From Armatimonadota bacterium (GTDB taxonomy: Bacteria; Armatimonadota; Chthonomonadetes; Chthonomonadales; Chthonomonadaceae): a DNA stretch of 64,000 bases. Position numbers and translations under genes: made by a program. Numbering within the stretch: position 1 is the stretch's first letter; every line of letters begins with the position of its first letter. Below the pieces are notes generated by a model. The model saw nothing but the letters and a program-made list of their open reading frames with translations. It ran no database searches and had not been told where the DNA came from. The stretch spans positions 584,715 through 648,714 of the forward strand of contig JAGWMJ010000001.1 of assembly GCA_028871815.1 (NCBI GenBank). The letters run 5' to 3'. Shown in pieces: positions 1 to 64,000 of this stretch.

Positions 1-846
1 GAGCGCCATGAATCCAGCCGTCGTGGCGTCAGCCGGGGCCGGGCTCATGAAGCGCACAGAGCCGGCCAGTTTTGCCGTTCCGCTCAAACTCCCTTCGGCA
101 GCCACTGCGCTGGTTGTGGGGTTACCATCTTTATCCACCTTGGAATCGATCTTAGCCAGCGCCGTTTCAGCAAACTGGTATCGTTCCGAACCACCGGCGG
201 CTGTCGCCGAAACCAGGGTGCCACCGTAGGTGACATCGCCCAGCCGCTTACCGAGCACGCCATCGTCAAATGCCCAGGTGTCGTTGGCGTTTAGTGGCTT
301 GTTCGGGAATATCAGCGGCATCATAAGCAGGCATATGCGCCGGATATCGAACCCGAGCTGGATGCGAACTGGCGTCGTTGTTCCGGTTTTCAGGCTGGCA
401 ATGCTGCCGTCGGCGCGAATGACTGCGGTTACGTTAAGCGTCTTTTGAATCTCATCGAGCGGAAGTGGGAATGGGATCACCGCGTCGGGGTTGACCTTGC
501 CATTATGCCCAGGATCTTTTTGCAGCAGCCCAATATCGGCGCTATCCACGGAAAAGTCGATCACCGCGCCGGCCGGCGATACGCTCTGCACGGTGGCCTT
601 GTATGTAAGTATCACGCGGATGTGGACCGGCTCTCCGCCCGGCTGCGCAAATGGTGGAATGTGACCGTTGAAAAACGCCGTCACTTTGTAGCGCCTGGTG
701 GTTCCGGCGGTAAGAGCGTACGTGAAAAGCGCCGGTACGGGCGGTGATACGCTTCCGGCGCCGCTTACGGGTATAGCAAAGCCGAGAGAAAGCAGAGTTG
801 CGAAAGTGGCGGTTAGCCGCCGCCGGGTGCGATGAACAGACTTCAG
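1..846 (-). CDS. Secreted hypothetical protein, N-terminal part; the gene continues beyond the left window edge. The start is uncertain.
   Basis: The minus-strand frame is open from about 846 to position 1 with no stop, so it is missing from the ORF track. The translation reads ...KSVHRTRRRLTATFATLLSLGFAIPVSGAGS..., a Sec-signal-like N-terminus. There is no in-frame ATG near the N-terminus. The nearest ATG (878..876) is in another frame and stops after 11 codons. A GGGGAGA Shine-Dalgarno-like box lies 5 nt upstream of a CTG at 846..844. Confidence 0.45.
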   Translation of the reverse strand, partial: MKSVHRTRRRLTATFATLLSLGFAIPVSGAGSVSPPVPALFTYALTAGTTRRYKVTAFFNGHIPPFAQPGGEPVHIRVILTYKATVQSVSPAGAVIDFSVDSADIGLLQKDPGHNGKVNPDAVIPFPLPLDEIQKTLNVTAVIRADGSIASLKTGTTTPVRIQLGFDIRRICLLMMPLIFPNKPLNANDTWAFDDGVLGKRLGDVTYGGTLVSATAAGGSERYQFAETALAKIDSKVDKDGNPTTSAVAAEGSLSGTAKLAGSVRFMSPAPADATTAGFMAL

Positions 847-921
847 TGTGATCTCCCCAGTTCTGCGATTTCATCCATCACGGCCGACGCACGCGGACGC
901 GCGCAATCAGACAATCCGTGA

Positions 922-1674
922 TTGGCTACACGAAGTATACTGAACGGTGACCGGTTTGTATTGTTACGCGATGCTATTGACTTCGGTTTCACGGTCCGGG
1001 CAGGCCATCGAAGAGGGTGGCTCCTTGTGACGTACGTGCTTGTGCGGACGGCGATCTGGCTTGCACTGCGCTGCCTCTTCCCTTTATTCGGCGGTCTTCG
1101 CATTATCGGCAGAGACCAGGTTCCGCGCAAGGGGGGCGTGATTATTGCCGCCAACCACATCAGCGATTGCGATCCGGCGGCCATCGGCATGGCGCTGCCA
1201 CGCCGGTGCTGGTTCATGGCCAAGCAGGAGCTGTTTGAGATGCCGCTGGTTGGTTGGGTGGTTCGTACGATGCACGGCCTGCCGGTGCGACGGTGGACCG
1301 CCGACCATGCCGCGCTCCAGCGCTCGATTGCGCTACTCAAGAGCGGTCAGGCCCTGGTGGTTTTTCCTGAGGGCAAGATCAGCGAAGACGGGTACTTACA
1401 GCCATTCTCACCAGGCGTTATGCTGCTTGCTGCGTACAGCGGTGCCCCAATTGTGCCGGCGCTGGTGCTTGGAACCGATGGCATTATGCCGTACGGCAAA
1501 ACGCGTCCGCAGCGCTCGCACGGCCCGGCTATTGTGGAGTTCGGCGCGCCGTGCACGCTGGATAGCCTTGCACCGGCGAGCCGCGGCGCCGAGCGATACC
1601 GGGCTGCTGCCGAGGCGCTGCGGGACGTGCTGATCCAGATGGGTGGTCGCGTGCCCGCTGATGACGCGCAGTGA
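922..1674 (+). CDS. plsC: 1-acyl-sn-glycerol-3-phosphate acyltransferase (PlsC family).
   Basis: Acyltransferase motifs NHISDCDP (the HX4D motif) and VVFPEGKIS (the FPEG motif) are present. An N-terminal membrane helix resembling other PlsC proteins begins near an internal GTG at about 1028, which may be the true start. Confidence 0.8.
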   Translation: MATRSILNGDRFVLLRDAIDFGFTVRAGHRRGWLLVTYVLVRTAIWLALRCLFPLFGGLRIIGRDQVPRKGGVIIAANHISDCDPAAIGMALPRRCWFMAKQELFEMPLVGWVVRTMHGLPVRRWTADHAALQRSIALLKSGQALVVFPEGKISEDGYLQPFSPGVMLLAAYSGAPIVPALVLGTDGIMPYGKTRPQRSHGPAIVEFGAPCTLDSLAPASRGAERYRAAAEALRDVLIQMGGRVPADDAQ

Positions 1675-1723
1675 CGGCCGCCGATTTCGCCGATGCAACA
1701 GGCGCATGCAGTGTGGTCATAAT

Positions 1724-2926
1724 ATGGACTCGGCTAAAACCGTCGTGTCTGGTGTTACGTATTCTCGGCGAAGGCCGCCACGATTGCCGGCCGGCGCCCG
1801 AATCGCAAGAGTCAAACCGTTGAAGCTGCTAACTCTCCTGAATCGCCTGGATCGCAAACTCGAACGTATCTATGAGCACGGCTTCGGCGCCCCGCGCGAT
1901 ATACGGGCGGCCGATGTGCTGAAGGAGCTGAAGCGCGCCATGGAGGCCGACCTGGCCGAAGACGCGCGTGGAAACCGGCTTGCGCCGAACGAGTACGAGG
2001 TTACGATCTACCCGCGCGGCGAGGAGGAGCGGGAAAAACTGCTGACGGTTATTACGGCCGAGAGCCTTGCCGAGGTGCTGGAGCAGACGTGCCGCGAGCG
2101 GGGGTACATCTTCGCTGGCGATTTGCGCCTGTCGGTGACGGCATCGGAGGCGCCGCCATCGCAAGGTGCAGCCAGCCTGAGTGTGAAGGCCCGGTTCAAA
2201 CGGAGTGAACCCGCGATTGCACCGGAGCCGCCGCAGAATCAGCCTGTGGGACGGTTCAGCGACCTGGATGACGACATGACGGTTGCGGCGCACGCCGGCG
2301 CCGAGGTGGTTGTGGAAGAGCCGGGTTTGCCGCCTGCCACAATCGGACTCCGCTCCGGGTCACTCACAATCGGCCGATCCCAAACCGGCAATGAACTGGT
2401 ACTGAACAGCAGCCAGGTTTCGCGGCGCCATGCGCGGATTGATCGAGAGTTGGATGGAACCTTCACGGTTCATGATCTCAAGAGCCGGAACGGCACGATC
2501 GTGAATGGCCGTCCCATCGAAGCGCGCGCGCTGGGCGACGGCGATACAATCACCATCGGTGATGTGGTGCTGCGATTTCGGCTGACGGGCCGCCGGGAGT
2601 CGCAGCTTACGGCGCCGGCAGGCGCGCCTCCGCTGGAGCTGGAATGGCGGGATGAGGCTGGTGCGCTCAACCGGCGCGTGTGCGGCTCTTCCACGCGCTT
2701 TGGCGCCGGCATCACCTGCGACGTGGTCCTGCCGGCAGCCACGCGCCAGCAGCTGGCTGAGATAACCATCGCCGATGGCTGCTACTGGGTCACCAACCTG
2801 GCGGGCGAACCCGGCGCCGTTTCGCTCAACGGCGAGCCGCTGGCTGCCAACGCGAGGCGCAGACTGGCGGCCGGCGATGAGATTGCCATGGCAGGACGCA
2901 GTTTTACGGTACAATTCGCGCGCTAA
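1724..2926 (+). CDS. FhaA-like FHA-domain protein: an N-terminal DUF3662-like domain plus a canonical FHA domain, followed by a second degenerate FHA-like region.
   Basis: The N-terminal region LKLLTLLNRLDRKLERIYEHGFGAPRDI...LAPNEYEVTIYPRGE matches the FhaA N-terminal domain pattern. The FHA core reads GRSQTGNELVLNSSQVSRRHARI...FTVHDLKSRNGTIVNG. Possible starts are the ATG at 1724 or a TTG at 1820, which sits 8 nt downstream of an AAGAG box. The track ORF start at 1643 would overlap plsC. Confidence 0.85.
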   Translation: MDSAKTVVSGVTYSRRRPPRLPAGARIARVKPLKLLTLLNRLDRKLERIYEHGFGAPRDIRAADVLKELKRAMEADLAEDARGNRLAPNEYEVTIYPRGEEEREKLLTVITAESLAEVLEQTCRERGYIFAGDLRLSVTASEAPPSQGAASLSVKARFKRSEPAIAPEPPQNQPVGRFSDLDDDMTVAAHAGAEVVVEEPGLPPATIGLRSGSLTIGRSQTGNELVLNSSQVSRRHARIDRELDGTFTVHDLKSRNGTIVNGRPIEARALGDGDTITIGDVVLRFRLTGRRESQLTAPAGAPPLELEWRDEAGALNRRVCGSSTRFGAGITCDVVLPAATRQQLAEITIADGCYWVTNLAGEPGAVSLNGEPLAANARRRLAAGDEIAMAGRSFTVQFAR

Positions 2927-3023
2927 GTCACGCCCATGCTGATTCTACTGGGCATGGCCCGGTATCTTTTTCTTCTGGCTGTTGTAGCATTCGTAGCGCT
3001 GCTGCTGGCGCTACTTCGCCGCG

Positions 3024-4727
3024 ATGAGGCATGAGGGGCTGTGTTCAAGGTTGAAACTTGTAATTGGCAGCCGAAGTGATGTTGGACGACGCCGCAGCCG
3101 CAACGAAGATGCCGTGGTGGTGCTCTCTTCGACCGAGCTTGGCGGCCATGTGGACGCGCTGGTGGTTGTTGCCGACGGAATCGGCGGCACCGGCGGCGGC
3201 GCCCAGGCCGCTCGGATTGTTGTAGATACCATCTCCGATCGTTTGAAGTCGAGCATCTCGAGTAATGCGCGGGGCGCGGTCGGCGAAGCGCTCAAGGCAT
3301 GCATCATCGAGGCGAATGCGCTGGTTCGCTCGCAGCAGAAGTCTTCGCCTGAGCTGGCGTCTATGGGCGCAACATGCGTCGCAGCCGCCGTGGTTGGCGA
3401 CCTGCTTATCGTAGCCCACGTGGGTGACAGCCGCGCCTACCTGCTCCGGGACCGGCAACTCCGGCAATTGACCGATGACCATTCCGAGGTGTGGCAGGAG
3501 GTCAAGGCCGGCGCAATGACGCCGGAGCAGGCGCGCCGCAGCGCGTTCCGCAACTCGATCACACGGGCCGTCGGGCTCGATTCGACGGTTAACCCGGACG
3601 TTGTTGAGCTGACGCTGCTTCCCGACGATACGCTTCTGTTCTGCAGCGACGGGTTGAGCTCCGAAGTGCCCGATGCCGACCTGGCTGGGTTGCTGATGGC
3701 GGCGCCACAGCCACAACTGGCATGCGACCGGCTGGTGGAGCGCGCGTTGCGTAACGGCGGGCGCGACAACGTGACGGTTGTGGTGACCCACTGCGATCAT
3801 AGCGCCTCCGACATCGAATCGGAAGCGCCAACGGTATCGCCGGTGGCGCAATCGGCCGGTGCGACGCCGGTAGAGCGCGCGCCAGCGTTTGCAGCGCCTT
3901 CCGGCGCGGCCGAGGCTGAGCCGGAAGTGCGTCGAGTGACCACCCATTTCGAGCGGCGCCGGCGGCTGACCACCACGGACGCGCCACAAGCCGTTTCGGC
4001 CCGCAGCGTGCCGCACAATCGACGCGAAAGCGGCCAACACCGCTCGCAGGCCGATCTTGCAGAGTCAGGTGATGGCGAGTCCCAGGAACCAATGGTTTTG
4101 GTGACCGGTGTGCTGGTCGGCCTGGTTTTCTTGCTCGGTCTTGTTATTGTGGCTCTCGTACTCCGCCCGAGCCTCGATGCGAATGCAATCAAGCTGCCAA
4201 CTCAAGCATCCGGGGCGATGCGATTTACCGACTTGCCGCTGAATTACCAGGATCCCGTCACACTCACGGGTAAAGCGGTTCGCTCGTCAACCCTCCTGGT
4301 AACTCCCGACGGAAGCGCCGTTGTGATCGCGCAGAACGGCGCCCGGCTTCTCGTAGGGCGTGACCGCAGCGTTGCAAAGGTAACCGGGCTGCATCTTCCG
4401 GTGGTTCCCGGCGCGGGGCAGAGTGCCGGACAAGATCGAGATGTATACCTTGTGATGGATGCGAGTGGTAACGCTTACTGCAACGACCCCATCAATCGCG
4501 TCATCGACAAGTTTGACCCTGCTGGAAAGCTCATTTCGAGCTCAATCGGCAAAGGCAAGCTGACCGCGCCGGCTGCAATCGGTGTGAACCAGTATGGCGA
4601 CCTGTTCGTTATCGATAACCACCATCTCAAGTACATTGCCGCGCAGCCGCCGCACCGCAAACCTTCGGCGAGTGATGACCTGGCCGCAGCGGTTCGCGCG
4701 ATGAATCTTCGCGAAAACCCGCACTGA
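3024..4727 (+). CDS. PP2C-family Ser/Thr protein phosphatase with a C-terminal transmembrane segment and an NHL-repeat extracytoplasmic domain.
   Basis: PPM motifs are present: RSRNEDA, VADGIGG, VAHVGDSRAYL, LLFCSDGLS and GRDNVTVVV. A transmembrane helix reads VLVTGVLVGLVFLLGLVIVALVL. The C-terminus has an NHL-like repeat, YCNDPINRVIDKFDPAGKLI...YGDLFVIDNHH. Its stop overlaps the kinase start in an ATGA arrangement. Confidence 0.85.
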   Translation: MRHEGLCSRLKLVIGSRSDVGRRRSRNEDAVVVLSSTELGGHVDALVVVADGIGGTGGGAQAARIVVDTISDRLKSSISSNARGAVGEALKACIIEANALVRSQQKSSPELASMGATCVAAAVVGDLLIVAHVGDSRAYLLRDRQLRQLTDDHSEVWQEVKAGAMTPEQARRSAFRNSITRAVGLDSTVNPDVVELTLLPDDTLLFCSDGLSSEVPDADLAGLLMAAPQPQLACDRLVERALRNGGRDNVTVVVTHCDHSASDIESEAPTVSPVAQSAGATPVERAPAFAAPSGAAEAEPEVRRVTTHFERRRRLTTTDAPQAVSARSVPHNRRESGQHRSQADLAESGDGESQEPMVLVTGVLVGLVFLLGLVIVALVLRPSLDANAIKLPTQASGAMRFTDLPLNYQDPVTLTGKAVRSSTLLVTPDGSAVVIAQNGARLLVGRDRSVAKVTGLHLPVVPGAGQSAGQDRDVYLVMDASGNAYCNDPINRVIDKFDPAGKLISSSIGKGKLTAPAAIGVNQYGDLFVIDNHHLKYIAAQPPHRKPSASDDLAAAVRAMNLRENPH

Positions 4728-6529
4728 TGGCCGGCGTTATCGAAAAGGTGGGGAAGTATGAGCTGCTGAAGGAGCTGGGCCACGGCGCGACGAGTGTTGT
4801 CTACCTGGGTCAGGATACCATTCTGCGCCGGCAGGTTGCGCTTAAGCGTATCTCGGCCGACGTGCAGGACCGCGAGAGGATTCTGGGTGAGGCCCGACTG
4901 CTTCTGGCGCTTCAACACCCCAATATTGTGCGGGTGCATTCTGCGGACGCAACCGACACGACAATTCTGATCGACATGGAGTACATCTCCGGCGGGACGG
5001 TGAAGGAGCGCCTGATCAGCGGCGGTGCAATGCCGTGGCAGAAAGCCGTCCGGATAGCCACGCAGGTGCTGGCCGCTCTGGAGTACGCGCACGGGGAGAA
5101 GGTGCTTCATCGCGATATTAAGCCCGCGAACATTCTCCTGACCGAGACTGACGACGTGCGCCTGGCCGATTTTGGCGTCGCCGAATTGGTCGCCACGCAC
5201 GGATACGCGGCCGGCGCAGGTACTTTTGCCTATATGGCGCCGGAAGATTTCGATGAGGTGAGCCACTCGGACTGCCGGTCAGACCTGTGGGCCGTTGGTA
5301 TCACGCTGTACGAAATGTTGACGCTTCAACGTCCATTTATTGTTTCCGATCCGAGGAATCTGTTTGTATGGAGCCGGGCGATACGCACGCAGATTCCGCT
5401 CCCGATTGCCGCGTTCGACCCATCGGTCCCGGCGTTGATGCAGGCCGTGCTGGACCGGGCGATGGAGCGCGATCGCAGCCTGCGATACGGTTCGGCGGCG
5501 GAGTTCAGCCGTGACCTGAATGCGCTGTTGGAGGGTAAGCCGGTTGCTCCGGCAACGATCAGTGCGTGGGAACTGCGACAGGTCGATCGCGGCAAACAGA
5601 CGCCCGCCGTTGTGATCACCACGAGAAGTGTTGCCTCTGAACCGCCATCCGCTGCCGCCAGGGCTGAACCCGGAATGCTGGTTGCCCAGGTACCGGCGAT
5701 CGAGCCTGCGACGATGGCTGCCGGAGACCGCATTGTCGATTCGGCGGCTTCGGATCCGAAAAGCACGCTGCAACGGTCCGTGCATCTGGGCGCCATTCAT
5801 GCAGGCGATACGCGTGGCCGGCTGGCATGGGTCCGGTCGCAGAGTCGAGCTGCTTCCATAGCCGAACCGGGAGCCGCCGCTGCAAAGGGCCGACCCCAGT
5901 GGCTGATCGTACAACCCGTCATCTGGCGCCGATGGGTCCGTTTGCTCTGGATCCGTGCCAGCGTGCCGGCGTACATGGCTCCGGAGGATCGGCGGTTCGA
6001 TGCCGGGTTGGCATTGCCGGGATCCCGCGCGCCGGTGGTGATCACAATGCAGGTTTTGCCTATGGAACGAAGTCTGCGTGAGGCAGCCTGGTGGTTCCTG
6101 CCACTCTTTGCGCTGGTGATGGCTCCAATGGTATCGGTGACTGTATTTCGTTCAGGCGCCATCCTCCGCAACCATCTCGAGCTGGTGGCGCCACCGATCG
6201 CCGCCGTCACGGGAGCGCTTGCCCTGATGCTGCTGCTGGTAAGCATTTCATCACATCTGGACCCTACTGCCAGCTCGGCATGCGCCTTCGCGATTCTGTG
6301 CGGTTTCGGACCTCTGGCAGCGTTTGCTTTACACTACGGCGGAGTTGGTGCAACAGCCAGCCTCCGGCATGGCCTGATGGCCGCTGTGTTGGCGGGCGGG
6401 CCACTGTTGGGTTGCTGCCTGTTACAGGTATTCTATCCTGCGCGTTGGCGGATGTGGGCGGCCGCTGTAGGCGTCGGCGCTGCCAGCGTCACGGTAGGAG
6501 CCATCGCAGCGCTCAACATGCTGCGTTAG
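4727..6529 (+). CDS. Hanks-type Ser/Thr protein kinase with a polytopic C-terminal membrane domain.
   Basis: Kinase subdomains are recognisable: LGHGATSVVY, VALKRI, HRDIKPANILL, DFGVAE, YMAPE and SDLWAVGITLYEML. The C-terminal region of about 200 aa has several hydrophobic helices. The AYMAPED motif recurs in the C-terminal region (protein ASVPAYMAPEDRRFDAG). Confidence 0.9.
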   Translation: MAGVIEKVGKYELLKELGHGATSVVYLGQDTILRRQVALKRISADVQDRERILGEARLLLALQHPNIVRVHSADATDTTILIDMEYISGGTVKERLISGGAMPWQKAVRIATQVLAALEYAHGEKVLHRDIKPANILLTETDDVRLADFGVAELVATHGYAAGAGTFAYMAPEDFDEVSHSDCRSDLWAVGITLYEMLTLQRPFIVSDPRNLFVWSRAIRTQIPLPIAAFDPSVPALMQAVLDRAMERDRSLRYGSAAEFSRDLNALLEGKPVAPATISAWELRQVDRGKQTPAVVITTRSVASEPPSAAARAEPGMLVAQVPAIEPATMAAGDRIVDSAASDPKSTLQRSVHLGAIHAGDTRGRLAWVRSQSRAASIAEPGAAAAKGRPQWLIVQPVIWRRWVRLLWIRASVPAYMAPEDRRFDAGLALPGSRAPVVITMQVLPMERSLREAAWWFLPLFALVMAPMVSVTVFRSGAILRNHLELVAPPIAAVTGALALMLLLVSISSHLDPTASSACAFAILCGFGPLAAFALHYGGVGATASLRHGLMAAVLAGGPLLGCCLLQVFYPARWRMWAAAVGVGAASVTVGAIAALNMLR

Positions 6530-6551
6530 GCCCTGATCGGAGAGCGGTTCC

Positions 6552-8075
6552 GTGCGAAAGCATCTCAATTATCTGGTATTTGGCGCGATAGTTTTGATTG
6601 TGGCGACACTCGCCATCAACCACAGCCGGCACATGCGTTACCTGGTCGACTCCATGTCGTCGCCCAACCCGCGCGTCCGGAGCAGCGCGGCGCTCGAACT
6701 CATCAACTCCGAGCAGTTTATGGACGCGATTACGGGCGAGCCCGTGCATATTCGAGAGAACGCTGCCGGTGCGCTGCGCGATCTTGGTACGGCGGCTGCA
6801 GTTACGCAGTGCATCGCGTTTCTTAAAGACGATTCGGGTCCGGTCCGCACACACCTTGCTCATGCGCTGGCTGCGATTGGCGCCAATTCACCGGCTAATA
6901 TCACGCAGCTGGCCAAGGGGCTTAACGACGGCGATAGCTACGTCCGCAAAGGGACAATCGATGCCCTTACGAACCCGCAGTGGGGTATCGGGCCGCGGCC
7001 CGGAGTGGCGGCCGGCATTGTTGCCGAGATGAAGGCCGATGCCGGCTCGCGCGGGCCCGCCGGTGACGTTCTGAGCAGTGCCGTGTTTGAAACACCCGCG
7101 GGGCGCGCACAAAGCGTCGCCTTGCTGCTGGCGCAGCTGAAAGATACCGACCCTGCGGTGCGTTCCGGCGCGGCCGACGCTCTCGGCAAAATCGGCGATC
7201 CCAGTGCTGACCCTGCGCTGATTGGACTTGTACAGCACGATGTTGCGAGTGTAGTGCGCGTCGCGATAGGCGCCTTAGCATTGATTGCTTCACCAGACGG
7301 TGAGCCGGTTTTGATCTCCGCAGTCGCCAACCCAAACGCCGACAGCAATGCGCGCGAGCAGGCGGCCGCAGGTCTCGGCAAACTGGGTGACCCAGCGGCC
7401 ATAACGGCCCTTCTGAGTGCCTTGAGCGACGACGACCTGGATCTGCGCACGGCCGCCGTGGCGGCGTTGGCCCATGCCGTGCGGCCGATGCCTCCGGCGC
7501 CAGCCGTTCAGCCTGTCTTGAAGCGGCTGATCGCCGCGCTCGCGAACAACAATAACGACTTGCGCAAGGGTGTGGCCAGCGCACTCGTGGCTGTGGATTC
7601 GCCATCCATCGATCCTGCTCTTGTGGTGGCGCTCAAGGACCCAGACCCGCGGGTACGCGCCGCTGCCGCAGTGAGCCTGGGCTTTACGGGAAACGCGCCC
7701 GCAGTTCCGGCGCTGATTGCGGCACTGTCCGACCCGGATCCTACTGGAAACACGCCGGCGGCCGCCCGTGATGCGCTTGCAGCCATTGGAACACCTGCCC
7801 TCGCACCGCTGACTACCGAAACAGCCCGCGGTGGTGTTGATGCGTGGTATGCGTCACAGGCCCTGGCTCACATGGGGGTACTGGCGCTGCCTGCCCTGCG
7901 CCGCGAAGCGGCCAACCCCGATCCCACAGCACAGCGTTGGGCCGCTGTGGCGCTGGGCGGTATGGGCCTGGCCGATGCGAAGCCAACTCTGGAGCAGTTG
8001 GCGCAGAGCTCGAATGCCGACGTACAGTACGTTGCCCGCGAGCAGCTTGCCCGGCTTGGCGCAACGCCGAATTAA
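6552..8075 (+). CDS. Membrane-anchored HEAT-repeat (PBS-lyase-type) protein; last gene of the FHA-PP2C-kinase operon.
   Basis: A GTG start lies 8 nt after a GGAGAG box. The N-terminal transmembrane helix reads LNYLVFGAIVLIVATLAI. Repeated units follow, of the form DPxVRxxAAxALGKIGDPxAxxALxxLL, as seen in HEAT/PBS lyase repeats. Confidence 0.7.
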   Translation: MRKHLNYLVFGAIVLIVATLAINHSRHMRYLVDSMSSPNPRVRSSAALELINSEQFMDAITGEPVHIRENAAGALRDLGTAAAVTQCIAFLKDDSGPVRTHLAHALAAIGANSPANITQLAKGLNDGDSYVRKGTIDALTNPQWGIGPRPGVAAGIVAEMKADAGSRGPAGDVLSSAVFETPAGRAQSVALLLAQLKDTDPAVRSGAADALGKIGDPSADPALIGLVQHDVASVVRVAIGALALIASPDGEPVLISAVANPNADSNAREQAAAGLGKLGDPAAITALLSALSDDDLDLRTAAVAALAHAVRPMPPAPAVQPVLKRLIAALANNNNDLRKGVASALVAVDSPSIDPALVVALKDPDPRVRAAAAVSLGFTGNAPAVPALIAALSDPDPTGNTPAAARDALAAIGTPALAPLTTETARGGVDAWYASQALAHMGVLALPALRREAANPDPTAQRWAAVALGGMGLADAKPTLEQLAQSSNADVQYVAREQLARLGATPN

Positions 8076-8968
8076 GCTTCCGGTCCGCTCGGCTTCCCGT
8101 TGATACGCAGCAGCTCGTGCAGCGGCGCGGTTTCTGGCGCCGGTCGAGGCAGTTGGCCGGGCTGAATTGTGTCCGCCGCCGAAGCCCGCAGCAGCTCCCG
8201 CGGTGCTCCTTCCAGCGCGGCTCGTTCCTGCACAAATGGCAGCGTTTCGCGTGCGGCGATCGTTACGGCGTCGTTGTCGAGCCGCGTGTTTCCTTTCTGG
8301 GCCAGTCGCTCCAGCACCGGTATCGCGCTGGAATCTCCCAACTGCTGAAGTGAACGAATAGCCGCCACGCGGAAGCTTCTGGCGGCCGCTCCCACGGCGT
8401 CGGCCGCGACTTGCCTCATCAGATACTTGATCCGCCCGGGTCCAAGCCGCGCGACATCCGAGTGCTTCAATGTCGGCAGGATCGTCTCGAGGCCGGCCGC
8501 CGCGACGCTTCCGAGTTGTATGTCGTTGAGACCATCGAGAACGTCAATGAGTGCGGCGGCGACGCGGGGTTCTGTTGAGTGACCGAGCAACCCGGTCAGC
8601 GCAGCCGTATCGCGGGACGCATTGCTGGCCCAAAGGCGGACTATTACGATGGAAACCGCAGCAACACCGGCAACAGAAACAACACCGAACATACCGGTGT
8701 TGGCGAATGCAATGTTGGTAACGATCAAGAGGATGGCCATCGCGCAGCAGGCCGTAACGGTGCGTTTCTGGAGTGAAGCGTGGTCGGTATGCAGAAGCTC
8801 AAGAAGCTGTCGCGTTGCCAGCTCGGCCTGCTCCGGCGTCGCGCTGTCGACACTGCGGAAGGCCGCAATCACGGCCTCACGTTGAGAATGCCGTTCGCGG
8901 GGCGCTCGAATCGCGGTTCGCGCCCGTCTACGTAACATACGGCAACTTCGGGCCCGTGGAGCGGCCAC
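8072..8968 (-). CDS. Membrane HEAT-repeat protein; divergent paralog of the two genes upstream of it.
   Basis: It has two adjacent transmembrane helices, CCAMAILLIVTNIAFANTGMFGVVSVAGVAAVSIVIV, followed by HEAT-like repeats such as AIRSLQQLGDSSAIPVLERLAQ. Its stop overlaps the convergent plus-strand gene's stop at a TTAA palindrome. Confidence 0.6.
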   Translation of the reverse strand: MAAPRARSCRMLRRRARTAIRAPRERHSQREAVIAAFRSVDSATPEQAELATRQLLELLHTDHASLQKRTVTACCAMAILLIVTNIAFANTGMFGVVSVAGVAAVSIVIVRLWASNASRDTAALTGLLGHSTEPRVAAALIDVLDGLNDIQLGSVAAAGLETILPTLKHSDVARLGPGRIKYLMRQVAADAVGAAARSFRVAAIRSLQQLGDSSAIPVLERLAQKGNTRLDNDAVTIAARETLPFVQERAALEGAPRELLRASAADTIQPGQLPRPAPETAPLHELLRINGKPSGPEA

Positions 8969-8992
8969 GATGCAGTGAGCGACGGCAAGCAG

Positions 8993-9943
8993 TCATCCCG
9001 GACGGACCTCCGCGGAATCCGACAAGGCTGGGCTATTTACGGCTTGCGCGGTCGGAGGCGCTCCGGCCGATGGCAGCAGAAGCCCCGTCGGATCGGCGGA
9101 TGTCGGCGCTGCCGCTCGCAGCAGGCTGTCCTCGCGGCCCACGTTGTCGGCAGGTCGCAGCAGGTGACGATCCGTTTCCTGAGCGATCGCGCGCTGTTGC
9201 AGCAGCGGCAGGCATTGTTGCGCGGCTGCCACCACCTCCTGCCGTATCCGCGAACCTCGGGGCAGGGCGGCCAGCGCGGTAACCGCCGGCAGGGCCTTTT
9301 CATCGCCTACCTGCGACAGTGCCGCCAGTATTGCCAGGGCAAGTTCGGGCCGGCGCTTCGCGGCGCGCGAAAGGGTTCTGTTCAGTATGGCTCGCTGTTC
9401 CACGTTGAGGATGCCGGTGTCGCTGGCTCGCAGGCGTGGGAGGAGGCGGCACAGGGCGCGGCTCGCCAAAGCGTACATGTCCCTGTCCGGCACCTGGAGC
9501 GCTTCGACCACTGCGCCGGTAACCCGGATATCGTCAAAGTCGCTCAGAGCGCGTATGGCGGAGCGGTGTGTCTGGCTGAAGAGCACCGCGCCGCTAAGCA
9601 CACCGCTCATGCTGCCAAACATGCTGAGGAACATTGGCATGTGCACGTCGAATTGTAGGGCGATAACAGCAACTAACACAAATATACCGGCATACACACC
9701 CGCGCACCAAAGCAGCCTGTGGCGCCGTTTGCGCCGGTTGCGATCCTCCTGCGCAACAATCTGCAGCAGGGCGTTCATGCCGTCGACGCCAATGCCCCTC
9801 AAGTACCAGATGGCCTTCTCGCGCACCGGGGCTTTCGGGGATCGCGCGTTGGCCAGCGCCTCGCGGATGGCCTGCGCATGTGTCGACTCTCCGGGTGCGA
9901 CTGCTACAGCCGAGTCCATACTCGTTGGTGCGGCGCGGTTCAT
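8993..9943 (-). CDS. Membrane HEAT-repeat protein; tandem paralog B.
   Basis: It shares long blocks with the next gene, for example AQAIREALANARS, IRALSDFDDIRVTGAVVEALQ and LCRLLPRLRASD..ILN..QR.ILN. The DNA is also about 70-85% identical in parts. Its ATG overlaps the upstream gene's TGA in an ATGA arrangement. Confidence 0.65.
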   Translation of the reverse strand: MNRAAPTSMDSAVAVAPGESTHAQAIREALANARSPKAPVREKAIWYLRGIGVDGMNALLQIVAQEDRNRRKRRHRLLWCAGVYAGIFVLVAVIALQFDVHMPMFLSMFGSMSGVLSGAVLFSQTHRSAIRALSDFDDIRVTGAVVEALQVPDRDMYALASRALCRLLPRLRASDTGILNVEQRAILNRTLSRAAKRRPELALAILAALSQVGDEKALPAVTALAALPRGSRIRQEVVAAAQQCLPLLQQRAIAQETDRHLLRPADNVGREDSLLRAAAPTSADPTGLLLPSAGAPPTAQAVNSPALSDSAEVRPG

Positions 9944-10968
9944 AGCTGGTTGGACGAAAGGCTTGTATGCCCGGCTTCGCCAGTCGGCGGCTTGTGGGCA
10001 GTCACCGCGCGCTCCGCAATCATCGTCGCTGCTTCACAGGGATCCGCCGTACCGTTACGGCTCACGGTTTGCCCATCGGCAGGTACGGCAGCCGATGGCA
10101 GCAACAGCCCAATCGTGTCGACGGCCGTAGGCGCTGCCGGCCGCGGCAGGCTCTCCTCGTGCCCGATGTTTCCCGCCGCGCGCAGGAGCTGGCGGCGAGA
10201 CTCCTCGGCGGCTGCCCGCGGCTCCAGCAGTTGCAGACAGTCTTGCGCCGCTGTTACTACGTCCTGTCGTACCCGCCCACCCGGTCGCATTGTGGCAAGC
10301 GCGGTTACCGCCGGTAGCGAAGCTGCGTCACCGACCTGCCCAATGGCCGCAAGTATTGCCCTCGCCAGATCGGGTCGGTGATTCGCTGCTCGCGGAAGGA
10401 CTCCGTTGAGTATCGAACGCTGATTGGCGTTGAGGATGGCGGCGTCGCTGGCGCGCAGCCGCGGAAGCAGGCGGCACAGGGAGCGACACGCGAGCCCATA
10501 CATCCAGCTGTCACGCAATTGCAGCATTTCAACTACGGCGCCGGTGACGCGGATATCGTCAAAGTCAATCAAGGCCCGCATCGCGGAGCCGCCACGTTGG
10601 CTAAAGTACAAGGCGCCACCGTAAATCATGCCGAACGTGCCGAGCAGGCTGACTGCGAACGGGAGTCGATGCATACCCAGAACCAGGAGGATGCGATTCA
10701 AGTAAAAAACGCTGAAATGTAGACAAACAAACAGCAAGAATATGCGGCGACTTTTACCACGCTTCTCGTGCTCATACTTGACGATCTGGAGCAGTGCGTC
10801 CATTCCAGCTGGCCCGAGGCTCCTGAGCCTGCGAACCGCCGACTCGCGAACCAGCGCCTTGCGTGACCGTGCGTTGGCCAGTGCCTCGCGGATGGCCTGC
10901 GCCTGCGTGGATTCTTCCGGTATGGCGCGTACCGCCGACTCGGTCTCATCGGGTGCAGTTGGTTTCAT
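9940..10968 (-). CDS. Membrane HEAT-repeat protein; tandem paralog A.
   Basis: The start is chosen at the internal Met of MKPTAPDETESAVRAIPEESTQAQAIREALANARS, which aligns with the N-terminus of paralog B. This avoids the overlap with the molybdoenzyme gene that the longer track ORF (to 11226) would create. Confidence 0.65.
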   Translation of the reverse strand: MKPTAPDETESAVRAIPEESTQAQAIREALANARSRKALVRESAVRRLRSLGPAGMDALLQIVKYEHEKRGKSRRIFLLFVCLHFSVFYLNRILLVLGMHRLPFAVSLLGTFGMIYGGALYFSQRGGSAMRALIDFDDIRVTGAVVEMLQLRDSWMYGLACRSLCRLLPRLRASDAAILNANQRSILNGVLPRAANHRPDLARAILAAIGQVGDAASLPAVTALATMRPGGRVRQDVVTAAQDCLQLLEPRAAAEESRRQLLRAAGNIGHEESLPRPAAPTAVDTIGLLLPSAAVPADGQTVSRNGTADPCEAATMIAERAVTAHKPPTGEAGHTSLSSNQL

Positions 10969-11018
10969 GGCCGGTTGGCGGAATGTCCGTCGGGCTGCCT
11001 TCGCCCGGCGACCATGCT

Positions 11019-13157
11019 TCAGGTCTCGCTCCTGGCAAACTGGACCAGGTTTGTATGAAATGTAGAGCTCTCGCCCATGTCGCTGACCATGTCGGATGTG
11101 AGCGAGTTGATTCCGCTGCCGTTGGGGCTGTCTCGCCGCCACCACATGGATGGCGACCACGCGACACCGGGCTTTACAGCCGCGCTCACGACGGCCCGGA
11201 GCAGCACTTCTCCGCGCCGGTTCCACACGCGAAGCATATCACCATCCGAGACGCTGCGCGCGGCAGCATCGGCGTGCGAAATCCAGATTCGCGGCTCCTT
11301 TTCGGCTTTCTGCAGTTCCGACTGATTAGAGAAGCTGGAGTTCAGGAAGTGGTGGGCGGCGGGCGACAGCAGGTTGATCGGATATCGGCCCATGCCGGAC
11401 TCCACTCCTTCGTCGGTGGGTGGAGTGTAGTCCGGCAGCGGATCCAGCCCGTCGTCGGCGGCTCGCTGCGACCAGAGCTCTGCTTTGCCGGAGGCCGTCT
11501 TGAACGGCTTTCCGCCGAGCCAGGGCGCCCATGGGGCTGTTGGCGTGTTGAGCCGTGCAAATCCGTGCTCCAGCAGCCGTTCCCACGTTACGCCATTCAT
11601 GAGGGGCTCGGAGCTCTGAAGCGCGCCGCGGATGATCTCTTCGGCCGACTCCTGGAACACCGCGTCGGTGTACCCCATCGCACCGGCCAGCGCATTCAGA
11701 ACTTCGATGTTGGGCCGGGCTTCCCCGCGCGCCGGTATCGCCGGCTGGCTCAGGTTCAGGTAGAGGTGGCCGTACGGGGCGATCAGATCCAGGTGCTCCA
11801 TCTGTGTGGTGGCCGGGAGCAGGATGTCGGCGTACCGTGCGGTATCGGTCATCATCTGCTCGTGCACCACCGTGAACAGATCTTCGCGTTCCAGCCCTTC
11901 GCGTACCCGGTTCGAGTTTGGCGCGACCGCGGCGGGATTGGAGTTGTAGACGTAGACCGAACGTATCGGTGGGTCGCGCTCCTCCAGCAGCGCGGCGCCG
12001 AGACGAATCATGTTGATTGCCCTGGGCACGCTTCGGCCCCACTTCACCGGCGACTCATCATCGGGCGAGTGCAGGAGGTCCGGCCGCTTGACGCTGCGCA
12101 TGTTGAGCGGAAAGTGGCGGCTGGTGGAGAGCAGCAGGCCGGCAGAGCGGCGGTCCCATGCGCCGATGACGGCGGGCAGCGTAACGATGGCGCGTACCAT
12201 GCTGCCACCGTTGCTGTTCCGCGCGATGCCGTAACCCAGGCGAATCGCGGAGGGCTGCTCGCGGGCGTACCGCAGCGCCAGTGTCTCAATCTCGGTCGCC
12301 GGCAGGCCGGTGATAGCGGCGGTGCGCTCCAGCGGAAACATTGCGCATCGTTCCCGGAACTTCCGCCATCCCACGCTGTGCAGTTCGAGCCAGCGCTCAT
12401 CGTGCAGGCCCGCTGCGAAGATCACGTTGGCCATTCCCAACGCCAGCGCGGCGTCCGTTCCCGGCTTTGGCTGTACAAACCAGTCTGCGGCAGATGCGGT
12501 TCGTGTGCGAAATGGGTCGATCACAACCAATGTTGCGCCATTCCGCTGAGCTTCCCGGATGATCGGCATCATATGCACGTTGGTGCTGCTGAGGTTGGTT
12601 CCCCATGCGATGATAAAGCGACTTTGAGCGAAGCTTTCGGGATCGATTCCCTCGTTGGAACCGTACACGTAGCCGTATCCGGCCTCCGCGCCGGATGAGC
12701 AGATCGTGCGCTTCAACTGCGATGCGCCCATCCGGTTCCATAGGCGAGCGTCGCACGCGGTCATGTTGACCAGACCCATCGTGCCGCCGTATGAGTACGG
12801 CAGGATGGCCTCCGGACCGCTCTCGGCGATGATCTGCTTCCAACGGGCGGCGATCTCGCCAATCGCCTCGTCCCAACCGATTCGAGCAAAGTTGCCCTCA
12901 CCGCGTCCGCCAATTCGGCGCATTGGCGTAAGGACGCGATCCGGCGAATAGACCCGGTCTTCGTAATGAGCAACTTTGCGGCACAGGGTCCCGCGCGTGT
13001 ACGGATTCGCGGGGTTGCCGGCTACGCTCAGCAGCCGTGGCTCACCACCCAGGGCAACGGTGGCCAGCATTGAGCAGCCATCGGGGCAGTCGTGCGGGCA
13101 GGCGGTCAGCACCGTCTTAACCGGCGCCGTCATCCCCTTCTCGATAACTTCATGCAC
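11019..13157 (-). CDS. Molybdopterin (Mo-bisPGD) oxidoreductase, MopB superfamily; resembles NarB/NasA-type assimilatory nitrate reductase or formate dehydrogenase in size and organisation. The substrate is not determinable from sequence.
   Basis: The N-terminal CPHDCPDGC sequence is a C-x2-C-x3-C [4Fe-4S] motif. A 712-aa single-subunit organisation with a C-terminal molybdopterin-dinucleotide-binding-like segment (LRVWNRRGEVLLRAVVSAAVKPGVAW) is consistent with this family. The long plus-strand ORF 10863..12698 is an antisense shadow. Confidence 0.85.
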   Translation of the reverse strand: MHEVIEKGMTAPVKTVLTACPHDCPDGCSMLATVALGGEPRLLSVAGNPANPYTRGTLCRKVAHYEDRVYSPDRVLTPMRRIGGRGEGNFARIGWDEAIGEIAARWKQIIAESGPEAILPYSYGGTMGLVNMTACDARLWNRMGASQLKRTICSSGAEAGYGYVYGSNEGIDPESFAQSRFIIAWGTNLSSTNVHMMPIIREAQRNGATLVVIDPFRTRTASAADWFVQPKPGTDAALALGMANVIFAAGLHDERWLELHSVGWRKFRERCAMFPLERTAAITGLPATEIETLALRYAREQPSAIRLGYGIARNSNGGSMVRAIVTLPAVIGAWDRRSAGLLLSTSRHFPLNMRSVKRPDLLHSPDDESPVKWGRSVPRAINMIRLGAALLEERDPPIRSVYVYNSNPAAVAPNSNRVREGLEREDLFTVVHEQMMTDTARYADILLPATTQMEHLDLIAPYGHLYLNLSQPAIPARGEARPNIEVLNALAGAMGYTDAVFQESAEEIIRGALQSSEPLMNGVTWERLLEHGFARLNTPTAPWAPWLGGKPFKTASGKAELWSQRAADDGLDPLPDYTPPTDEGVESGMGRYPINLLSPAAHHFLNSSFSNQSELQKAEKEPRIWISHADAAARSVSDGDMLRVWNRRGEVLLRAVVSAAVKPGVAWSPSMWWRRDSPNGSGINSLTSDMVSDMGESSTFHTNLVQFARSET

Positions 13158-13174
13158 CGCGCACGCTGCCCTCC

Positions 13175-13609
13175 CTACGAGACCTTCCGGCCAATCACGA
13201 CCATGTGCGTGCTGGCGGCGCGTATCTGTCTAATTCTCCAGCCCGTGGCGCTCTTGACCAGCATCGCGCGCGCATCACCTGGTCGGTAATCTTTGCAGCC
13301 GGCTTGCGCAAGCGTTGGTGCAATGCTGGTGACGACCACGGAGGCACTGGCGGTTTTGCCTTTGATCTTGAGGTCTGATACATGCCACGCACACGCCTTC
13401 CGCGGTCCATCGGCGCTTAACTTATCGGGCCGGGACGTCGTTTGGGCCCTGTTCGGCTGCCTGACGGCTGCCGCTGCGGCGCCGATCGTTGCGGAAACGG
13501 GGAGCGCCGTGCAGATTGACCGGTAAGTTCGCAAAATGACGGGCCTCCATTCCCAGACAGATCCGGCGCAAACCTGCGATGGTTGCGTCGAAGTTGCGGG
13601 AGATTGCAT
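13175..13609 (-). CDS. Hypothetical small protein immediately upstream of the molybdoenzyme gene.
   Basis: A 144-codon ORF ends 18 nt before the oxidoreductase start on the same strand. No recognised motifs were found. Its coding status is uncertain. Confidence 0.35.
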   Translation of the reverse strand: MQSPATSTQPSQVCAGSVWEWRPVILRTYRSICTALPVSATIGAAAAAVRQPNRAQTTSRPDKLSADGPRKACAWHVSDLKIKGKTASASVVVTSIAPTLAQAGCKDYRPGDARAMLVKSATGWRIRQIRAASTHMVVIGRKVS

Positions 13610-13755
13610 GATACCTCAGGCAGACAGACCACCGGAGCGGGCCAGTTAACTCTACCAATACCTATTGCTTGAAACGTCAGGATACCGTGCAAGCGTGTAC
13701 CGCGGGCTGCCGCACGGAACGCCATGCAGGCACAACGTGCAGGAAGGGCGACAGA

Positions 13756-13989
13756 ATGGGACCACGCTCAGAATCCAGATTGGCGGGGAAGATCGACGAC
13801 GTGAATCGCGTGCTCTCGCGGCGAAGCTCGCTCGTCTTCCGTGGGGCCGTAGTAATGGCCCTGGCATTATTGGCGCCGTTCATCGTGGGAGTGGCGGCAC
13901 AAATACCAGCGGTCGCCACATCCTCACCGACCCGAAGCCCGGGAGTAACGATCAGTACGACGCAACGGGCAAAACGTTCTCTACGCTGA
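13756..13989 (+). CDS. Hypothetical small membrane protein (77 aa).
   Basis: An ATG is preceded by AGGAAGG with an 8-nt spacer. One hydrophobic helix reads AVVMALALLAPFIVGVAA. It lies in otherwise unassigned DNA upstream of tRNA-Ser. Confidence 0.3.
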   Translation: MGPRSESRLAGKIDDVNRVLSRRSSLVFRGAVVMALALLAPFIVGVAAQIPAVATSSPTRSPGVTISTTQRAKRSLR

Positions 13990-14102
13990 ATGGCGGCGTA
14001 ACGGCGGACTTCTCACAGGAAGCGCCACAGGCTCCGTCTACGGTGCTCCAGTGCGCGGCCAGAGTCCGAAGAGGGCCGGCTAGATGAGTGGACCCGCCCA
14101 AA

Positions 14103-14131
14103 TTGACGGGCGCACTGCGCCCGGCTATAAT
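14103..14131 (+). promoter_or_regulatory. Sigma70-type promoter for tRNA-Ser.
   Basis: TTGACG (14103-14108), a 17-nt spacer, then TATAAT (14126-14131). The tRNA 5' end lies 12 nt downstream. Confidence 0.5.
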
Positions 14132-14142
14132 GTCGATCGCGC

Positions 14143-14230
14143 GGAGAGGTGGCCGAGTGGTTGAAGGCACCTGTCTTGAAAACAGGCCGTCCGCAAGGGC
14201 GCGCAGGTTCGAATCCTGTCCTCTCCGCCA
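14143..14230 (+). tRNA. tRNA-Ser (anticodon TGA).
   Basis: The sequence is GGAGAGGTGGCCGAGTGGTTGAAGGCACCTGTCTTGAAAACAGG...GGTTCGAATCCTGTCCTCTCCGCCA. The acceptor stem is GGAGAGG/CCTCTCC and the anticodon loop is CTTGAAA. It has the long variable arm typical of Ser and an encoded CCA. Confidence 0.9.
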
Positions 14231-14265
14231 GTTCAGAACAGAACTGCGGACGCCGGCCGCCGCAG

Positions 14266-14610
14266 TCAGCGTCTGAAGCGGATTGCGTTTCGAACCGATG
14301 ATGCGAGCGTCGCGCCGAGAGCCTCCGCCGTCGAGCCGCGCAGATACATCACGGCGCGCAACGGCAAGCTCATCGTGACTCTCCTTTCAGATAATCGGCA
14401 AGGCCCGAACAGCGGATCGAAAAGATCGCCGGACCACGCCTCGAACAGGTCGACCTCGGCATCGGTGATCGGCGCAGAGTCGGACCAGTCTTCCATGACG
14501 GTCCACGCCTGAATGTTGTGCTTCGGCGGCTGGCCGATCCGCGACCAGGGTTCCGGCTCGATGTAGAGATCATCGGGCAGAACACTCAGGCTGGCCCCGC
14601 GTCGGGACAT
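14266..14610 (-). CDS. Hypothetical protein between the tRNA-Ser 3' flank and higA.
   Basis: A 114-codon ORF with no Shine-Dalgarno box and no recognised motifs. Low confidence. Confidence 0.25.
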
Positions 14611-14692
14611 TGCGCCAGAATCGCGCGAGGCCTCAGGGACCGGAACGGCCGATTTCTACGCCAGAACATCTGTCCCCTTCCGGTGGCAAAGA

Positions 14693-15010
14693 TCACCGAG
14701 TACCGAGCGGCGTCGCTCGCTCGATCCGCTCGCGCTCGCTGGGACTGTTCATCGCCTCCCACAGATCGGTGCGGCGCTGCACGTTCAGCCAGAAATCCGC
14801 ACTGTTGCCAAAGACGCGCGCGAGAATGAGCGCCGTCGCCGCCGTGACGGTGCGCCGGTCGTTGCACAGTTCATTGACGTGCTTGCGCTGAACGCCCATC
14901 GCCGCCGCGAGCGCCGCCTGGGTCAACCCCATCGGCTGCATGAACTCCTGCACCAGGATTTCGCCGACCGTGGCCGGCTTGCGCTTCGCCGTCAGCTTGG
15001 TTCGCCTCAT
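14693..15010 (-). CDS. higA: HigA-family antitoxin (XRE-type HTH).
   Basis: The HTH region reads GEILVQEFMQPMGLTQAALAAAMGVQRKHVNELCNDRRTVTAATALILARVFGNSADFWLNVQ. It lies downstream of, and overlaps by 4 nt with, the toxin gene, which is the reversed HigBA gene order. Confidence 0.85.
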   Translation of the reverse strand: MRRTKLTAKRKPATVGEILVQEFMQPMGLTQAALAAAMGVQRKHVNELCNDRRTVTAATALILARVFGNSADFWLNVQRRTDLWEAMNSPSERERIERATPLGTR

Positions 15011-15375
15011 CTATAGCTGTAGTCTTCGAGATAGACGCCTTCCGCTGCACCGTGGCTGCCGTCCCACGGAAAGATCAGCCGCCACTGACTGTTGACGCGG
15101 ATCGAGTGTAATCCCGCCAGATTGCCGCGAAGTGTCTCGAAGTGATTGATGGGCGGCACCCGCAGATCCTGATTGGTCGTCGCATCGTCGATCATCTGGA
15201 GCTTGCGAAAGAGTCGGCTTTCGAGGTCGGACGGGATGTGCCGCGACCGCGTCTCCTCGACGAAGAACGCGGGCAGCGAGTCGTTCGGATAATTATGTTG
15301 CAGTGTACGATGCGTACCGACCCTTATTGACGGAAACGGCAGGGCATCGCGGGTCGCCAGATTCAGGTCTGGCAT
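15007..15375 (-). CDS. higB: HigB-family toxin (RelE/ParE fold, plasmid-killer type).
   Basis: The C-terminal FETLRGNLAGLHSIRVNSQWRLIFPWDGSHGAAEGVYLEDYSYR matches the HigB pattern (LKGDRKGxWSIRVxxNWRLIFxxxDGDAYxVDYxDYH). The start is taken at the internal ATG 15375. The track ORF extends to 15576 with an implausible N-terminus. Confidence 0.8.
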   Translation of the reverse strand: MPDLNLATRDALPFPSIRVGTHRTLQHNYPNDSLPAFFVEETRSRHIPSDLESRLFRKLQMIDDATTNQDLRVPPINHFETLRGNLAGLHSIRVNSQWRLIFPWDGSHGAAEGVYLEDYSYR

Positions 15376-15574
15376 TACGGTATGGCGCCGGGCGGAGATT
15401 GGACAAACGGGGCGTACGAGAAACATGTCACCGTAGCGCGTCGAAAAGCGCCTAGAGCGTGCAGGTGACGTGGGCCGGCCCTGAACCAGGAGCATAGTCG
15501 GGCCAGGTATCGTACGGCGTCCATATGTCGCCGTGCCAACGTACGGCATTCCTCCGCCACACCAACCACTCGCC

Positions 15575-16120
15575 ATGGCCCCGTCATACTACGTAGCTTT
15601 CCTCCGAGGCATTAACGTCGGTGGCCATCGCGCTATACCGATGGCCGATGTGCGTAAGGCTTTTTCCTCGGCCGGCTGCCTGCGCGTCCGTACGGTGCTT
15701 GCCACCGGCAACGTGCTGTTTGATGCCGGTTCCGATGACGGGCTTGCGGAGGTCCTGAGGAAAGCGCTCCTGAGCGAACTCGCACTGGATATCCACGTTA
15801 CCGTTCGAAGTGTGGAGGCTCTTCGCCAACTTGTGGTTGCCGACCCCTTCGCAACGGTTGTCGTTACGGCAGAAACGCGGCTGTACCTTACGCTCCTGGA
15901 CGAGCCGCCTCCGGTATCGCCAATACTGCCTTATTCCTTTTCGCGGTGCGCCGGTTCGATCGTCTTCTGCCGTGGCGCGGATGTTTGCAGCGCGATCCAG
16001 TTGACGGCGCAAGGGGGTACGCCCGAGATGATGACGGATATCGAAGCTCTGTTCGGGCGGGGCATGACCACGCGAAACTGGAACACGGTGGCTCGAATTC
16101 TAAAATCGGCCGAGGCGTAG
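15575..16120 (+). CDS. DUF1697-family protein.
   Basis: The N-terminal MAPSYYVAFLRGINVGGHRAIPMADVRKAF matches the conserved DUF1697 start (YxALLRGINVGG). It is divergent from higB. Confidence 0.7.
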   Translation: MAPSYYVAFLRGINVGGHRAIPMADVRKAFSSAGCLRVRTVLATGNVLFDAGSDDGLAEVLRKALLSELALDIHVTVRSVEALRQLVVADPFATVVVTAETRLYLTLLDEPPPVSPILPYSFSRCAGSIVFCRGADVCSAIQLTAQGGTPEMMTDIEALFGRGMTTRNWNTVARILKSAEA

Positions 16121-16141
16121 GCTTGTGCCCGGCGGCCCGCA

Positions 16142-17458
16142 CTACAACGCCATCCGCTCCTTAGCCTGGATGTAGCGGCTGATTACGCTCGCGTTGATTT
16201 GAGCGGTGGTGCTATCCAGAACGATGGCGCCGGCGCCTGCCAGTGCGGCGAGGGCTCGGCGGCGGTCTGTCAGTAGTGTGGCAGCGGCCGCGGACCGATA
16301 TACGTCCAGTTCATCTTCCGGTGGCTTTGCCGCGGCTGCAGTAAGCGCAGGATCGGAGATCGCCGCTACGACCATCAGATGCCGTCGAGCCATTATGGCG
16401 ACCTCGTCGATCGCCTCCACCGACGTCTCGCGGTCCCAAAGATCGGTGAAGCATACGATCAACGTCCGCCGTCGGGCGCGGCGCGCCAGAGAGCCGAGCG
16501 CGGCCGCAAAGCTGGTCTCCTCCAACGATGGCTCGGCCGCCATCAGGTGCTGCTGAATGCGTCGCAGCTGCCTGCTGCCACGCTCCGGCTGCAGAAACGT
16601 GCCGACCTCGGCGCCAAATGTCAGCAGTCCCACGCGATCATCCGCTTCCAGTGCCGTCCTGGCCAGAGCCAGTGCTGCCGTGATAGCGGTTTCGAGGCGC
16701 GGCTTTCCGCCGATACGCATCGACATGACGCGCCCCAGGTCCAGCGCAATGATCACGGCTTGCGATCGCTCCGCCTCGTACTCGCGTGAGATGAGCTTTC
16801 CACGTCGCGCCGTAGCACGCCAATCGACGCGCCGCAACTCATCATCCGGCTGAAAGTCGCGCAGGCTCTCAAACTGCCTGCCCTGGCCGTGCCGTCGAGT
16901 ACTTCGCGTGCCGTCCGAGCCGAGTCGAATGCGGCGGGCGTTTGGCCTGCTTACCAAAGCCGGTGGCAGCTCGGGATAGACGTCTACCTCGCCTGCCAGC
17001 GGTAGATCGGTCCGGCGGCTCGCAAGGCCAAGCCGCCCGGAAGCGTATACCGCAACGTTTGCGAATCGATAACGGCCACGCGACGGCGCGCGGAAGGTGT
17101 AATCAACAGCCGTTTCGGCATGCTGGAAAGCAACGAAGCGCAGACCGTCGGTTGGCAAATCGAAGGTCAAACGACTGTCTGGGGTATCCAGCACTCTCAG
17201 GCGCCAAAGAGATCCGGTGCCGTTCGTCACGGTAATGCGTACGGTGGCCGGCTCCTGCGCCTTTACGGCCCGAGGCGCTTCGCGTCGGACGTCGTGAGCG
17301 TTAAGTCGAGGGGCAGTCCTTGCGTCCAAGCAGGCGGCGATGGTCAGCGCGATCAGCCCACATGTGCCAAGAATCGCCTGCGATGGCCAAACCCAAACGG
17401 CCAGGCTGGCCAGCACAATCGCGAGCGCCAACACAAAGTACCGGCGGCTGAATATCAC
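16142..17458 (-). CDS. DUF58-family protein (vWA-like) with an N-terminal transmembrane hairpin.
   Basis: The conserved DUF58 core reads RRHGQGRQFESLRDFQPDDELRRVDWRATARRGKLISREYEAE...VIIALDLGRVM. No MoxR-like ATPase is adjacent. Confidence 0.8.
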   Translation of the reverse strand: MIFSRRYFVLALAIVLASLAVWVWPSQAILGTCGLIALTIAACLDARTAPRLNAHDVRREAPRAVKAQEPATVRITVTNGTGSLWRLRVLDTPDSRLTFDLPTDGLRFVAFQHAETAVDYTFRAPSRGRYRFANVAVYASGRLGLASRRTDLPLAGEVDVYPELPPALVSRPNARRIRLGSDGTRSTRRHGQGRQFESLRDFQPDDELRRVDWRATARRGKLISREYEAERSQAVIIALDLGRVMSMRIGGKPRLETAITAALALARTALEADDRVGLLTFGAEVGTFLQPERGSRQLRRIQQHLMAAEPSLEETSFAAALGSLARRARRRTLIVCFTDLWDRETSVEAIDEVAIMARRHLMVVAAISDPALTAAAAKPPEDELDVYRSAAAATLLTDRRRALAALAGAGAIVLDSTTAQINASVISRYIQAKERMAL

Positions 17459-17691
17459 TTAGCGCCAGTACCGGAAAGCTCAATCGTTACGCCGCCCGGC
17501 AGGCCCGAAAGTCGGTCTCCCGGCCGCAGTTTGCGTCCCCGGCGTACGTCGCGCTGGCCGTTGACGAGAGTTGGATGCTCCTCCAACCATGATCGCGCGT
17601 CGCTGCCGCTGCCTATGATGCCGGCAAGCTTGAGCAGTTGGCCCAGCGTAATCGTTTCGGTCCGGATTGTTATGGTTTGGTTATTGGTCAT
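17455..17691 (-). CDS. S4-domain RNA-binding protein (YbcJ/YaaA-like).
   Basis: ITLGQLLKLAGIIGSGSDARSWLEEHPTLVNGQRDVRRGRKLRPGDRL matches the S4-like pattern. It overlaps the DUF58 start by 4 nt. Confidence 0.75.
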   Translation of the reverse strand: MTNNQTITIRTETITLGQLLKLAGIIGSGSDARSWLEEHPTLVNGQRDVRRGRKLRPGDRLSGLPGGVTIELSGTGAK

Positions 17692-17991
17692 CGCAAAGGC
17701 GGGTCGAGGGCTTGGAAAGCTGCAATGTGTGTGGCATCATGGCATATAGCCGGCAGCGCCGCCATAGGCTCTGCGGTACGCAGCCGGCGCTGCCATGCCG
17801 CCCGGGCGACCTCCAGAGGGCCATGACACCACTTCTGAGGGCGGCCGCAAAAGGAATTCTGCTGCCCGGAACGGAACAGTGACCGGACCCGAAGCCGGCG
17901 AGATAGCACGGTTCGCCACGCTGACCTGCTAACCCTTCCGCTGTGGCAGCAATCCTGCTGTAATCCGCAGATCCACGCACAAACTCTTGCC

Positions 17992-18687
17992 ATGAAGCCT
18001 GTAGTACAGATATCTTTGGACCTGACCAGCATCGCCGAAGCGCTTCAGACCGCGCACATCGCCATGCGGGCCGGCATCGACTGGCTGGAAGCCGGTACGC
18101 CGCTTATCCTGGCTGAAGGGCTCCATGGTGTTCGGGCGCTGCGAGAGGCATTTCCTGAAACGCCTATCGTGGCCGATCTGAAAACGATGGATGGCGGATA
18201 CCTGGAGGCCGAGATGATGGCCGGCGCCGGCGCTACGCATGTGGTGGTGATGGCGCGCGCGCATCCCGCAACCGTGAAACAGGTAGTCCAGGCGGGACAC
18301 GATACGGGTGTTAAGGTTATGGGAGACAACCTGGGTTGTGAGGACATGGTTGCCGGCGCCAGGCTGTTGGAGGAGCTCGGCTGCGACTATGTGATCCACC
18401 ATATCGGTTACGACGAGAGGCGCGACGCGGATGTGCAGCAACGGCATGGCGGCCGGATGCCGAGTCCACTGGATCAACTGGCCGAGGTGACCCGCGCCGT
18501 AAGCGTACCGGTTCAGGCAGTAGGCGGCCTCAGCATCGAGCAGGCCATTGCATGCCCGCGCTATGGCGCCCCACTGGTGGTGATTGGCGCGCCTCTAGCC
18601 GTGGATGCCGATGCGTTCAAGCCAGCCGGTGGCGACCTTGAAGGGACCCTGAGAGCTATCTGTGCCAGCATCCGCGAGGTGGATTGA
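17992..18687 (+). CDS. 3-hexulose-6-phosphate synthase / KGPDC-family protein (OMP decarboxylase suprafamily).
   Basis: VQISLDLTSIAEALQTAHIAMRAGIDWLEAGTPLILAEGLHGVRALREAFPETPIVADLKTMDGG follows the HPS/KGPDC pattern (LQVALDL...EVGTPLIKAEG...ADLKTMDAG). Confidence 0.8.
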   Translation: MKPVVQISLDLTSIAEALQTAHIAMRAGIDWLEAGTPLILAEGLHGVRALREAFPETPIVADLKTMDGGYLEAEMMAGAGATHVVVMARAHPATVKQVVQAGHDTGVKVMGDNLGCEDMVAGARLLEELGCDYVIHHIGYDERRDADVQQRHGGRMPSPLDQLAEVTRAVSVPVQAVGGLSIEQAIACPRYGAPLVVIGAPLAVDADAFKPAGGDLEGTLRAICASIREVD

Positions 18688-18690
18688 GCG

Positions 18691-19134
18691 ATGACGGTGA
18701 AGGCGCGCCATGCTCGCAATCTGTCGATGATGGATGCCGTGACCATTGCCGGAATGCTTACGGCAATCGGCAGCCTGTTCGGTGCATGGGAGCGCTACAC
18801 TCCTGCCGTTCAGTCGCTGGGCCTTCCAGGAGCGCTTGTAAGCCATGTCAGCCTGCAGCGGTCGGGTTTTCAGTCCTCGGTCCGCTGGCCTATCACGGTT
18901 GCAGCTCTTGCCACCGGCGGCTTGCTGCTGTGGAACCGCGGTCGTAACGCACGGCTCTACTCCGCAGTGCTGCAGGCCGGCTGCGGAGCGGCATGCGTCG
19001 CTATGGCTATGGCGCACCTTGCACTACTGGGAGGTGTGATCGGCGGGTTCGCTGCCGGCACGTTGATTCTGTTTGGCGCGTGGGGGCGCAGTGGCGCCAG
19101 CCTTAGCTTCGGTTCGCAGGAGCCGCAACCATGA
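18691..19134 (+). CDS. Hypothetical membrane protein.
   Basis: Four hydrophobic helices. It sits 4 nt after the HPS-like gene and overlaps the next gene's start by 4 nt, consistent with an operon. Confidence 0.5.
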
Positions 19135-21677
19135 AAGCTGTGATTATGGCCGGCGGCGAAGGCACCCGCCTGCGGCCGTTGACCTCGCATCGCCCCAAGC
19201 CGCTGGTTTCGGCGCTGAACATGCCGATTATGGAGCACATCGTGCTGCTGCTGAAGCGGCATGGAATCACCGATATTGTAGTGACCCTGCACTATCTGGC
19301 CGATGAGATACAGGGTTACTTTGGCGATGGCAGCGATCTCGGCGTAAATCTCTCGTGGTTTATTGAAGATACGCCCCTTGGGACCGCAGGCAGCGTAAAG
19401 CAGGCCGAGGAGCAGTTGAAGGATTCGCCATTCCTGATCATAAGCGGCGACGCCCTCACCGACGTGAACCTGGAGCGCGTTATCGCGTGGCACACGGAGA
19501 AGGGCAGCGCCGCCACCATTGTGTTAGCTCACAATCCCAATCCGCTGGAATACGGGGTGGTGATCACCAACGACGAGGGGCGCGTAAGCCGGTTCCTGGA
19601 GAAGCCGTCGTGGGGCGAGGTGTTTTCCGATACCGTCAACACCGGCATCTACATTCTGGAACCCGGCATTCTGGGATATATGGAGCCACGCCGTAACTAT
19701 GACTGGAGCCGCGACATCTTTCCGCGGCTACTGGACGAAGGTCGCCCGATGTTTGGGTACGTGATGGATGGCGACTACTGGTGTGACGTAGGCAACCTGC
19801 AAGACTACCGTGAATCTCAGTACGCGGTTTTGGATGGCGCGACGAGGATTCCGCTGGGACATACGCCCGGGCAGCAGGATGCAAACCGCATCTGGGTAGC
19901 TGATGGATGCGAAATCGATCCTACAGCGCAGATCAAGCCGCCGGTGATGATCGGACGTAACTGCGTGATCAAGGCGAATGCCGAGGTGGGCCCGTCTTCG
20001 GTGATCGGCGACCAGGCGATCATTGAAAGCGGCGCCAAGATTGGACGCAGCATCCTGTGGGACAACGTCTACGTAGGAGTGGACAGCGACCTGTACGGCT
20101 GTACGATCTGCTCCCACGCCACGATAAAGCAGGGAGTGAAGATCCAGGAAGGCGCCGTCGTCGGGAGCGGGTGCCGCATTGAGGATGGCAGCACGGTACG
20201 CTCGCAGATCAAACTGTGGCCCGATAAGATCATTGAGGCCGGCAGCACGGTGACGATGAGCCTTGTATGGGGTCAAAAGTGGGCCGGCACGCTGTTCCGG
20301 AAGCACGGCGTCACGGGTATTGCGAATGTGGAGATCACGCCGGACCTTGCCTGCAAGCTCGGCGCATCCTTTGGCGGGTACCTTCGCCGAGGCGCTACCG
20401 TTGTTGCCAGCCGCGACTCCGGCCCCGTTGCGCGCATGATGAAGCGCGCGCTCATGAGTGGTCTGCTTTCGGTTGGCGTGAATGTGCTGGATATGAGTTC
20501 GATGCCGCTGCCCATTGCGCGGCACACCATCCTGGGATCACTCTCGGGGGGTGGTGTTCACGTTCGGGTCGCGCCGAACAACCCGCGTAACACGCTCATC
20601 GAGTTCTTCGATGGCCATGGTATCTATCTAAGCGTGAACGATGAGCGCAAGGTGGAGACTATCTTTTTCCGTGAGGACTTCCGTCGGGTAGATGCCGAGC
20701 AGGTGGGCCAACTCGAGTTTGCCGGTCGCGGCATGGAGCAGTATGCGGAAGACTTCCGCCATCACGTTGACGCCGACGCTGTGCGGAACAACGCTCTCTC
20801 GGTGGTTGCCGACTTCGCCTATGGCCGTCTCGGCATGTACTATCCCGCCATCCTTGGCAGGCTTGGGTGCGATGTGGTTGCGCTAAACGCCTACCCGGAC
20901 GTGGAGAAGATACCGCGCGCCACCGCCGATCGTGCCGCCGGTTTGGCAAACCTCGCCCGCATCGTTCAAACGCTGCGGGCCGATCTGGGCGTGCTGTTCG
21001 AGGCCGACGGCGAGCGACTTACGCTGGTGGACGCAAATGGCAGGATTATAGAGCGGGATGCGCTTCTTACGCTGATGTGCGTGCTATTTGCACGGACGCA
21101 CCCGGATGCCCGTATTGCAGTGCCCGTGACGGCGCCACGATCGCTGGAGGCGCTGACCAGCCTGCACGGCGCATCGATTACCCGTACACGCACCGACACG
21201 CGAGATTTGATGGCACTGTGCCACAGTGGCGTGCCGGCTGCATCTCGCATCGACTTCGCCGCCGATAGCTCCGGCGGTTTCATATTCTCCGAGTTCCAGC
21301 CCACGTTTGACGCGATGTTCAGCTTTTCGAAACTGCTGGAGATTCTGGCTACCACCGGCCTCCGCATTGCCGAGATTGCCGACGAACTGCCGGCATCCTG
21401 GCTAAGCGAGGCAGTTGTAAAATGCCCGTGGGAGGAGAAGGGGAACATCATGCGCAACCTCATGCGCGAGGTGGACGCAGTTACGGAAGGTGGTGGCCGG
21501 GTAGATCTGATTGACGGCCTGAAGTTTTACCACGGCGACGATTGGGTACTGGTGATGCCCGATTCGTCCGATCCGTGCTTCCATGTATTCGCCGAAGCGG
21601 GAGATTCTGAGGCAACGGAGCGGCTTAAGCTGGAGTATGTGCGCAAAATCGAAGCGCTGCGCCGCCCCGGATTGTAG
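19131..21677 (+). CDS. Fused sugar-1-phosphate nucleotidyltransferase (mannose-1-P guanylyltransferase-like, with a left-handed beta-helix) and phosphohexomutase (PMM/PGM).
   Basis: The N-terminal [25 protein letters not shown] is the NTP-transferase G-loop. Hexapeptide repeats follow ([32 protein letters not shown]). The C-terminal half carries phosphomutase-like segments ([11 protein letters not shown]...; [14 protein letters not shown]). Confidence 0.85.
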
Positions 21678-21694
21678 CCAGACGGACTGATGGA

Positions 21695-21765
21695 CTGGGG
21701 GACCAGGATTCGAACCTGGGTTAACGGCTTCAAAGGCCGCTGTCCTGCCGCTGGACGATCCCCCA
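21695..21765 (-). tRNA. tRNA-Gln (anticodon TTG); CCA not encoded.
   Basis: The minus-strand sequence is TGGGGGATCGTCCAGCGGCAGGACAGCGGCCTTTGAAGCCGTTAACCCAGGTTCGAATCCTGGTCCCCCAG. The acceptor stem is TGGGGGA/TCCCCCA, the anticodon loop is CTTTGAA and the T-loop is TTCGAAT. The acceptor ends match bacterial tRNA-Gln. Confidence 0.9.
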
Positions 21766-21778
21766 TCAGGGCATGGGG

Positions 21779-21807
21779 ATTATACTCGGCTCGCGAGGAC
21801 GCGTCAA
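21779..21807 (-). promoter_or_regulatory. Sigma70-type promoter for tRNA-Gln.
   Basis: On the minus strand: TTGACG, a 17-nt spacer, then TATAAT. The tRNA 5' end is 13 nt downstream. This is the same architecture as the tRNA-Ser promoter. Confidence 0.45.
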
Positions 21808-21843
21808 ACCTTGCCGTTCGGATCAGCCGTTCAAGCATAACGA

Positions 21844-21870
21844 CCCCCTGCGACGTTTGATCGCAGGGGG
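21844..21870 (-). terminator. GC-rich hairpin downstream of the KGG-repeat gene; candidate intrinsic terminator.
   Basis: CCCCCTGCGA-(7 nt)-TCGCAGGGGG is a perfect 10-bp stem, 28 nt after the stop of the 21898..22185 gene. It is followed on the minus strand by UCGUUAUGCUU. Confidence 0.4.
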
Positions 21871-21897
21871 CCGTGCGCTTCCGGGAGTTGCCGCGCG

Positions 21898-22185
21898 CTA
21901 CTTGCTCTCGCCGCCGCGCCGGCCGATTTCGGCCATGTGCTCGCGATTCTCCGAAATCTTTGAGCCGCCGATTTTGCCGATTTCCGACATATGGGCGCGG
22001 TTTTGAGATACTTTGGATCCGCCTTTACGCCCAATTTCCGCCATATGTTCGCGGTTGGAGGCAACCTTGGCGCCACCTTTGCGGCCCGCCATGGCGTGGC
22101 CCTGCGGGTCGCCGTGCCAGCCGCGTCCCGTGGAGAGCGCTATGGCCTCGGCCACAGCCACACCGCCCTTTTTACTCTTTTTCAT
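21898..22185 (-). CDS. KGG-repeat general stress protein (YciG-like).
   Basis: Three tandem units read NREHMAEIGRKGGSKVS, NRAHMSEIGKIGGSKIS and NREHMAEIGRRGGES. They are encoded by about 57-nt in-frame DNA repeats. Confidence 0.7.
   Translation of the reverse strand: MKKSKKGGVAVAEAIALSTGRGWHGDPQGHAMAGRKGGAKVASNREHMAEIGRKGGSKVSQNRAHMSEIGKIGGSKISENREHMAEIGRRGGESK
21920..22110 (-). repeat. Three tandem in-frame repeats of about 57 nt inside the KGG-repeat gene.
   Basis: The segments cgccatatgttcgcggttgga..., cgacatatgggcgcggttttgaga... and ggccatgtgctcgcgattctccga... encode the REHMAEIGRKGG units. Confidence 0.6.
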
Positions 22186-22460
22186 TGTTGACCATGCTCC
22201 AGTCCCGTTGCAGCTGTATCGCTACAAAGGATTGGCTCCCGGCCTGGGGGGCGAGGCGCGACAGCCTAGTGGTTCTATTACGAACGCACGGTGCGTGGTA
22301 GTGCCCGATCAGCGCGGAAGGTCGTCGGCCCGCGGCGCCGCAGCCGGGTCTTGCCTTCAAGACGCCTGGACGGCTGCCATGATGGCGGTACAATGGCGTC
22401 GTGTGGCCCGGCTGGTAACAGGCCGAGCCAACGCTATCCGGAAGGTGGAGGGATCGACCA

Positions 22461-22886
22461 ATGAAGCGTGCGGGAGTATGGCTTTCGATAGGGCTGTTGT
22501 GCAGTTTTGCAGCCGGGGCTGCGGCTGGGCCGCAGTTGGGCAAGCTGCTAAAAGGCGGCGGCATCATGCTGGTGGTGCACACATTTGGCCCGCAGATCAA
22601 CCGGTTCATCAATGGACTCACCCACACCTCCACTACCGGCGAGAACTATGCCACCAAGGTCGTGCCCGTGCTGTCGGTCGGCACCGGCGCCTATGCCGGA
22701 GCGGTGCAGGTGATGGGACCAGGCGCTCGGGTCAGTCAGGTACAGGCGGTTGCCGAGGTTGGTGGCAACTTCCGGCCGCTTGGCGTTCAGGTGCGCGCGC
22801 TGGTTCCGATAGCTTCGACCAAGGTCACATCCTTGCGCCGGGTACCGGGCGTTGGCGTCAGCGGCATTATCGACGTTAAGCTGTAG
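22461..22886 (+). CDS. Hypothetical secreted protein.
   Basis: A strong Shine-Dalgarno box (GGAAGGTGGAGGG) sits 6 nt upstream. A signal-peptide-like N-terminus reads MKRAGVWLSIGLLCSFAAGAAAG. Confidence 0.55.
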   Translation: MKRAGVWLSIGLLCSFAAGAAAGPQLGKLLKGGGIMLVVHTFGPQINRFINGLTHTSTTGENYATKVVPVLSVGTGAYAGAVQVMGPGARVSQVQAVAEVGGNFRPLGVQVRALVPIASTKVTSLRRVPGVGVSGIIDVKL

Positions 22887-22898
22887 CTCGGGCAGCCG

Positions 22899-23813
22899 AT
22901 GAGTCAGCGCCTTGCCTGGAAGGTGTCGCTCCACGGGGGTCACAGCAGCCAGTTCTGTGATCACGCCTCAAGCACGCTGGACGAGATGCTGCGGGCGGCG
23001 GCCGCCTTCGGTTACGCTGCTTTCGGTGTTTCGGAGCATGCGCCACGGAGCGAGAATCGGTTTCTCTATCCTGAAGAGCGGAGTCTGGGTTGGGACGCCA
23101 CAAAACTGGCGTCCGATTTCGAGGCGTTCACCGTCGCCATCAATGCTGCTGCGTCCACGCACCGAGACGGTATGGAGGTGCTCCGCGGTTTCGAGGCCGA
23201 GGTGGTGCCTTCGGCCGGCTACGCCCCCATCATGAATCGGCTGCGCCGCAGCAGGCTGTCGGATGGTAATCCCGCGTTCGACTATATGGTGGGTTCCGTT
23301 CATCATGTTGGCGAGTTGCAGATCGATGGCCCGGCAGCCGATTTTATGGCGGCCATTGAGGCAACCGGCGGGCCCGAGGCGCTGGCGATTGCCTACTATG
23401 CGCAGGTCGCCGAGATGCTTGACACGCTCAAGCCGGATGTAGCCGCGCACCTGGATCTGATCAGGAAGCGGGGCGAGCCGATGTTTCCCGACACCAACTG
23501 GCGCTCGCCGCGAATCCGCGCGGCAGCTGAGCGTGCCCTGGAAGCCGTGCTCAGTTGCGGGGCGATTATCGATGTCAATACGGCTGGTTGGCGCAAGGGT
23601 CTGGATACGCCCTATCCGGAGCCATGGCTGGTTCACCGCGCGGCGGCGATGGGGTGTGTGTTCTGTTTTGGAGACGACAGCCACTGCGCCGCTGATGTCG
23701 GCGCCGGCGTTGAGCGGGCGCGACACTATCTACTGGGCTGCGGCGTCACAACGATTACCACGTTGAGGCGGGCCGGAAGCGGCACAGAACGCGCGGCTGC
23801 CAGCCTGGTGTAG
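22899..23813 (+). CDS. hisK: Histidinol-phosphatase, PHP family (HisK/HisJ-like).
   Basis: PHP metal-binding motifs are present: SLHGGHSSQFCDHAS (HxH...D), GFEAE and GSVHH. Confidence 0.8.
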   Translation: MSQRLAWKVSLHGGHSSQFCDHASSTLDEMLRAAAAFGYAAFGVSEHAPRSENRFLYPEERSLGWDATKLASDFEAFTVAINAAASTHRDGMEVLRGFEAEVVPSAGYAPIMNRLRRSRLSDGNPAFDYMVGSVHHVGELQIDGPAADFMAAIEATGGPEALAIAYYAQVAEMLDTLKPDVAAHLDLIRKRGEPMFPDTNWRSPRIRAAAERALEAVLSCGAIIDVNTAGWRKGLDTPYPEPWLVHRAAAMGCVFCFGDDSHCAADVGAGVERARHYLLGCGVTTITTLRRAGSGTERAAASLV

Positions 23814-23926
23814 TCGTGGGTCGGCAGGAGGCGCCCACAACGGGTAACGGGTCGTGAGCTTGCCTTCGGACGCCTGGCTGCGCAATGGCACGCCGGCCGT
23901 ACGGCTAATCTGCCGACTGTGCGCTA

Positions 23927-24355
23927 CTACCCGCCTGGCGCCGCCGCTGACAGCTCCCGCGTCAGATACTCTTCGGCCAGGATCACCGCAACCACGTCGT
24001 CGTACGGCTCATTGGGAGTGCGGAGCGAGCGAGGCAGCATTCGCTGCCATCCCCGAGGGCGCTGCTCAGCAACGCAGCGAGCGCGGGCTCGCTCGGAACT
24101 GTTGCGCTCCGGCACCGGGATGACCGGCAGCTTGCCTGCGACGGCACGCAGGTCGGTGGTGGCGTCACGAGAACCGGTGCCGTTGCCCACCAGAATACAA
24201 TCGGGGCAAAAACGGTGCAGCAGATCGATCACCCGCGAGCGCAGCTCTGTACGCGGAACAATCCCGTGCCACAACACGGTGGCGGGCGCCTCCAACACGG
24301 CAACGCCGCACTTGCCGGTACCGGGGTCTACGGAGAGTACCCGGCGGACTGTCAC
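23927..24355 (-). CDS. YqgF/RuvX-like RNase H-fold protein; second paralog in the window.
   Basis: It aligns motif by motif with the yqgF gene at 35337: RVLSVDPGTGKCGVAVLEA ~ RFLGLDIGDARTGVAVSDA; CILVGNGTGSRD ~ AIVVGLPKMMNG; PVIPVPERNSSERA ~ PIHMQDERLTTHA; VVAVILAEEYL ~ AAACIILQEWL. Its GTG start overlaps the upstream gene's TGA in a GTGA arrangement. The longer track ORF has an Arg-rich junk N-terminus. Confidence 0.6.
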   Translation of the reverse strand: MTVRRVLSVDPGTGKCGVAVLEAPATVLWHGIVPRTELRSRVIDLLHRFCPDCILVGNGTGSRDATTDLRAVAGKLPVIPVPERNSSERARARCVAEQRPRGWQRMLPRSLRTPNEPYDDVVAVILAEEYLTRELSAAAPGG

Positions 24356-25965
24356 TGCACGTTTGGCGCAGTTGGCGGACCCAGCGCCGGCGGCGCGGCC
24401 TTGCCACCGGGCGCGCGCCCCACTATGAAATCCAGGCTCAGCGGATCGGCGGCCCGCATGCTTCGTGCTGCCACGGCCTGCAGCCGCACCATTCCGCCCA
24501 CCTTGAGCACTCGCATCGCAAGGTCGGTGAGTTGTGCCGGACCAAGTGTACCGATCTCCTCCTGGTTGGTATCGGGGTCGCGCCGCGGAATCATTCCGAC
24601 GCCAACCGCTGCGTTCTTCACATCGACTTGAAGGAAGCTCAAGATGCTGTCGACCACTTTCGAAGCCGGTTGATGTGCGTTGATCCGCGTCCATGCCACC
24701 ACATCGCCCTTATGGAACACATCGCCCGGGTTGACTTCGTGCAGCGTCAGGTCAACAATGGCCTGTTCGTTCGACAGCGTATTAATCACCACATTTGCCT
24801 GAACCACAATAGGCTTGTCGGCGGCGGCCAACCGCTCGGTCAGCAGATCCAGACTGCCCTGTTCATTTACCAGCCTGTAGCCGGCTTGCGAGGCAAAGTT
24901 CTTACTGATAATCTCAACGGCGCGTCCATTGGAGCCAATGGCGGCGTGGTGTTCGCGGGCGACGATGCTGGCGTTTACGAGCAGGTCCATAAGTTTCTGG
25001 CGGACCTCGTCCGGCGACGAATGGTCTGGAACGGTGCAGCGTGCCAATTCGTCACCGGCTCGAAGTACTACGTCACCGGTACTCAAGAGCGACGCTGTTT
25101 TATCTAATTCATAGAACTGCGACAGCGCATTGTCGCGCTTTCTGCGTAGTTGCTCGATCTGCCGATTCAGGTCGTTGTTTCCGGCCAGCATCTGGCGGTT
25201 TGCGCGCTCCAGCGCCACATTATCGTGTGAGAGCGAGGTGCGCTGGGCAGTAAGCGCCAGGTTTTGACTGGTCAGGGTTCTGTTGCCCGCTTGCAATCCC
25301 GCGTTGGTTTGCAGCAACGCGGCGTTGCGAGTTTCCAGCGCAGAGTTGTCTCGCGTGAGGTCCAGGCTCTGCTTGCCGAGCTCCTTGTTGTTCACCTGCT
25401 GCCGTGCTACCCTAACGTTCAACGCAGCTTGCACGCCGCGCAGTTTGGCCACAAGCATATCCAGGCCGTTCTTGCGTACTGTAAGCGCGGCATTGGCGGA
25501 GGCAAGTTGTGCGTTGCGGTCGGTCAACCGGCTCGCCGTCTGTTCCATCTGCCGTACCTGACTCTGTCGCTGCGCCAGGCGCTGGTTGGCGGCTCCGAGC
25601 TGCTGTGTGGCAACCGCTGTTTGGGCCACGCTATCCGTATATTGCTGACGTAGCGCGCCGACCTGGCGTGAGTAATTTGCATTATCGGCAGCCAGCCGTA
25701 CATTCAGCCGGCGGTTGGCGGTGATCAGATGCTCACCACGCAAAACCACCTCGCGCACCGGGGGGGCGGCGAACAAGACCGCAGCGATGCTGATCGCCGC
25801 GATGATGCTTCCGGTTGCGGAGGTGATGAGCGCGGCGGTATGACGCGGGCGCAGGCCAAGCAGCGACGCGCGCCGCCTTCCCCACCGGCGCCCAGTGATG
25901 TCACCCCACCAGGCCAACAGCCCGGCGGCCACTACCATTCCTGTTAGAATAAACGCGGTAACCAT
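24352..25965 (-). CDS. Membrane-anchored coiled-coil protein (possibly DUF3084-like).
   Basis: It has two N-terminal transmembrane helices. A coiled-coil-like segment of about 250 aa is rich in N, Q, L, A and R (LNVRLAADNANYSRQVGALRQQ...). A C-terminal globular region follows. Confidence 0.7.
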   Translation of the reverse strand: MVTAFILTGMVVAAGLLAWWGDITGRRWGRRRASLLGLRPRHTAALITSATGSIIAAISIAAVLFAAPPVREVVLRGEHLITANRRLNVRLAADNANYSRQVGALRQQYTDSVAQTAVATQQLGAANQRLAQRQSQVRQMEQTASRLTDRNAQLASANAALTVRKNGLDMLVAKLRGVQAALNVRVARQQVNNKELGKQSLDLTRDNSALETRNAALLQTNAGLQAGNRTLTSQNLALTAQRTSLSHDNVALERANRQMLAGNNDLNRQIEQLRRKRDNALSQFYELDKTASLLSTGDVVLRAGDELARCTVPDHSSPDEVRQKLMDLLVNASIVAREHHAAIGSNGRAVEIISKNFASQAGYRLVNEQGSLDLLTERLAAADKPIVVQANVVINTLSNEQAIVDLTLHEVNPGDVFHKGDVVAWTRINAHQPASKVVDSILSFLQVDVKNAAVGVGMIPRRDPDTNQEEIGTLGPAQLTDLAMRVLKVGGMVRLQAVAARSMRAADPLSLDFIVGRAPGGKAAPPALGPPTAPNVQ

Positions 25966-26154
25966 GGTTCCAAAGCCTGTCCGTGCGACGTGCGCTCACC
26001 GTTTGCCATAGAGATTATATCAGGTAGCCGCTTTCGTGGCGGACTAGAGACGCGGCCTGCGCGTGGATTCGCGCGGCGATGCCGGCAGCGGCGTGCCTCA
26101 CGTGAATGGTGACCGCTGCGTGCCGCCACGTGCAGCCTGCGCCCGGTCGCTCCG

Positions 26155-27315
26155 TCATCGCGATGCGCGCAGTGTGAGGATGGCGCCCACCACCGCGCCG
26201 ATAATGTCGGCCAGGAAGCTCGCCAGCATCGGTGGCAGGCGGCCACCGTTCCCAATGACGAACATCGCGTGGTAGAACGCCCAATAGATGAATACGATAA
26301 AGATGGCCAGACCAAATCCCACCGTGCGGCCGCCACCACGTGTGGTGTTTAATCCAAGCGCCGCGCCCACCACTCCAAATATGAGGCTGGCGATCGGCAG
26401 TGCGATCTTGCCGTAAAGGTTTACTTCCTCGCCGCGGGCTTTAGACAACTCACCGCTGCGCGTATCTTCCGCGGCCCGGGCGCGCAGCTGCGCGAAAGTC
26501 AGCCGATCGGGATCATCGGTGCCGGCGCCGGGTATTTCGCCAAACGGCTTGCGGATCGCGGCATTATCCGCCAGCGTCTTCGTTTGGGCAAAGCGGCCGA
26601 ATTCCGGGTAGCGCCAAAGCCCGGTTTTTGGGTCGCGCCACGGCGCCACGGCATACCCGTTATAGTAGGTCCAGTCCAGGCCGAGCGCATCCCGAGCCAC
26701 GGCACGGTCGCAGTAGACTATCACCTGCGGTTCGCCATGCCTGCCGCGAGCGTCGGCATACTTCAGGATCGTTACCCCTCGAATCGTCTTGGTCTTCGGA
26801 TCCCAGCCGCGTGCTACGGTCACGTACTCCTCAACGCCGGCTCCATCCGGATAATCGAACGAAAACGCCAGCGGCTGTGTGGATTTGAAGTAGTGGCTCA
26901 CAACCTGCTGTTGAAGGTTCCAGAATGCGGTGCTTGCCGGCGGCACCACGATATCGTTCCAGAAGAAGGCAACCACGCTCACCACAACCCCGGCCAGGAT
27001 GACGCCGCGGATCATTCTAGGAAAGCTGCATCCTGCCGCAAATAGGGCCACGGCCTCTCTATCGGCCGAGATGCGCCCAAAGGAGAGCAGGCCGGCCAGC
27101 AGCATGGCCATTGGAAACGTTTGCGCCGTTACGCTCGGCAGCTTGAACACGATTAGCTTGAGAACCGCGCCAGTCGACGCGCCCTTCACAATGAGGTCGG
27201 TGGCCTGGGGCAGGTAGGCGGCGGCGAATACCAGCACCAGGAACATGAAGAAGCCATTCACAAACGGCCCGATCAGGTCAATGGCTACAAGGCGGTCAAC
27301 GAGGCGCAGCATCAT
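26155..27315 (-). CDS. lptF: LptF/LptG-family lipopolysaccharide export permease.
   Basis: The YjgP/YjgQ-type N-terminus reads MMLRLVDRLVAIDLIGPFVNGFFMFLVLVF. It has six transmembrane helices with a large periplasmic loop. The start is taken at the internal MM to limit overlap with lptB. Confidence 0.85.
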   Translation of the reverse strand: MMLRLVDRLVAIDLIGPFVNGFFMFLVLVFAAAYLPQATDLIVKGASTGAVLKLIVFKLPSVTAQTFPMAMLLAGLLSFGRISADREAVALFAAGCSFPRMIRGVILAGVVVSVVAFFWNDIVVPPASTAFWNLQQQVVSHYFKSTQPLAFSFDYPDGAGVEEYVTVARGWDPKTKTIRGVTILKYADARGRHGEPQVIVYCDRAVARDALGLDWTYYNGYAVAPWRDPKTGLWRYPEFGRFAQTKTLADNAAIRKPFGEIPGAGTDDPDRLTFAQLRARAAEDTRSGELSKARGEEVNLYGKIALPIASLIFGVVGAALGLNTTRGGGRTVGFGLAIFIVFIYWAFYHAMFVIGNGGRLPPMLASFLADIIGAVVGAILTLRASR

Positions 27316-28102
27316 CGCCCTCGCTCTCGTCGGGATTGGGCGGCACGGCATACTGCCACATGCGCTCACCAAAGTAGAAGGAGCGTGCTTCGGGGTTGCT
27401 CATCAACTCCTCCGAGGGCCCCTCAGCACGCTTGCGGCCATCCGCCACAATATAGGCGCGCTCGGTAATCCTAAGCATCGCCAGCACGTTATGGTCGGTA
27501 ATCAGGATGCCGATGCCGCGCTCATGCGCCAGCCTCCGGATGATGTTCTCGATATCCTCGATGGCTTTCGGATCAACACCGGTGAAGGGCTCGTCCAGCA
27601 GGATGAACTTCGGTTCTGCCGCCAGCGCCCGTGCGATCTCCACACGCCGCCGCTCACCGCCCGAAAGGGTGCGTCCCAGGTCGTTCCGAAGGCGTTCGAT
27701 ATTCAGTTCATGCAGCAGGCTCGCGGTAATCTCGCGCCGCTTCTGCAGCGGCATGCCCCGCACTTCCAGCACCAGCAGCAGGTTTTGCTCAACGGTGAGG
27801 TTGCGGAACACTGATGGCTCTTGCGGCAGATAGGCGATGCCGGCCCGTGCCCGGCGGTACATGGGCTGCCGGGTTATGTCGATTCCGCCCATCGTGATGT
27901 GACCGCCATTTGGCCGTACCAGCCCAACGATCATATAGAAGGTTGTGGTTTTGCCGGCGCCGTTCGGCCCAAGAAGCCCAACCACTTCGCCTTTTGAAAC
28001 CTCGATGCTGATGCCGTCTACCACGTTGCGCTTGCCGTACCTCTTTACCAGGCTCTCGGCGCACAACTGGATTTCGGTGCGTGGTGCGGCATCAACGGCC
28101 AT
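27296..28102 (-). CDS. lptB: LptB-like ABC transporter ATP-binding protein.
   Basis: Walker A (GPNGAGKTT), the signature LSGGERRRVEIARAL and Walker B (ILLDEPFTGVD) are present. The 268-aa size and the position upstream of lptF fit LptB. Confidence 0.9.
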   Translation of the reverse strand: MAVDAAPRTEIQLCAESLVKRYGKRNVVDGISIEVSKGEVVGLLGPNGAGKTTTFYMIVGLVRPNGGHITMGGIDITRQPMYRRARAGIAYLPQEPSVFRNLTVEQNLLLVLEVRGMPLQKRREITASLLHELNIERLRNDLGRTLSGGERRRVEIARALAAEPKFILLDEPFTGVDPKAIEDIENIIRRLAHERGIGILITDHNVLAMLRITERAYIVADGRKRAEGPSEELMSNPEARSFYFGERMWQYAVPPNPDESEGDDAAPR

Positions 28103-29666
28103 GAGGTTTCCCTGGCGGCCGAGGCGGCGCCGGATGCTTGATCGGCGTCATCTGCAGGCTGGCCGTCTCATTTGGGCTGTCAATGTTCATGCTGTAACTG
28201 CCGTGGTTCAGCATTACCGTAAGCGTGTCGCCTTGCAGTCCCTCCAGCAGCGCCGGCCCGTCGAACTGAGTGGCATCCGTGATACCGGCCCGCATCGGAC
28301 CGGTTACCGCTATCTGCTGCGCTCCATGGACGGTGGTCAACGTGGCTCGAACCCCTGTGCCCGTCAGTGACTGCGGCGCCGGCGCTGTCCGGCGGAACCG
28401 GAAACTGAGCTCACCCCACGCCTGGGCGGAGGAAAGCGCGCCTTTCTCAATTGCGGCGGTAAGGTGGTGCGCATGGATAACCGCTGACGAAGTGTCGTCG
28501 CCCGATGCAGCCTGGATCACCATCGAAGCTCCTGCTGCCGTTAAGCTTGTTCCGCCCGCTTCCTCGGCAGAATCGAAGCGCTGCAGGTTCACCGTGCCGT
28601 CGAGGCTGCCGGTTGACGCCACTGGAGGCGCTCCGGCGGTTTTTGCCGAGGGAATGAACCGTAACATCGCGTGGTCCGGTGCGCCGGAGGCGAAAAACCG
28701 CAGCGCCTTGCCCCAAGCCGCCTTTAAGGAGTCACAGGTGACTACCGCGCGGCCGCCGGCAAAGGATGCCTGAAGCTGCACGTGGCGCTCCAGTAGCGCT
28801 GTGTGGTCGGCAATATCCAGGTGTCCGACTCCGGCGGCGCCACTCGCAGCAAATGCCCCATTCAATTTGGTGGCCGGGCGCGAAACGGTAACCGTCACCG
28901 GGCCGGCAGCTTCGGCCGAAGTCACCCCCTTGTTTGTTCCAGTTACGGCGAGCGATGTACCGCTGATGGAGGCCATACCGCCGGAAGGCTGCGTCACAAC
29001 AGCCTTTACCTCTGTGCCGGTGAACTGTGCGATCCGGCTTTGAGTCACGAGGCCTTGCGAAAAGCCGGCGATCACCACGTGGTCGGCTCCCGCATTTGGG
29101 TGAGCGCCCTTCCGAGGCAGCGGATATGCCGAGATACTGTCCTGCGACGCCGTTCCGAAGAGTTCAATCCGGTGGTCGCCCGACATGCGCATCGTCAGCC
29201 GGCTCACATGGATCGCTGCAGCTCCGGCAAGGATCGCTGGATCGGTGACCGCGGCGGAAACGCCACCACTCAAGCGCACGGTTGCCGCGCCCGAGTCGTA
29301 CTGTGCCGCCGAGGCGCTGCCAATGGTTGACCGGGCGCCGGCTTTGGCCGACTGGACTATCCGGAACTGCACGCCGCCGGTGAGGCGGGCCACCCAGGCG
29401 TGCGATTTGGAATCCACGCTGACGCTGATCGTAGGCGCCCCGAGCGTGCCTGAGGCGCCGTGGGCGGAATCGTCGAGCGTTACACGGGTGTTGGGCCCAC
29501 TCACCGTAGCTCCGCCGGGTCCGGCCGTTCCATGGGTGAACCCGCTCAGGTGGAAGATGCCGTAACGGATCGCTGTCTGCGGAGGCGCAGCATGGCGCAC
29601 CTGCGCACCGGCGCATGAGGCAGCCGCGCAGGCCAGCAGATAGATACCGGTTCGCTCAGGATGCAA
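28092..29666 (-). CDS. Periplasmic protein, putatively LptA/OstA-like (assigned from gene context and composition).
   Basis: A signal peptide reads MHPERTGIYLLACAAASCAGAQV. About 500 aa follow that are rich in A, G, T and S with a beta-strand-like periodicity. The gene overlaps lptB by 11 nt and follows the lptC-like gene. No diagnostic motif was found. Confidence 0.45.
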   Translation of the reverse strand: MHPERTGIYLLACAAASCAGAQVRHAAPPQTAIRYGIFHLSGFTHGTAGPGGATVSGPNTRVTLDDSAHGASGTLGAPTISVSVDSKSHAWVARLTGGVQFRIVQSAKAGARSTIGSASAAQYDSGAATVRLSGGVSAAVTDPAILAGAAAIHVSRLTMRMSGDHRIELFGTASQDSISAYPLPRKGAHPNAGADHVVIAGFSQGLVTQSRIAQFTGTEVKAVVTQPSGGMASISGTSLAVTGTNKGVTSAEAAGPVTVTVSRPATKLNGAFAASGAAGVGHLDIADHTALLERHVQLQASFAGGRAVVTCDSLKAAWGKALRFFASGAPDHAMLRFIPSAKTAGAPPVASTGSLDGTVNLQRFDSAEEAGGTSLTAAGASMVIQAASGDDTSSAVIHAHHLTAAIEKGALSSAQAWGELSFRFRRTAPAPQSLTGTGVRATLTTVHGAQQIAVTGPMRAGITDATQFDGPALLEGLQGDTLTVMLNHGSYSMNIDSPNETASLQMTPIKHPAPPRPPGKPHGR

Positions 29667-30240
29667 TCGTCATCGTCTTTGAAAGCAGGTTATAGGTTAT
29701 CTGGCGGCCGGAGCTGTCTCCTGGAGTGTGACCGCGCCGCCTGTCGTGTACGACCGCGTTGCCTGTGGCAATGATGATGTGCTTTTTGCGATACCAGACC
29801 ATCCGATCTGCCGACATGGTTTCACCCGTCTGCGGGCCGGCCGTACGGATGCTGACTCCACCCGATGCCCATACCACCTGTGCACCAGCATCCACCTGCA
29901 TGGCGGGAGCATCCAGAATGATGGCCAGGTCGCCCTTCTCGTAGAGCATTGCGTGAGCGCCCTGCAGTTTTGCCGGCGTGCCCGGTATCTCAAACGAGAT
30001 CGAGCCATGCGACGCATCGGCGGTCATCACGCGGATTGGCGGCAGGTTGGCGCCGTCTGGATTATCTGTCCACCACGGAATATGAAGCCCCTCCGCGGTT
30101 ATGCCCTTTAGTGTAGCCGCGGTATGCCGTTTGGCCGCACTTTCCGACCGGAGAGATGGCGTAGACCGGGTCCTGCCACCACAGCCGGCGGTAATAGCGG
30201 CCAGCAGCGCAGCGCCCGCTGTGGCGCACCGAGTCCTCAC
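29656..30240 (-). CDS. LptC/OstA-like lipoprotein (putative).
   Basis: The GTG start is chosen because it overlaps the rlmN TGA (GTGA). A lipobox-like LAAITAGCGG is present. OstA-like segments read GNAVVHDRR and ILDAPAMQVDAG. Confidence 0.45.
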   Translation of the reverse strand: MRTRCATAGAALLAAITAGCGGRTRSTPSLRSESAAKRHTAATLKGITAEGLHIPWWTDNPDGANLPPIRVMTADASHGSISFEIPGTPAKLQGAHAMLYEKGDLAIILDAPAMQVDAGAQVVWASGGVSIRTAGPQTGETMSADRMVWYRKKHIIIATGNAVVHDRRRGHTPGDSSGRQITYNLLSKTMTIAS

Positions 30241-31316
30241 GCCTCGGCAGCAATCGGCGTCAGCGAAATAACACCGGTTTGGCGAGGCTTGCCGGCGTGG
30301 GAACCACGCAATTGGCCGCATGCGGCCGCTATCGCCAGACCACGCGTCATGCGCTGCGTCGTTACGCGGCCGGCACGCTCAAGCTCTGCGCGAAACGCGC
30401 CGATAGCCGCAGATGTTGGTCGCCGGTATCCGAGCGCGTTATCCACCGCATTAAACGGAATAAGGTTCACGTTGCCGGGTAACTGGTGGCGCGCCAGCAG
30501 TTGCGCTAATGCCCGGGCCTGAGCCGGAGCATCATTAACACCGGCAATCAGCAGATACTCAAACGTGAGGTTGCGGCGCGTCGATATCGTCCACTCATGG
30601 CAAGCCGAGAGAATATCATCCAGCTTCCACTTGCGGGCGGTAGGTATCAACCGGGCGCGCAGATGGTCGTCCGGGGCGTGCAGCGATAACGCAAGCGTTA
30701 CGGGCAGCCGTTCGGAGGCCATCTTCCGGATGGCGGGCGCAATGCCAACTGTGGAGATGGTGATGTTCCGAGCCGAAAGACCGACCTCGGAGGTGAGCAG
30801 CCGCACGCTCTCCACGGTTGCCGCGTAGTTCCAGAGGGGTTCACCCATTCCCATATAGACTACGTGGGTGATCCTCCGGCCGTCTCTCTGCATGGCCAGC
30901 AGTTGACCCACAATCTCGCCGGCTGTCAGGTTTCTGGAAAAGCCTCCCTGCCCCGTAGCGCAAAACCGGCATCCTGCCGCGCAGCCAACCTGGGTGGAGA
31001 GGCAGCAACTGGTTCGGCTGGAGTAGGGCAGATAGACGCTCTCCACAATCTCACCATCGCCGAGCCTCAGAAGGTACTTTGCAGTTCCATCCGCTGCATC
31101 TACCTTGAGCACCGTCTCCGGCAGCCCGGTGACGAACTCCCGAGCCAGCTGCCCGCGCAGCGCTAGCGGCAGATCGGTCATGGCATCAAAATCCGATGCT
31201 CCCCGTCGGTACAACCACGCAGCGACCTGGCGTCCGCGCCAGGCAGGCTGGCCAAGGCCGACCAGCCTGCCCGCAATCTCGGCCGAGGTCAATCCCGTAA
31301 GCGGCAGTTGCATCAC
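30237..31316 (-). CDS. rlmN: 23S rRNA/tRNA (adenine-C2)-methyltransferase RlmN (radical SAM).
   Basis: The radical-SAM cluster CLSTQVGCAAGCRFCATG is present, with VYMGMGEPLWNY and a C-terminal conserved Cys region. Confidence 0.9.
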   Translation of the reverse strand: MMQLPLTGLTSAEIAGRLVGLGQPAWRGRQVAAWLYRRGASDFDAMTDLPLALRGQLAREFVTGLPETVLKVDAADGTAKYLLRLGDGEIVESVYLPYSSRTSCCLSTQVGCAAGCRFCATGQGGFSRNLTAGEIVGQLLAMQRDGRRITHVVYMGMGEPLWNYAATVESVRLLTSEVGLSARNITISTVGIAPAIRKMASERLPVTLALSLHAPDDHLRARLIPTARKWKLDDILSACHEWTISTRRNLTFEYLLIAGVNDAPAQARALAQLLARHQLPGNVNLIPFNAVDNALGYRRPTSAAIGAFRAELERAGRVTTQRMTRGLAIAAACGQLRGSHAGKPRQTGVISLTPIAAEA

Positions 31317-31330
31317 GGCTGGTTCGGGCT

Positions 31331-32671
31331 TCAGGGCCGGCCGGGAACCCGCGGCAGACGCGGCGGCGTGCCCGCCGGCACCGGTGTTGGCTGTGGTTCA
31401 GCGGGTGGCTGCGGAGCCGCCGGTTCGGGTGCGGCAGCAGCGTCACCGGTGACCGGCAAGCTGGTAATCACGCGTGCGGCGAGCAGTGTTTGCACCACGC
31501 GCAGCACGTCGTCGGAGCCTCCCTTTACGGCGCCACCACTATCGGCTCCGCTGCCACCACCGATGTTGACGAACTGACCACGCGCTAACGCTCCGGCAAC
31601 TTCGTGCGTGAGGGACGGCGCCAGCTCCAGGCGCTTCAAATCGAGATAGGCCGCGCCCGCCGCCGCCAATGCGTCGGCCTTCATCCGGATCGCTTCGGCG
31701 TCGGCCTCAGCGACCAGCTTGATCCGGCTAGCCTGCGCGCGGCCCTCCGCCTCCTGTTGAATAACGTTTTGCTCCGCATCGGCGCGCGCCTGTGTTATCT
31801 GCGATGCTGCAAGCTCTGCCTCGCGCTGCTGCCGGACTGCCGACTGCTTTTCGGCCTCAGCTCGGGCGATCGCCGCGCCATTGCTGGCGATCTGCATGTT
31901 CAGGTTCTTCTCCTGATCGTTCACGCTCTGTTGAGCCTCCAGCTGCGCAATGCGCGCGCGCTGCTCCTCCTGCGCCTGCACCACGTCGGCGCTCGCCTTG
32001 GCTCTTGCCGCCGATTCACGCCGCCGGGCCTCTGCAACTTCACTCTGGACGCCCTTGATATTGAGGCTGTTGAACGAGAGGCCGAGGTCCAGCAGTTCCC
32101 GCGAACACGCATCCTTGATAATTACGGCCAGCTCATCATCATCGCTGCGAGGCGCCAGCGCATCCACTCCATGGGCTGGTGCTACCAGCGCCGCAGGCTG
32201 CGCCGAGCGGCTGTTGAACAGCTGGTCGTGCTTCAGCAGGTTGATGGCGCGGCGAGCGGCCGAAGAGAGCACGTCGGTGAGCGTGGAAAGCTGCTCCATG
32301 TTCGGCTTGGAGAAGAACTTGTTGGCCGCGGTACGAACCATCGAGTCATCTTCCCCCACGCTGACGATGGCGGATGCCTTCACAGTAACCTTTACGGGCG
32401 CCGGCTTGCCGTTAGAATCCAGGTCGGCCGTCTGGTCGGTGATCTCGATATCCACATTGATCGCCTGCGCCGGGATGCTGCGGCTTACAGTGAGCAGCGG
32501 CACCATCATCGCCTTGCACGGCCCGCGAAAAATCCGCAAGTTGCCACCCAGCCAACTGACAAGGCGTATCTCGCCCGCATCCACATTGCGCAAAAACGCA
32601 TTGATGATTGCCGGAATGAGAACCACAACAGCAACAATGGCGCCTAGCGCCACGATCAACGGAGTAGCCAT
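31331..32671 (-). CDS. Flotillin-like SPFH/band-7 protein (FloA/YqiK-like).
   Basis: An N-terminal transmembrane helix is followed by an SPFH-like domain, a long EA-rich coiled coil (EAEKQSAVRQQREAELAASQ...) and a Pro-rich tail. Confidence 0.8.
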   Translation of the reverse strand: MATPLIVALGAIVAVVVLIPAIINAFLRNVDAGEIRLVSWLGGNLRIFRGPCKAMMVPLLTVSRSIPAQAINVDIEITDQTADLDSNGKPAPVKVTVKASAIVSVGEDDSMVRTAANKFFSKPNMEQLSTLTDVLSSAARRAINLLKHDQLFNSRSAQPAALVAPAHGVDALAPRSDDDELAVIIKDACSRELLDLGLSFNSLNIKGVQSEVAEARRRESAARAKASADVVQAQEEQRARIAQLEAQQSVNDQEKNLNMQIASNGAAIARAEAEKQSAVRQQREAELAASQITQARADAEQNVIQQEAEGRAQASRIKLVAEADAEAIRMKADALAAAGAAYLDLKRLELAPSLTHEVAGALARGQFVNIGGGSGADSGGAVKGGSDDVLRVVQTLLAARVITSLPVTGDAAAAPEPAAPQPPAEPQPTPVPAGTPPRLPRVPGRP

Positions 32672-32687
32672 ACGTGTATCCTCCTGG

Positions 32688-33293
32688 TTACAACAGCGTA
32701 ACCGTTACATGTTCCTTGCCCGGTTCCACGTCAACGATGCGTAAGGTATCGCCAACCGAAACCACCGATGCCTTCTCTGCCGGGTTCAAAGAGGCACTCA
32801 ACTGTATGCTGCGGCCATCGTGAACCAGCCTCACCACGCCCTTTCCGTTGTGAAACTCCGTTACCGCGACAGCCTCAGTCATCAGTGCGTCTGTGAGCGG
32901 CGAGGTCGGCTTTCCCTCGAATCGCGACATCAGATTCCAGAGCGGGGTAGCAACCATCCTCTCAAGGAGAATGGCCCCCAACGCTGCTGTGATCGCCGCT
33001 GGGACCACCTTCCACGCCAGACCGCTTTGCAGCGCATAGCCGAATGCGCCGAAGAGCGTGGCCATCGTAAAAACGACCCGCGGCGCCGGAATGAACCGGA
33101 ATGCATTCGATAGGCGATTGTCCTGCTGGACGTGCGCGGCATGCGGCCCGGGGTGGGCGACGTGCGCAGGATGGCCAACATGGGCATGCGGAATGTGGCC
33201 GCCCGCGTGGTGGCCAAGCCGCCCGAACCCTGGCACGGCCAACAGGGCCATCCCAGCAAGTCCGGCAATAAACACTACCAGAAAGAGTGACAT
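32688..33293 (-). CDS. NfeD-like membrane protein (YqiJ/YuaF-type) paired with the flotillin gene.
   Basis: An N-terminal transmembrane helix and hydrophobic segments are followed by a C-terminal OB-fold-like GKGVVRLVHDGRSIQLSA...GDTLRIVDVE. It has a His-rich linker, HHAGGHIPHAHVGHPAHVAHPGPHAAHV. Confidence 0.7.
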   Translation of the reverse strand: MSLFLVVFIAGLAGMALLAVPGFGRLGHHAGGHIPHAHVGHPAHVAHPGPHAAHVQQDNRLSNAFRFIPAPRVVFTMATLFGAFGYALQSGLAWKVVPAAITAALGAILLERMVATPLWNLMSRFEGKPTSPLTDALMTEAVAVTEFHNGKGVVRLVHDGRSIQLSASLNPAEKASVVSVGDTLRIVDVEPGKEHVTVTLL

Positions 33294-33315
33294 AACGGAA
33301 GTACGAGTCTGCCGG

Positions 33316-35163
33316 CTATCCGGTTACATGCCGAACCATCTCCACGATGTGCCTGGCGCTGATACCGGCTGCGTCCAGCAGTTCTGCCGGTTTTCCAGAG
33401 CCCGGCATTGAGCGAACTGCCATCCGCGTGACCACGGGACGCGGTTCCGTGCGGCCATCAAACGCCTCACAGACGGCGTCGGCGATGCCGCCCTCGGGCC
33501 AGTGGTCCTCAACCACGATGAGGCGTCCGGCGCAGTCACGTGCGGCTTCAAACAGTGTTTCGGCATCCAGGGGCTTTAGGCTGTAAAGATCGATAACGCG
33601 GATATTGAGCCCCGACTGGTGCAGCGTTTCGTAGGCGGCCAGCGCTTCGTAGAGCGTGATACCGGCTGCAATGACTGCCGCGGCATCGGAATCTGAACGG
33701 CGCAAGACTTTGCTTCCGCCGATTGCAAAGGTTTCGTGGGCGCCGTAAATAACCGGCAGCTTCTCGCGCGTGGTTCGCATATACACAACGCCGGTCCGGT
33801 TCGCCATCTCTCCGACGAGAGCAGCCGCCGTCGTGGCGCAGCTGGGGTAGAGCACGGTGCTGCCGTGTACCGTGCGCATCATTGCCAAATCTTCCAGCGC
33901 CATCTGCGAGGGTCCGTCTTCGCCGATTGAGACGCCGGCATGCGAGCCTGCAAGCCGGATGTTTGCCCGCGAAATCGCAGCCATCCGGATCTGGTCGAAG
34001 GCACGGCTGAAGAAGGCGGCAAAGGTGCTGGCGAAGGGCTTTTTGCCCAGTATCTGCGCTCCGACTGCTGCACTTACCAGCTGCTGCTCGGCAATGTAGC
34101 ACTCGAAGAAGCGCTGTGGATACTCCTTCTTGAACCGGTCGCTAAATGTGGAGTTGCTCACCTCACCATCGAAAGCCACCACGGCGCCATCCGAGGCGCC
34201 AAGCGCGTGCAAGCCGTCGCCATATGCCTCGCGCGTGGCCACCTTGCTGCCGACATCGTACTTCGGAGGCTCGAACCTGCCAGGCGCCGGCGTTGCGGGC
34301 GCCACGCCGCTGTGTGCCGGTGGAGGAGTAACCCGCACGTTGCCGGCCGGCGATCCCAATTCCACAAGCGCCCGTTCGGCCTCATCCGGCGACAGCGCCT
34401 TGCCGTGCCAGCCCTCCTTGTTCGCCAGAAACGAGACGCCGGCGCCCTTTTCGGTTTTCGCCACAATCAGTGTGGGCCGCTCCGTTTCCGCCACGGCGCG
34501 CCGGTATGCCTCGTCCACCGCCTCCACACTGTGGCCGTCGATCGCGAAGGCGTTCCAGCCAAAGGCTTCGGCCCGCGCCACATAGTGATCGCCCTCCCAC
34601 TGAAGCATGGTTGGGCCGCGCTGACCCAGGCGGTTCATATCGAGAATGGCCGTGATGCTGCCAAGACGATAGAACCCGGCGAGTTCAAACCCTTCCCACA
34701 CGCTGCCCTCCGCGGTTTCGCTGTCGCCCATCAGTACCCAGTAATTCGAGGGAAGCTTGTCCAGCCGTGCGGCAAGGGCAAGGCCGATGGCCGTCGGCAG
34801 GCCCTGGCCCAGCGATCCCGTGGCCACATCCACCCAGGGCAGCTCCGGCGTCGGGTGCCCCTCGATGCGGCTGCCATACTTGCGGAGCGTCAACAACTCG
34901 GCATCCGTAATCGCGCCGGCGGCCTTGTACATGCTGTAGAGGAGCGGTGCTGCGTGGCCCTTCGAGAAAATGAGGCGGTCATTCAGCGGATTGTGCGGAT
35001 TGTTGAAGTCGTAATTCAGCCACGAGGAAAGCAGCACCGCCATGAGATCCGCGGCAGACATGCTGGAGGTGGGGTGGCCCGAGCCCGCCGCCGTCGTGCT
35101 CCGGATGCTGTCTGCCCGCAACTGCGCTGCCAGCGCTTTCCAATCAACCGCGGTATAAGCCAT
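33316..35163 (-). CDS. tkt: Transketolase.
   Basis: The TPP-binding motif GSGHPTSSMSAADLMAVL...SKGHAAPLLYSMY is present. The start is at an internal ATG that has GGAGAG 6 nt upstream. The track ORF start at 35466 adds an Arg/Pro-rich extension. Confidence 0.9.
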   Translation of the reverse strand: MAYTAVDWKALAAQLRADSIRSTTAAGSGHPTSSMSAADLMAVLLSSWLNYDFNNPHNPLNDRLIFSKGHAAPLLYSMYKAAGAITDAELLTLRKYGSRIEGHPTPELPWVDVATGSLGQGLPTAIGLALAARLDKLPSNYWVLMGDSETAEGSVWEGFELAGFYRLGSITAILDMNRLGQRGPTMLQWEGDHYVARAEAFGWNAFAIDGHSVEAVDEAYRRAVAETERPTLIVAKTEKGAGVSFLANKEGWHGKALSPDEAERALVELGSPAGNVRVTPPPAHSGVAPATPAPGRFEPPKYDVGSKVATREAYGDGLHALGASDGAVVAFDGEVSNSTFSDRFKKEYPQRFFECYIAEQQLVSAAVGAQILGKKPFASTFAAFFSRAFDQIRMAAISRANIRLAGSHAGVSIGEDGPSQMALEDLAMMRTVHGSTVLYPSCATTAAALVGEMANRTGVVYMRTTREKLPVIYGAHETFAIGGSKVLRRSDSDAAAVIAAGITLYEALAAYETLHQSGLNIRVIDLYSLKPLDAETLFEAARDCAGRLIVVEDHWPEGGIADAVCEAFDGRTEPRPVVTRMAVRSMPGSGKPAELLDAAGISARHIVEMVRHVTG

Positions 35164-35336
35164 CAAAATCTCTCCTGGTCCCGGTTCAATCGGCGGTACT
35201 GCTGCCTTACCCGTATTTTGGCACAATGTAGCCGGGGAGCGACGGGTGACTGGAACACTCACCGCTCGCCGTTCGCGCTGGTATAATTGGTAGTGCTCCG
35301 AACGAGCCTCTCCCAACGCCCGCCTCCACGCTAAAA

Positions 35337-35786
35337 ATGGCCCGATTTCTCGGTCTGGATATTGGCGATGCCCGTACGGGCGTCGCGGTGAGTGACGCCA
35401 ATGGGCGTATGGCGCTGCCGGTTGAAACGGTGGTTCGTACGCGCTCGATACGGCAGGATGCCGCACGGATTGCCAGGTTGGCCGTTGAGCGCGATGCGAC
35501 AGCTATCGTGGTCGGTCTGCCGAAAATGATGAACGGCGCCGAGAGTGAGCAGGCTTCGCGAATCGACGCCTTCATCCGAGTGCTGCGCGGATACGTACGT
35601 ATTCCGATCCATATGCAGGACGAGCGGCTCACCACCCACGCCGCTGCACAGGTACTGCGTGATGTTGGAACCAGGCGCAGGACTCGCAAAGGGCAGCTCG
35701 ACGCTGCGGCGGCGTGCATCATTCTGCAGGAGTGGCTGGACGCACAGACCGTACCGGCCCTCGCCGACGCGAGCGAGGCCGAGTGA
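35337..35786 (+). CDS. yqgF: Pre-16S rRNA nuclease YqgF/RuvX (Holliday-junction-resolvase-like).
   Basis: MARFLGLDIGDARTGVAVSD...AIVVGLPKMMNG...DERLTT. Confidence 0.9.
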   Translation: MARFLGLDIGDARTGVAVSDANGRMALPVETVVRTRSIRQDAARIARLAVERDATAIVVGLPKMMNGAESEQASRIDAFIRVLRGYVRIPIHMQDERLTTHAAAQVLRDVGTRRRTRKGQLDAAAACIILQEWLDAQTVPALADASEAE

Positions 35787-36847
35787 GGCGGGGCAAAGGC
35801 AAACGCCGGAAGGCGAATGGCATCCGTTGGAAGCTCATGCTCGTCGCGGCCGCAGCCTCAGCCGTTAGCCTTGGCTGGCTGGCATCGCTCACGAACCCGG
35901 GCGGCCACAGCCATGCGCTGCGGAGCGTAACGGTGCCGGCCGGAGCCGGCTTGCGTGGCGTCGGATCGGCCCTTGCCTCGGCGGGCATAGTACGCAGCGC
36001 CTGGGTGTTCGATCTCTACGCGTGGTTCCGTGGGCCGGCTTCAGGCATCCAGGCTGGCAGATACCGTCTCTCCCAGGACATGACGCTGGGACAGGTGTTT
36101 CGCGAGCTTCGCATGGGCCCTATAGCAAGCGATGTCGGCTTGATCAAGCTGACGGTACCGGAGGGTTTTACCGCCCGTCAGATCGCAAGGCGGCTCACCG
36201 AGCTCGGGATCTGCGATGGGAACGAGTTCTATCGTGAGGCAACCCGTTCGGCTTCCATCTCGGAGTGCCACGCCACGTTTAAGCTGCCAACGAACACGCT
36301 GGAGGGTTATCTCTTTCCCGATACCTACAGCTTCCCGCGGAACGTGCCGCCTGGCCGCGTGATCGATGCGATGCTTGACGATTTTGGTCGCCGATTTGCA
36401 GCGCAGAATGCCGCTGCCGTGGCAAAATCGGGCAAGTCGCTCAACCAGATTGTGATTGAGGCCTCGATTATCGAGCGCGAGGCCAAAGCGCCCCAGGACC
36501 GCGCGCGGATTGCCGGCGTGATCAATAACCGGCTGAAACGAAAGATGCCGCTGGACGTAGACGCCACGGTACTCTATGCACTCGGATATCACAAATCGCA
36601 TGTTCTATATCGCGATTTACGGGTAGATTCCCCGTACAATACCTACCGGCATGTCGGACTGCCACCGGCGGCGATCTCCAACCCCGGCGTGCCCTCGCTC
36701 ATGGCCGCGCTCTATCCTGAGCACAACAACTACCTGTACTATGTAGCCGGCCCCGGTGGCGCACATATCTTCGAAACTACCAGCCTGCAGCATATGGCCG
36801 ACGTAGCCCGGCTGCGGTCCGTCCGGCCGAACGGCGCTATCGACTAG
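35783..36847 (+). CDS. mltG: Endolytic murein transglycosylase MltG (YceG family).
   Basis: The YceG signature GYLFPDTYSF is present after a basic cytoplasmic segment and a transmembrane helix. Its GTG start overlaps the yqgF TGA (GTGA). Confidence 0.85.
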   Translation: MRRGKGKRRKANGIRWKLMLVAAAASAVSLGWLASLTNPGGHSHALRSVTVPAGAGLRGVGSALASAGIVRSAWVFDLYAWFRGPASGIQAGRYRLSQDMTLGQVFRELRMGPIASDVGLIKLTVPEGFTARQIARRLTELGICDGNEFYREATRSASISECHATFKLPTNTLEGYLFPDTYSFPRNVPPGRVIDAMLDDFGRRFAAQNAAAVAKSGKSLNQIVIEASIIEREAKAPQDRARIAGVINNRLKRKMPLDVDATVLYALGYHKSHVLYRDLRVDSPYNTYRHVGLPPAAISNPGVPSLMAALYPEHNNYLYYVAGPGGAHIFETTSLQHMADVARLRSVRPNGAID

Positions 36848-36860
36848 CCAGGCTACAATC

Positions 36861-37454
36861 ATGCCAAGCTCCACGCAGCGTCGCGAACAACATGTGGCGG
36901 ATACCAATGGCCCGCGCCTGGGGCGCACACCACGGCCGCGCGTGCATTTCGCCAATCTGTGTCCCGATGAACTCGTGGAGACCGTTGCGGCAATCACGCC
37001 GGAGCATCTGAAGCGTCAAGGAATACGTGGCGTGATTCTGGATATGGACAATACGCTGGTGCGATGGCAGCGTCAGGAACTGGCGCCCGAGGCGCTGGCG
37101 TGGCTGGAAGCGCTGAAGGCCTTGAGCATCGGCGTCTGCATCCTCTCGAACTCTTTTTTCGGGCACCGGTCCGACCGGTTGGCAAGTCGCATCGGCTGCG
37201 TGAATATCCGAAAGGCCAAGAAACCGATGCGTGGCGGGTTCAACCGGGCTATGAAGGCGCTTGGCACCGAGCCTGGGTCCACAGCGATTGTTGGCGACCA
37301 GATGTTTACCGACGTACTCGGCGGCAACCGGGTTGGATGCCGAACCATCATGGTGCGGCGCATCCACTGCCGCGAGTTCCTCTATACACGCATCTTTCAT
37401 CGCCCGCTGGAGTGGCTGTTTCTCGGGTACTTTCGGCGCGCCGGAGCGCTGTAA
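36861..37454 (+). CDS. HAD-IIIA phosphatase, YqeG-like.
   Basis: GIRGVILDMDNTLV is the DxDxT motif, followed by SNS...KP...GDQMFTDVLGGN. Confidence 0.75.
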   Translation: MPSSTQRREQHVADTNGPRLGRTPRPRVHFANLCPDELVETVAAITPEHLKRQGIRGVILDMDNTLVRWQRQELAPEALAWLEALKALSIGVCILSNSFFGHRSDRLASRIGCVNIRKAKKPMRGGFNRAMKALGTEPGSTAIVGDQMFTDVLGGNRVGCRTIMVRRIHCREFLYTRIFHRPLEWLFLGYFRRAGAL

Positions 37455-37605
37455 CCGCCCCGGGCAGCCTACGCACCAAATGCGCCACTTCCGAAGTGCC
37501 GCAAACTGTTTATCCTCGTGAATCTCGAGACCGGTACGTTCGTCTACTTGTATTCCAGCCAGTTTGTGATAGATTCATCAGGCTCGTTGTGGAACCAACA
37601 TCCGG

Positions 37606-38517
37606 ATGCAGTCGTCACAGTTTGCGGGGAGTGCGGTACCTTATGTCTATGGTTCGTCCCGCGTAGCCGGCGTTTTCGGATGCCCGATTGAGCACTCACT
37701 CTCCCCGGCGATGCACAATGCCGCGTACGCCGCTCTGCAGCTCTCATTTATCTATACTCCGTTTCATGTGGAGCCGGGCGATCTCGGGGCGGCAATCGGG
37801 AGCATAACCGCTCTCGGGATGGCGGGCGTGAACCTCACGATCCCGCACAAAGAGGCTGCGATACCTTTTCTGGATCGGCTTACGGATTCTGCCGCCGAGT
37901 GCGGCGCCGTCAATACCGTACTGCCGGAAGACGGCCGCCTGCTGGGCGATAATACCGATGGCGATGGGTTCTGGCAGCCGCTTCACGACCGTGGTTTCGA
38001 TGCTGCCGGAGAGCATGCTCTCATCCTTGGCGCCGGCGGCTCGGCGAGGGTGGTTGCCCTCACGCTCCTAAAAAAGGGGGCGCGCGTTCGGGTTGCAAAT
38101 CGATCTGGTGGAAGGGCTGAGAAACTGGTGGCCTGGCTGCGCAATCTTGGCTATTCCGACATCGAGCAGGTAGAGTACAACGCTGCCGGACTGCGGGAGG
38201 CCGCGGTTACCGCGGGCCTGCTGGTGAACGCGACGCCCGTGGGAATGTGGCCGGCCACAACCGACGAGTTGCCCGCACCGCTATCCCGACTGCGCAAAGG
38301 CATGCTGGTGGTGGACTTGGTGTACAATCCGGAGCAGACGGCACTTCTGCGGACCGCGCAGGATGCCGGATGTGAAACCGTCTCTGGAGTGGAGATGCTC
38401 GTAGCGCAGGGCGCCTCGGCGTTCCGCATGTTTACTGGTGTGGATGCGCCTGTTGATGTGATGACGCAGGCGGTTCGGGCAGGATTGACGGGCGTGGCGA
38501 AGACGCCGGGCCGGTAA
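37606..38517 (+). CDS. aroE: Shikimate dehydrogenase.
   Basis: VFGCPIEHSLSPAMHNAAY, the TIPHK and NTDGDGF motifs, and the Rossmann segment LILGAGGSARVVA. Confidence 0.85.
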   Translation: MQSSQFAGSAVPYVYGSSRVAGVFGCPIEHSLSPAMHNAAYAALQLSFIYTPFHVEPGDLGAAIGSITALGMAGVNLTIPHKEAAIPFLDRLTDSAAECGAVNTVLPEDGRLLGDNTDGDGFWQPLHDRGFDAAGEHALILGAGGSARVVALTLLKKGARVRVANRSGGRAEKLVAWLRNLGYSDIEQVEYNAAGLREAAVTAGLLVNATPVGMWPATTDELPAPLSRLRKGMLVVDLVYNPEQTALLRTAQDAGCETVSGVEMLVAQGASAFRMFTGVDAPVDVMTQAVRAGLTGVAKTPGR

Positions 38518-38605
38518 TAACTGCCAGGTGATATAGCAGCTGCAGCGGCGGTGGCGGCACAGGTCGCTCCACCGCTATCGGATGGAACTCGGGGAGGCTA
38601 GCGGA

Positions 38606-40399
38606 ATGCAGAGCGGAACGCAGAAGCGCGATATGGGCCAGTACATGGTCGAGAAGAACTACATCTCGGCCCAGCAGCTTGAAGAGGCTCTTAAGGCCCA
38701 GGTGAACAGTAAGAGTGAGCTCACGCGCGTGTTTCTTGAGATGGGCATCAACCCGCGAGACGTGTACGAAGCCAAGGCGTTTCAGGAGAACGTGCCGTTC
38801 GTGGACCTTACGGTGTTCAAACCCGAGCAGAGCGCGCTCAACGTTGTTCCGGAGCATATCGCCAAGCGCTACACCGTGCTGCCTGTCAAAAAGGATGGCG
38901 GCACCCTGTATGTTGCAATGGCCGACACCAACAATCTGGAGGCCACCGACGACCTTCGGCTGGTTTCGCGCTGCCAGATAAAGACCGTGCTTGCCGTGCC
39001 GGAGCATCTGGAAGATGCCATTGGGCGGCTGTACACGGGAACGCAGGTAGACCTGGCGTCTGCCGATGGCAAGGGCGGCATGAATCCGTTGAAGGGCGGC
39101 AGCGCCGACATCATGGACGCCGACGTGAAATCCTCAATGGCCGAAGTAATGGCCAAGTACGGCATGCGAGGCGACGCCGCCAAGGAGGATGACGAGGACG
39201 ACGACGCGATTTCCAAGGTGGTGGAAGAGGCCCCGATTATCCGTCTGGCGCACACAATCATTATCCAGGCGATCAAGGAAAAGGCTTCGGACATCCACCT
39301 GGAACCGGATCGCAAATCGGTTCGGATCCGGTACCGCATAGACGGCGTTCTGCATGAAACCATGCAGATGCCCAAATACATCCAGATGCCGCTGACGGCG
39401 CGGTACAAGATTCTTGCCGAGATGAACATCGCCGAGCGGCGCGTGCCTCAGGATGGCCGCATCGCCGTGCGCTTCTCCGGCGCCGAGTTTGATCTCCGCG
39501 TTTCCTGCCTGCCAAACCTGCACGGCGAAAAGATCGTCATGCGGATCCTGGACAAGAGCAGCGTTATGATCGGCTTGAACAAGCTGGGCTTCACTCCTGA
39601 GGTTCAGGCACAGCTTGAGGAGCTGTCGCAACAGCCGAACGGCATGCTTCTTTCAACAGGACCCACAGGGCACGGCAAAACAACCACCCAGTACTCGGTG
39701 CTCAACAAGCTGAACTCGGTGGAGAAGAACATCCTCACCGTTGAAGACCCGATTGAGTACCAGCTGAGCGGTATCACGCAGGTGCAGGTCAATCCCAAGG
39801 CCGGCCTGATGTTCGGTAATGCACTGCGATCATTCCTCCGGCAGGACCCGGACATCATCATGGTTGGCGAAATGCGCGACCTTGAAACGGCGGGAATCGC
39901 CATCGAGTCGGCTCTTACCGGCCACCTCGTGCTTTCCACGCTGCACACGAATGACGCCCCTTCCGCCACTATCCGCCTCATTGATATGGGGGTGGAACCG
40001 TTCCTGGTCTCGGCAACGGTAGTCGGCATACTTGCCCAGCGGTTGGGACGCCGGATCTGTACCGGCTGCAAAGAGTTCTACGACGTGCGCGCCTCGGATC
40101 TGCATAACTTCGGCTTTGTGACGGAAGATCCGGACGCCATGGTGCAGATTGCACGCGGCAAGGGCTGTGAGGTATGCCGCTATACGGGGTACAAGGGCCG
40201 CACCGGCTTTTACGAGCTGATGCGGATGAACGCCGAGATGGCCGAAATGGTGGTCCGGCGTGCGCCGCTTTCGGAGCTGAAGCGCGCTGCCAAGGCCAAC
40301 GGGATGCACGAACTGCGGGAAGATGGCTTACTGAAGGTTCTCGACGGAGTCACCACACCGGACGAAGTTCGGCGAGTGGTGTTTACCGCAGGATTCTAG
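38606..40399 (+). CDS. pilB: Type IV pilus assembly ATPase PilB (GspE family) with an N-terminal T2SSE_N domain.
   Basis: Walker A (STGPTGHGKTTT), an Asp box, Walker B and the tetracysteine CTGCKEF...CEVCRYTG are present. The start is chosen at the ATG that has GGGGAGG 8 nt upstream. Confidence 0.9.
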   Translation: MQSGTQKRDMGQYMVEKNYISAQQLEEALKAQVNSKSELTRVFLEMGINPRDVYEAKAFQENVPFVDLTVFKPEQSALNVVPEHIAKRYTVLPVKKDGGTLYVAMADTNNLEATDDLRLVSRCQIKTVLAVPEHLEDAIGRLYTGTQVDLASADGKGGMNPLKGGSADIMDADVKSSMAEVMAKYGMRGDAAKEDDEDDDAISKVVEEAPIIRLAHTIIIQAIKEKASDIHLEPDRKSVRIRYRIDGVLHETMQMPKYIQMPLTARYKILAEMNIAERRVPQDGRIAVRFSGAEFDLRVSCLPNLHGEKIVMRILDKSSVMIGLNKLGFTPEVQAQLEELSQQPNGMLLSTGPTGHGKTTTQYSVLNKLNSVEKNILTVEDPIEYQLSGITQVQVNPKAGLMFGNALRSFLRQDPDIIMVGEMRDLETAGIAIESALTGHLVLSTLHTNDAPSATIRLIDMGVEPFLVSATVVGILAQRLGRRICTGCKEFYDVRASDLHNFGFVTEDPDAMVQIARGKGCEVCRYTGYKGRTGFYELMRMNAEMAEMVVRRAPLSELKRAAKANGMHELREDGLLKVLDGVTTPDEVRRVVFTAGF

Positions 40400-40487
40400 G
40401 CCGAATAGAGAGAAATCACAGTCGAGGGCCGGCGGCGCCAGCAGCCGGCTCCTCAGCCCGGCAGCCATCCGGGCAGGAGTAGACCCA

Positions 40488-41738
40488 TTGTCCGATAATC
40501 CCATTCCAGCGGTACCACCGCTCCGACCGCAGCAGCCCGGCGGCGCCCCCGATCCGCAGGCAGCCGCCGTCAACCCGATGACCGGCGAGGCGGCGCAGCC
40601 GATTGCCAACGTGGCGTCGGCGCGTCCCACACCGCTGGACGACGCCCATGTGGACGACCTCTTGCGCCTGGTGCACGAGAAGGGCGCCTCCGATCTCCAT
40701 ATCGCCGTCGGGGTGCCTCCCATCATCCGCGTGGATGGAGCGCTTATACCGATCCCGTTCGAAAAGGTCTCTTCGCAGGATGCGCAGCGGCTGATCTACG
40801 ACATCCTCACGGATGAACAGATCCAGCGGTTCGAGACCGAACTTGAGCTCGACTTCAGTTACTCCCTGGCCCGCATCGCCCGGTTCCGTGTGAACGTGTT
40901 CCGTGACCGAGGCAATGTCGGCGTGGCGTTCCGGCAGATTCCGCAGAAGATACCAACCCTCAAGGATTTGGGTCTGCCAATGGTGCTGGAAGAGTTGACG
41001 CACCTTCCACGCGGTCTTATCCTCGTAACCGGGCCAACCGGCTCCGGTAAATCGACCAGCCTTGCGGCGATGATCCACCAGATCAACACCGAGCAGGGTC
41101 GGCACATCATCACCATCGAAGATCCGATTGAATACCTGCACACGCACCGGTGCAGCATCATCAATCAGCGGGAAGTTGGGCAGGATACCAAGCAGTTCAA
41201 GAATGCGCTGCGCGCCGCGCTCCGTGAAGACCCGGACGTGATCCTTGTGGGTGAAATGCGCGATCTCGAGACGATGCAGATGGCGGTATCCGCCGCGGAA
41301 ACCGGTCACCTGGTCTTCGCCACGCTGCATACCAACTCCGCAGCGACATCCGTAGAGCGCATTGTCGACTCCTTCCCATCCGGCCAACAGGAGCAGGTGC
41401 GGCTGCAGCTATCCAACAACCTGCAGGCTATTCTCTGCCAGCAGCTCATCCCGCGCGCCAATCAGCCGGGACGCATCTGCGCCATCGAAATCATGCGTGC
41501 AAGCCCCGCCATACGCAACCTTATCCGCGAAGCCAAGGCGCACCAGATCACCTCGATGATCCAGACCAGCGCCAACATGGGAATGCAAACCATGGATCAG
41601 AGCCTGCGCGATCTCTATCTCCGCGGCATGATCAGCTACGATGAAGCGATGACGCGGGCCATGAACCCGACAGAACTCGAGAAGATGATACGAACCGCAA
41701 CCATGCCCGCGCCCGGACAGGGGCAATACTCGCGGTAA
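40488..41738 (+). CDS. pilT: Twitching-motility retraction ATPase PilT, with a Pro-rich extension of about 55 aa at the N-terminus.
   Basis: GASDLHIAVGVPPIIRVDG, Walker A (VTGPTGSGKSTSLAAMI), IITIEDPIEY and LVGEMRDLET are present. The TTG start has AGGAG 8 nt upstream. Confidence 0.9.
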   Translation: MSDNPIPAVPPLRPQQPGGAPDPQAAAVNPMTGEAAQPIANVASARPTPLDDAHVDDLLRLVHEKGASDLHIAVGVPPIIRVDGALIPIPFEKVSSQDAQRLIYDILTDEQIQRFETELELDFSYSLARIARFRVNVFRDRGNVGVAFRQIPQKIPTLKDLGLPMVLEELTHLPRGLILVTGPTGSGKSTSLAAMIHQINTEQGRHIITIEDPIEYLHTHRCSIINQREVGQDTKQFKNALRAALREDPDVILVGEMRDLETMQMAVSAAETGHLVFATLHTNSAATSVERIVDSFPSGQQEQVRLQLSNNLQAILCQQLIPRANQPGRICAIEIMRASPAIRNLIREAKAHQITSMIQTSANMGMQTMDQSLRDLYLRGMISYDEAMTRAMNPTELEKMIRTATMPAPGQGQYSR

Positions 41739-41789
41739 CGTTCTCACACGGCGCGCCCGCTGCCAGCGGGCGCGCATCCGGAGGCAGAT

Positions 41790-43037
41790 ATGCCCGTCTA
41801 CAGCTATACCGTCCGAGACTCCACCGGCGCCGTGCGTACCGGCACCTCCGAAGCCGAGAACCAGGACATCCTGAAGCGGCGATTGCAGGAGCAGGGATTC
41901 AACGTCAGTGACGTCAAGCAGACCGGCTCCGGCAAAAAGAAATCGGCGGCCGCCGGGTTTGGTCGCGTCAAACTGGCCGATCTCTCCATCTTCTGTCGCC
42001 AGTTCTCCACCATGATCGATGCCGGCGTATCGCTGGTGCGGGCACTGGACGTATTGGGCGAACAGACCACCAACCCCAAGCTGAAGCGCATCATACACGA
42101 TATTCAGGTGGAAGTTGAAGGTGGCCAAACACTGTCGCGGGCAATGCAGAAGTTCCCCAAGGTGTTTAGCAACCTCTTCATCGGATTGATACGCGCCGGC
42201 GAAGTGGGTGGTGTGCTTGAGGAAGCCCTGCAGCGGCTGTCGTTCTTCCTGGAAAAGGATATGCAGTTGCGGCGCAAAGTTAAGTCCGCAATGACATATC
42301 CTGTTATTGTGGTTATTGTGGCCATTCTGATTGTCCTGGGCCTCTGCACATTTATCGTTCCGAAGTTTGTGGACCTGTTCAAAGATCTGGGCGTCAAGCA
42401 GTTGCCGGCGATGACGCAGTTTCTGGTCGATTTCAGCGACTTCCTGAAGACAAAATGGTACATCGGCCTGGCCATCATCTTCTTCTTGTGGCTGGCCATC
42501 AAATACTTCGGCACGACGCGCATCGGGCGACGCGTCATCGACAGAGTCAAGCTCAAGGTTCCGGTGTTCGGCAAACTGGGCCACAAAATCTGCCTGGCGC
42601 GATTCTCCCGAACTCTTTCGACACTGCTGGTTTCCGGCGTGCCGATTCTGCAGGCGATGGATACCGTGGCCGGTACGGTCGGCAACGAAATCATCAGTGA
42701 GGCGCTGCTCAACGCCAAGGCGAGGATCCGTGAAGGTGACCGCATCAACGACCCGCTGGCCAAGAGCAAAATGTTTCCGCCCATGGTGGTGCATATGATC
42801 TCGATCGGTGAAGAATCTGGAGCTCTCGATCAGATGCTCAGCAAGATCGCAGAGTTCTACGAAGACGAGGTGGATGCTCAGCTCCAGTCGTTGACAGCCG
42901 CAATCGAGCCCGTGATGATCGTCATCCTTGGCGTATGCGTCGGCTTTATCGTCATCGCCATGTTCATGCCTCTCATCCAGGTCATCGCCAACCTTAGCGG
43001 CGGCGGCGGCGGCGGTGCCGGCGGCGGCGGCGATTAG
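41790..43037 (+). CDS. pilC: Type IV pilus platform protein PilC (GspF family).
   Basis: Two T2SS-F repeats are present (QFSTMIDAGVSLVRAL / ARFSRTLSTLLVSGVPILQAM). The tail is Gly-rich and encoded by a (GGC)n tract. Confidence 0.9.
   Translation: MPVYSYTVRDSTGAVRTGTSEAENQDILKRRLQEQGFNVSDVKQTGSGKKKSAAAGFGRVKLADLSIFCRQFSTMIDAGVSLVRALDVLGEQTTNPKLKRIIHDIQVEVEGGQTLSRAMQKFPKVFSNLFIGLIRAGEVGGVLEEALQRLSFFLEKDMQLRRKVKSAMTYPVIVVIVAILIVLGLCTFIVPKFVDLFKDLGVKQLPAMTQFLVDFSDFLKTKWYIGLAIIFFLWLAIKYFGTTRIGRRVIDRVKLKVPVFGKLGHKICLARFSRTLSTLLVSGVPILQAMDTVAGTVGNEIISEALLNAKARIREGDRINDPLAKSKMFPPMVVHMISIGEESGALDQMLSKIAEFYEDEVDAQLQSLTAAIEPVMIVILGVCVGFIVIAMFMPLIQVIANLSGGGGGGAGGGGD
42997..43033 (+). repeat. (GGC)n trinucleotide tract encoding the Gly-rich tail of PilC.
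   Basis: agcggcggcggcggcggcggtgccggcggcggcggcgat encodes SGGGGGGAGGGGD. Confidence 0.7.
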
Positions 43038-43081
43038 GGGCTAAACATCTGTTGATGCAAACCACCTGGAAACCGCGTTAG

Positions 43082-44110
43082 TTGGTGGCGCCGGAGAGTT
43101 TCTGGCCGATCGTTGCGTTCGTTTTTGGCGCGTGCGTAGGCAGCTTCCTGAATGTGGTGATCTACCGCCTGCCACGCGGTCAAACACTCGTCAAGCCGGA
43201 ACACTCCTACTGTCCAAACTGCAGCGGACGGCTCCAGGCTATCGACCTGGTGCCCCTGCTAAGCTTTATAGCACTGCGCACCCGGTGCCGGCAGTGCGGC
43301 AAGCCAATATCGTGGAGGTACTTCTGGGTAGAGCTGCTTACCGCGGCGCTCTTTGCCGTGATAACCGCGCGATTTCAGAGCCAGCCCTTCCTGGCGGTGG
43401 CGCTGCTTCTGTTTACGTCGGCGCTCATACCGATCGCGTTCATCGATCTGGCAACTTTTACTATCCCAAACTCTCTGAACCTCCTCGCCTTTGCCATTCC
43501 CGTGCTGCTGGATGGTATTCTGCTGGTGTCGCACGCACCGGGACACCGGCTGATGTTCGGTTGGCTGCCGGTCTCCATCGCCGGTGCAGTAGGCGGCATT
43601 CTGATGCTCGGTGGCTTTCGGACCCTGGGGTCCATCGTGTTCCGTCGCGAGGCGATGGGCCTTGGTGATGTCTACCTGGCGCGCGCCATAGGCGCTATGC
43701 TGGGCCTGATCGTTCTGCCGGGTCAGGAGCCGCTGCGACTGTTCCCGGTATGGCTGCTGGCATCCACGGTGACCGGCATGGTGGTCGGCGGCGTGCCGCT
43801 ACTGGTAGACCGGTTCCGTAAGAGAGTGACGCCTGCCGATGACGGTGGGCAGGGCGAAGCCGGTCCTGTTCGTGCGTCAGCGCTGGTAACGGAGTGGCTG
43901 GCGGTATTCCTGTTCTGGGATCTCTGGGAGATGTTCCGTAAGGATGGCGGCAGCGACGAGACAACCATTCTCGTGGAGGGGCCGCTGGATCCGACCGCGG
44001 TGCCCTTTGGACCGTATTTAGGTATCGGGTTTCTGGTGACGTTGTTCGTCGGCGCGCAGGTTACCAACTGGTACCTGGCCACCATGCTGGGGCAGGGCCG
44101 TCATCTATAG
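43082..44110 (+). CDS. pilD: Prepilin peptidase PilD (A24 family) with an unusual C-terminal insertion.
   Basis: A Zn-binding CPNC...CRQC is present. The catalytic Asp motifs are FIDLATFTIPN and GLGDVYL. The C-terminus ends PFGPYLGIG. An extra segment of about 70 aa lies between the second Asp motif and the C-terminus. Confidence 0.85.
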   Translation: MVAPESFWPIVAFVFGACVGSFLNVVIYRLPRGQTLVKPEHSYCPNCSGRLQAIDLVPLLSFIALRTRCRQCGKPISWRYFWVELLTAALFAVITARFQSQPFLAVALLLFTSALIPIAFIDLATFTIPNSLNLLAFAIPVLLDGILLVSHAPGHRLMFGWLPVSIAGAVGGILMLGGFRTLGSIVFRREAMGLGDVYLARAIGAMLGLIVLPGQEPLRLFPVWLLASTVTGMVVGGVPLLVDRFRKRVTPADDGGQGEAGPVRASALVTEWLAVFLFWDLWEMFRKDGGSDETTILVEGPLDPTAVPFGPYLGIGFLVTLFVGAQVTNWYLATMLGQGRHL

Positions 44111-44224
44111 ATGAGACAGGTGTTAACGATGGAACACCGTACTTTGAGACGTCGTCTCAGAATCGTCCCTCAATCCAGGCGCATCACATGGCGAATGGAC
44201 GGGGCATTGCAGAACGGAAAGGTT

Positions 44225-45094
44225 ATGAGCCGAAATCACGTAGCCGGTGCGGACGGATTTACGCTGATCGAACTGCTTACGGTAATAGCAATTGTGGCCG
44301 TTTTGGCTGCCCTGCTGTTTCCGGTCTTTGCCCGTGCCCGCGAAGCGGCACGTTCCGCCACCTGCTTTACGCAGATGCACGACATCTACCGCGCTGTGGA
44401 GATGTACAAGGCCGATAACAACCGCTATCCTGCCAGCCTCATCGGCTTCGCGCAGTCCACCTCGGTGTACACGGCGCCCGATGGCAGCACCCACCTTGAG
44501 TTCTATACCGGTTCGGGTACACCCGCCGGACTGGATAAAGATACGTATCGACCGCTGATGGGCGGCCAGAAGTACCTGACCGGCGGAGACAACACGTTCC
44601 ACTGCCCGGATGACCCGATACAGGACCCAACGCGGCTGATGACTGCCGTCTACCCGACCAACACGCCCCTTGCGGGTCAGCCGGTATCGTTTACGGCGGA
44701 GATCGCGCACAACATCGGCAACACGCTGGTAGATCCGGCAGTTATTGGCGGACCGGCCTACTTCTTCTCGTTCGACAGCTATGACGCCGGCCCTCAGGTA
44801 AATGCCGACGGCAGCGCGCCTGCCACCCCGGTTACCGAGCTACACTACAGCCTCGATTGGACCGGGCAGACCGGCCCAGCCGATAATACATGCACCACGC
44901 ATCCAGACAGCCTGTGCATGAATCAGTTGAAGTATCCGGATCCGCCGAAGGACAAGACGGTTTTAACCTGGTGTACGTGGCACGTTTTTACGGCCCACGC
45001 CACCATGGTGAATGTACTACTGCTTAGTGGCACGGCCCGGCCCGTGCCGGTGAATACGTTTGAAGCCAAAGGCCCGCTCAACCTTGAGTACTAG
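44225..45094 (+). CDS. Prepilin-type protein with a DUF1559-like C-terminus (class III signal peptide).
   Basis: The leader is MSRNHVAGADG, followed by FTLIELLTVIAIVAVLAALLFPVFARAREAARSATCFTQM. The C-terminus reads HATMVNVLLLSG (H-X9-SG). The ATG has GGAAAGG 4 nt upstream. Confidence 0.8.
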   Translation: MSRNHVAGADGFTLIELLTVIAIVAVLAALLFPVFARAREAARSATCFTQMHDIYRAVEMYKADNNRYPASLIGFAQSTSVYTAPDGSTHLEFYTGSGTPAGLDKDTYRPLMGGQKYLTGGDNTFHCPDDPIQDPTRLMTAVYPTNTPLAGQPVSFTAEIAHNIGNTLVDPAVIGGPAYFFSFDSYDAGPQVNADGSAPATPVTELHYSLDWTGQTGPADNTCTTHPDSLCMNQLKYPDPPKDKTVLTWCTWHVFTAHATMVNVLLLSGTARPVPVNTFEAKGPLNLEY

Positions 45095-45109
45095 GGCCGG
45101 AGCAATGGA

Positions 45110-46120
45110 ATGAATCTACGCACTACCGCACGTGGACGGCGACACGGCTTTACGCTGATTGAACTGCTCACGGTTATCGCAATCATAGCGCTTCTTGCAG
45201 CAATCCTCTTTCCCGTGTTCAGCACGGTACGAGAGCAGGCACGCGAGAGCAACACGATGAGCAATATGCACGATATCTACGTGGCGGCGCGCTCATTCCA
45301 GCTGGATGAGGGGCACTTCCCGAACGTGCTGTTCGGTTACGCAATGGTGCAAACCGGCGTCAACCCCGACACCTACCGGCCGGCCAAGCCCACGGATACC
45401 AGCGTGCTTCCAATGGACCAGGCGGTTGAGAAGTTCGCTACCGAGAGTGGCATCGCGAACTACGGCTACCTATACGGCGAGCAGATCAAAGACTTCAGCG
45501 CCTTTACCAACATCGACGATACGGTCACCAACAAATCCGCGGTCACCATCGCATACTATCCACCCAACTCCGCCTACGCTCAGTCTTATGTGAAGAATCA
45601 CGGCGGAAACGTAGATAGCGTGGTGGTCACATGGGAAGCGCCAACGCAGGACCCGAACTCGCTGTGCACCTACTATGGCGACTCGGATCTGCCCGACGCC
45701 AGCTACGCCTCCAGCGACGGAAAGAACTACACCAGCACGCCTCTTCCCAAGCTGTTCTACAAAATGGACAGCATGGATATCAGCCCCATGCTGGATGACC
45801 TGGGCAACAAGGTTTTCGAAGCCGACGGCGTTACGCCCAAATACGAGCTGAACTACTCGCCCAACTGGAGCCATCAACTCTACCAGCCCGTCAGCGCGGC
45901 TTATCCGCTGGGCTGCGATGTGGGAGCGAACTTTGCACCGGTCGTCAATCAACTGAAGTACCAGAACCCACCACGCAACCGGACGGTGATCACCTGGATC
46001 ACTACGCACGCCGCAGTCACGGGTAACGGCCAGATACTTACGCTTCTGGATGACGGTACGACAATCAAACTGCACGCCGCGCAGGCCTATTCCGACCTGC
46101 CAATGAACTACGCGCCGTAA
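45110..46120 (+). CDS. Prepilin-type protein with a DUF1559-like C-terminus.
   Basis: The leader is MNLRTTARGRRHG, followed by FTLIELLTVIAIIALLAAILFPVFSTVREQARESNTMSNM. The C-terminus reads ...LTLLDDGT. Confidence 0.8.
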   Translation: MNLRTTARGRRHGFTLIELLTVIAIIALLAAILFPVFSTVREQARESNTMSNMHDIYVAARSFQLDEGHFPNVLFGYAMVQTGVNPDTYRPAKPTDTSVLPMDQAVEKFATESGIANYGYLYGEQIKDFSAFTNIDDTVTNKSAVTIAYYPPNSAYAQSYVKNHGGNVDSVVVTWEAPTQDPNSLCTYYGDSDLPDASYASSDGKNYTSTPLPKLFYKMDSMDISPMLDDLGNKVFEADGVTPKYELNYSPNWSHQLYQPVSAAYPLGCDVGANFAPVVNQLKYQNPPRNRTVITWITTHAAVTGNGQILTLLDDGTTIKLHAAQAYSDLPMNYAP

Positions 46121-46237
46121 CCAAACCTGTTCATCCAAAGGAACACGGCGCTCGGGCACGTCGTCCAAAACCGGCGTGGTGCGCTCTGGCAGTAACGGGG
46201 CTACTGCGCCGAATCACGGAACCATAAAGGCTTGAGA

Positions 46238-48271
46238 ATGTCTACGGGAAGCAACAGAGCGGGAAACGGCAAGCCGGCCTTTACGCTGCTTGAGGTTCTG
46301 GTTGCACTTATCGTGCTTCTGGTCGGCATTCTCGCGCTGTTGCGGCTGTTTCCCGGCGGATTCCTCACGATTCAAAACACCGCGCAGCTCACGTCGGCGC
46401 AGGCTCTCGCCCGCCAACAGCTGGATCAGCAGAAGTCCACATTATCGGCGGCCGACGCCATCGTGCCGGGGTACTTTGAAAACACGGGTGGCGCTTTACC
46501 GTCGCTCGTGATCAATCCCAACATTCAGCCCGATGACCTTACCGATTTCGACAGCGTGCCCGGCAACGCTGCCGCCGGCACCACGGTCTACGATATCTCC
46601 AACATCAACCGCATTCGCACGGTGCTGAATGAGCATCTTCGCATTCCCATCCCGTCGCCCAACAGCGAATCGGGGAAGTACGGCGCCGCGTACGTTCTCA
46701 GCATGGGCCCGGTTTACAACCAGTTCGCACTCTCGAACACCGGAGGTCCGCAAGACCTGATTACGGTGCGCGGTATGCCGCTGCAGCGAATTGAGACTTC
46801 CGAGTCGGTACCGCTCGGCACACCAGATACGTCACTGAACCTGCGGAACGAGTCGCAGTATGCCGTCGATTACAACCGCGACAGTATCGCCTTCTATCCG
46901 CGCCTGGCGTCGGCGTCGCCCGTGACGACGTTCCGCAAGTTCGTTATCACCTACGACTACTATCGCAGGAACACCGCCGGCAACGCCATCACCGAAACGG
47001 CTGTGAGCGGGCCGGCAACCACCCTAATCGTTCCGGACGTGGACCCGACTACCATTCCCGCCGGCACCTCGCCCATGCCGACGTGGATACCCATCTTCAA
47101 CAACGCGGCGAACACCTATCCGGACAGCGCCACGCTGCCGGTGCCGTCGTCCCGGTTCCTGGGTATCCGGCGCGGCAGTGAGGATGTGAGCCGTGGCTTC
47201 GTTCTGATGAGCAGCGTGCCCTATATTGGGAGCGCCGCCCCGCCTGCCTGGACCTCCGACCCGTACGAGTACGCCTGGTACAGCAAACAGGAGCCTAACA
47301 ACGCCAACCTGGGCGTGCTTCTGTTCAATCCAGCCGGTCACAGCGATCTGGAAAATGGCCCATACGGCCCGCAGCCGCTGATGGCTCGAATCACGTACAC
47401 CACGTTCGACAACCATATTATTCGCGACGACCGCGCGGTGCCGTCCGCCGCGCCGTACGCCATCAAGCTGTCGCTGCCCCTGGTGCTGACCAATGGCGAT
47501 ACGCTCGATGACGGAACGCTTGAGACAGGCATGTTCCGGGATCCGGTCGCCGGCGATCCGCCGACGCCGGACGTGATTCTGATGAATGCCAACACCGGCG
47601 AGGAGATTGGCGAGTATACTAACGGTGCTGCGGTAACTGGTGGTGGCACTCCAAACTTTATACCATTTACGCTGGATGCCAAGGCCGGCATCGTCCGGCT
47701 CGATCCAACCGCGGCCGCCAACCTGCAGGGCGTTCCGTTACGGATACTGTACCGGGCCCAGAACGACTGGGGCGCACAGCTTCAAAAGGCTACCAGTCAA
47801 TACACGGTCATGGACCCCACCGCGTTTACAGCGGGCAGCTACAGCCTGCCGTACAACAACTGCTACATTGGCGGCTCGGTCGCTGCCGGCGTCGGCGACC
47901 CAACCAAGATCTATTTCCCGATATGTGACGCCGGCAAGTCGGTCTCCATCGCGCACCTGTGGGTGGTGGAGGTAATCGGAGGCGTTACGCAGGTGGTTGA
48001 CCTCCAGGGCCTGCAGTACCAGATCAACGCCGAACCAGGGCTGTTTGTATCGGTTCAATCCGGCCCGCCCCTCACCTGGATTGACCTGACCGCTGTCAAT
48101 CCCAACATCGTGCGGTTTGTGCCGGCCACCAACGGAATCACCAATGGCCGGACTGCCTCCGGTGTGATGGGCATATCAATGAAATCGCGCGTGGTGTGGA
48201 AGAGCGCAGAGCGATGGCGCAAAGTGGATAACGACACCGTTCTCGCCACGGGCTCGCCATATCAGCCGTAG
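46238..48271 (+). CDS. Giant PilV-like minor-pilin-type protein (678 aa).
   Basis: The N-terminal GKPAFTLLEVLVALIVLLVGILALLRLF follows the PilV pattern (FTLxEVLVAL..L..G.LAL), with Ala at position -1 and Glu at +5. It is followed by about 640 aa with no recognised motifs. Confidence 0.7.
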   Translation: MSTGSNRAGNGKPAFTLLEVLVALIVLLVGILALLRLFPGGFLTIQNTAQLTSAQALARQQLDQQKSTLSAADAIVPGYFENTGGALPSLVINPNIQPDDLTDFDSVPGNAAAGTTVYDISNINRIRTVLNEHLRIPIPSPNSESGKYGAAYVLSMGPVYNQFALSNTGGPQDLITVRGMPLQRIETSESVPLGTPDTSLNLRNESQYAVDYNRDSIAFYPRLASASPVTTFRKFVITYDYYRRNTAGNAITETAVSGPATTLIVPDVDPTTIPAGTSPMPTWIPIFNNAANTYPDSATLPVPSSRFLGIRRGSEDVSRGFVLMSSVPYIGSAAPPAWTSDPYEYAWYSKQEPNNANLGVLLFNPAGHSDLENGPYGPQPLMARITYTTFDNHIIRDDRAVPSAAPYAIKLSLPLVLTNGDTLDDGTLETGMFRDPVAGDPPTPDVILMNANTGEEIGEYTNGAAVTGGGTPNFIPFTLDAKAGIVRLDPTAAANLQGVPLRILYRAQNDWGAQLQKATSQYTVMDPTAFTAGSYSLPYNNCYIGGSVAAGVGDPTKIYFPICDAGKSVSIAHLWVVEVIGGVTQVVDLQGLQYQINAEPGLFVSVQSGPPLTWIDLTAVNPNIVRFVPATNGITNGRTASGVMGISMKSRVVWKSAERWRKVDNDTVLATGSPYQP

Positions 48272-48295
48272 CGCAACAGCTCGGGCAGACCTGCC

Positions 48296-50422
48296 ATGAC
48301 AGCACAACGCAACAACCACAACAAGAGTCAATCCGCCGCCGCTCGCGGGGCCACAGCGTTCACGCTCATTGAGCTGCTCGTCGTCCTGGCGCTCACGGCC
48401 ATCGTCTTTACCATAGTTTTCAAACCGCTGGTGGATGGATTTAACCTGGTCAGCCGCGCCGGTACGCAGATTGAAGCTCAGACCGATGCGCGAAACATCC
48501 TGAGGCAGATTTCCGGCTACACAGCGAATGCCGAGTATCTGTACGATAACTCCACCACGCGTATCAATCTCTGGTTTACCGATAGTACCGGCGCGCCCTA
48601 CTATATTAGCGAACCGTTCGCAATGATGGAGTACGTAAACCCGGCCCGGCAGGGCGATGAAAACCCATCCAACCAGATCATCGACCCGACCACCGGACAG
48701 CCGATCTATCCCGCCGGCGGACCGTTGAGCGGTTTCGCCCTGCCGCTCTCACCGGGGCGGTCGTTGGGACGCATCTTCATCGGTCTCAGCGATAACAGCG
48801 CCCAGCCCGACACCCATACGCTCAACCCGGGTGATCCGACCGACGTTCGCCAGGACGGTATGCCGCTCAAGCCATACGCCAATAGGTATTCCGACCCGAG
48901 CCTGGTGAACACCAGCCAGGATAACCGGTATACGCTGTACCACGCGGAAGTTCAAGCCTATATCCGCGACCCCGATAACGCCAACAACTATATTCCCAAC
49001 CTTTCACTGTTCCATACCGTGGATGCGTTGGGCAATCGCGACACAAAAACGGGGCAGTTGATCCTGCACGATCCGAACTTCTTCTACGATAACTCACTGG
49101 CCGGTGACTCAACCAGCAAGGGCGCCCTGAAGTGGGCCGTGCCCGGTTGGCGAGATTTGAACGGTGACGGCAAGGTTGAGATCTGGGAGAACTGGCGCGC
49201 CGTATCCACCAGCCTGATGGAGCGACGTAAGGTGGATATGGTGGCGCTCGACCGGGATGATAACAACCAGATTATCTATGGCGCGCTCAATCGGCCTACT
49301 GTCCGCCCGCTGGCGCAGTTTGCACCGTCATTTGTTGAGAACGATCCCGGCGTGCCCGCCAGCCTCGGCGCGGCCGGTAACGAGGCTCCGGATGCCGCCG
49401 CCGGCGCCTACACGGCGCAGTACGATCACTGGGCCAACAACCCGCTATCCCTGCCATACAAGGTCTTCGTCTATCGCGCTCCGAACAGCACCACCGATCC
49501 TACCACTCTCAATCCGGAGACCTACTTCATCGCCAACGGCAATGGGAAGATCGTGGCCGGCGTCGGACCGCCCGGCTCTACGCCGCCCGATCCCAACAGT
49601 CCTGCCAGTATCGACGTGGGTCCACGGCCCGATCCGGTAACAGGCGTTTGGAACAACCCGTATCCAAAGTTTGCCTTTACCGTCGATCCGGAACGAGGCG
49701 TGATCAACTTCGCATTTCCGGAGGGCGTGCTCATGCACGACGCCTCCAACAATGCCGTGCCGCAGCGCTACAATCCCGGAACAATCGATGCGGCGCTCGA
49801 CGGAACCTACGGCCGGCGCTACCTGGACCTGCATACATTTGCCCTGGCTCTCAACCCGCCGGCCGCCATCTCGCCAGTCGGTGAGTTCAACTTTGTGCAG
49901 GGTACGCTGCCCACGATCAGCATCGTGCCCGGCTCAGAAACGGTCTATGGGCCCGATCAGAGACCTGGCCCGCACTACGGATGGCGGACCGAATACTCAC
50001 GAGTCTCGGCCAACACCGGTACCGTGGGGCCAAACCAGTACAAGATCCTTTACGCCGACGCTGCGAACGCCGCCGCTGATCCACAGCCGAACGACCCGCG
50101 AGTGCGTATCGGTTACGTTGAGTTCGACAGTACGCCCGATGGCGCCGTAAGCAACATCAACGATAATCCCATCAACGGCGTCTACAAGCCACATGGCCTG
50201 CCCACGCTCAAAGCCTCCGGCGGCGTGAATGTGGCTGCCGACCCGGTAGAAGTTTCGTACAGCTTCCAGATGAATCGGCCAAACGACGTCGTGAAGATCG
50301 ACTACTACACCCGCGATCTGTTTAACATCACCCTGCAAACCCGCTACTACGATCAGGCCTCGGGCACGCCGCAATCTGTGGACCTGGCCGAACGGATACA
50401 TCTGCGGAACCTGCAGCACTAG
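48296..50422 (+). CDS. Giant PilW-like minor-pilin-type protein (708 aa).
   Basis: The N-terminal ARGATAFTLIELLVVLALTAIVFTIVFKPL has Ala at -1 and Glu at +5. Confidence 0.7.
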   Translation: MTAQRNNHNKSQSAAARGATAFTLIELLVVLALTAIVFTIVFKPLVDGFNLVSRAGTQIEAQTDARNILRQISGYTANAEYLYDNSTTRINLWFTDSTGAPYYISEPFAMMEYVNPARQGDENPSNQIIDPTTGQPIYPAGGPLSGFALPLSPGRSLGRIFIGLSDNSAQPDTHTLNPGDPTDVRQDGMPLKPYANRYSDPSLVNTSQDNRYTLYHAEVQAYIRDPDNANNYIPNLSLFHTVDALGNRDTKTGQLILHDPNFFYDNSLAGDSTSKGALKWAVPGWRDLNGDGKVEIWENWRAVSTSLMERRKVDMVALDRDDNNQIIYGALNRPTVRPLAQFAPSFVENDPGVPASLGAAGNEAPDAAAGAYTAQYDHWANNPLSLPYKVFVYRAPNSTTDPTTLNPETYFIANGNGKIVAGVGPPGSTPPDPNSPASIDVGPRPDPVTGVWNNPYPKFAFTVDPERGVINFAFPEGVLMHDASNNAVPQRYNPGTIDAALDGTYGRRYLDLHTFALALNPPAAISPVGEFNFVQGTLPTISIVPGSETVYGPDQRPGPHYGWRTEYSRVSANTGTVGPNQYKILYADAANAAADPQPNDPRVRIGYVEFDSTPDGAVSNINDNPINGVYKPHGLPTLKASGGVNVAADPVEVSYSFQMNRPNDVVKIDYYTRDLFNITLQTRYYDQASGTPQSVDLAERIHLRNLQH

Positions 50423-50500
50423 AGCAACATCTAAGAGACAGCCCGCTTGGGGCCAACATCCTGGCATGCATCGCCAGCACCAAACCGGAGTGACCGCCTG

Positions 50501-53500
50501 ATGTCCGTCCGCTTTCGGAAGCAGGAACTGAATTCAACCAGCCGACCTGGGGCGCATCGCGGCCAGACGCTGATCGTGGCGCTGGCCGTGCTGTTCGTGC
50601 TCCTGATCATCGGCAGCCTCTTTGTTACCGAGGTTGCGCGCAACCTTACAGCCGCCGGCAGAAGTAGCGATACCCAGGCGGCAGCGGCACTTGCAGAGGC
50701 AGGTATCCGGTACGGCGACCAGCAGTTGACGCAGAGTGAGCAGGGCGCCGACTGGCGGCCCACACCCACCGGCGCAACAAACCTCACGGACCCAGATTAC
50801 GAGTGGCTGGCCGAAGGGTTTACGCGTGTTCCCATGCGTGGCGGTCGCGCCCTTATCCGCGTTACGTACGATCCACGCCCGGATAATCCGCGCAGCCAGT
50901 ACATCAAGATTGAGTCGATCGGACGGCCCGGCGAACTCGGCGCCACCGAAGACCCCACTGTGTTCGCGCAGCAGGGGAACGTGCCCCGCCTGCGCAGTGA
51001 GCGCGTCGCCTACAAGCAGATTGGGCTTACCGATTACAGCCTGTTCATCACGGATAAAACGCGAAGTGGCGTCGCAGACTTTCTTGGCTGGCCGGCCGGT
51101 CCACACAACACCTCGGTGGTTATCGGCGACCCGACGACGGCTGAGTTTCCTTCCGGCATAAACAACAACCACCTCATCCTGAACGGCGCGGTCCGCTGCA
51201 ATGCCGACCTGAATCTGGGTGGCGACTTCTTCCTGTATGCGGGAGCCCGTGGTAACGTCGATTCCTCCGGAAATCCCGAGCCGCTGCTCTCGAACGAGGG
51301 GATGTACGTAGCCGGTAACATCAACCTTGTGCCCACGCGAGATGTGAATGGCGACGGGACACTCGGCGCCGGCGACCTGCAGGCGCACGTCGACCAGATT
51401 ATCAACTATCCCGGGCTGGTGAATAACCCCGCCACCGACCCATCGCAATCGGGCAACTTGATCCGCAGCAGCACCGATCCGCTCTACAGCACGCACGGTG
51501 GCTATGTAAGAGATGGCTCATCGGCTACCGACGTGAACGGGTTTACACGAGACACGCCGAGACTGGATCCGCCGAGCATCGACGCCGATGTGGCCGGAAC
51601 CACCACCATGCGCTACCGCGCGCTAACCCGCGACAGCGGTGAGTGGATCACCGACGCCAACGGCAACCCGCAGAATACCGGTCTGTATGGATGGGGCAGC
51701 CAGGGCATCTACGTGGATAACCCGGCCGACCTTCAGCCCGAAACCTTTACACCGGGTATCAATGGCGGATACTCGCTTCCCCGTGAATGGCTGAACCCAC
51801 AGGGAAACTACGCCGACGGCGCATGGCAGGGACCGCAGTACCGGCCGCCATCGGTCAACGTCTATCTGGAGGGCGATCAAATCGTCATGGTTCGGGATGA
51901 CGGCCAATCGTGGCTGAAACCGGACGGCACCCCGATAGCTCCCGGCGGCGCATCCACCATCACGATTCCACTCTCGGACGCTGCCCGCCGCAACCACACC
52001 TTCCCGGACGGCGTAACGGTTTACGTACCGCCCTTTCCGCACAACGGCGACGATCCCAGCAGCTACAGCGCCGCGAATCCCAGCCCTTATGGAGACCCAA
52101 ACTCCTACGGAGTCAATGTGGTGATCATGCTGGAGGGAAACGTGAGCGTGCGTGGCGTCTACGGTGCGATTACCGATCCCACGCAGGATCTGAACGCGCC
52201 GCAGCTATCGCGGGTCCATCTCACCATCGTCACCGGCGGCACCGCCTATATCACGGGCAACCTCGTGAAGGGCGACGGCTACATCGATCCCAATACCCAC
52301 GTAGTGCACAGCGAGCGAAACTCCACCTGCGCCATACTGGCTAAGGACTATGTTTGCGTGAACACCACGCTGTTCAATGCGTCCGAAAGCAATGCAGCTG
52401 CATGGTCCGATCTCACGCCGGGCAGTTCGATGATGACTACCGAAATCGGCGCCCAGAACCCGTACAGCTTTGACTTCAGTTTCGGTGTGGATCCCACCAC
52501 GTACGGCATGCCATCGTACGTGATGCTGCGGCACGCGGCCGTCGCGCCGGGACCCTCGTACCTGAATATGCTCATCAACCCGGCCCTGGGAACCACCACG
52601 GCCGACGGCGATAACACCTCGAACTACCTTTTCGAATTCAATAACGAGCCGTCGGGGTCCGTCGCCGATCCCTTCGACGTGCCGTATGCGGTGAGCCAGG
52701 GCTGGACGGGCAGCGCTTACCTCTCCAGCAGCGTCGGCGTGGCGCCGAACTTCGAGCAGATCGCCTTTCCGCTGGAAGGGCACATTGGCATACTGAACAG
52801 CGATCTGCCCAACGACCCCGTTTTTCTGCCGACAGCGCCGTACAAGAGCTGGTTCCCGACGCTGGCGCACGTTCCCGCCAACGCCTCGGCTCCGCCGGTG
52901 CCCGGATACGACAACACGGTGCAGCTGCAACTGGACACGCTGGTCGATCCGAGTACCGGGAGCTTCTCCGGCGCCTTTACCGACTATTTGATGAGCAATG
53001 CCGCGGTGGCGCCAAACGATATTCGCATCGAGGCGCTGCTCTACGCCGAGAACCGATCCTTCTTCGTGATTCCCGGTTATCCGTTCAACACCGATCAAAA
53101 CGATACACGAGAGGCGGCTGCGGTAAGCGGTGTGCGCCGGTCGTACGGTGGACCTTATACTGGCCTGAATGCGCTCATCCCATTCTATAACGAACCCGCC
53201 GACGTGCGCATCACGATATTCGGCGCCATCTGCGAGAACTATACGGCTTCGTCGTCGGATCAAAAGGCGTGGCTACAGAAGTGGGGCTATATTCCGGCCA
53301 CACTCGGCTCGTCCGGCATCAGCATTCCCCTGGATCACCTTAGGGTGCATGATCCGTCTAACGCACCGTACAATCCGGCGGAAGACAAGACTGCGGACTT
53401 CCGCACACCATTCGAAAGCCAAACCGGCGTGCCGGCCCAGTATGCCGACTTTCCGTTGACTCGCGGCTTGCGGTTGGTGTACGACCCTGCCTTCGCGATG

Positions 53501-53692
53501 CCCTACGAGGCGCCGACTGATCCGACGCTGCCCACCGATAACCGCGGTGCGCGGTCACTGAGGTTCATCGATACTAAAGTGATCAATCCAAACACGAATA
53601 CCGACTTTATCCAGACGCTGCCGCCTATTCCCGACCTGCCGGTGTGCCCCGGTCTGCTCTACTTTGGCGCCAGCGACCAACCGATAAGCTAA
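50501..53692 (+). CDS. Giant PilX/GspK-like protein (1064 aa).
   Basis: The N-terminal RGQTLIVALAVLFVLLIIGSLFVTEVA is a pseudopilin-like hydrophobic helix lacking Phe1 and Glu5, as in PilX/GspK. The start is taken at the ATG 50501. Confidence 0.65.
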   Translation: MSVRFRKQELNSTSRPGAHRGQTLIVALAVLFVLLIIGSLFVTEVARNLTAAGRSSDTQAAAALAEAGIRYGDQQLTQSEQGADWRPTPTGATNLTDPDYEWLAEGFTRVPMRGGRALIRVTYDPRPDNPRSQYIKIESIGRPGELGATEDPTVFAQQGNVPRLRSERVAYKQIGLTDYSLFITDKTRSGVADFLGWPAGPHNTSVVIGDPTTAEFPSGINNNHLILNGAVRCNADLNLGGDFFLYAGARGNVDSSGNPEPLLSNEGMYVAGNINLVPTRDVNGDGTLGAGDLQAHVDQIINYPGLVNNPATDPSQSGNLIRSSTDPLYSTHGGYVRDGSSATDVNGFTRDTPRLDPPSIDADVAGTTTMRYRALTRDSGEWITDANGNPQNTGLYGWGSQGIYVDNPADLQPETFTPGINGGYSLPREWLNPQGNYADGAWQGPQYRPPSVNVYLEGDQIVMVRDDGQSWLKPDGTPIAPGGASTITIPLSDAARRNHTFPDGVTVYVPPFPHNGDDPSSYSAANPSPYGDPNSYGVNVVIMLEGNVSVRGVYGAITDPTQDLNAPQLSRVHLTIVTGGTAYITGNLVKGDGYIDPNTHVVHSERNSTCAILAKDYVCVNTTLFNASESNAAAWSDLTPGSSMMTTEIGAQNPYSFDFSFGVDPTTYGMPSYVMLRHAAVAPGPSYLNMLINPALGTTTADGDNTSNYLFEFNNEPSGSVADPFDVPYAVSQGWTGSAYLSSSVGVAPNFEQIAFPLEGHIGILNSDLPNDPVFLPTAPYKSWFPTLAHVPANASAPPVPGYDNTVQLQLDTLVDPSTGSFSGAFTDYLMSNAAVAPNDIRIEALLYAENRSFFVIPGYPFNTDQNDTREAAAVSGVRRSYGGPYTGLNALIPFYNEPADVRITIFGAICENYTASSSDQKAWLQKWGYIPATLGSSGISIPLDHLRVHDPSNAPYNPAEDKTADFRTPFESQTGVPAQYADFPLTRGLRLVYDPAFAMPYEAPTDPTLPTDNRGARSLRFIDTKVINPNTNTDFIQTLPPIPDLPVCPGLLYFGASDQPIS

Positions 53693-53694
53693 GA

Positions 53695-56600
53695 ATGCGG
53701 ACAAGAGATATGTTGAGAGGAACAGCCAGCCGGTTTACCGGCGCCGCACTTGTTGCGGGGGCATTGCTTGCCCTTACGTGCGCACCGGCAAGTGCCGATG
53801 TATACGGTTACGCCTCCAGCCTGCGCCAGGTTCACGCCTGCGTCCTGGTCTCGAATGCCGCGGCCACCAACGTCAATGGCGTCACTGTGCCCGAAAACTG
53901 TACTCCCTTCGTCTTTTATGCGATGGACGTGCGCACCGACCTCAAACCGGGCGGCTGGAGCTTTTCGAATCCGCTGGCTCCCGCAACCATCACGAGCACG
54001 ATGTGGCAGCGGTGGTACAACCGCCAGGTTGGAAGCGCAACTCCCGACCCGGCGTTCCAGCCGGGTACGCCCCAGGAGATCAGCTTCCAGATTGGCGCGC
54101 CACTGACCAAAAACATGGCGCCCTACTGGGAGGTGAACCTCGACACGGTTTCGAGCTCCGATCTCAACCAGTTTGATGTGGTTCTGATGGCGTATCGCGA
54201 TGCGTTCAGCTTTACACCGGATGAGCGTGCCAAGCTGCAGCATTTTATGGATGGTGGCGGCACAATCTGGCTGGAAGATGAAGGCGGCGCCAACGTGGTG
54301 GCTAATGGTGGTCAGTTCGCCATTCCGGTGATCTTCAACACAAACCCGGCCGCCGGCGTCGCACCGACTCTCGCGTCGTTCAACCATCCGCTGGTCAACT
54401 TTCCTTACACCATTTCGGCAACGCAGATTCAGGGCCTGGGTCAGGGCGAAACCGGACCGCACCACATTGCCACGTCGCCCACGGGTGGGTTGGTAAGTCC
54501 CAGCATCGTGGAACCGGTGGTTCGGCAAGGCTCGCTCAACCTGCCACTGGTCTATGCCGGTGATTATGGCGCCGGGCATCTGCTCATCAGTTCGCTTGGC
54601 GTTGCCACCGGCATCGCGGGATACCTGGGCGGGCCCAACATCGCGAACGAGGGGCCGAACACGGCTACAATCACGGGCACGCAGCTTTTGGGCGTTCGTG
54701 CGGTCGATCTGGAATTCGCCATCAACGCTGTGGCATGGACCTCCTCGATTACCGAAGGCGCCGTAAACGCACGCCGTGCGGGTGGCGCCACAGAGACGAT
54801 GGACGCCGCGCTCGGCGAGAAATGGGCCACCATACCGCACGCCGGCCGAACCTCCGCCGATTCCGGCGCCGTCAGCTACAAGAACGTCGTATTCTGGGTA
54901 GGACCTGCCGCCAATGGAAGCAATGCCAACCCCAGCGTATTACACGCCTTTAATGCCAACCCGGGTCAGGACCTGGATGGAGACCTGAGCTCGGACGAAG
55001 GTCTGGTGGACTACTCCACGGGTACCCCGTGGGATGAGATCTGGAACTACGACCTCACCAAGGTTAACGGCAGCGGAACCACCACAACCTCGCGCGTTTC
55101 AACTCCTACCGTCATCTCGCTGGCTAACTCTGCCAACGGGCTGTCCCAGGATCTGGTAGCGGTAACGAATTCCGTTGGCGTAACCATGGCGTTCCAGGCA
55201 TTTCCTGGCGGCAGCGTCTTCTCCAGCGTTGGTCAGCTCGCCTGGACAACATCGGCACTGTACGGACCAGGTCCCGACATTTCTGCGGAACTCTCGTTCC
55301 CTTATCGGAATCAAAGCGCGGGTTCAGGTGATCCAAACCAACTCTATCCAGACATCCCGGCCCCGGCTCCCGTGCTTTCCGAAGGCGTTTTATTCGCGAT
55401 TGCGTATGTGCAGTCCGCCGACGTAAACCACTCGTGGAGGGTGGCAGCCATCGACCCAGCGACCGGTGCCAACATCTTTGGAACCGCAAGCGGGTATGCC
55501 CCATTCTCTACTCCCGGAGTGATAGGACTGCCCACACCTACGGGCCCGCTTTCGGCGTCTTACGTACGGGACGACCTTACCGGCGCGCAAGACAAAATGA
55601 TCATGGTGCCCACCGAGGACCTCTCCAACAATACGGTTACCGGCGCCATCGATGGGCTCTGGTTCGCAACGCGCGATGAGCCACTGGTGGCGTCGTCCAC
55701 GGGCTTAGCCGGCGACTACAGCCCGATTGGCAACCGTGCGCATGTGCCGTGGTACGCACCGACCACAGGCGCGAATACCTCCCTGCTGCCCGTCGTTTCG
55801 GTAGTGACAACCAATACACAAACAGGGTTGGTCACCAACGTCACGCAGTTGCAGTCCACGCAATACCAGATTCTCTATCTCGGCGCGCCGGGTTCGCGCA
55901 ACATGGTGGTGCGCCTCTCAACGCCACTCAATCCGCCCGTTGGGTTTACTCAGACGGTTAGCGCCGACTACACGGTGGATTGGCCGGATGCGCCGATTGG
56001 GGCCGGGGCCTCCGTACCAATCGCCTCGGAACTCAGCCTCTTCTCCGGAACGCTGCCCCAGTACGGCAACAACTACCGGCTGTTTTCACCGAACAATGCG
56101 CCAAATCGCGAACCGGTGCTTCTCTCGGGTGCGCCGGCCGTGAGCCGAAACGATCTGACGATCTTTGGCGCCGGCGATTATGACAACGCGGACCGGATCT
56201 ATGCCTATCGGCCTCAGTTTGCCACGGGCAGGTCCAGCGCAGGCTATGCCGTACCCTACGTGCCTGAAATCGCCTGGATGTTCTCGCCAGCCACCGCCTT
56301 CAGCGACGGCAACACGGCGGACTTCGTTCCTGCCCGGTTTGTGGTGGCGCCCAATACAGGCGTTGCTACCCCGAACAACGGCGCGGCTCCAACGGCGTTT
56401 TACGATTTCGAAATGGTCGGCAGCCCCGCGGTAGTCAACGGGACGGTGTACGTTGCCGGCTGGGGGCATCTTGTTGGCGACAGCGGGCAAGGGGGCGACG
56501 ACGTCTCCATCATTGCGGCGCTTCGCGAGCAGCCGCCACTCACTTTCACGATCCCCAACCTTCCCGCGGGCTCCACGGTGAGTGACATCACGGTTTCGCA

Positions 56601-58698
56601 GGTGGATGTGCTGCAGAGCAGCGCAACCAATCCGCGGTACATCCGCGTTTCACAGAACTTTACCAATCCCAGCGCGCCGCAGCGGATGACCTTTGACCCC
56701 ACCTCGGGTCAGGTGCACATGCTGAATCTCTATACGCCCGATGGATGTCTGAACACGGCGCTGCCACTGCAGGTAACCGTTGTTGGCAGCACCGGCACCA
56801 ACACCGTTTCCACGGTGCGGGCCAGCAACGGGTTTGGGCCATTGGATAACTGCCTTTGGTATGTGGTGATTCCGGTCAGCGGAATGGCGGATGCCGCCGG
56901 CGACCCGGTTCTTCCATTTGCGCCGGTGCCACCACCACCGGTAGGCCCGCCGACAGGCAGCGCCAATCTGTATCGGTACTACACCGCCAGTGGTCCCAGC
57001 GTGGTGGGTAACTCGCTCTTCGTTGGCATGCGAAACGGCTATATCGTGGCGCTGCCACTCACCGGCCTTCCCACCAACGGTTCGCAAGTTTCGCTGCTGA
57101 AGGATCCTACGCAACTACCCAGCGTGCAGAATTCCATCCTTACGGCACTGCCGGCCATTCAGAATCCAGCGACCGGTATCGCATTCGATACGCCCGTTAT
57201 CAATCCGCCGCTGGCCACCAACGGCACGCTGCTGGTAGGCACCCCGAACGGACTCTCCGCGCTGGATGATCAGGTGACGCTTATCGCCGACAGTGACCGA
57301 CTGCTGGAAGTGAACCACGCCGGGCAGGCCGTCTGGTCGCTTGGCAGCACACGATCGCTCGGTGTCGCCGGAGGCACTCTCGTGGATAGCGGGCAGATCA
57401 TCACGTCCAAGGTTCCGCTGGCCAACCCGAATGTGGCGCACCACACCTCGCTGGAGACTTTTGTCGTGGCGGAAACCGGCCACAACCGGGTGATTCAGGT
57501 TGATAAGGGCGGCATCGTGGATTACGAGATTGCCGCTCTGCGCAACGATCTCCACGTGCTGCCACCGGGCAGCCCGCTTTCGCTTAATGCGCCCACGGAT
57601 GTACAGGTACTTCCCGACCAGGGCGCCGCGATCAGCTTCACCAGTCCGCTCAATGGAGTCACATACAGCTATGCAGGCGCCTACATCGCACAGCACTATC
57701 TGATCGCCGATGGCGGGAACTACCGCATTGTGGAGGTGGAGGACGCCTACAACAGTTCCGGCGAGCCCGTTGTACTTACCGGAAGCGACGGCAGCTCGGT
57801 GACGATGCTCGACCAGGTCGTCTATTCCACGGAGACCACGGAACAAAACCAGCGGTTGCGCTATCGAACGGTTCAGTTCTTCAGCACCATTGATCGATCC
57901 GGGCTCAACCCCATAGCGGCAAACTATCTTTGCGCCACCGTGGATAACCAGCGGCTCGCCGCTACCGATCCGGGTGTGGCAGGCGTTGGTCTGGACGGAA
58001 GCAATGTGCGGGGACCGGGTGGCTCGTTGAGCCTGATACACCGGTATCCGGCGACGGGCGCACCGTACAAGGATGGCGCGGTGGCGGCGGTGATCAACAG
58101 CTTCCAGCTGCCAAACGGCGCCATTCAGGCGGTCGATCGGCCAACATGGTTCAAAGAGGTGAATGTGCCGGGGCAGAGTTTACCGGACTACCTGCTTGCC
58201 GATGCAAATGGCGTGTACGAGTTGCAGCCGGCTGGTAACTCCGCCAAAGTGGTCTGGATGCTCAGCACCCAGGACTACTTCAACCTGACCGGCCACCCGC
58301 TCCGCGCGACCTGCATCCAGCGCCTCGGCAATCTGGACTACGACTCGACGAACAACCTGTTCTATCCGCGGTATCTGATTACAAACGGCTACTCAGGCAA
58401 CGATCAGGTTGGCGCCACATTCGGGTTCGGCCCCGGCAGTCCCTACGATGGCCGCGTGACCGGTGAAGTGGTTGAGGTGAGGAGCCTGGAATACTACATG
58501 GGCGGATACGGGGTAGCCGACGCGCTCTATACTTCGGCCACCGGCGCACTTCAGATGAACCCAGCGTCGGCTATCACGTGGATTTGCCCGTCTGAGTCGA
58601 TCTCAAACGGCAAGATTATCCGCTCCATCGGCTCGCTCACAGGAGCCACCAGTACGTCAATGCTTTCTCAGCCTACCTACAGCGAACGGCGTCCGTAA
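53695..58698 (+). CDS. Giant secreted PilY1-like protein (1668 aa) with PQQ-like beta-propeller repeats.
   Basis: A Sec signal reads MLRGTASRFTGAALVAGALLALTCAPASA. Blade-like repeats include VVNGTVYVAGWGHLVGDSGQ, GNSLFVGMRNGYIVALP and LATNGTLLVGTPNGLSALDD. It sits at the PilY1 position after the pilVWX-like genes and starts 3 nt after the previous stop. Confidence 0.6.
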   Translation: MRTRDMLRGTASRFTGAALVAGALLALTCAPASADVYGYASSLRQVHACVLVSNAAATNVNGVTVPENCTPFVFYAMDVRTDLKPGGWSFSNPLAPATITSTMWQRWYNRQVGSATPDPAFQPGTPQEISFQIGAPLTKNMAPYWEVNLDTVSSSDLNQFDVVLMAYRDAFSFTPDERAKLQHFMDGGGTIWLEDEGGANVVANGGQFAIPVIFNTNPAAGVAPTLASFNHPLVNFPYTISATQIQGLGQGETGPHHIATSPTGGLVSPSIVEPVVRQGSLNLPLVYAGDYGAGHLLISSLGVATGIAGYLGGPNIANEGPNTATITGTQLLGVRAVDLEFAINAVAWTSSITEGAVNARRAGGATETMDAALGEKWATIPHAGRTSADSGAVSYKNVVFWVGPAANGSNANPSVLHAFNANPGQDLDGDLSSDEGLVDYSTGTPWDEIWNYDLTKVNGSGTTTTSRVSTPTVISLANSANGLSQDLVAVTNSVGVTMAFQAFPGGSVFSSVGQLAWTTSALYGPGPDISAELSFPYRNQSAGSGDPNQLYPDIPAPAPVLSEGVLFAIAYVQSADVNHSWRVAAIDPATGANIFGTASGYAPFSTPGVIGLPTPTGPLSASYVRDDLTGAQDKMIMVPTEDLSNNTVTGAIDGLWFATRDEPLVASSTGLAGDYSPIGNRAHVPWYAPTTGANTSLLPVVSVVTTNTQTGLVTNVTQLQSTQYQILYLGAPGSRNMVVRLSTPLNPPVGFTQTVSADYTVDWPDAPIGAGASVPIASELSLFSGTLPQYGNNYRLFSPNNAPNREPVLLSGAPAVSRNDLTIFGAGDYDNADRIYAYRPQFATGRSSAGYAVPYVPEIAWMFSPATAFSDGNTADFVPARFVVAPNTGVATPNNGAAPTAFYDFEMVGSPAVVNGTVYVAGWGHLVGDSGQGGDDVSIIAALREQPPLTFTIPNLPAGSTVSDITVSQVDVLQSSATNPRYIRVSQNFTNPSAPQRMTFDPTSGQVHMLNLYTPDGCLNTALPLQVTVVGSTGTNTVSTVRASNGFGPLDNCLWYVVIPVSGMADAAGDPVLPFAPVPPPPVGPPTGSANLYRYYTASGPSVVGNSLFVGMRNGYIVALPLTGLPTNGSQVSLLKDPTQLPSVQNSILTALPAIQNPATGIAFDTPVINPPLATNGTLLVGTPNGLSALDDQVTLIADSDRLLEVNHAGQAVWSLGSTRSLGVAGGTLVDSGQIITSKVPLANPNVAHHTSLETFVVAETGHNRVIQVDKGGIVDYEIAALRNDLHVLPPGSPLSLNAPTDVQVLPDQGAAISFTSPLNGVTYSYAGAYIAQHYLIADGGNYRIVEVEDAYNSSGEPVVLTGSDGSSVTMLDQVVYSTETTEQNQRLRYRTVQFFSTIDRSGLNPIAANYLCATVDNQRLAATDPGVAGVGLDGSNVRGPGGSLSLIHRYPATGAPYKDGAVAAVINSFQLPNGAIQAVDRPTWFKEVNVPGQSLPDYLLADANGVYELQPAGNSAKVVWMLSTQDYFNLTGHPLRATCIQRLGNLDYDSTNNLFYPRYLITNGYSGNDQVGATFGFGPGSPYDGRVTGEVVEVRSLEYYMGGYGVADALYTSATGALQMNPASAITWICPSESISNGKIIRSIGSLTGATSTSMLSQPTYSERRP

Positions 58699-58701
58699 AC
58701 T

Positions 58702-61700
58702 ATGAGCAAGGATCTATTGCGGCTAGCGTGGCGTGCAGCCCGCACTGTTCTCCCACTGCCGGTGGCAGTGCTTGGCCTATGGCTGGCTGCCGGCACGGCA
58801 TGCCGCGCCCAGGCACCCATCGTATTCGATAACCTCGATTGGACAGTAGATCGTGGCGCCACGACGATGGTGGGGCTGCTAGTAGCGCCTAACGCCAACC
58901 TGCTGCGGCAGGGACGCAACATCACTGCGGCGACGGCGCCTGTGGGCAACGGCCTCAATCCCGGCCCGTCGGTTCGCCGCTGGGTCTTCCCGCGTACTTC
59001 CGATATAGCCCTCACCGCCGCAAACGGCAATCCGGTCGGCAACGAGATCATCGACAACCCCAATCTCGCAGATCCCATTTTCACCGGCATCACGCAGCAG
59101 CCGCTGGGTGACAACTCGCAGGATACTACCGGCGCAGAAACCCGTGTTCAACCGTTTCCACCGCTAAATGCAGCCGGGTCACCGGTGGGTGAAGATCCGC
59201 AGCAGATGGCGCACGCCTTCTGGCTGCCGAATCTCGCCACATGGACGCCCACGGGCTTCAATCTGCCGTTTGGCGCCACGAACGACTATCGCGCGCCCGG
59301 AGGCGGCTTTTCGTTCAACTCCGATCCAAGTTTGAGTTGGGATTTTGACTATGGCTATGTGCCGGCCATCCATGACGATTTCAACGTCAACCGACCGGAT
59401 GGCGCCGACGGACCTGCGACGGCGGATGAGCTTGCGGCGCTGCCGAACGCGCCGTACTACGTCTACAACGCCGTCAACAGTACGCTCAATGCCTCCGCTC
59501 TCAATGGCGCCGGTACTCCAACCGCGGTATGGTCTGCCGGTCAGTACAATCTGGCCAGCGGCCGGTACGCGGTGGCGCTGTATTCGCCTGGCGACGGCAG
59601 CCTTGTTGGAACCACGCCGAGTCCTGAAGTCTCACGGGCTTTTGTCCGGGTTGCCTGGATCAACACTATAAATGCGAATGGCTCGCTAAACTGGGGTACC
59701 GGTACGCCGGGCGCCGGTGGCATCACCGATCCCGATAACAGCCGTATCTTTGAGGTAAACCTGAGCGCCGGTGGCTGGATTACGCTGCAGGGCGGCGGCC
59801 TGGGTCCGGCCGCGTTTGATCAGAACAATGCGGCAACCGCCAGCAACGCAAACCAGATTGTGGTTGTGCTCTATTCGCTGACGCCCGATCAACTCAACGA
59901 TCCAATCTACGGTGGCCCAACCAACGCCATTCCGCCCGTTGTTACCGCAGATGCGTGCCGCTTTTCACCGGTAGCCGCCAGCGGTACAACTCCACCGGCG
60001 CAGCTGACCAAGTACAACACGGCAACGCCTCCGGCAGCGCTCTGGACGATCAGTCCAGCCGGCCGCATTCTTGGTCCGGAAGTGGCGACCGATAAAATCA
60101 AGGTTGCCGCCGGCATCGTTCAGCCGCTGCACTTCGTGGCGCGCGAAGAGGATGTGCCGAATACCACCGATCTCTCCGCCGTTAATCCAACGCTGCCGAT
60201 TAGCGCAACAAATATTGCCACACCCGATCCAACCGCGGAGGCTACGGCGCCAGTCTTCTACTGCCTGGATAGTCGCAACAGCGTGGGCCCGGCCAACGAC
60301 CTCACCGATCCCAATTACTTCTCAGTATCGAGGGTGGTTTGGCGATACGTCGGCCTGCCGGATGGCGCCAGCGGTACGGCCAGCGCATCTCCCACGCTGG
60401 CAAACGTGCGGTGTCGCGATGGTGTGACGCGGCCCATGGTCTATTTTGTTACCACCAACTCGGGCGGGGCATTGGGCCACATCTACGCCATCGATCCACT
60501 GCCGGCCGATATAGCTGCCGGTAACCTGGCCCTGACGCCAACCGTGTATTGGGCTTACCCCAGCGCAATACCATTGACGGCTGCCGAAACGGCCGCTTCC
60601 GACATCACCCAGCTCCACGACCCCAACTATACGGGAAGTACGCCGTTTGTCGGCTATGCGGCCACCTTTGGCGGTGACGTGGCGATTCCGTATTTCGACG
60701 GCGACATCATCACCGATCGGGCCACGGGAACGCAGCAGGTGCGCTCCGATACCGCCATTACATTTGGCGGTGTGCAGGCGGCGCCGGCCCTCATGAGTTC
60801 GCCCGATCCTAGCATCAAGGGGAATGTACTCGTTGTGCCCGATATGGATGGGCGCGTCTGGGCGTTCGACGCCGGAGGGCGTGGAGATTGGGGCACCGCG
60901 GGCGTGTCGTACCCCGGCACAACCCAGCGCTTGTGGACCTGGCCGCACTTTGGGGTGGATGCCTTCCGTCAGGCAATCAAGCCGGCCAACTGGGCCAGTG
61001 TACCGAACAAATTCGCCGACGAAGCCAGCCTTGGACCGTTCCTCTCGTCACCGGCCGTGGATCGCACCTACCCGCTGCCCATCGGCACAACACTTGTGCC
61101 GTTTATCGTCGGCTCGTCGGATGGCCACCTCTATTCGGTGGTGCCCGCCCTGGATGCACTCACGGCGGTTGGTAATGGCACGGCTTCCTGGAACAACCGG
61201 ATTCTGTGGCGATATCCAAGCGCCAACAACACGCTCGGCAGCCCTGTGAGCACACCGGCAATCTTCAAACCAACGAATGCCACGAGTGCGTACATCTACT
61301 TTACGGCCGGTGGCCGTGCCTATTGCGTGCCGGAAGCGCCCGACATCCGCATCAAGCCGCCCACAGTGAACTCGCTCTCGTGGGTCTTTCCATATACGCC
61401 CAATCCGCCCGCTCCGAACCCGAAGGACGACACGACAGCTTCACTGGACCCGGGATTCAATCTCAGCGCGCCATTGCTGATGGAAGCTGGTGTGAACGGA
61501 AACCAGTACGATGCCTGCTACCTGCTTCAAGGTAACGGCACCGTGATCGGGCTGGATGCAGCGCCGGTGGCCACGGGCGTAGCCGCGGGCCATGCGCTGG
61601 TAGTGGCGTCCGGGCAGAGCCTCACGGGCAGTTTCAGCGAAAGCTCGCCGATCGGCACGTGGCTCACCAGTTCGCCCGGCCTCGGCGCCAACCCGAACGT

Positions 61701-64000
61701 GCCCACCATGAACACGCCGACGATGCTCTTCGGAGACGATGACGGCAACATCTGGGGGCTTTCAACCGTTCCCCTGGCAGGCAGCATCGGCCCGGTTGGC
61801 AACGGCGCCAAGACCGCGCCGCTTCTGCCGGTTGATTACTACCACTCCGATTCCAGTGCATCCCGCACCGGCGAAGCCGTGCAGGTTGGTGGAGACAACC
61901 AGCCGGAGAGCGCCTCGTACCCCGTGCCGAATGGCATGCTGGCGGAAGGAGATCAAGGCGGACAGCTTCGCGGCTACGGGGTCGGCACCGATCTCACCGG
62001 CGGCGCTGCCGGCTTTGGCAACACCGTGGGCAAGAGCGAGCCCGCCGAAAACAGCATCGGCGGCAACGGTCCCGTGAGTATCGATCTCCGAATCCTGGAC
62101 TTTTACGATCCTGCGGTCTGGCAGCACTTTATGGGCCTTACTGCGCCATACGAAACGCCGGGAAGGACGCCGGCGGGCGCCTCGTTCGCCAACACGCAGC
62201 TTCCGATCACAGGCAACATCGAGGCCGGGAGCACGGCGATCGCGGTGGACTGGGGCGACTACCTGTATATAGCCGCGTGGGGCGTGTATCATGCCCAGCC
62301 AAGCAGCCTGACCCCGGGCCAGCAAGTGGCGGCGCCGGTCGTTATCTGCCACTTCACCATCACGCAACCTGGACGTTCGATTGCGCCGCAGATCACCGTT
62401 CCAGCAATGACGCTCCACACCGGCCTCAACTGGCCCGATGATCCCGGTATCACCCTGGCCGAGCACAACAACCTCGCCATCTTCGGCCAGAATGCCAGCG
62501 GCAGCGTTGGCCAGCTGGTTGGAGAGGCGAACAACGTCTTTCCGTGGGTCGCCATCTACAAGGTACCGATCCGGCCCGCGGGGCTCGCCACCTTCCTGCC
62601 CGGCCTGGCAAACTACCGCGTCACTGCCCAAGCGTTCATCCAGCAATCCACACAGACGAACGGCATATACCGCGCCCAGTCGAACATCCTGCAAGACGGT
62701 CAGCCTGATCTTGTGGGCCTGTCAAAATCGGCCTACCCACAGAATCAGAATCTCTCAATCACAGCGAATTCGCCGCGCAAGGTCTTCATCACCAACCCGA
62801 TTGGTGTGACGGTGCGCAGCTACAGCCCGCTGCAGGCGAACGGCGATCTGACGCCGATGATGGACGGGCAAAACGGGCTTACCGACCCGGACACCGGCGC
62901 TATCGGCTGGGGAGCGGCTGCCGGAGTGCTCGCGTCGCCCGGGATCTTCGAAGTGTTGGGCAACGGAAACGAAATCATCAACCCGCTCAGCCCAACCGCG
63001 GCAGGCAGTAGCGCCGGCGGCGCCACACTTAAATCGCTCTTCGCGCCCATCGGCATGGTGCAGGATGGCTCCAGCGGTCAGTACAGCGGCATCGATCCCA
63101 CCACCGGCAACGCAGTGCCAGCCTTCTTTGTGCTGGATCGCAGCAACATTCGGGCGATGACGGGCAGACCGCTGCTGATTCGCATCCAGCCCAGCACCGA
63201 TCCCAACGCCACGCTCACCGGCGGTCCGCTGCATTGGCACGGTGGTCCCAGCTCGGTAATGAATCCGCTGCCCTGGGATCAACTGCCTACCGATTCGCAG
63301 GACACGTCGGACTACCCAAGCCTGCCATTTGACAGTTTGAGCATCACGACCACCGCCGGCGAGGACGCTACCAAATCGTTGGTGCCGCTGCTGCCGCCGC
63401 TCTATCCAAACGGCCAGTCCGATCCCAAGTCGCGGCAGCCGCAGCCCACGGCCCTGAATCTATCCGTTCAGGTGCCGAAGTTCCAGCCGGCCAATGTGAA
63501 CCGTGGCGCGATATCCTTTACCGATGGCGGGGCGAGCTACAACTTCGGCAGTTCGTACCTGGATATCAGCGGAACGACTCGTGGCGCAAACAACAGCGAT
63601 CCGCTTCTAACAGGACCACTGGTCTCCGGCGCGGCCTCGCTTGCTGGAGGCGGCCAGCCGTGGGGACTGGGGCGGACCGGCTCGTACCCCGCTGGCGGAT
63701 ACATTGGCGACTTCGATATCGATGCGGTGCCGGTTGGTTCGGCCAGCGGCCGCTTCACAGTGCCCTACCGCACCGTTGAGATGGGCCTCACCGTGCCGCC
63801 GGACGAGAAGCTCTCGGTTCAGGAAGAGACGCTCGATCTCGGCAAGCTGCCGATGGCCGAAGGCTACAGCGACACCGATTACACCGGCACGAAGTTCTAC
63901 CGTGTTCCGTTTGCGCCTGCCGGTACCAGAGACTATCTCAACCCGCTGCCTGTGGATCCGTGGGACCCCGGCTCGGGTGATCCGTCCCAGACCTTCTTCC
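58702..64000 (+). CDS. Second giant secreted PilY1-like beta-propeller protein, at least 1766 aa; C-terminus beyond the window.
   Basis: The plus-strand frame is open from the ATG 58702 to the window end with no stop, so it is missing from the ORF track. The signal peptide is MSKDLLRLAWRAARTVLPLPVAVLGLWLAAGTACRAQA. Beta-propeller-like repeats include GNVLVVPDMDGRVWAFDAG, TLVPFIVGSSDGHLYSVVPALDA and TMLFGDDDGNIWGLS. Confidence 0.6.
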   Translation, partial: MSKDLLRLAWRAARTVLPLPVAVLGLWLAAGTACRAQAPIVFDNLDWTVDRGATTMVGLLVAPNANLLRQGRNITAATAPVGNGLNPGPSVRRWVFPRTSDIALTAANGNPVGNEIIDNPNLADPIFTGITQQPLGDNSQDTTGAETRVQPFPPLNAAGSPVGEDPQQMAHAFWLPNLATWTPTGFNLPFGATNDYRAPGGGFSFNSDPSLSWDFDYGYVPAIHDDFNVNRPDGADGPATADELAALPNAPYYVYNAVNSTLNASALNGAGTPTAVWSAGQYNLASGRYAVALYSPGDGSLVGTTPSPEVSRAFVRVAWINTINANGSLNWGTGTPGAGGITDPDNSRIFEVNLSAGGWITLQGGGLGPAAFDQNNAATASNANQIVVVLYSLTPDQLNDPIYGGPTNAIPPVVTADACRFSPVAASGTTPPAQLTKYNTATPPAALWTISPAGRILGPEVATDKIKVAAGIVQPLHFVAREEDVPNTTDLSAVNPTLPISATNIATPDPTAEATAPVFYCLDSRNSVGPANDLTDPNYFSVSRVVWRYVGLPDGASGTASASPTLANVRCRDGVTRPMVYFVTTNSGGALGHIYAIDPLPADIAAGNLALTPTVYWAYPSAIPLTAAETAASDITQLHDPNYTGSTPFVGYAATFGGDVAIPYFDGDIITDRATGTQQVRSDTAITFGGVQAAPALMSSPDPSIKGNVLVVPDMDGRVWAFDAGGRGDWGTAGVSYPGTTQRLWTWPHFGVDAFRQAIKPANWASVPNKFADEASLGPFLSSPAVDRTYPLPIGTTLVPFIVGSSDGHLYSVVPALDALTAVGNGTASWNNRILWRYPSANNTLGSPVSTPAIFKPTNATSAYIYFTAGGRAYCVPEAPDIRIKPPTVNSLSWVFPYTPNPPAPNPKDDTTASLDPGFNLSAPLLMEAGVNGNQYDACYLLQGNGTVIGLDAAPVATGVAAGHALVVASGQSLTGSFSESSPIGTWLTSSPGLGANPNVPTMNTPTMLFGDDDGNIWGLSTVPLAGSIGPVGNGAKTAPLLPVDYYHSDSSASRTGEAVQVGGDNQPESASYPVPNGMLAEGDQGGQLRGYGVGTDLTGGAAGFGNTVGKSEPAENSIGGNGPVSIDLRILDFYDPAVWQHFMGLTAPYETPGRTPAGASFANTQLPITGNIEAGSTAIAVDWGDYLYIAAWGVYHAQPSSLTPGQQVAAPVVICHFTITQPGRSIAPQITVPAMTLHTGLNWPDDPGITLAEHNNLAIFGQNASGSVGQLVGEANNVFPWVAIYKVPIRPAGLATFLPGLANYRVTAQAFIQQSTQTNGIYRAQSNILQDGQPDLVGLSKSAYPQNQNLSITANSPRKVFITNPIGVTVRSYSPLQANGDLTPMMDGQNGLTDPDTGAIGWGAAAGVLASPGIFEVLGNGNEIINPLSPTAAGSSAGGATLKSLFAPIGMVQDGSSGQYSGIDPTTGNAVPAFFVLDRSNIRAMTGRPLLIRIQPSTDPNATLTGGPLHWHGGPSSVMNPLPWDQLPTDSQDTSDYPSLPFDSLSITTTAGEDATKSLVPLLPPLYPNGQSDPKSRQPQPTALNLSVQVPKFQPANVNRGAISFTDGGASYNFGSSYLDISGTTRGANNSDPLLTGPLVSGAASLAGGGQPWGLGRTGSYPAGGYIGDFDIDAVPVGSASGRFTVPYRTVEMGLTVPPDEKLSVQEETLDLGKLPMAEGYSDTDYTGTKFYRVPFAPAGTRDYLNPLPVDPWDPGSGDPSQTFF

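Follow-up and report, generated by a model that had tools for sequence, protein, structure and literature searches.

We consider it rather likely that the genes at positions 38606 to 64000 of the window (the whole 64,000-nt stretch of DNA that was analysed, in whose numbering all positions are given) encode a retractile type IVa pilus of the Chthonomonadales with a lineage-specific and greatly enlarged priming/tip complex, which would probably serve as a glycan or surface adhesin. The ORF list has 11 genes in this locus, namely, pilB, pilT, pilC, pilD, two prepilin genes, and five genes whose products are called P7 to P11 here (Table 1). The order given in the preliminary description, pilB-pilT-pilC-pilD followed by pilins, PilV-, PilW-, and PilX-like genes and the distal giants, is borne out, and all 11 ORFs are co-directional on the plus strand. 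The sizes were counted from start codons backed by homologues and by the gene calls of a sister assembly, and the sizes claimed earlier for P7 to P11 (678, 708, 1064, 1668, and >1766 aa) are all within one residue of the recomputed lengths. The intergenic gaps along the cluster are, from 5' to 3', 178, 51, 44, 114, 15, 117, 24, 78, 2, and 3 nt. P11 is cut by the window end and its full length is taken from the identical sister-assembly protein, P0241; in that assembly the cluster stops after P11 and the next genes are unrelated restriction/defence genes. Exact-sequence look-ups led to the sister assembly from P8 and P0241 and gave nothing for P10 and PilC. A scan for promoters and terminators found no more signals than in shuffled sequence, and no terminator lay between genes.

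Table 1. Genes of the pilus locus, numbered on the 64,000-nt window
Gene or protein	Product	Length (aa)	Position	Strand	Remarks
pilB	Extension ATPase	597	38606..40399	+	ATG at 38606 (ORF opens at 38582); the sister assembly calls the same start
pilT	Retraction ATPase	386	40578..41738	+	ORF opens at 40488; Pfam T2SSE
pilC	Inner-membrane platform protein	415	41790..43037	+	Pfam T2SSF twice, E 4.9e-71
pilD	Prepilin peptidase	342	43082..44110	+	A24_N_bact, E 1.8e-32; Peptidase_A24, E 1e-9
prepilin 1	Prepilin	289	44225..45094	+	ORF opens at 44111; N_methyl; weak N-terminal DUF1559 match
prepilin 2	Prepilin	336	45110..46120	+	N_methyl, E 5.9e-8
P7	Giant PilV/GspI-class minor pilin	677	46238..48271	+	N_methyl
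P8	Giant PilW/GspJ-class minor pilin	708	48296..50422	+	N_methyl
P9	Giant PilX/GspK/ComZ-class putative tip pilin	1063	50501..53692	+	ORF opens at 50447
P10	Sec-exported protein	1667	53695..58698	+	N-terminal DUF4159-like domain; C-terminal NHL-type propeller blades
P11	Sec-exported protein	>1765 (2829 in full)	58702..64000	+	Cut at window end; PQQ-like beta-propeller and xanthan-lyase-type domain

The machinery genes are those of a type IVa pilus. PilB matches Pfam T2SSE (E 3.5e-129) and, at its N-terminus, MshEN (E 4.5e-19), and its top NCBIfam model is that of type IV-A PilB (TIGR02538) with 628 bits, slightly short of the equivalog cut-off (675.65) yet higher than the score of PilB with GspE. 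PilT scores 498.4 bits with TIGR01420 of the PilT/PilU family, for which the cut-off is 319.1, and the top NCBIfam model of PilC is the Thermus-type PilC (NF052607). With PilD and the class III prepilins also identified by Pfam and NCBIfam, the earlier assignment of the locus to a type IV pilus stands, the type being IVa. None of the genes pilMNOPQ lies within the 64-kb window, which counts against the proposed pilus; PilQ and PilM have been reported for Fimbriimonas ginsengisoli (PMC4072686).

Both prepilins have the class III signal peptide G/FTLIELL (the slash marks the cleavage site) with Gly at -1, Phe at +1, and Glu at +5, and both match N_methyl and TIGR02532. The N-terminus reads ...GADG/FTLIELLTVIAIVAVLAALLFPVF in prepilin 1 and ...RRHG/FTLIELLTVIAII in prepilin 2, and the two proteins are 28.6% identical by blastp (E 4e-24). 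Prepilin 1, which matches the N-terminus of GspG (E 8e-12), is a candidate major pilin. In more distant orders a single pilin gene is found at the prepilin position.

The three large proteins that follow have genuine pilin N-termini and not chance hydrophobic segments, as is seen from the consensus conserved in each family. Class III signal peptides are conserved throughout the P7 and P8 families, with the consensus RG/FSLIEVLVV, in which Glu5 is present, in P7 and RG/FTLIELLVV in P8; in the window copies of both proteins position -1 is Ala and not Gly, and this counts against the proposed reading. The likeness of P7 and P8 to PilV/PilW-class models extends over the N-terminal 50 to 70 residues only, and every score, those with GspI and GspJ included, is below the family cut-off. 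Thus, P7 matches TIGR02523 PilV over residues 17 to 66 only, scoring 25.5 bits where the cut-off is 52.2, and all 37 P7-family members examined (37/37) match this model in the same manner, at the N-terminus and below the cut-off. The remaining ~620 residues of P7, past the alpha-1 helix, belong to no known family in Pfam or NCBIfam. The predicted structure of P8 contains, after the class III signal peptide, a pilin fold of the GspJ/PilW type, and its closest structural matches are the T2SS pseudopilins XcpW, EpsJ, and GspJ. Of the PilV- and PilW-like labels, therefore, the pilin N-termini of P7 and P8 and the GspJ-type fold of P8 hold, whereas the likeness to the PilV/PilW class is N-terminal and sub-cut-off.

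The N-terminus of P9, RG/QTLIVALAVLF, is without Glu5; in the family consensus, RG/QTLIVALAV, a conserved Gly is followed by an invariant Gln at +1, and position +5 is Val/Ile. A missing Glu5 is the rule in the PilX/GspK class (PMC7541494). The P9 model has an N-terminal helix at residues 41 to 96, and the N-termini of P9 and P8 align in register by profile (E 2.6e-4). The mutual similarity of P7, P8, and P9 is confined to the alpha-1 helix, again in register, and searches of PDB sequences with the three family profiles returned pilin N-termini or nothing. No Pfam family was found among 36 P9-family members, so that PilX_N (PF14341) and GspK (PF03934) are absent, and NCBIfam has no match for P9 of the window; neither Pfam nor NCBIfam has a domain entry for this family, which numbers 857 representatives at 50% identity. 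The earlier description of P9 as PilX-like is thus right in that P9 has a Glu5-less pilin helix and comes last among the minor pilins, but it is without a PilX_N or GspK domain. The model of P8 and that of P9 (pLDDT 82 to 86) each have a pilin helix and sheet and, after these, hundreds of residues that fold with confidence. The P9 model appears to resemble ComZ (PDB 6QVI) and ice-binding-type beta-solenoids, both being matches reported for ComZ, besides having a sandwich like CBM6/35 and a helix like that of tapirins; Foldseek did not return the ComZ likeness and found no significant match of the P9 model in the PDB. That the extra regions of the giant pilins are domains without a family was also correct, there being no Pfam or NCBIfam assignment beyond the first 50 to 70 residues, which counts against the proposed reading. 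For all the large proteins, and for the alignments of their families, these databases gave nothing but the N-terminal methylation motif and a weak DUF4159.

The two distal giants had been described as beta-propeller proteins with signal peptides, and P10 and P11 do have Sec signal peptides, which end in AxA (ASA/D in P10), and propeller repeats. The P10 family profile matches the designed NHL 'Pizza' propellers (E 1.4e-9) and the NHL domain of Brat. The DUF4159 match is sub-threshold in P10 itself (22 bits) and above the cut-off in one homologue (L059; 27.8 against 25.9). The P11 family profile matches PQQ-type 'Cake' propellers (E 4.5e-47), BamB, and residues 905 to 1038 of xanthan lyase 6f2p (E 4e-14), the latter being a carbohydrate-binding-like domain. 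No relatives of the C-terminal ~1000 aa of P11, which lie past the window end, were detected in Pfam or the PDB, and no Pfam families were found among 16 full-length P11 members; one distant P11 homologue has a faint match to Golvesin_C. The PilY1-like label given earlier to P10 and P11 reflects gene position only. The PilY1/PilC C-terminal beta-propeller domain (PF05567/IPR008707) is absent from P10, P11, and the 16 full-length P11 homologues, and the PDB profile matches for P10 and P11 include no PilY1 structure, the propellers being of the NHL and PQQ types. Membership of P10 and P11 in the PilY1 family was rejected, and the lack of the PilY1 domain counts against the proposed tip complex.

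This gene set recurs, with order and sizes unchanged, at 80 independent Armatimonadota loci, where each large protein has full-length homologues, with lengths of ~540 to 815 aa for P7, 613 to 820 aa for P8, 861 to 1124 aa for P9, and ~1300 to 1780 aa for P10. The order pilin-P7-P8-P9-P10-P11 was kept at 55/55, 59/61, 61/61, and 41/46 testable loci; P7 is upstream of P8 at all 55 loci with room for it, and P10 comes directly after P9 at 61 of 61. The cassette of pilin and P7 to P11 stays together even when pilBTCD are located elsewhere, as in the Fimbriimonadales, where it is detached from them, and one MAG can hold more than one cassette (L023 and L030). These data bear on whether the large ORFs are artefacts of misassembly or frameshift fusions and the N-terminal helices mere chance, which we regard as extremely improbable. 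Two contigs of GCA_028871005.1 agree with the window at 100% identity, but the sister short-read assembly breaks within P9 and P10 and 1,656 bp (52694 to 54349) that are in neither contig are bridged by the window. In addition, the P8 and P10 homologues are fragmented in one long-read MAG (L082); because these genes are whole in every other assembly, the splits look like long-read frameshift errors. Unbroken homologues of conserved length are found in dozens of independent assemblies, the conservation spans the full length including the bridged stretch, the single-chain models are confident at the pLDDT values given above, and the prepilin motifs are conserved. Chance helices and gene-fusion artefacts are thus ruled out by the comparative data, and synteny in relatives confirms the large ORFs as genuine. 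Two of the homologues carry the labels Sedimentisphaerales and Chloroherpetonaceae, which we take to be binning errors.

In the pilus with an enlarged tip complex that we propose, PilD would process both prepilins and the giant minor pilins P7, P8, and P9, whose N-terminal helices would bundle; the resulting complex would prime the assembly of the filament on PilC and remain at the pilus tip. The extra 600 to 1000 residues of P7 to P9 would make a large exposed surface. The Sec-exported P10 and P11 would be captured in the periplasm by this complex, which elsewhere is the role of PilY1, and would travel out on the tip, and PilT would pull on the bound pilus. This follows the established model of priming and tip complexes made of PilY1 and minor pilins (PMC7541494, PMC10191384). 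Because P9 and P11 have carbohydrate-binding-like modules, adhesion to polysaccharides or surfaces is the most likely job of such a tip. One copy each of P7 to P11 amounts to ~6,900 residues, and the difficulty of passing this mass through a secretin counts against a tip complex. A bolder proposal is that the cassette builds a tip assembly of ~0.75 MDa (one copy each of P7 to P11) which would be far bulkier than any characterised tip, so that passage through a canonical secretin would be impossible or assembly would take place outside, and which would be a phylum-specific surface organelle for polysaccharide capture or cell contact and not a mere adhesin tip; we think this unlikely.

It is also conceivable, if improbable, that the distal cassette is a T2SS-like pseudopilus in which P7 to P9 would be the equivalents of GspI, GspJ, and GspK on a short piston and P10 and P11 the released cargo. 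In structure P8 comes nearest to T2SS pseudopilins, the GspG N-terminus is the best match of both prepilins, databases list P8 homologues as 'type II secretion system protein', P10 and P11 have Sec signal peptides and are encoded at a position suited to cargo genes, and the Fimbriimonadales cassette is apart from pilBTCD; moreover, PilY1 has been considered the counterpart of a T2SS substrate (PMC7541494). However, the cluster has a PilT that scores above the cut-off and a PilB that is closer to the type IV-A model than to GspE, it has no genes for GspC, GspL, GspM, or GspD, and the minor pilins of the true pilus of Thermus also resemble T2SS pseudopilins (PMC6561018).

A competence (DNA-uptake) pilus as in Thermus thermophilus, in which P9 at the tip would be a DNA receptor of the ComZ type, is very unlikely in our view. 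It would agree with the Thermus model being the best match of PilC and with the order of the PilV-, PilW-, and ComZ-class genes, which mirrors pilA2-pilA3-comZ of Thermus. But P9 has no sequence similarity to ComZ, even by family profile, and is twice as long (ComZ has ~550 aa and its solved chain has 518 residues) with at least one additional CBM6/35-like beta-sandwich, P11 has its own carbohydrate-binding-like domain, ComZ is without partners of the P10/P11 type, and comEA, comEC, and dprA were not found in the 64-kb window.

The proposed retractile pilus with an enlarged tip shares with the FimU/PilV/PilW/PilX and PilY1 systems of Pseudomonas and Myxococcus, and with GspH/I/J/K of the T2SS, the neighbourhood and gene order downstream of the pilin gene, the class III signal peptides, and a Glu5 that the V and W classes have and the X/K class lacks; P8 is predicted to have a fold like that of GspJ. 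As in PilY1 systems, the gene for a large Sec-exported non-pilin propeller protein comes right after the X-class gene, and, as in Myxococcus, there can be several cassettes per genome. In contrast, P7, P8, and P9 are ~3 to 5 times larger than their P. aeruginosa counterparts (PilV, PilW, and PilX are of ~185, 275, and 195 aa), none of them reaches the cut-offs of the core minor pilin families, no FimU/GspH-class gene is recognisable in this locus, and instead of one PilY1 there are two giants (1667 and 2829 aa), neither with a PilY1 domain. The Verru_Chthon cassette (proteins A to D; TIGR02596, TIGR02598, TIGR02599, and TIGR02600) consists of pseudopilin-like proteins, one of them very large. 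Proteins B, C, and D are matched weakly, and in the N-terminal helix only, by P7, P8, and the prepilins (13.6 bits against a cut-off of 51.4 for B, 22.4 against 256.5 for C, and 21.7 against 70 for D), and neither P9 nor any of the others matches protein A; with all matches far below the cut-off, membership in this cassette was rejected. Tapirins of Caldicellulosiruptor are not known to be pilins or to have a pilin N-terminus, and what they share with P9 is no more than a generic beta-helix.

Searches of the literature gave generic gene lists or nothing for pili of Armatimonadetes and Chthonomonas, nothing for the Verru_Chthon cassette, and no paper describing this P7 to P11 set. In the literature searched the set is undescribed, but the earlier claim of an undescribed architecture goes too far, pilins that bear grafted or inserted modules being known from modular pilins (PMC8179133) and ComZ (PMC6561018). 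How tip complexes give type IV pili their specific functions is an active question. Armatimonadota are a widespread, little-studied, saccharolytic phylum. If P7 to P11 truly ride on the tip, their size poses a problem for secretin passage and the cassette is a natural system for the tolerance of the priming complex for very large cargo. At the minimum, five large 'hypothetical' protein families become annotatable by context.

Among the precedents are the modular pilins, such as PilB and PilC of Streptococcus sanguinis, CofB, and TcpB (PMC8179133, PMC9934059), which likewise have a pilin module with a bulky grafted functional module expected at the tip for binding, and many of which are predicted to bear modules still undefined in domain databases (PMC8179133). 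In the sense of Raynaud et al. (2021), P8 and P9 are by their models pilin modules with an additional structured module; the strict definition, in which this module must also occur in proteins other than those of pili, is approached only by the CBM-like sandwich of P9. Here, however, three consecutive core minor pilins are enlarged with modules that are mutually unrelated and match no database domain, and the set is fixed across the phylum along with two giant partners. The neighbouring pilins of ComZ in Thermus thermophilus (PDB 6QVI; PMC6561018) are small, whereas those of P9 are giant. Since the principle is already established for modular pilins and ComZ, this locus extends a known design and is not a new type of machine, and it has the most extreme enlargement of core minor pilins that we could find, one that is fixed across orders of the phylum.

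The pilus cluster consists of eleven consecutive ORFs on the plus strand between 38.6 and 64 kb of the window. PilB (597 aa) has the T2SSE (E 3.5e-129) and MshEN domains of Pfam, and scores best in NCBIfam with the type IV-A PilB model. PilT (386 aa) scores 498 bits on TIGR01420 of NCBIfam (cut-off 319), PilC (415 aa) has two T2SSF stretches in Pfam and the Thermus-type PilC as its top NCBIfam model, and PilD (342 aa) has both A24 domains (Pfam). The two prepilins after pilD (289 and 336 aa) are 29% identical and each has the N-terminus G↓FTLIELL. They are followed by the giant minor pilins P7 (677 aa, PilV/GspI class), P8 (708 aa, PilW/GspJ class) and P9 (1063 aa, PilX/GspK/ComZ class), and by two giant Sec-exported proteins, P10 (1667 aa) and P11 (more than 1765 aa). 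The intergenic gaps, in gene order, are 178, 51, 44, 114, 15, 117, 24, 78, 2, and 3 nt. When start codons backed by gene calls in the sister assembly and by homologue alignments were used, the coordinates and sizes in the preliminary description proved correct within one residue. A full-length protein identical to P11, P0241, has 2829 aa, and the total span of the cluster is ~28.6 kb. It ends with P11 because, ~2 kb further on, there is an island with genes for an SNF2 helicase, two EcoRII-domain proteins, a HATPase_c_3 protein, a Vsr endonuclease, and a cytosine DNA methylase. The pilMNOPQ genes are outside the 64-kb window and no FimU/GspH-class member is recognisable in the cluster. Adjacency of aroE and pilB was also seen in a distant Armatimonadota chromosome (L040:3-239). 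Elsewhere in the window, an LptF/LptG-family gene is consistent with the presence of an outer membrane.

Coordinates of features around the pilus cluster and in related loci
Feature	Location	Strand	Remark
FHA-domain protein (FhaA_N + FHA), PP2C phosphatase, Ser/Thr protein kinase, HEAT-repeat protein	window 1643-8075	+	consecutive signalling set
Molybdopterin oxidoreductase	window 11019-13157	-	
DUF58/vWA protein	window 16142-17458	-	
848-aa fusion of nucleotidyl transferase with hexapeptide repeats and phosphoglucomutase/phosphomannomutase	window 19131-21677	+	
LptF/LptG-family LPS export permease	window 26155-27372	-	
mltG, HAD-family phosphatase gene, aroE	window 35714-38517	+	directly upstream of pilB
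Restriction/defence-type island	L083:14812-22628		after P11 in the sister assembly
Acyl-CoA dehydrogenase, short-chain dehydrogenase, propeller/dockerin-like protein, MFS transporter	L059:1-6108		upstream of cassette
Fimbriimonadales cassettes detached from pilBTCD	L043, L046-L049, L054, L055, L058-L063		

Two contigs of GCA_028871005.1, a MAG with the label 'Armatimonadetes bacterium', match the window at 100% identity. This short-read sister assembly breaks within P9 and within P10 (L001 and L083), and the 1,656 bp (52694-54349) missing between its two contigs are bridged by the window; homologous loci are continuous over this join. Since identity between the homologues and the window proteins is distributed over the full length and extends beyond the N-termini, fused-gene artefacts are ruled out and the large ORFs of the preliminary description are genuine. 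In a long-read MAG (L082:7583-18637), the P8 and P10 homologues are broken into several short ORFs, probably by frameshift errors in the assembly because both are whole in every other genome.

A profile built from P9 homologues had hits in at least 398 genome loci, and 80 of these, nearly all from Armatimonadota (Chthonomonadales, Fimbriimonadales, and others), were retained and compared with all window proteins by tblastn. Among loci with enough flanking sequence, P7 precedes P8 in 55/55, P8 adjoins P9 in 59/61, P10 comes after P9 in 61/61, P11 comes after P10 in 41/46, and PilC is at most 10 kb upstream in 36/44. ORF lengths across loci are ~540-815 aa for P7, 613-820 for P8, 861-1124 for P9, and ~1300-1780 for P10. 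A distant 4.4-Mb genome has the identical eleven-gene layout, its last five genes coding for 639, 713, 993, 1403, and 2818 aa. An exhaustive profile search gave 857 representatives of the P9 family at 50% identity, 505 of them with E ≤ 1e-30. In Fimbriimonadales, the cassette from pilin to P11 occurs without pilBTCD and is flanked by unrelated metabolic genes, and thus these distal genes behave as a separate module. A few cassette homologues are in bins labelled Sedimentisphaerales (Planctomycetota) or Chloroherpetonaceae (L066; P0154, P0245), which likely reflects mis-binning and not true occurrence outside Armatimonadota.

Consensus N-termini are RG↓FSLIEVLVV in the P7 family and RG↓FTLIELLVV in the P8 family, with Phe at +1 and Glu at +5 in ~90% of members; in the window copies of both, position -1 is Ala, a residue often found there in the P8 family. 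P9 has RG↓QTLIVALAVLF, in which a near-invariant Gly is followed by Gln, which is invariant, and by a hydrophobic helix that lacks Glu5, the same pattern as that reported for PilX and GspK (PMC7541494). These conserved motifs establish that the helices described earlier as pilin-like are true pilin signals. Profile-profile alignments of P7 with P8 (E 5.7e-8) and of P8 with P9 (E 2.6e-4) are limited to the first ~70 columns, in register, which indicates that, at the level of sequence, the three share the pilin helix and nothing more. Scores were all below cut-off for the PilV model (matched by 37/37 P7-family members) and for Verru_Chthon protein C and HpsC (38/40 and 33/40 P8-family members, respectively), and the matches in the window copies span only the N-terminal 50-70 residues.

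P10 and P11 have Sec-type signal peptides ending in AxA. Near positions 1116-1223, estimated as residues ~1210-1360 of the window protein, the P10 family profile matches propeller blades of the NHL type, with designed 'Pizza' proteins (E 1.4e-9) and Brat NHL as hits; its match to BamB is weak. An N-terminal DUF4159 is sub-threshold in the window P10 and above cut-off in a Fimbriimonadales homologue. For P11, the profile gave hits to PQQ-type propellers, namely designed 'Cake' proteins (E 4.5e-47) and BamB, and to the C-terminal domain of a Paenibacillus xanthan lyase (E 4e-14). Golvesin_C is faintly matched by a distant homologue, and neither Pfam nor PDB has anything related to the last ~1000 residues of P11. 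Calling these proteins PilY1-like was right as to position and general type, but neither they nor their homologues have a PilY1/PilC domain.

According to the accepted model, core minor pilins and PilY1 make up a complex that primes pilus assembly, is retained at the tip, and is adhesive (PMC7541494, PMC10191384), and grafted functional modules can occur on pilins (PMC8179133). We consider it fairly likely that the locus codes for a retractile pilus whose priming and tip complex is enlarged, although P7 and P8 of the window have Ala at -1, no FimU/GspH-class member is recognisable, and a secretin would have to let through ~6,900 residues of tip protein. A secretion-type pseudopilus, in which P10 and P11 would be cargo, seems unlikely. 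We regard a ComZ-style competence pilus as quite improbable. These three readings are not fully exclusive.

ComZ has been described as a pilin that resembles GspK, has a solenoid of the ice-binding type, and can be accommodated only at the pilus tip (PMC6561018), and both of its reported structural matches recur for the predicted P9 structure. Since Foldseek of the P9 model against PDB gave no significant match, ComZ being absent, and the P9 profile had no matches to PDB sequences, the link between P9 and ComZ is moderate and not strong.

P9 and P11 have carbohydrate-binding-like folds, and P9 also has a tapirin-like helix; these features suggest glycan or surface binding as the putative function of the cassette. 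Cultured members of the Armatimonadota have a saccharolytic lifestyle, which such binding would suit, as it would the fimbriae of Fimbriimonas ginsengisoli. The latter have been reported, and the genome paper of this organism names pil genes generically only (PMC4072686).

The P7-P11 proteins are not described in the literature searched, and their homologues are named 'hypothetical protein' or, generically, 'type II secretion system protein' in databases. The Armatimonadota cassette fits the minor-pilin/PilY1 priming-tip model with all distal members enlarged. One Chthonomonadaceae MAG has two paralogous cassettes (L023 and L030; CBDFGA01 contig_4 and contig_1), which recall the three minor-pilin/PilY1 clusters of Myxococcus. 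The underlying principle is already known from other systems; the novelty lies in the specific protein families, in their scale, and in their fixation throughout the phylum.

Follow-up and report, generated by a model that had tools for sequence, protein, structure and literature searches.

Two unrelated giant beta-propeller proteins encoded at the end of a predicted type IVa pilus operon of Armatimonadota, candidates for a pilus priming or tip complex

What is known of the priming and tip complexes of type IV pili comes almost wholly from Proteobacteria and Myxococcus. The central protein there is PilY1/PilC (PF05567), which acts at the tip of type IVa pili as an adhesin and also in their priming. 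A locus from a bacterium of the little-studied phylum Armatimonadota raises the question of what two very large, adjacent and apparently secreted proteins contribute to a pilus, and whether they are relatives of PilY1. A sequence-only reading of the window (the whole stretch of 64,000 nucleotides that was analysed) had described them as a tandem pair of PilY1-like propeller proteins and had not noticed the pilus genes in front of them. The two genes are referred to here as gene 1 and gene 2, and their features and those of the preceding genes are collected in Table 1.

Both genes are real. Gene 1 lies in an open reading frame of 1684 codons that spans 53644-58698, and the ATG at 53695, from which a protein of 1667 aa is read, agrees with the N-termini of 58 homologs. 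The family has 84 homologs, 61 of which align over 96% or more of the query. An exact database look-up of the protein from 53695 returned no record, and the public copy is incomplete and lies at the end of a contig. Gene 2 was missing from the list of open reading frames solely because its frame runs off the window; frame 1 was checked for in-frame stops from 58702 to 64000 and has none over 1766 codons. Extension of the contig, which the sequence-only reading had advised, supplied the full gene. Over 9651 nt, public contig L001 has the same sequence as the window, and it carries gene 2 at 4353-12842, where it is annotated as P0085, a "hypothetical protein" of 2829 aa, so that the length of about 1700 aa proposed for each protein does not hold for gene 2. 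Its 21 homologs range from 2069 to 3217 aa.

Table 1. Features of the pilus operon and of its two terminal genes, in window coordinates
Feature	Coordinates	Strand	Basis
pilB-type extension ATPase, first gene of the operon	38582..40399	+	Pfam T2SSE 3.5e-129, MshEN
pilT-type retraction ATPase (predicted), 416 aa	40488..41738	+	Pfam T2SSE 1.5e-51, without N-terminal MshEN
pilC platform protein	41790..43037	+	Pfam T2SSF 4.9e-71, two repeats
pilD prepilin peptidase	43082..44110	+	Pfam A24_N_bact 1.8e-32, Peptidase_A24 1e-9
Pilin 1, major-pilin-like, ADG/FTLIELL	44111..45094	+	N_methyl, SBP_bac_10, weak DUF1559; GspG/PilA N-terminal matches
Pilin 2, RHG/FTLIELL	45110..46120	+	N_methyl 5.9e-8
Giant minor pilin, 679 aa, PilV-like N-terminus, KPA/FTLLEVL	46232..48271	+	TIGR02523 PilV N-terminal match 1.5e-5
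Giant minor pilin, 708 aa, ATA/FTLIELL	48296..50422	+	N_methyl; Verru_Chthon cassette C N-terminal match
Giant PilX/GspK-like minor pilin, 1081 aa, without Glu5, HRG/QTLIVAL	50447..53692	+	N-terminus read directly
Gene 1, secreted multi-domain protein, 1667 aa	53695..58698	+	Open reading frame; homologs
Gene 1, predicted Sec type I signal peptide, aa 1-34, ...APASA/DVYG	53695..53796	+	By inspection
Gene 1, N-terminal GIFT/ThuA-like (class I glutamine-amidotransferase-like) alpha/beta domain, aa ~44-350	53824..54744	+	
Gene 1, PQQ/BamB-type beta-propeller with large insertions, aa ~373-1192	54811..57270	+	
Gene 1, EF-hand-like loop DLDGDLSSD, aa 426-434, candidate calcium site	54970..54996	+	Motif match
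Gene 1, C-terminal NHL-type propeller and conserved C-terminal tail, aa ~1193-1667	57271..58695	+	Family profile
Gene 2, first 1766 of 2829 codons	58702..64000	+	Open frame; continues ~3.2 kb past the window
Gene 2, predicted Sec type I signal peptide, aa 1-38, ...CRAQA/PIVF	58702..58815	+	By inspection
Gene 2, beta-rich domain, aa ~218-424	59353..59973	+	AF2 strands, pLDDT ~50 to 92
Gene 2, PQQ-type beta-propeller, ~7-8 blades with insertions, aa ~476-1100	60127..62001	+	Profile, Foldseek
Gene 2, DDDGN, blade hairpin turn, aa 1012-1016	61735..61749	+	Flanked by modelled strands 1004-1011 and 1017-1021

Gene 1 and gene 2 close an operon of 11 genes on the same strand, which comprises pilB-pilT-pilC-pilD, two pilins, three giant minor pilins and the two genes themselves. 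Intergenic gaps are 0-111 nt, with 2 nt between the PilX-like gene and gene 1 and 3 nt between gene 1 and gene 2. The gene upstream of pilB is aroE, which is unrelated. The operon appears to encode a type IVa pilus, judged from PilB, PilT, PilC and PilD and from the pilin N-termini, one of which lacks Glu5; the assignment of the second ATPase as PilT is based on its size and architecture. Pilin 1 probably starts downstream of its listed ATG. Absence of Glu5 is a hallmark of PilX/GspK (PMC7541494), and in the 1081-aa PilX-like protein, which has no match in Pfam, NCBIfam or the PDB, G39 and Q40 are invariant among 20 orthologs. The 64-kb window holds no secretin gene and no pilMNOP genes. A terminator scan found no terminator after gene 2, and promoter and terminator scans inside the operon returned matches at chance level. 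At its 3' end the operon is followed here by a tRNA-Met gene and a mobile/defence island.

The order of these genes is conserved in Armatimonadota. The first six genes of the cassette, including the giant minor pilins and gene 1, are colinear in 24 loci of the phylum, down to 23-30% identity, and a gene 2 homolog comes next at the 16 loci where tblastn finds one. Downstream of gene 2, pilM is present at seven of the nine loci checked. The cassette occurs in Chthonomonadales, Capsulimonadaceae, Fimbriimonadaceae and Armatimonadia, and the full-length genome matches all belong to Armatimonadota. Such synteny argues for a functional link of both proteins to the pilus, though not for a location at its tip. 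Literature on pilus proteins of this phylum was found only in the form of a generic gene inventory for Fimbriimonas.

The Sec signal peptides proposed for both proteins were borne out by inspection of the N-termini, which fit type I signal peptides. Each has a basic n-region and a hydrophobic core followed by ASA/D in gene 1 and AQA/P in gene 2, and neither has the G/FxxxE motif. The predicted cleavage positions coincide with the family consensus, A-x-A/D for gene 1 and A-x-A/Q for gene 2. A lipoprotein reading was rejected because the cysteines close to the cleavage sites are not retained across either family.

The N-terminus of gene 1 has a GIFT (GldG/IFT52)/DUF4159/ThuA-like fold, and a sub-threshold match to DUF4159 was the sole match of either protein against Pfam and NCBIfam. 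The AF2 model of residues 1-1200 has a pLDDT of 83 and a pTM of 0.88. A six-bladed NHL repeat propeller (PF01436) is predicted at the C-terminus. The family profile matches the Pizza6 designed NHL propellers (E 5e-11, 5-7 stretches) and also the NHL domains of Brat/TRIM71, and PF01436 is a precomputed match on the homolog P0034. An outer-membrane beta-signal was considered for this end and set aside, since the family consensus ends in SDRPF and this protein in SERRP.

The AF2 model of gene 2 (residues 1-1200) is moderate, with a pLDDT of 65, and a single-sequence PDB search with the propeller gave a marginal match to a Cake protein, so that the family profile was needed; this profile matches the Cake8/9/10 designed propellers (E 8e-14, 7 stretches). 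Foldseek returned 410 matches at E<=0.001, and the best 50 of the 410 are beta-propeller proteins. The distant ortholog L004 exceeds the Pfam PQQ_2 cut-off and has a Pfam Golvesin_C domain ahead of the propeller, at a position that may be equivalent to the beta-rich domain of gene 2. The N-terminal half of the protein is variable and modular, being occupied in P0090 by a PD40 propeller, and in distant lineages conservation is detectable in the C-terminal half only. The C-terminal region is an orphan of which ~1300 aa are conserved. It belongs to a small and wholly unannotated family, with 140 matches among 1.84 billion cluster representatives, and in the 69 matched proteins of at least 2000 aa the match falls in the C-terminal part. 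Three gene 2 orthologs searched against Pfam gave nothing useful and no PF05567. An hhalign self-scan confines internal repeats to residues 590-1022; PD40-like repeats, considered for the C-terminal 1700 aa, are unsupported since the scan finds none there.

Blade-like repeats had been described in both proteins by the motif G-x-(V/L)-Y/F-V-G-x-x-(D/N)-G-x-(L/V), which in its literal form has no exact match in gene 1 or gene 2. A looser blade hairpin motif, defined after inspection of the sequence, occurs five times in gene 2 at a spacing of 60-90 aa and once in gene 1. Shuffled versions of gene 2 contain it 0.36 times on average, and none of 2000 shuffles reached five. That the blade repeats are real follows from the matches of the family profiles to the Cake and Pizza designed propellers, and the blades repeat in the PQQ-like/BamB-like manner. 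The two proteins do not form a tandem pair in the sense of duplicates, a possibility that was rejected because profile-profile comparison found no similarity between the families. At the level of these profiles gene 1 and gene 2 are not paralogs, though both contain beta-propellers.

A relationship to PilY1 was sought at the levels of sequence and fold. An hmmscan of gene 1 and gene 2 against Pfam returned no match to PF05567 at E<=1, and the family profiles gave no sequence match to 3HX6 in the PDB at E<=10. Structure prediction and fold comparison, which had been proposed as checks, did yield beta-propellers; the neighbours listed are PQQ dehydrogenases, BamB, YxaL and the BamB-like Rv3035, and PilY1 (3HX6), which has a modified seven-bladed propeller, is not among the best 50-60. 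As judged from these profiles and from the fold neighbours listed, gene 1 and gene 2 are probably not relatives of PilY1. Their position in the operon supports a resemblance to PilY1; membership of the PilY1 family is not supported.

The EF-hand-like calcium loop of PilY1 has the consensus Dx[DN]xDGxxD (PMC8833165). The segment DDDGN of gene 2, which had been put forward speculatively as a PilY1-like calcium site, is a blade hairpin turn and does not fit this consensus. The turn belongs to a set of five equivalent [DNG]G turns, with DMDGR, SSDGH, TAGGR and QGNGT as counterparts in neighbouring blades, and D1012 and G1015 alone are invariant. Gene 2 has no motif of the Dx[DN]xDGxxD type. The motif that fits is instead in gene 1, where DLDGDLSSD is the sole match to D.[DN].[DN]...[DE] across both proteins. 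The gene 1 family consensus at the loop is DLDGDGNPD, so that Leu here replaces Gly at position 6. Among 59 family sequences the loop agrees with the strict PilY1 consensus in 28 and with a loose one in 46, and D434 and G436 are invariant. DxDxDG loops have emerged time and again in folds that are not related.

Gene 1 and gene 2 probably represent a pilus-associated pair of a new type, which would serve in adhesion or priming. The reading that we favour, with confidence a little above even, is that they encode unrelated, Sec-exported, non-pilin propeller proteins of the pilus priming or tip complex and close an Armatimonadota-specific type IVa operon. The three giant minor pilins, with the Glu5-less 1081-aa subunit as the cap, would assemble into an inner-membrane priming complex. 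The products of gene 1 and gene 2 would reach the periplasm by the Sec route and then dock onto this complex, for which the conserved C-terminal ~1300 aa of gene 2 may provide the interface. Extension driven by PilB would bring both giants out at the pilus tip, and PilT would retract it. At the tip, adhesion could then fall to the propellers, to the GIFT/ThuA-like domain and to gene 2's variable N-terminal half as modules, and the EF-hand-like loop in the gene 1 propeller would probably bind calcium, which would stabilise or regulate the protein as in PilY1. The two proteins sum to ~4500 residues, which is far above any pilus-tip protein known to us. Passage of ~4500 residues through a secretin is not obvious, and this speaks against a tip role.

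Alternatively, the two proteins could be secreted cargo, pushed out by a pilus-like machine in the manner of a type II secretion piston. They would then be exoproteins, either free or bound to the surface, such as matrix proteins or proteins that bind polysaccharides. Their predicted Sec signal peptides and the lack of a pilin N-terminus are consistent with cargo, as are the GspG-like N-termini of the pilins and the occurrence of GIFT/ThuA-like and Golvesin_C folds in carbohydrate-active proteins. An analogy between PilY1 itself and T2SS substrates has been drawn (PMC7541494), and the tip pseudopilins of the T2SS recognise cargo (PMC10191384). This explanation is nonetheless unlikely, since the PilT of the operon and the PilM that follows the cassette elsewhere are features of T4aP and not of T2SS, no GspC/L/M genes were seen, and strict phylum-wide colinearity with minor pilins is more typical of structural partners.

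It is also conceivable, and again improbable, that gene 1 and gene 2 never leave the cell and act as periplasmic or envelope scaffolds, for example as BamB-like platforms that align a trans-envelope complex or the secretin. BamB and the BamB-like Rv3035, which are among the closest folds, are periplasmic scaffolds; the two genes sit between the minor pilins and pilM in many loci, and their huge size would be less of a difficulty if no secretin had to be passed. Neither protein, however, has a lipobox or a membrane anchor besides the signal peptide, and the variable, modular N-terminal half of gene 2 joined to a conserved C-terminal half is the pattern of a surface adhesin under diversifying pressure. 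Least probable is that the proteins are true, highly diverged PilY1/PilC homologs with propellers derived from the PilY1 C-terminal domain, for although operon position, signal peptide type, propeller fold and, within a loop of the gene 1 propeller, the EF-hand-like consensus are shared, the searches for PF05567 at E<=1 and for 3HX6 at E<=10 were negative, the fold neighbours listed are 8-bladed PQQ/BamB propellers, the loop is of a kind that recurs in unrelated folds, and the propeller of PilY1 is C-terminal whereas the motif-bearing propeller of gene 1 is central with the NHL propeller after it and that of gene 2 lies in the variable N-terminal half.

A priming or tip role of the two proteins, which remains the preferred reading, invites comparison with PilY1. 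PilY1 is a non-pilin that has a signal peptide of type I, a variable N-terminus and a conserved C-terminus, encoded after pilX and, in Proteobacteria, after the minor pilins (PMC7541494). Within a T4aP cluster, gene 1 and gene 2 likewise directly follow minor pilins, one of them a PilX-like subunit without Glu5, as pilY1 is encoded with the fimU-pilV-pilW-pilX minor pilins, and by inspection they have type I (Sec) signal peptides without a prepilin leader. Both are large, modular and contain beta-propellers; in gene 1 a candidate loop of the Dx[DN]xDGxxD type is conserved between propeller strands, and gene 2 is variable in its N-terminal and conserved in its C-terminal part. They differ from PilY1 in being two unrelated proteins of 1667 and 2829 aa, as opposed to one of roughly 1000-1200 aa, in having 8-bladed PQQ/BamB-type and NHL-type propellers, in the GIFT/ThuA-like N-terminal domain of gene 1 where PilY1 has a vWA domain, and in the restriction of the family to Armatimonadota. 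We suggest tentatively, at somewhat less than even confidence, that the role of PilY1 has been taken over throughout the phylum by a two-protein module of ~4500 residues (propellers of the PQQ and NHL types and a C-terminal orphan domain) carried on three giant minor pilins and equipped with a convergent EF-hand-like calcium loop, which would be an undescribed type of tip complex.

Other known systems share single features with the cassette. The PQQ-like/BamB-like eight-bladed propellers (PQQ_2 PF13360; YxaL, BamB and quinoprotein dehydrogenases) are the best fold and profile matches of both PQQ-type propellers. Unlike BamB and YxaL, these propellers are embedded, with large insertions, in giant proteins of several domains, and the two proteins themselves fall below the Pfam cut-off for PQQ_2; PQQ binding or catalysis is not claimed for them. 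The Verru_Chthon cassette (TIGR02596/02598/02599/02600) and the Nostoc Hps locus likewise combine several pseudopilins with one very large non-pilin. The minor pilins described here have weak N-terminal matches to Verru_Chthon cassette B, C and D and to HpsB/HpsC, which reflect the generic prepilin N-terminus only, and gene 1 and gene 2 have no NCBIfam match at E<=0.1, including cassette protein A and HpsA.

Thermus ComZ and the bulky PilX of cyanobacteria, which generally lack PilY1, are lineage-specific tip solutions in which enlarged tip components take the tip-plug role in place of PilY1 (PMC6561018; bioRxiv 10.64898/2026.02.12.705559), and the oversized, Glu5-less PilX-like subunit of 1081 aa resembles them. 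A search of its profile against the PDB returned nothing and gave no sequence link to ComZ. ComZ and the bulky PilX are pilins or pilin-associated proteins with beta-solenoids, whereas gene 1 and gene 2 are predicted to be Sec-exported non-pilin propeller proteins. The cassette is a concrete candidate for what Armatimonadota fimbriae bind, and it raises the questions of how proteins of ~180 and ~300 kDa could ride on a pilus and whether calcium control at the tip arose twice. Thermus and cyanobacteria manage without PilY1, and the Armatimonadota cassette would be a third such solution, and the largest by far.

Gene 1 and gene 2, the two very long genes that follow the minor-pilin genes, are the last of 11 same-strand genes in an operon that is preceded by aroE and has gaps of 0-111 nt, with only 2 nt between the preceding gene and gene 1 and 3 nt between gene 1 and gene 2. 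Their products are best read as non-pilin proteins that partner the minor-pilin priming/tip complex in an Armatimonadota type IVa pilus, a reading which joins an observed operon structure and deep synteny to a presumed analogy with PilY1. The 1081-aa protein encoded immediately upstream has a prepilin-like N-terminus (HRG/QTLIVAL) in which G39 and Q40 are invariant among 20 orthologs and which lacks Glu5. A missing Glu5 is characteristic of PilX/GspK, the capping subunit of the minor-pilin complex and the one in contact with PilY1 (PMC7541494). Since gene 1 and gene 2 come directly after this PilX/GspK-like protein, they occupy the pilY1 locus position.

Features of the operon, its flank and the two long genes (L001, contig JAGWOF010000008.1 of GCA_028871005.1; L051, a further locus; other nucleotide positions are those of the window)
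Feature	Location	Strand	Remark
PilB, PilT, PilC, PilD	within operon	+	operon members
Two pilins, ~330 aa, G/FTLIELL	44111-46120	+	operon members
Three giant minor pilins, 679, 708 and 1081 aa	46232-53692	+	operon members
Gene 1 ORF	53644-58698	+	ATG at 53695, 1667 aa
EF-hand-like DLDGDLSSD	54970-54996; gene 1 residues 426-434	+	pattern match
Conserved gene 1 C-terminus	58651-58698		family consensus GTSTxLLEQPTFSDRPF
Gene 2 open frame	58702-64000	+	frame 1, 1766 codons
DDDGN	gene 2 residues 1012-1016		between modelled strands 1004-1011 and 1017-1021
Post-operon region	L001 13027-14349; L051 14812-22628 (past window end)		tRNA-Met, TraI-type relaxase/helicase fragment, island

The mature N-termini of the adjacent pilins are nearly identical (FTLIELLTVIAI). 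The first of them matches DUF1559 weakly, and its real start is probably downstream of the listed ATG, which implies a 48-residue leader. The minor pilins are far above typical minor-pilin size, and these sizes hold phylum-wide (about 600-780, 630-785 and 870-1113 aa); beyond the prepilin N-terminal motif, their bodies matched nothing in Pfam, in NCBIfam or among PDB sequences. Downstream of the operon in this genome, the tRNA-Met and relaxase/helicase fragment are followed by an SNF2/EcoRII/Vsr/Dcm island (SNF2 helicase, EcoRII-N, HATPase_c_3, EcoRII, Vsr and C5 DNA methylase) which resembles a mobile/defence insertion at the tRNA; in most other lineages pilM is found in this place.

The sequence-only reading had proposed two very long genes, and this was borne out; both lie on the plus strand. 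The gene 1 start agrees in N-terminal length and consensus with 58 homologs, and an Armatimonadetes MAG encodes a partial protein that matches it at 100% identity. Gene 2 has no stop inside the window and, as proposed, is missing from the ORF listing solely because its frame runs off the end. L001 matches window positions 54350-64000 with 0 mismatches over 9651 nt and reaches 4.7 kb past the window end, where it completes gene 2 at 2829 aa; the suggested ~1700 aa apiece is thus incorrect for gene 2. A second MAG also carries an identical gene 2 protein, annotated on a contig of 717 kb. L001 itself breaks off inside gene 1 (its position 1 is window 54350), so that copy is annotated as partial; the window sequence runs straight across the break.

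Both proteins had been called PilY1-like; membership of the PilY1 family found no support, as neither matched PF05567 at E ≤ 1 and neither family profile matched the PilY1 structure 3HX6 by sequence at E ≤ 10. Among the fold neighbours listed, the nearest relatives are clearly PQQ/BamB-type propellers, and true PilY1 homology is unlikely. The AF2 model of gene 1 residues 1-1200 is good (pLDDT 83, pTM 0.88), and the family profile indicates a C-terminal NHL propeller (designed propeller Pizza6, E 5e-11). For gene 2 residues 1-1200 the model is moderate (pLDDT 65, pTM 0.70), with a beta-rich domain at ~218-424 and the anticipated propeller at ~476-1100. The propeller is backed by profile matches to the Cake designed propellers (E 8e-14, 7 stretches) and by internal repeats; Foldseek returned 410 matches at E ≤ 0.001, the 50 listed all being beta-propeller proteins. 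The blade motif as originally written has 0 exact matches in either protein, and a looser hairpin motif, defined post hoc, occurs five times in gene 2 with blade-like spacing (shuffles average 0.36).

Both families align over their whole length. Of the 84 homologs of gene 1, 61 span at least 96% of the query with identities of 28-45%, and gene 2 has 21 homologs; the possibility that the two are paralogs was rejected. Colinearity of the first six cassette genes holds in 24 loci, at identities down to 23-30%, and in the 16 loci with tblastn detection of a gene 2 homolog, this homolog comes after gene 1. Full-length genome hits are all from Armatimonadota (Chthonomonadales, Capsulimonadaceae, Fimbriimonadaceae and Armatimonadia). 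No description of either protein was found in the literature searched, and the Fimbriimonas genome paper lists just PilB, C, D, Q, M and T with many pseudopilins. At its C-terminus the gene 1 family is strongly conserved over the final ~25 residues, a possible docking or sorting element.

The main rivals to a place in the tip complex are that the two proteins are cargo secreted by the pilus machine or periplasmic scaffolds of it. PilM is encoded next after gene 2 in 7 of the 9 loci examined there, which puts the gene pair inside the pilus cluster, and the presence of PilT and PilM in that cluster argues against both rivals, as does the modularity of the gene 2 N-terminal half. In ortholog P0090 this half carries a six-repeat, TolB-like PD40 propeller at ~540-840, and PD40 is among the precomputed Pfam hits of ortholog P0092 (the two are 3206-3217 aa long), which shows domain shuffling in this half of the family. 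The ortholog at locus L004 has Golvesin_C and a PQQ_2 propeller there. What can be detected of gene 2 in distant lineages is limited to the C-terminal ~1300 aa, encoded outside the window. Searched exhaustively, the last 1200 aa matched only 140 cluster representatives out of 1.84 billion, and the 69 matched proteins of at least 2000 aa have the matching stretch in their C-terminal part. The strongest point against a tip location is the combined ~4500 residues.

The DDDGN segment of gene 2, put forward speculatively as a PilY1-like calcium site, is instead a blade hairpin turn, the same as DMDGR, SSDGH, TAGGR and QGNGT of the other blades; its invariant residues are D1012 and G1015 alone, and it does not fit the PilY1 calcium consensus Dx[DN]xDGxxD (PMC8833165). 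The sole EF-hand-like pattern match across both proteins is DLDGDLSSD of gene 1, in a confidently modelled loop joining two propeller strands. One such match in a protein could be chance; composition gives an estimate of about 0.1 expected. At the aligned position the strict PilY1 consensus is found in 28 and the loose one in 46 of 59 family members, with D434 and G436 invariant and DLDGDGNPD as family consensus. Because the motif is kept in this way, the loop is under constraint, and it is a candidate for calcium binding.

As partners of the tip complex, the two proteins would be analogs that match PilY1 in function and are made of other parts, in which the variable N-terminal modules would serve as adhesion surfaces and the conserved C-terminal module of gene 2 as the docking part. 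A conserved EF-hand-like DxDxDGxxD loop, of the type with which PilY1 binds calcium, lies in gene 1 and not in gene 2, where such a site had been sought. Lineage-specific solutions have replaced PilY1 elsewhere, namely ComZ in Thermus and a bulky PilX in cyanobacteria.
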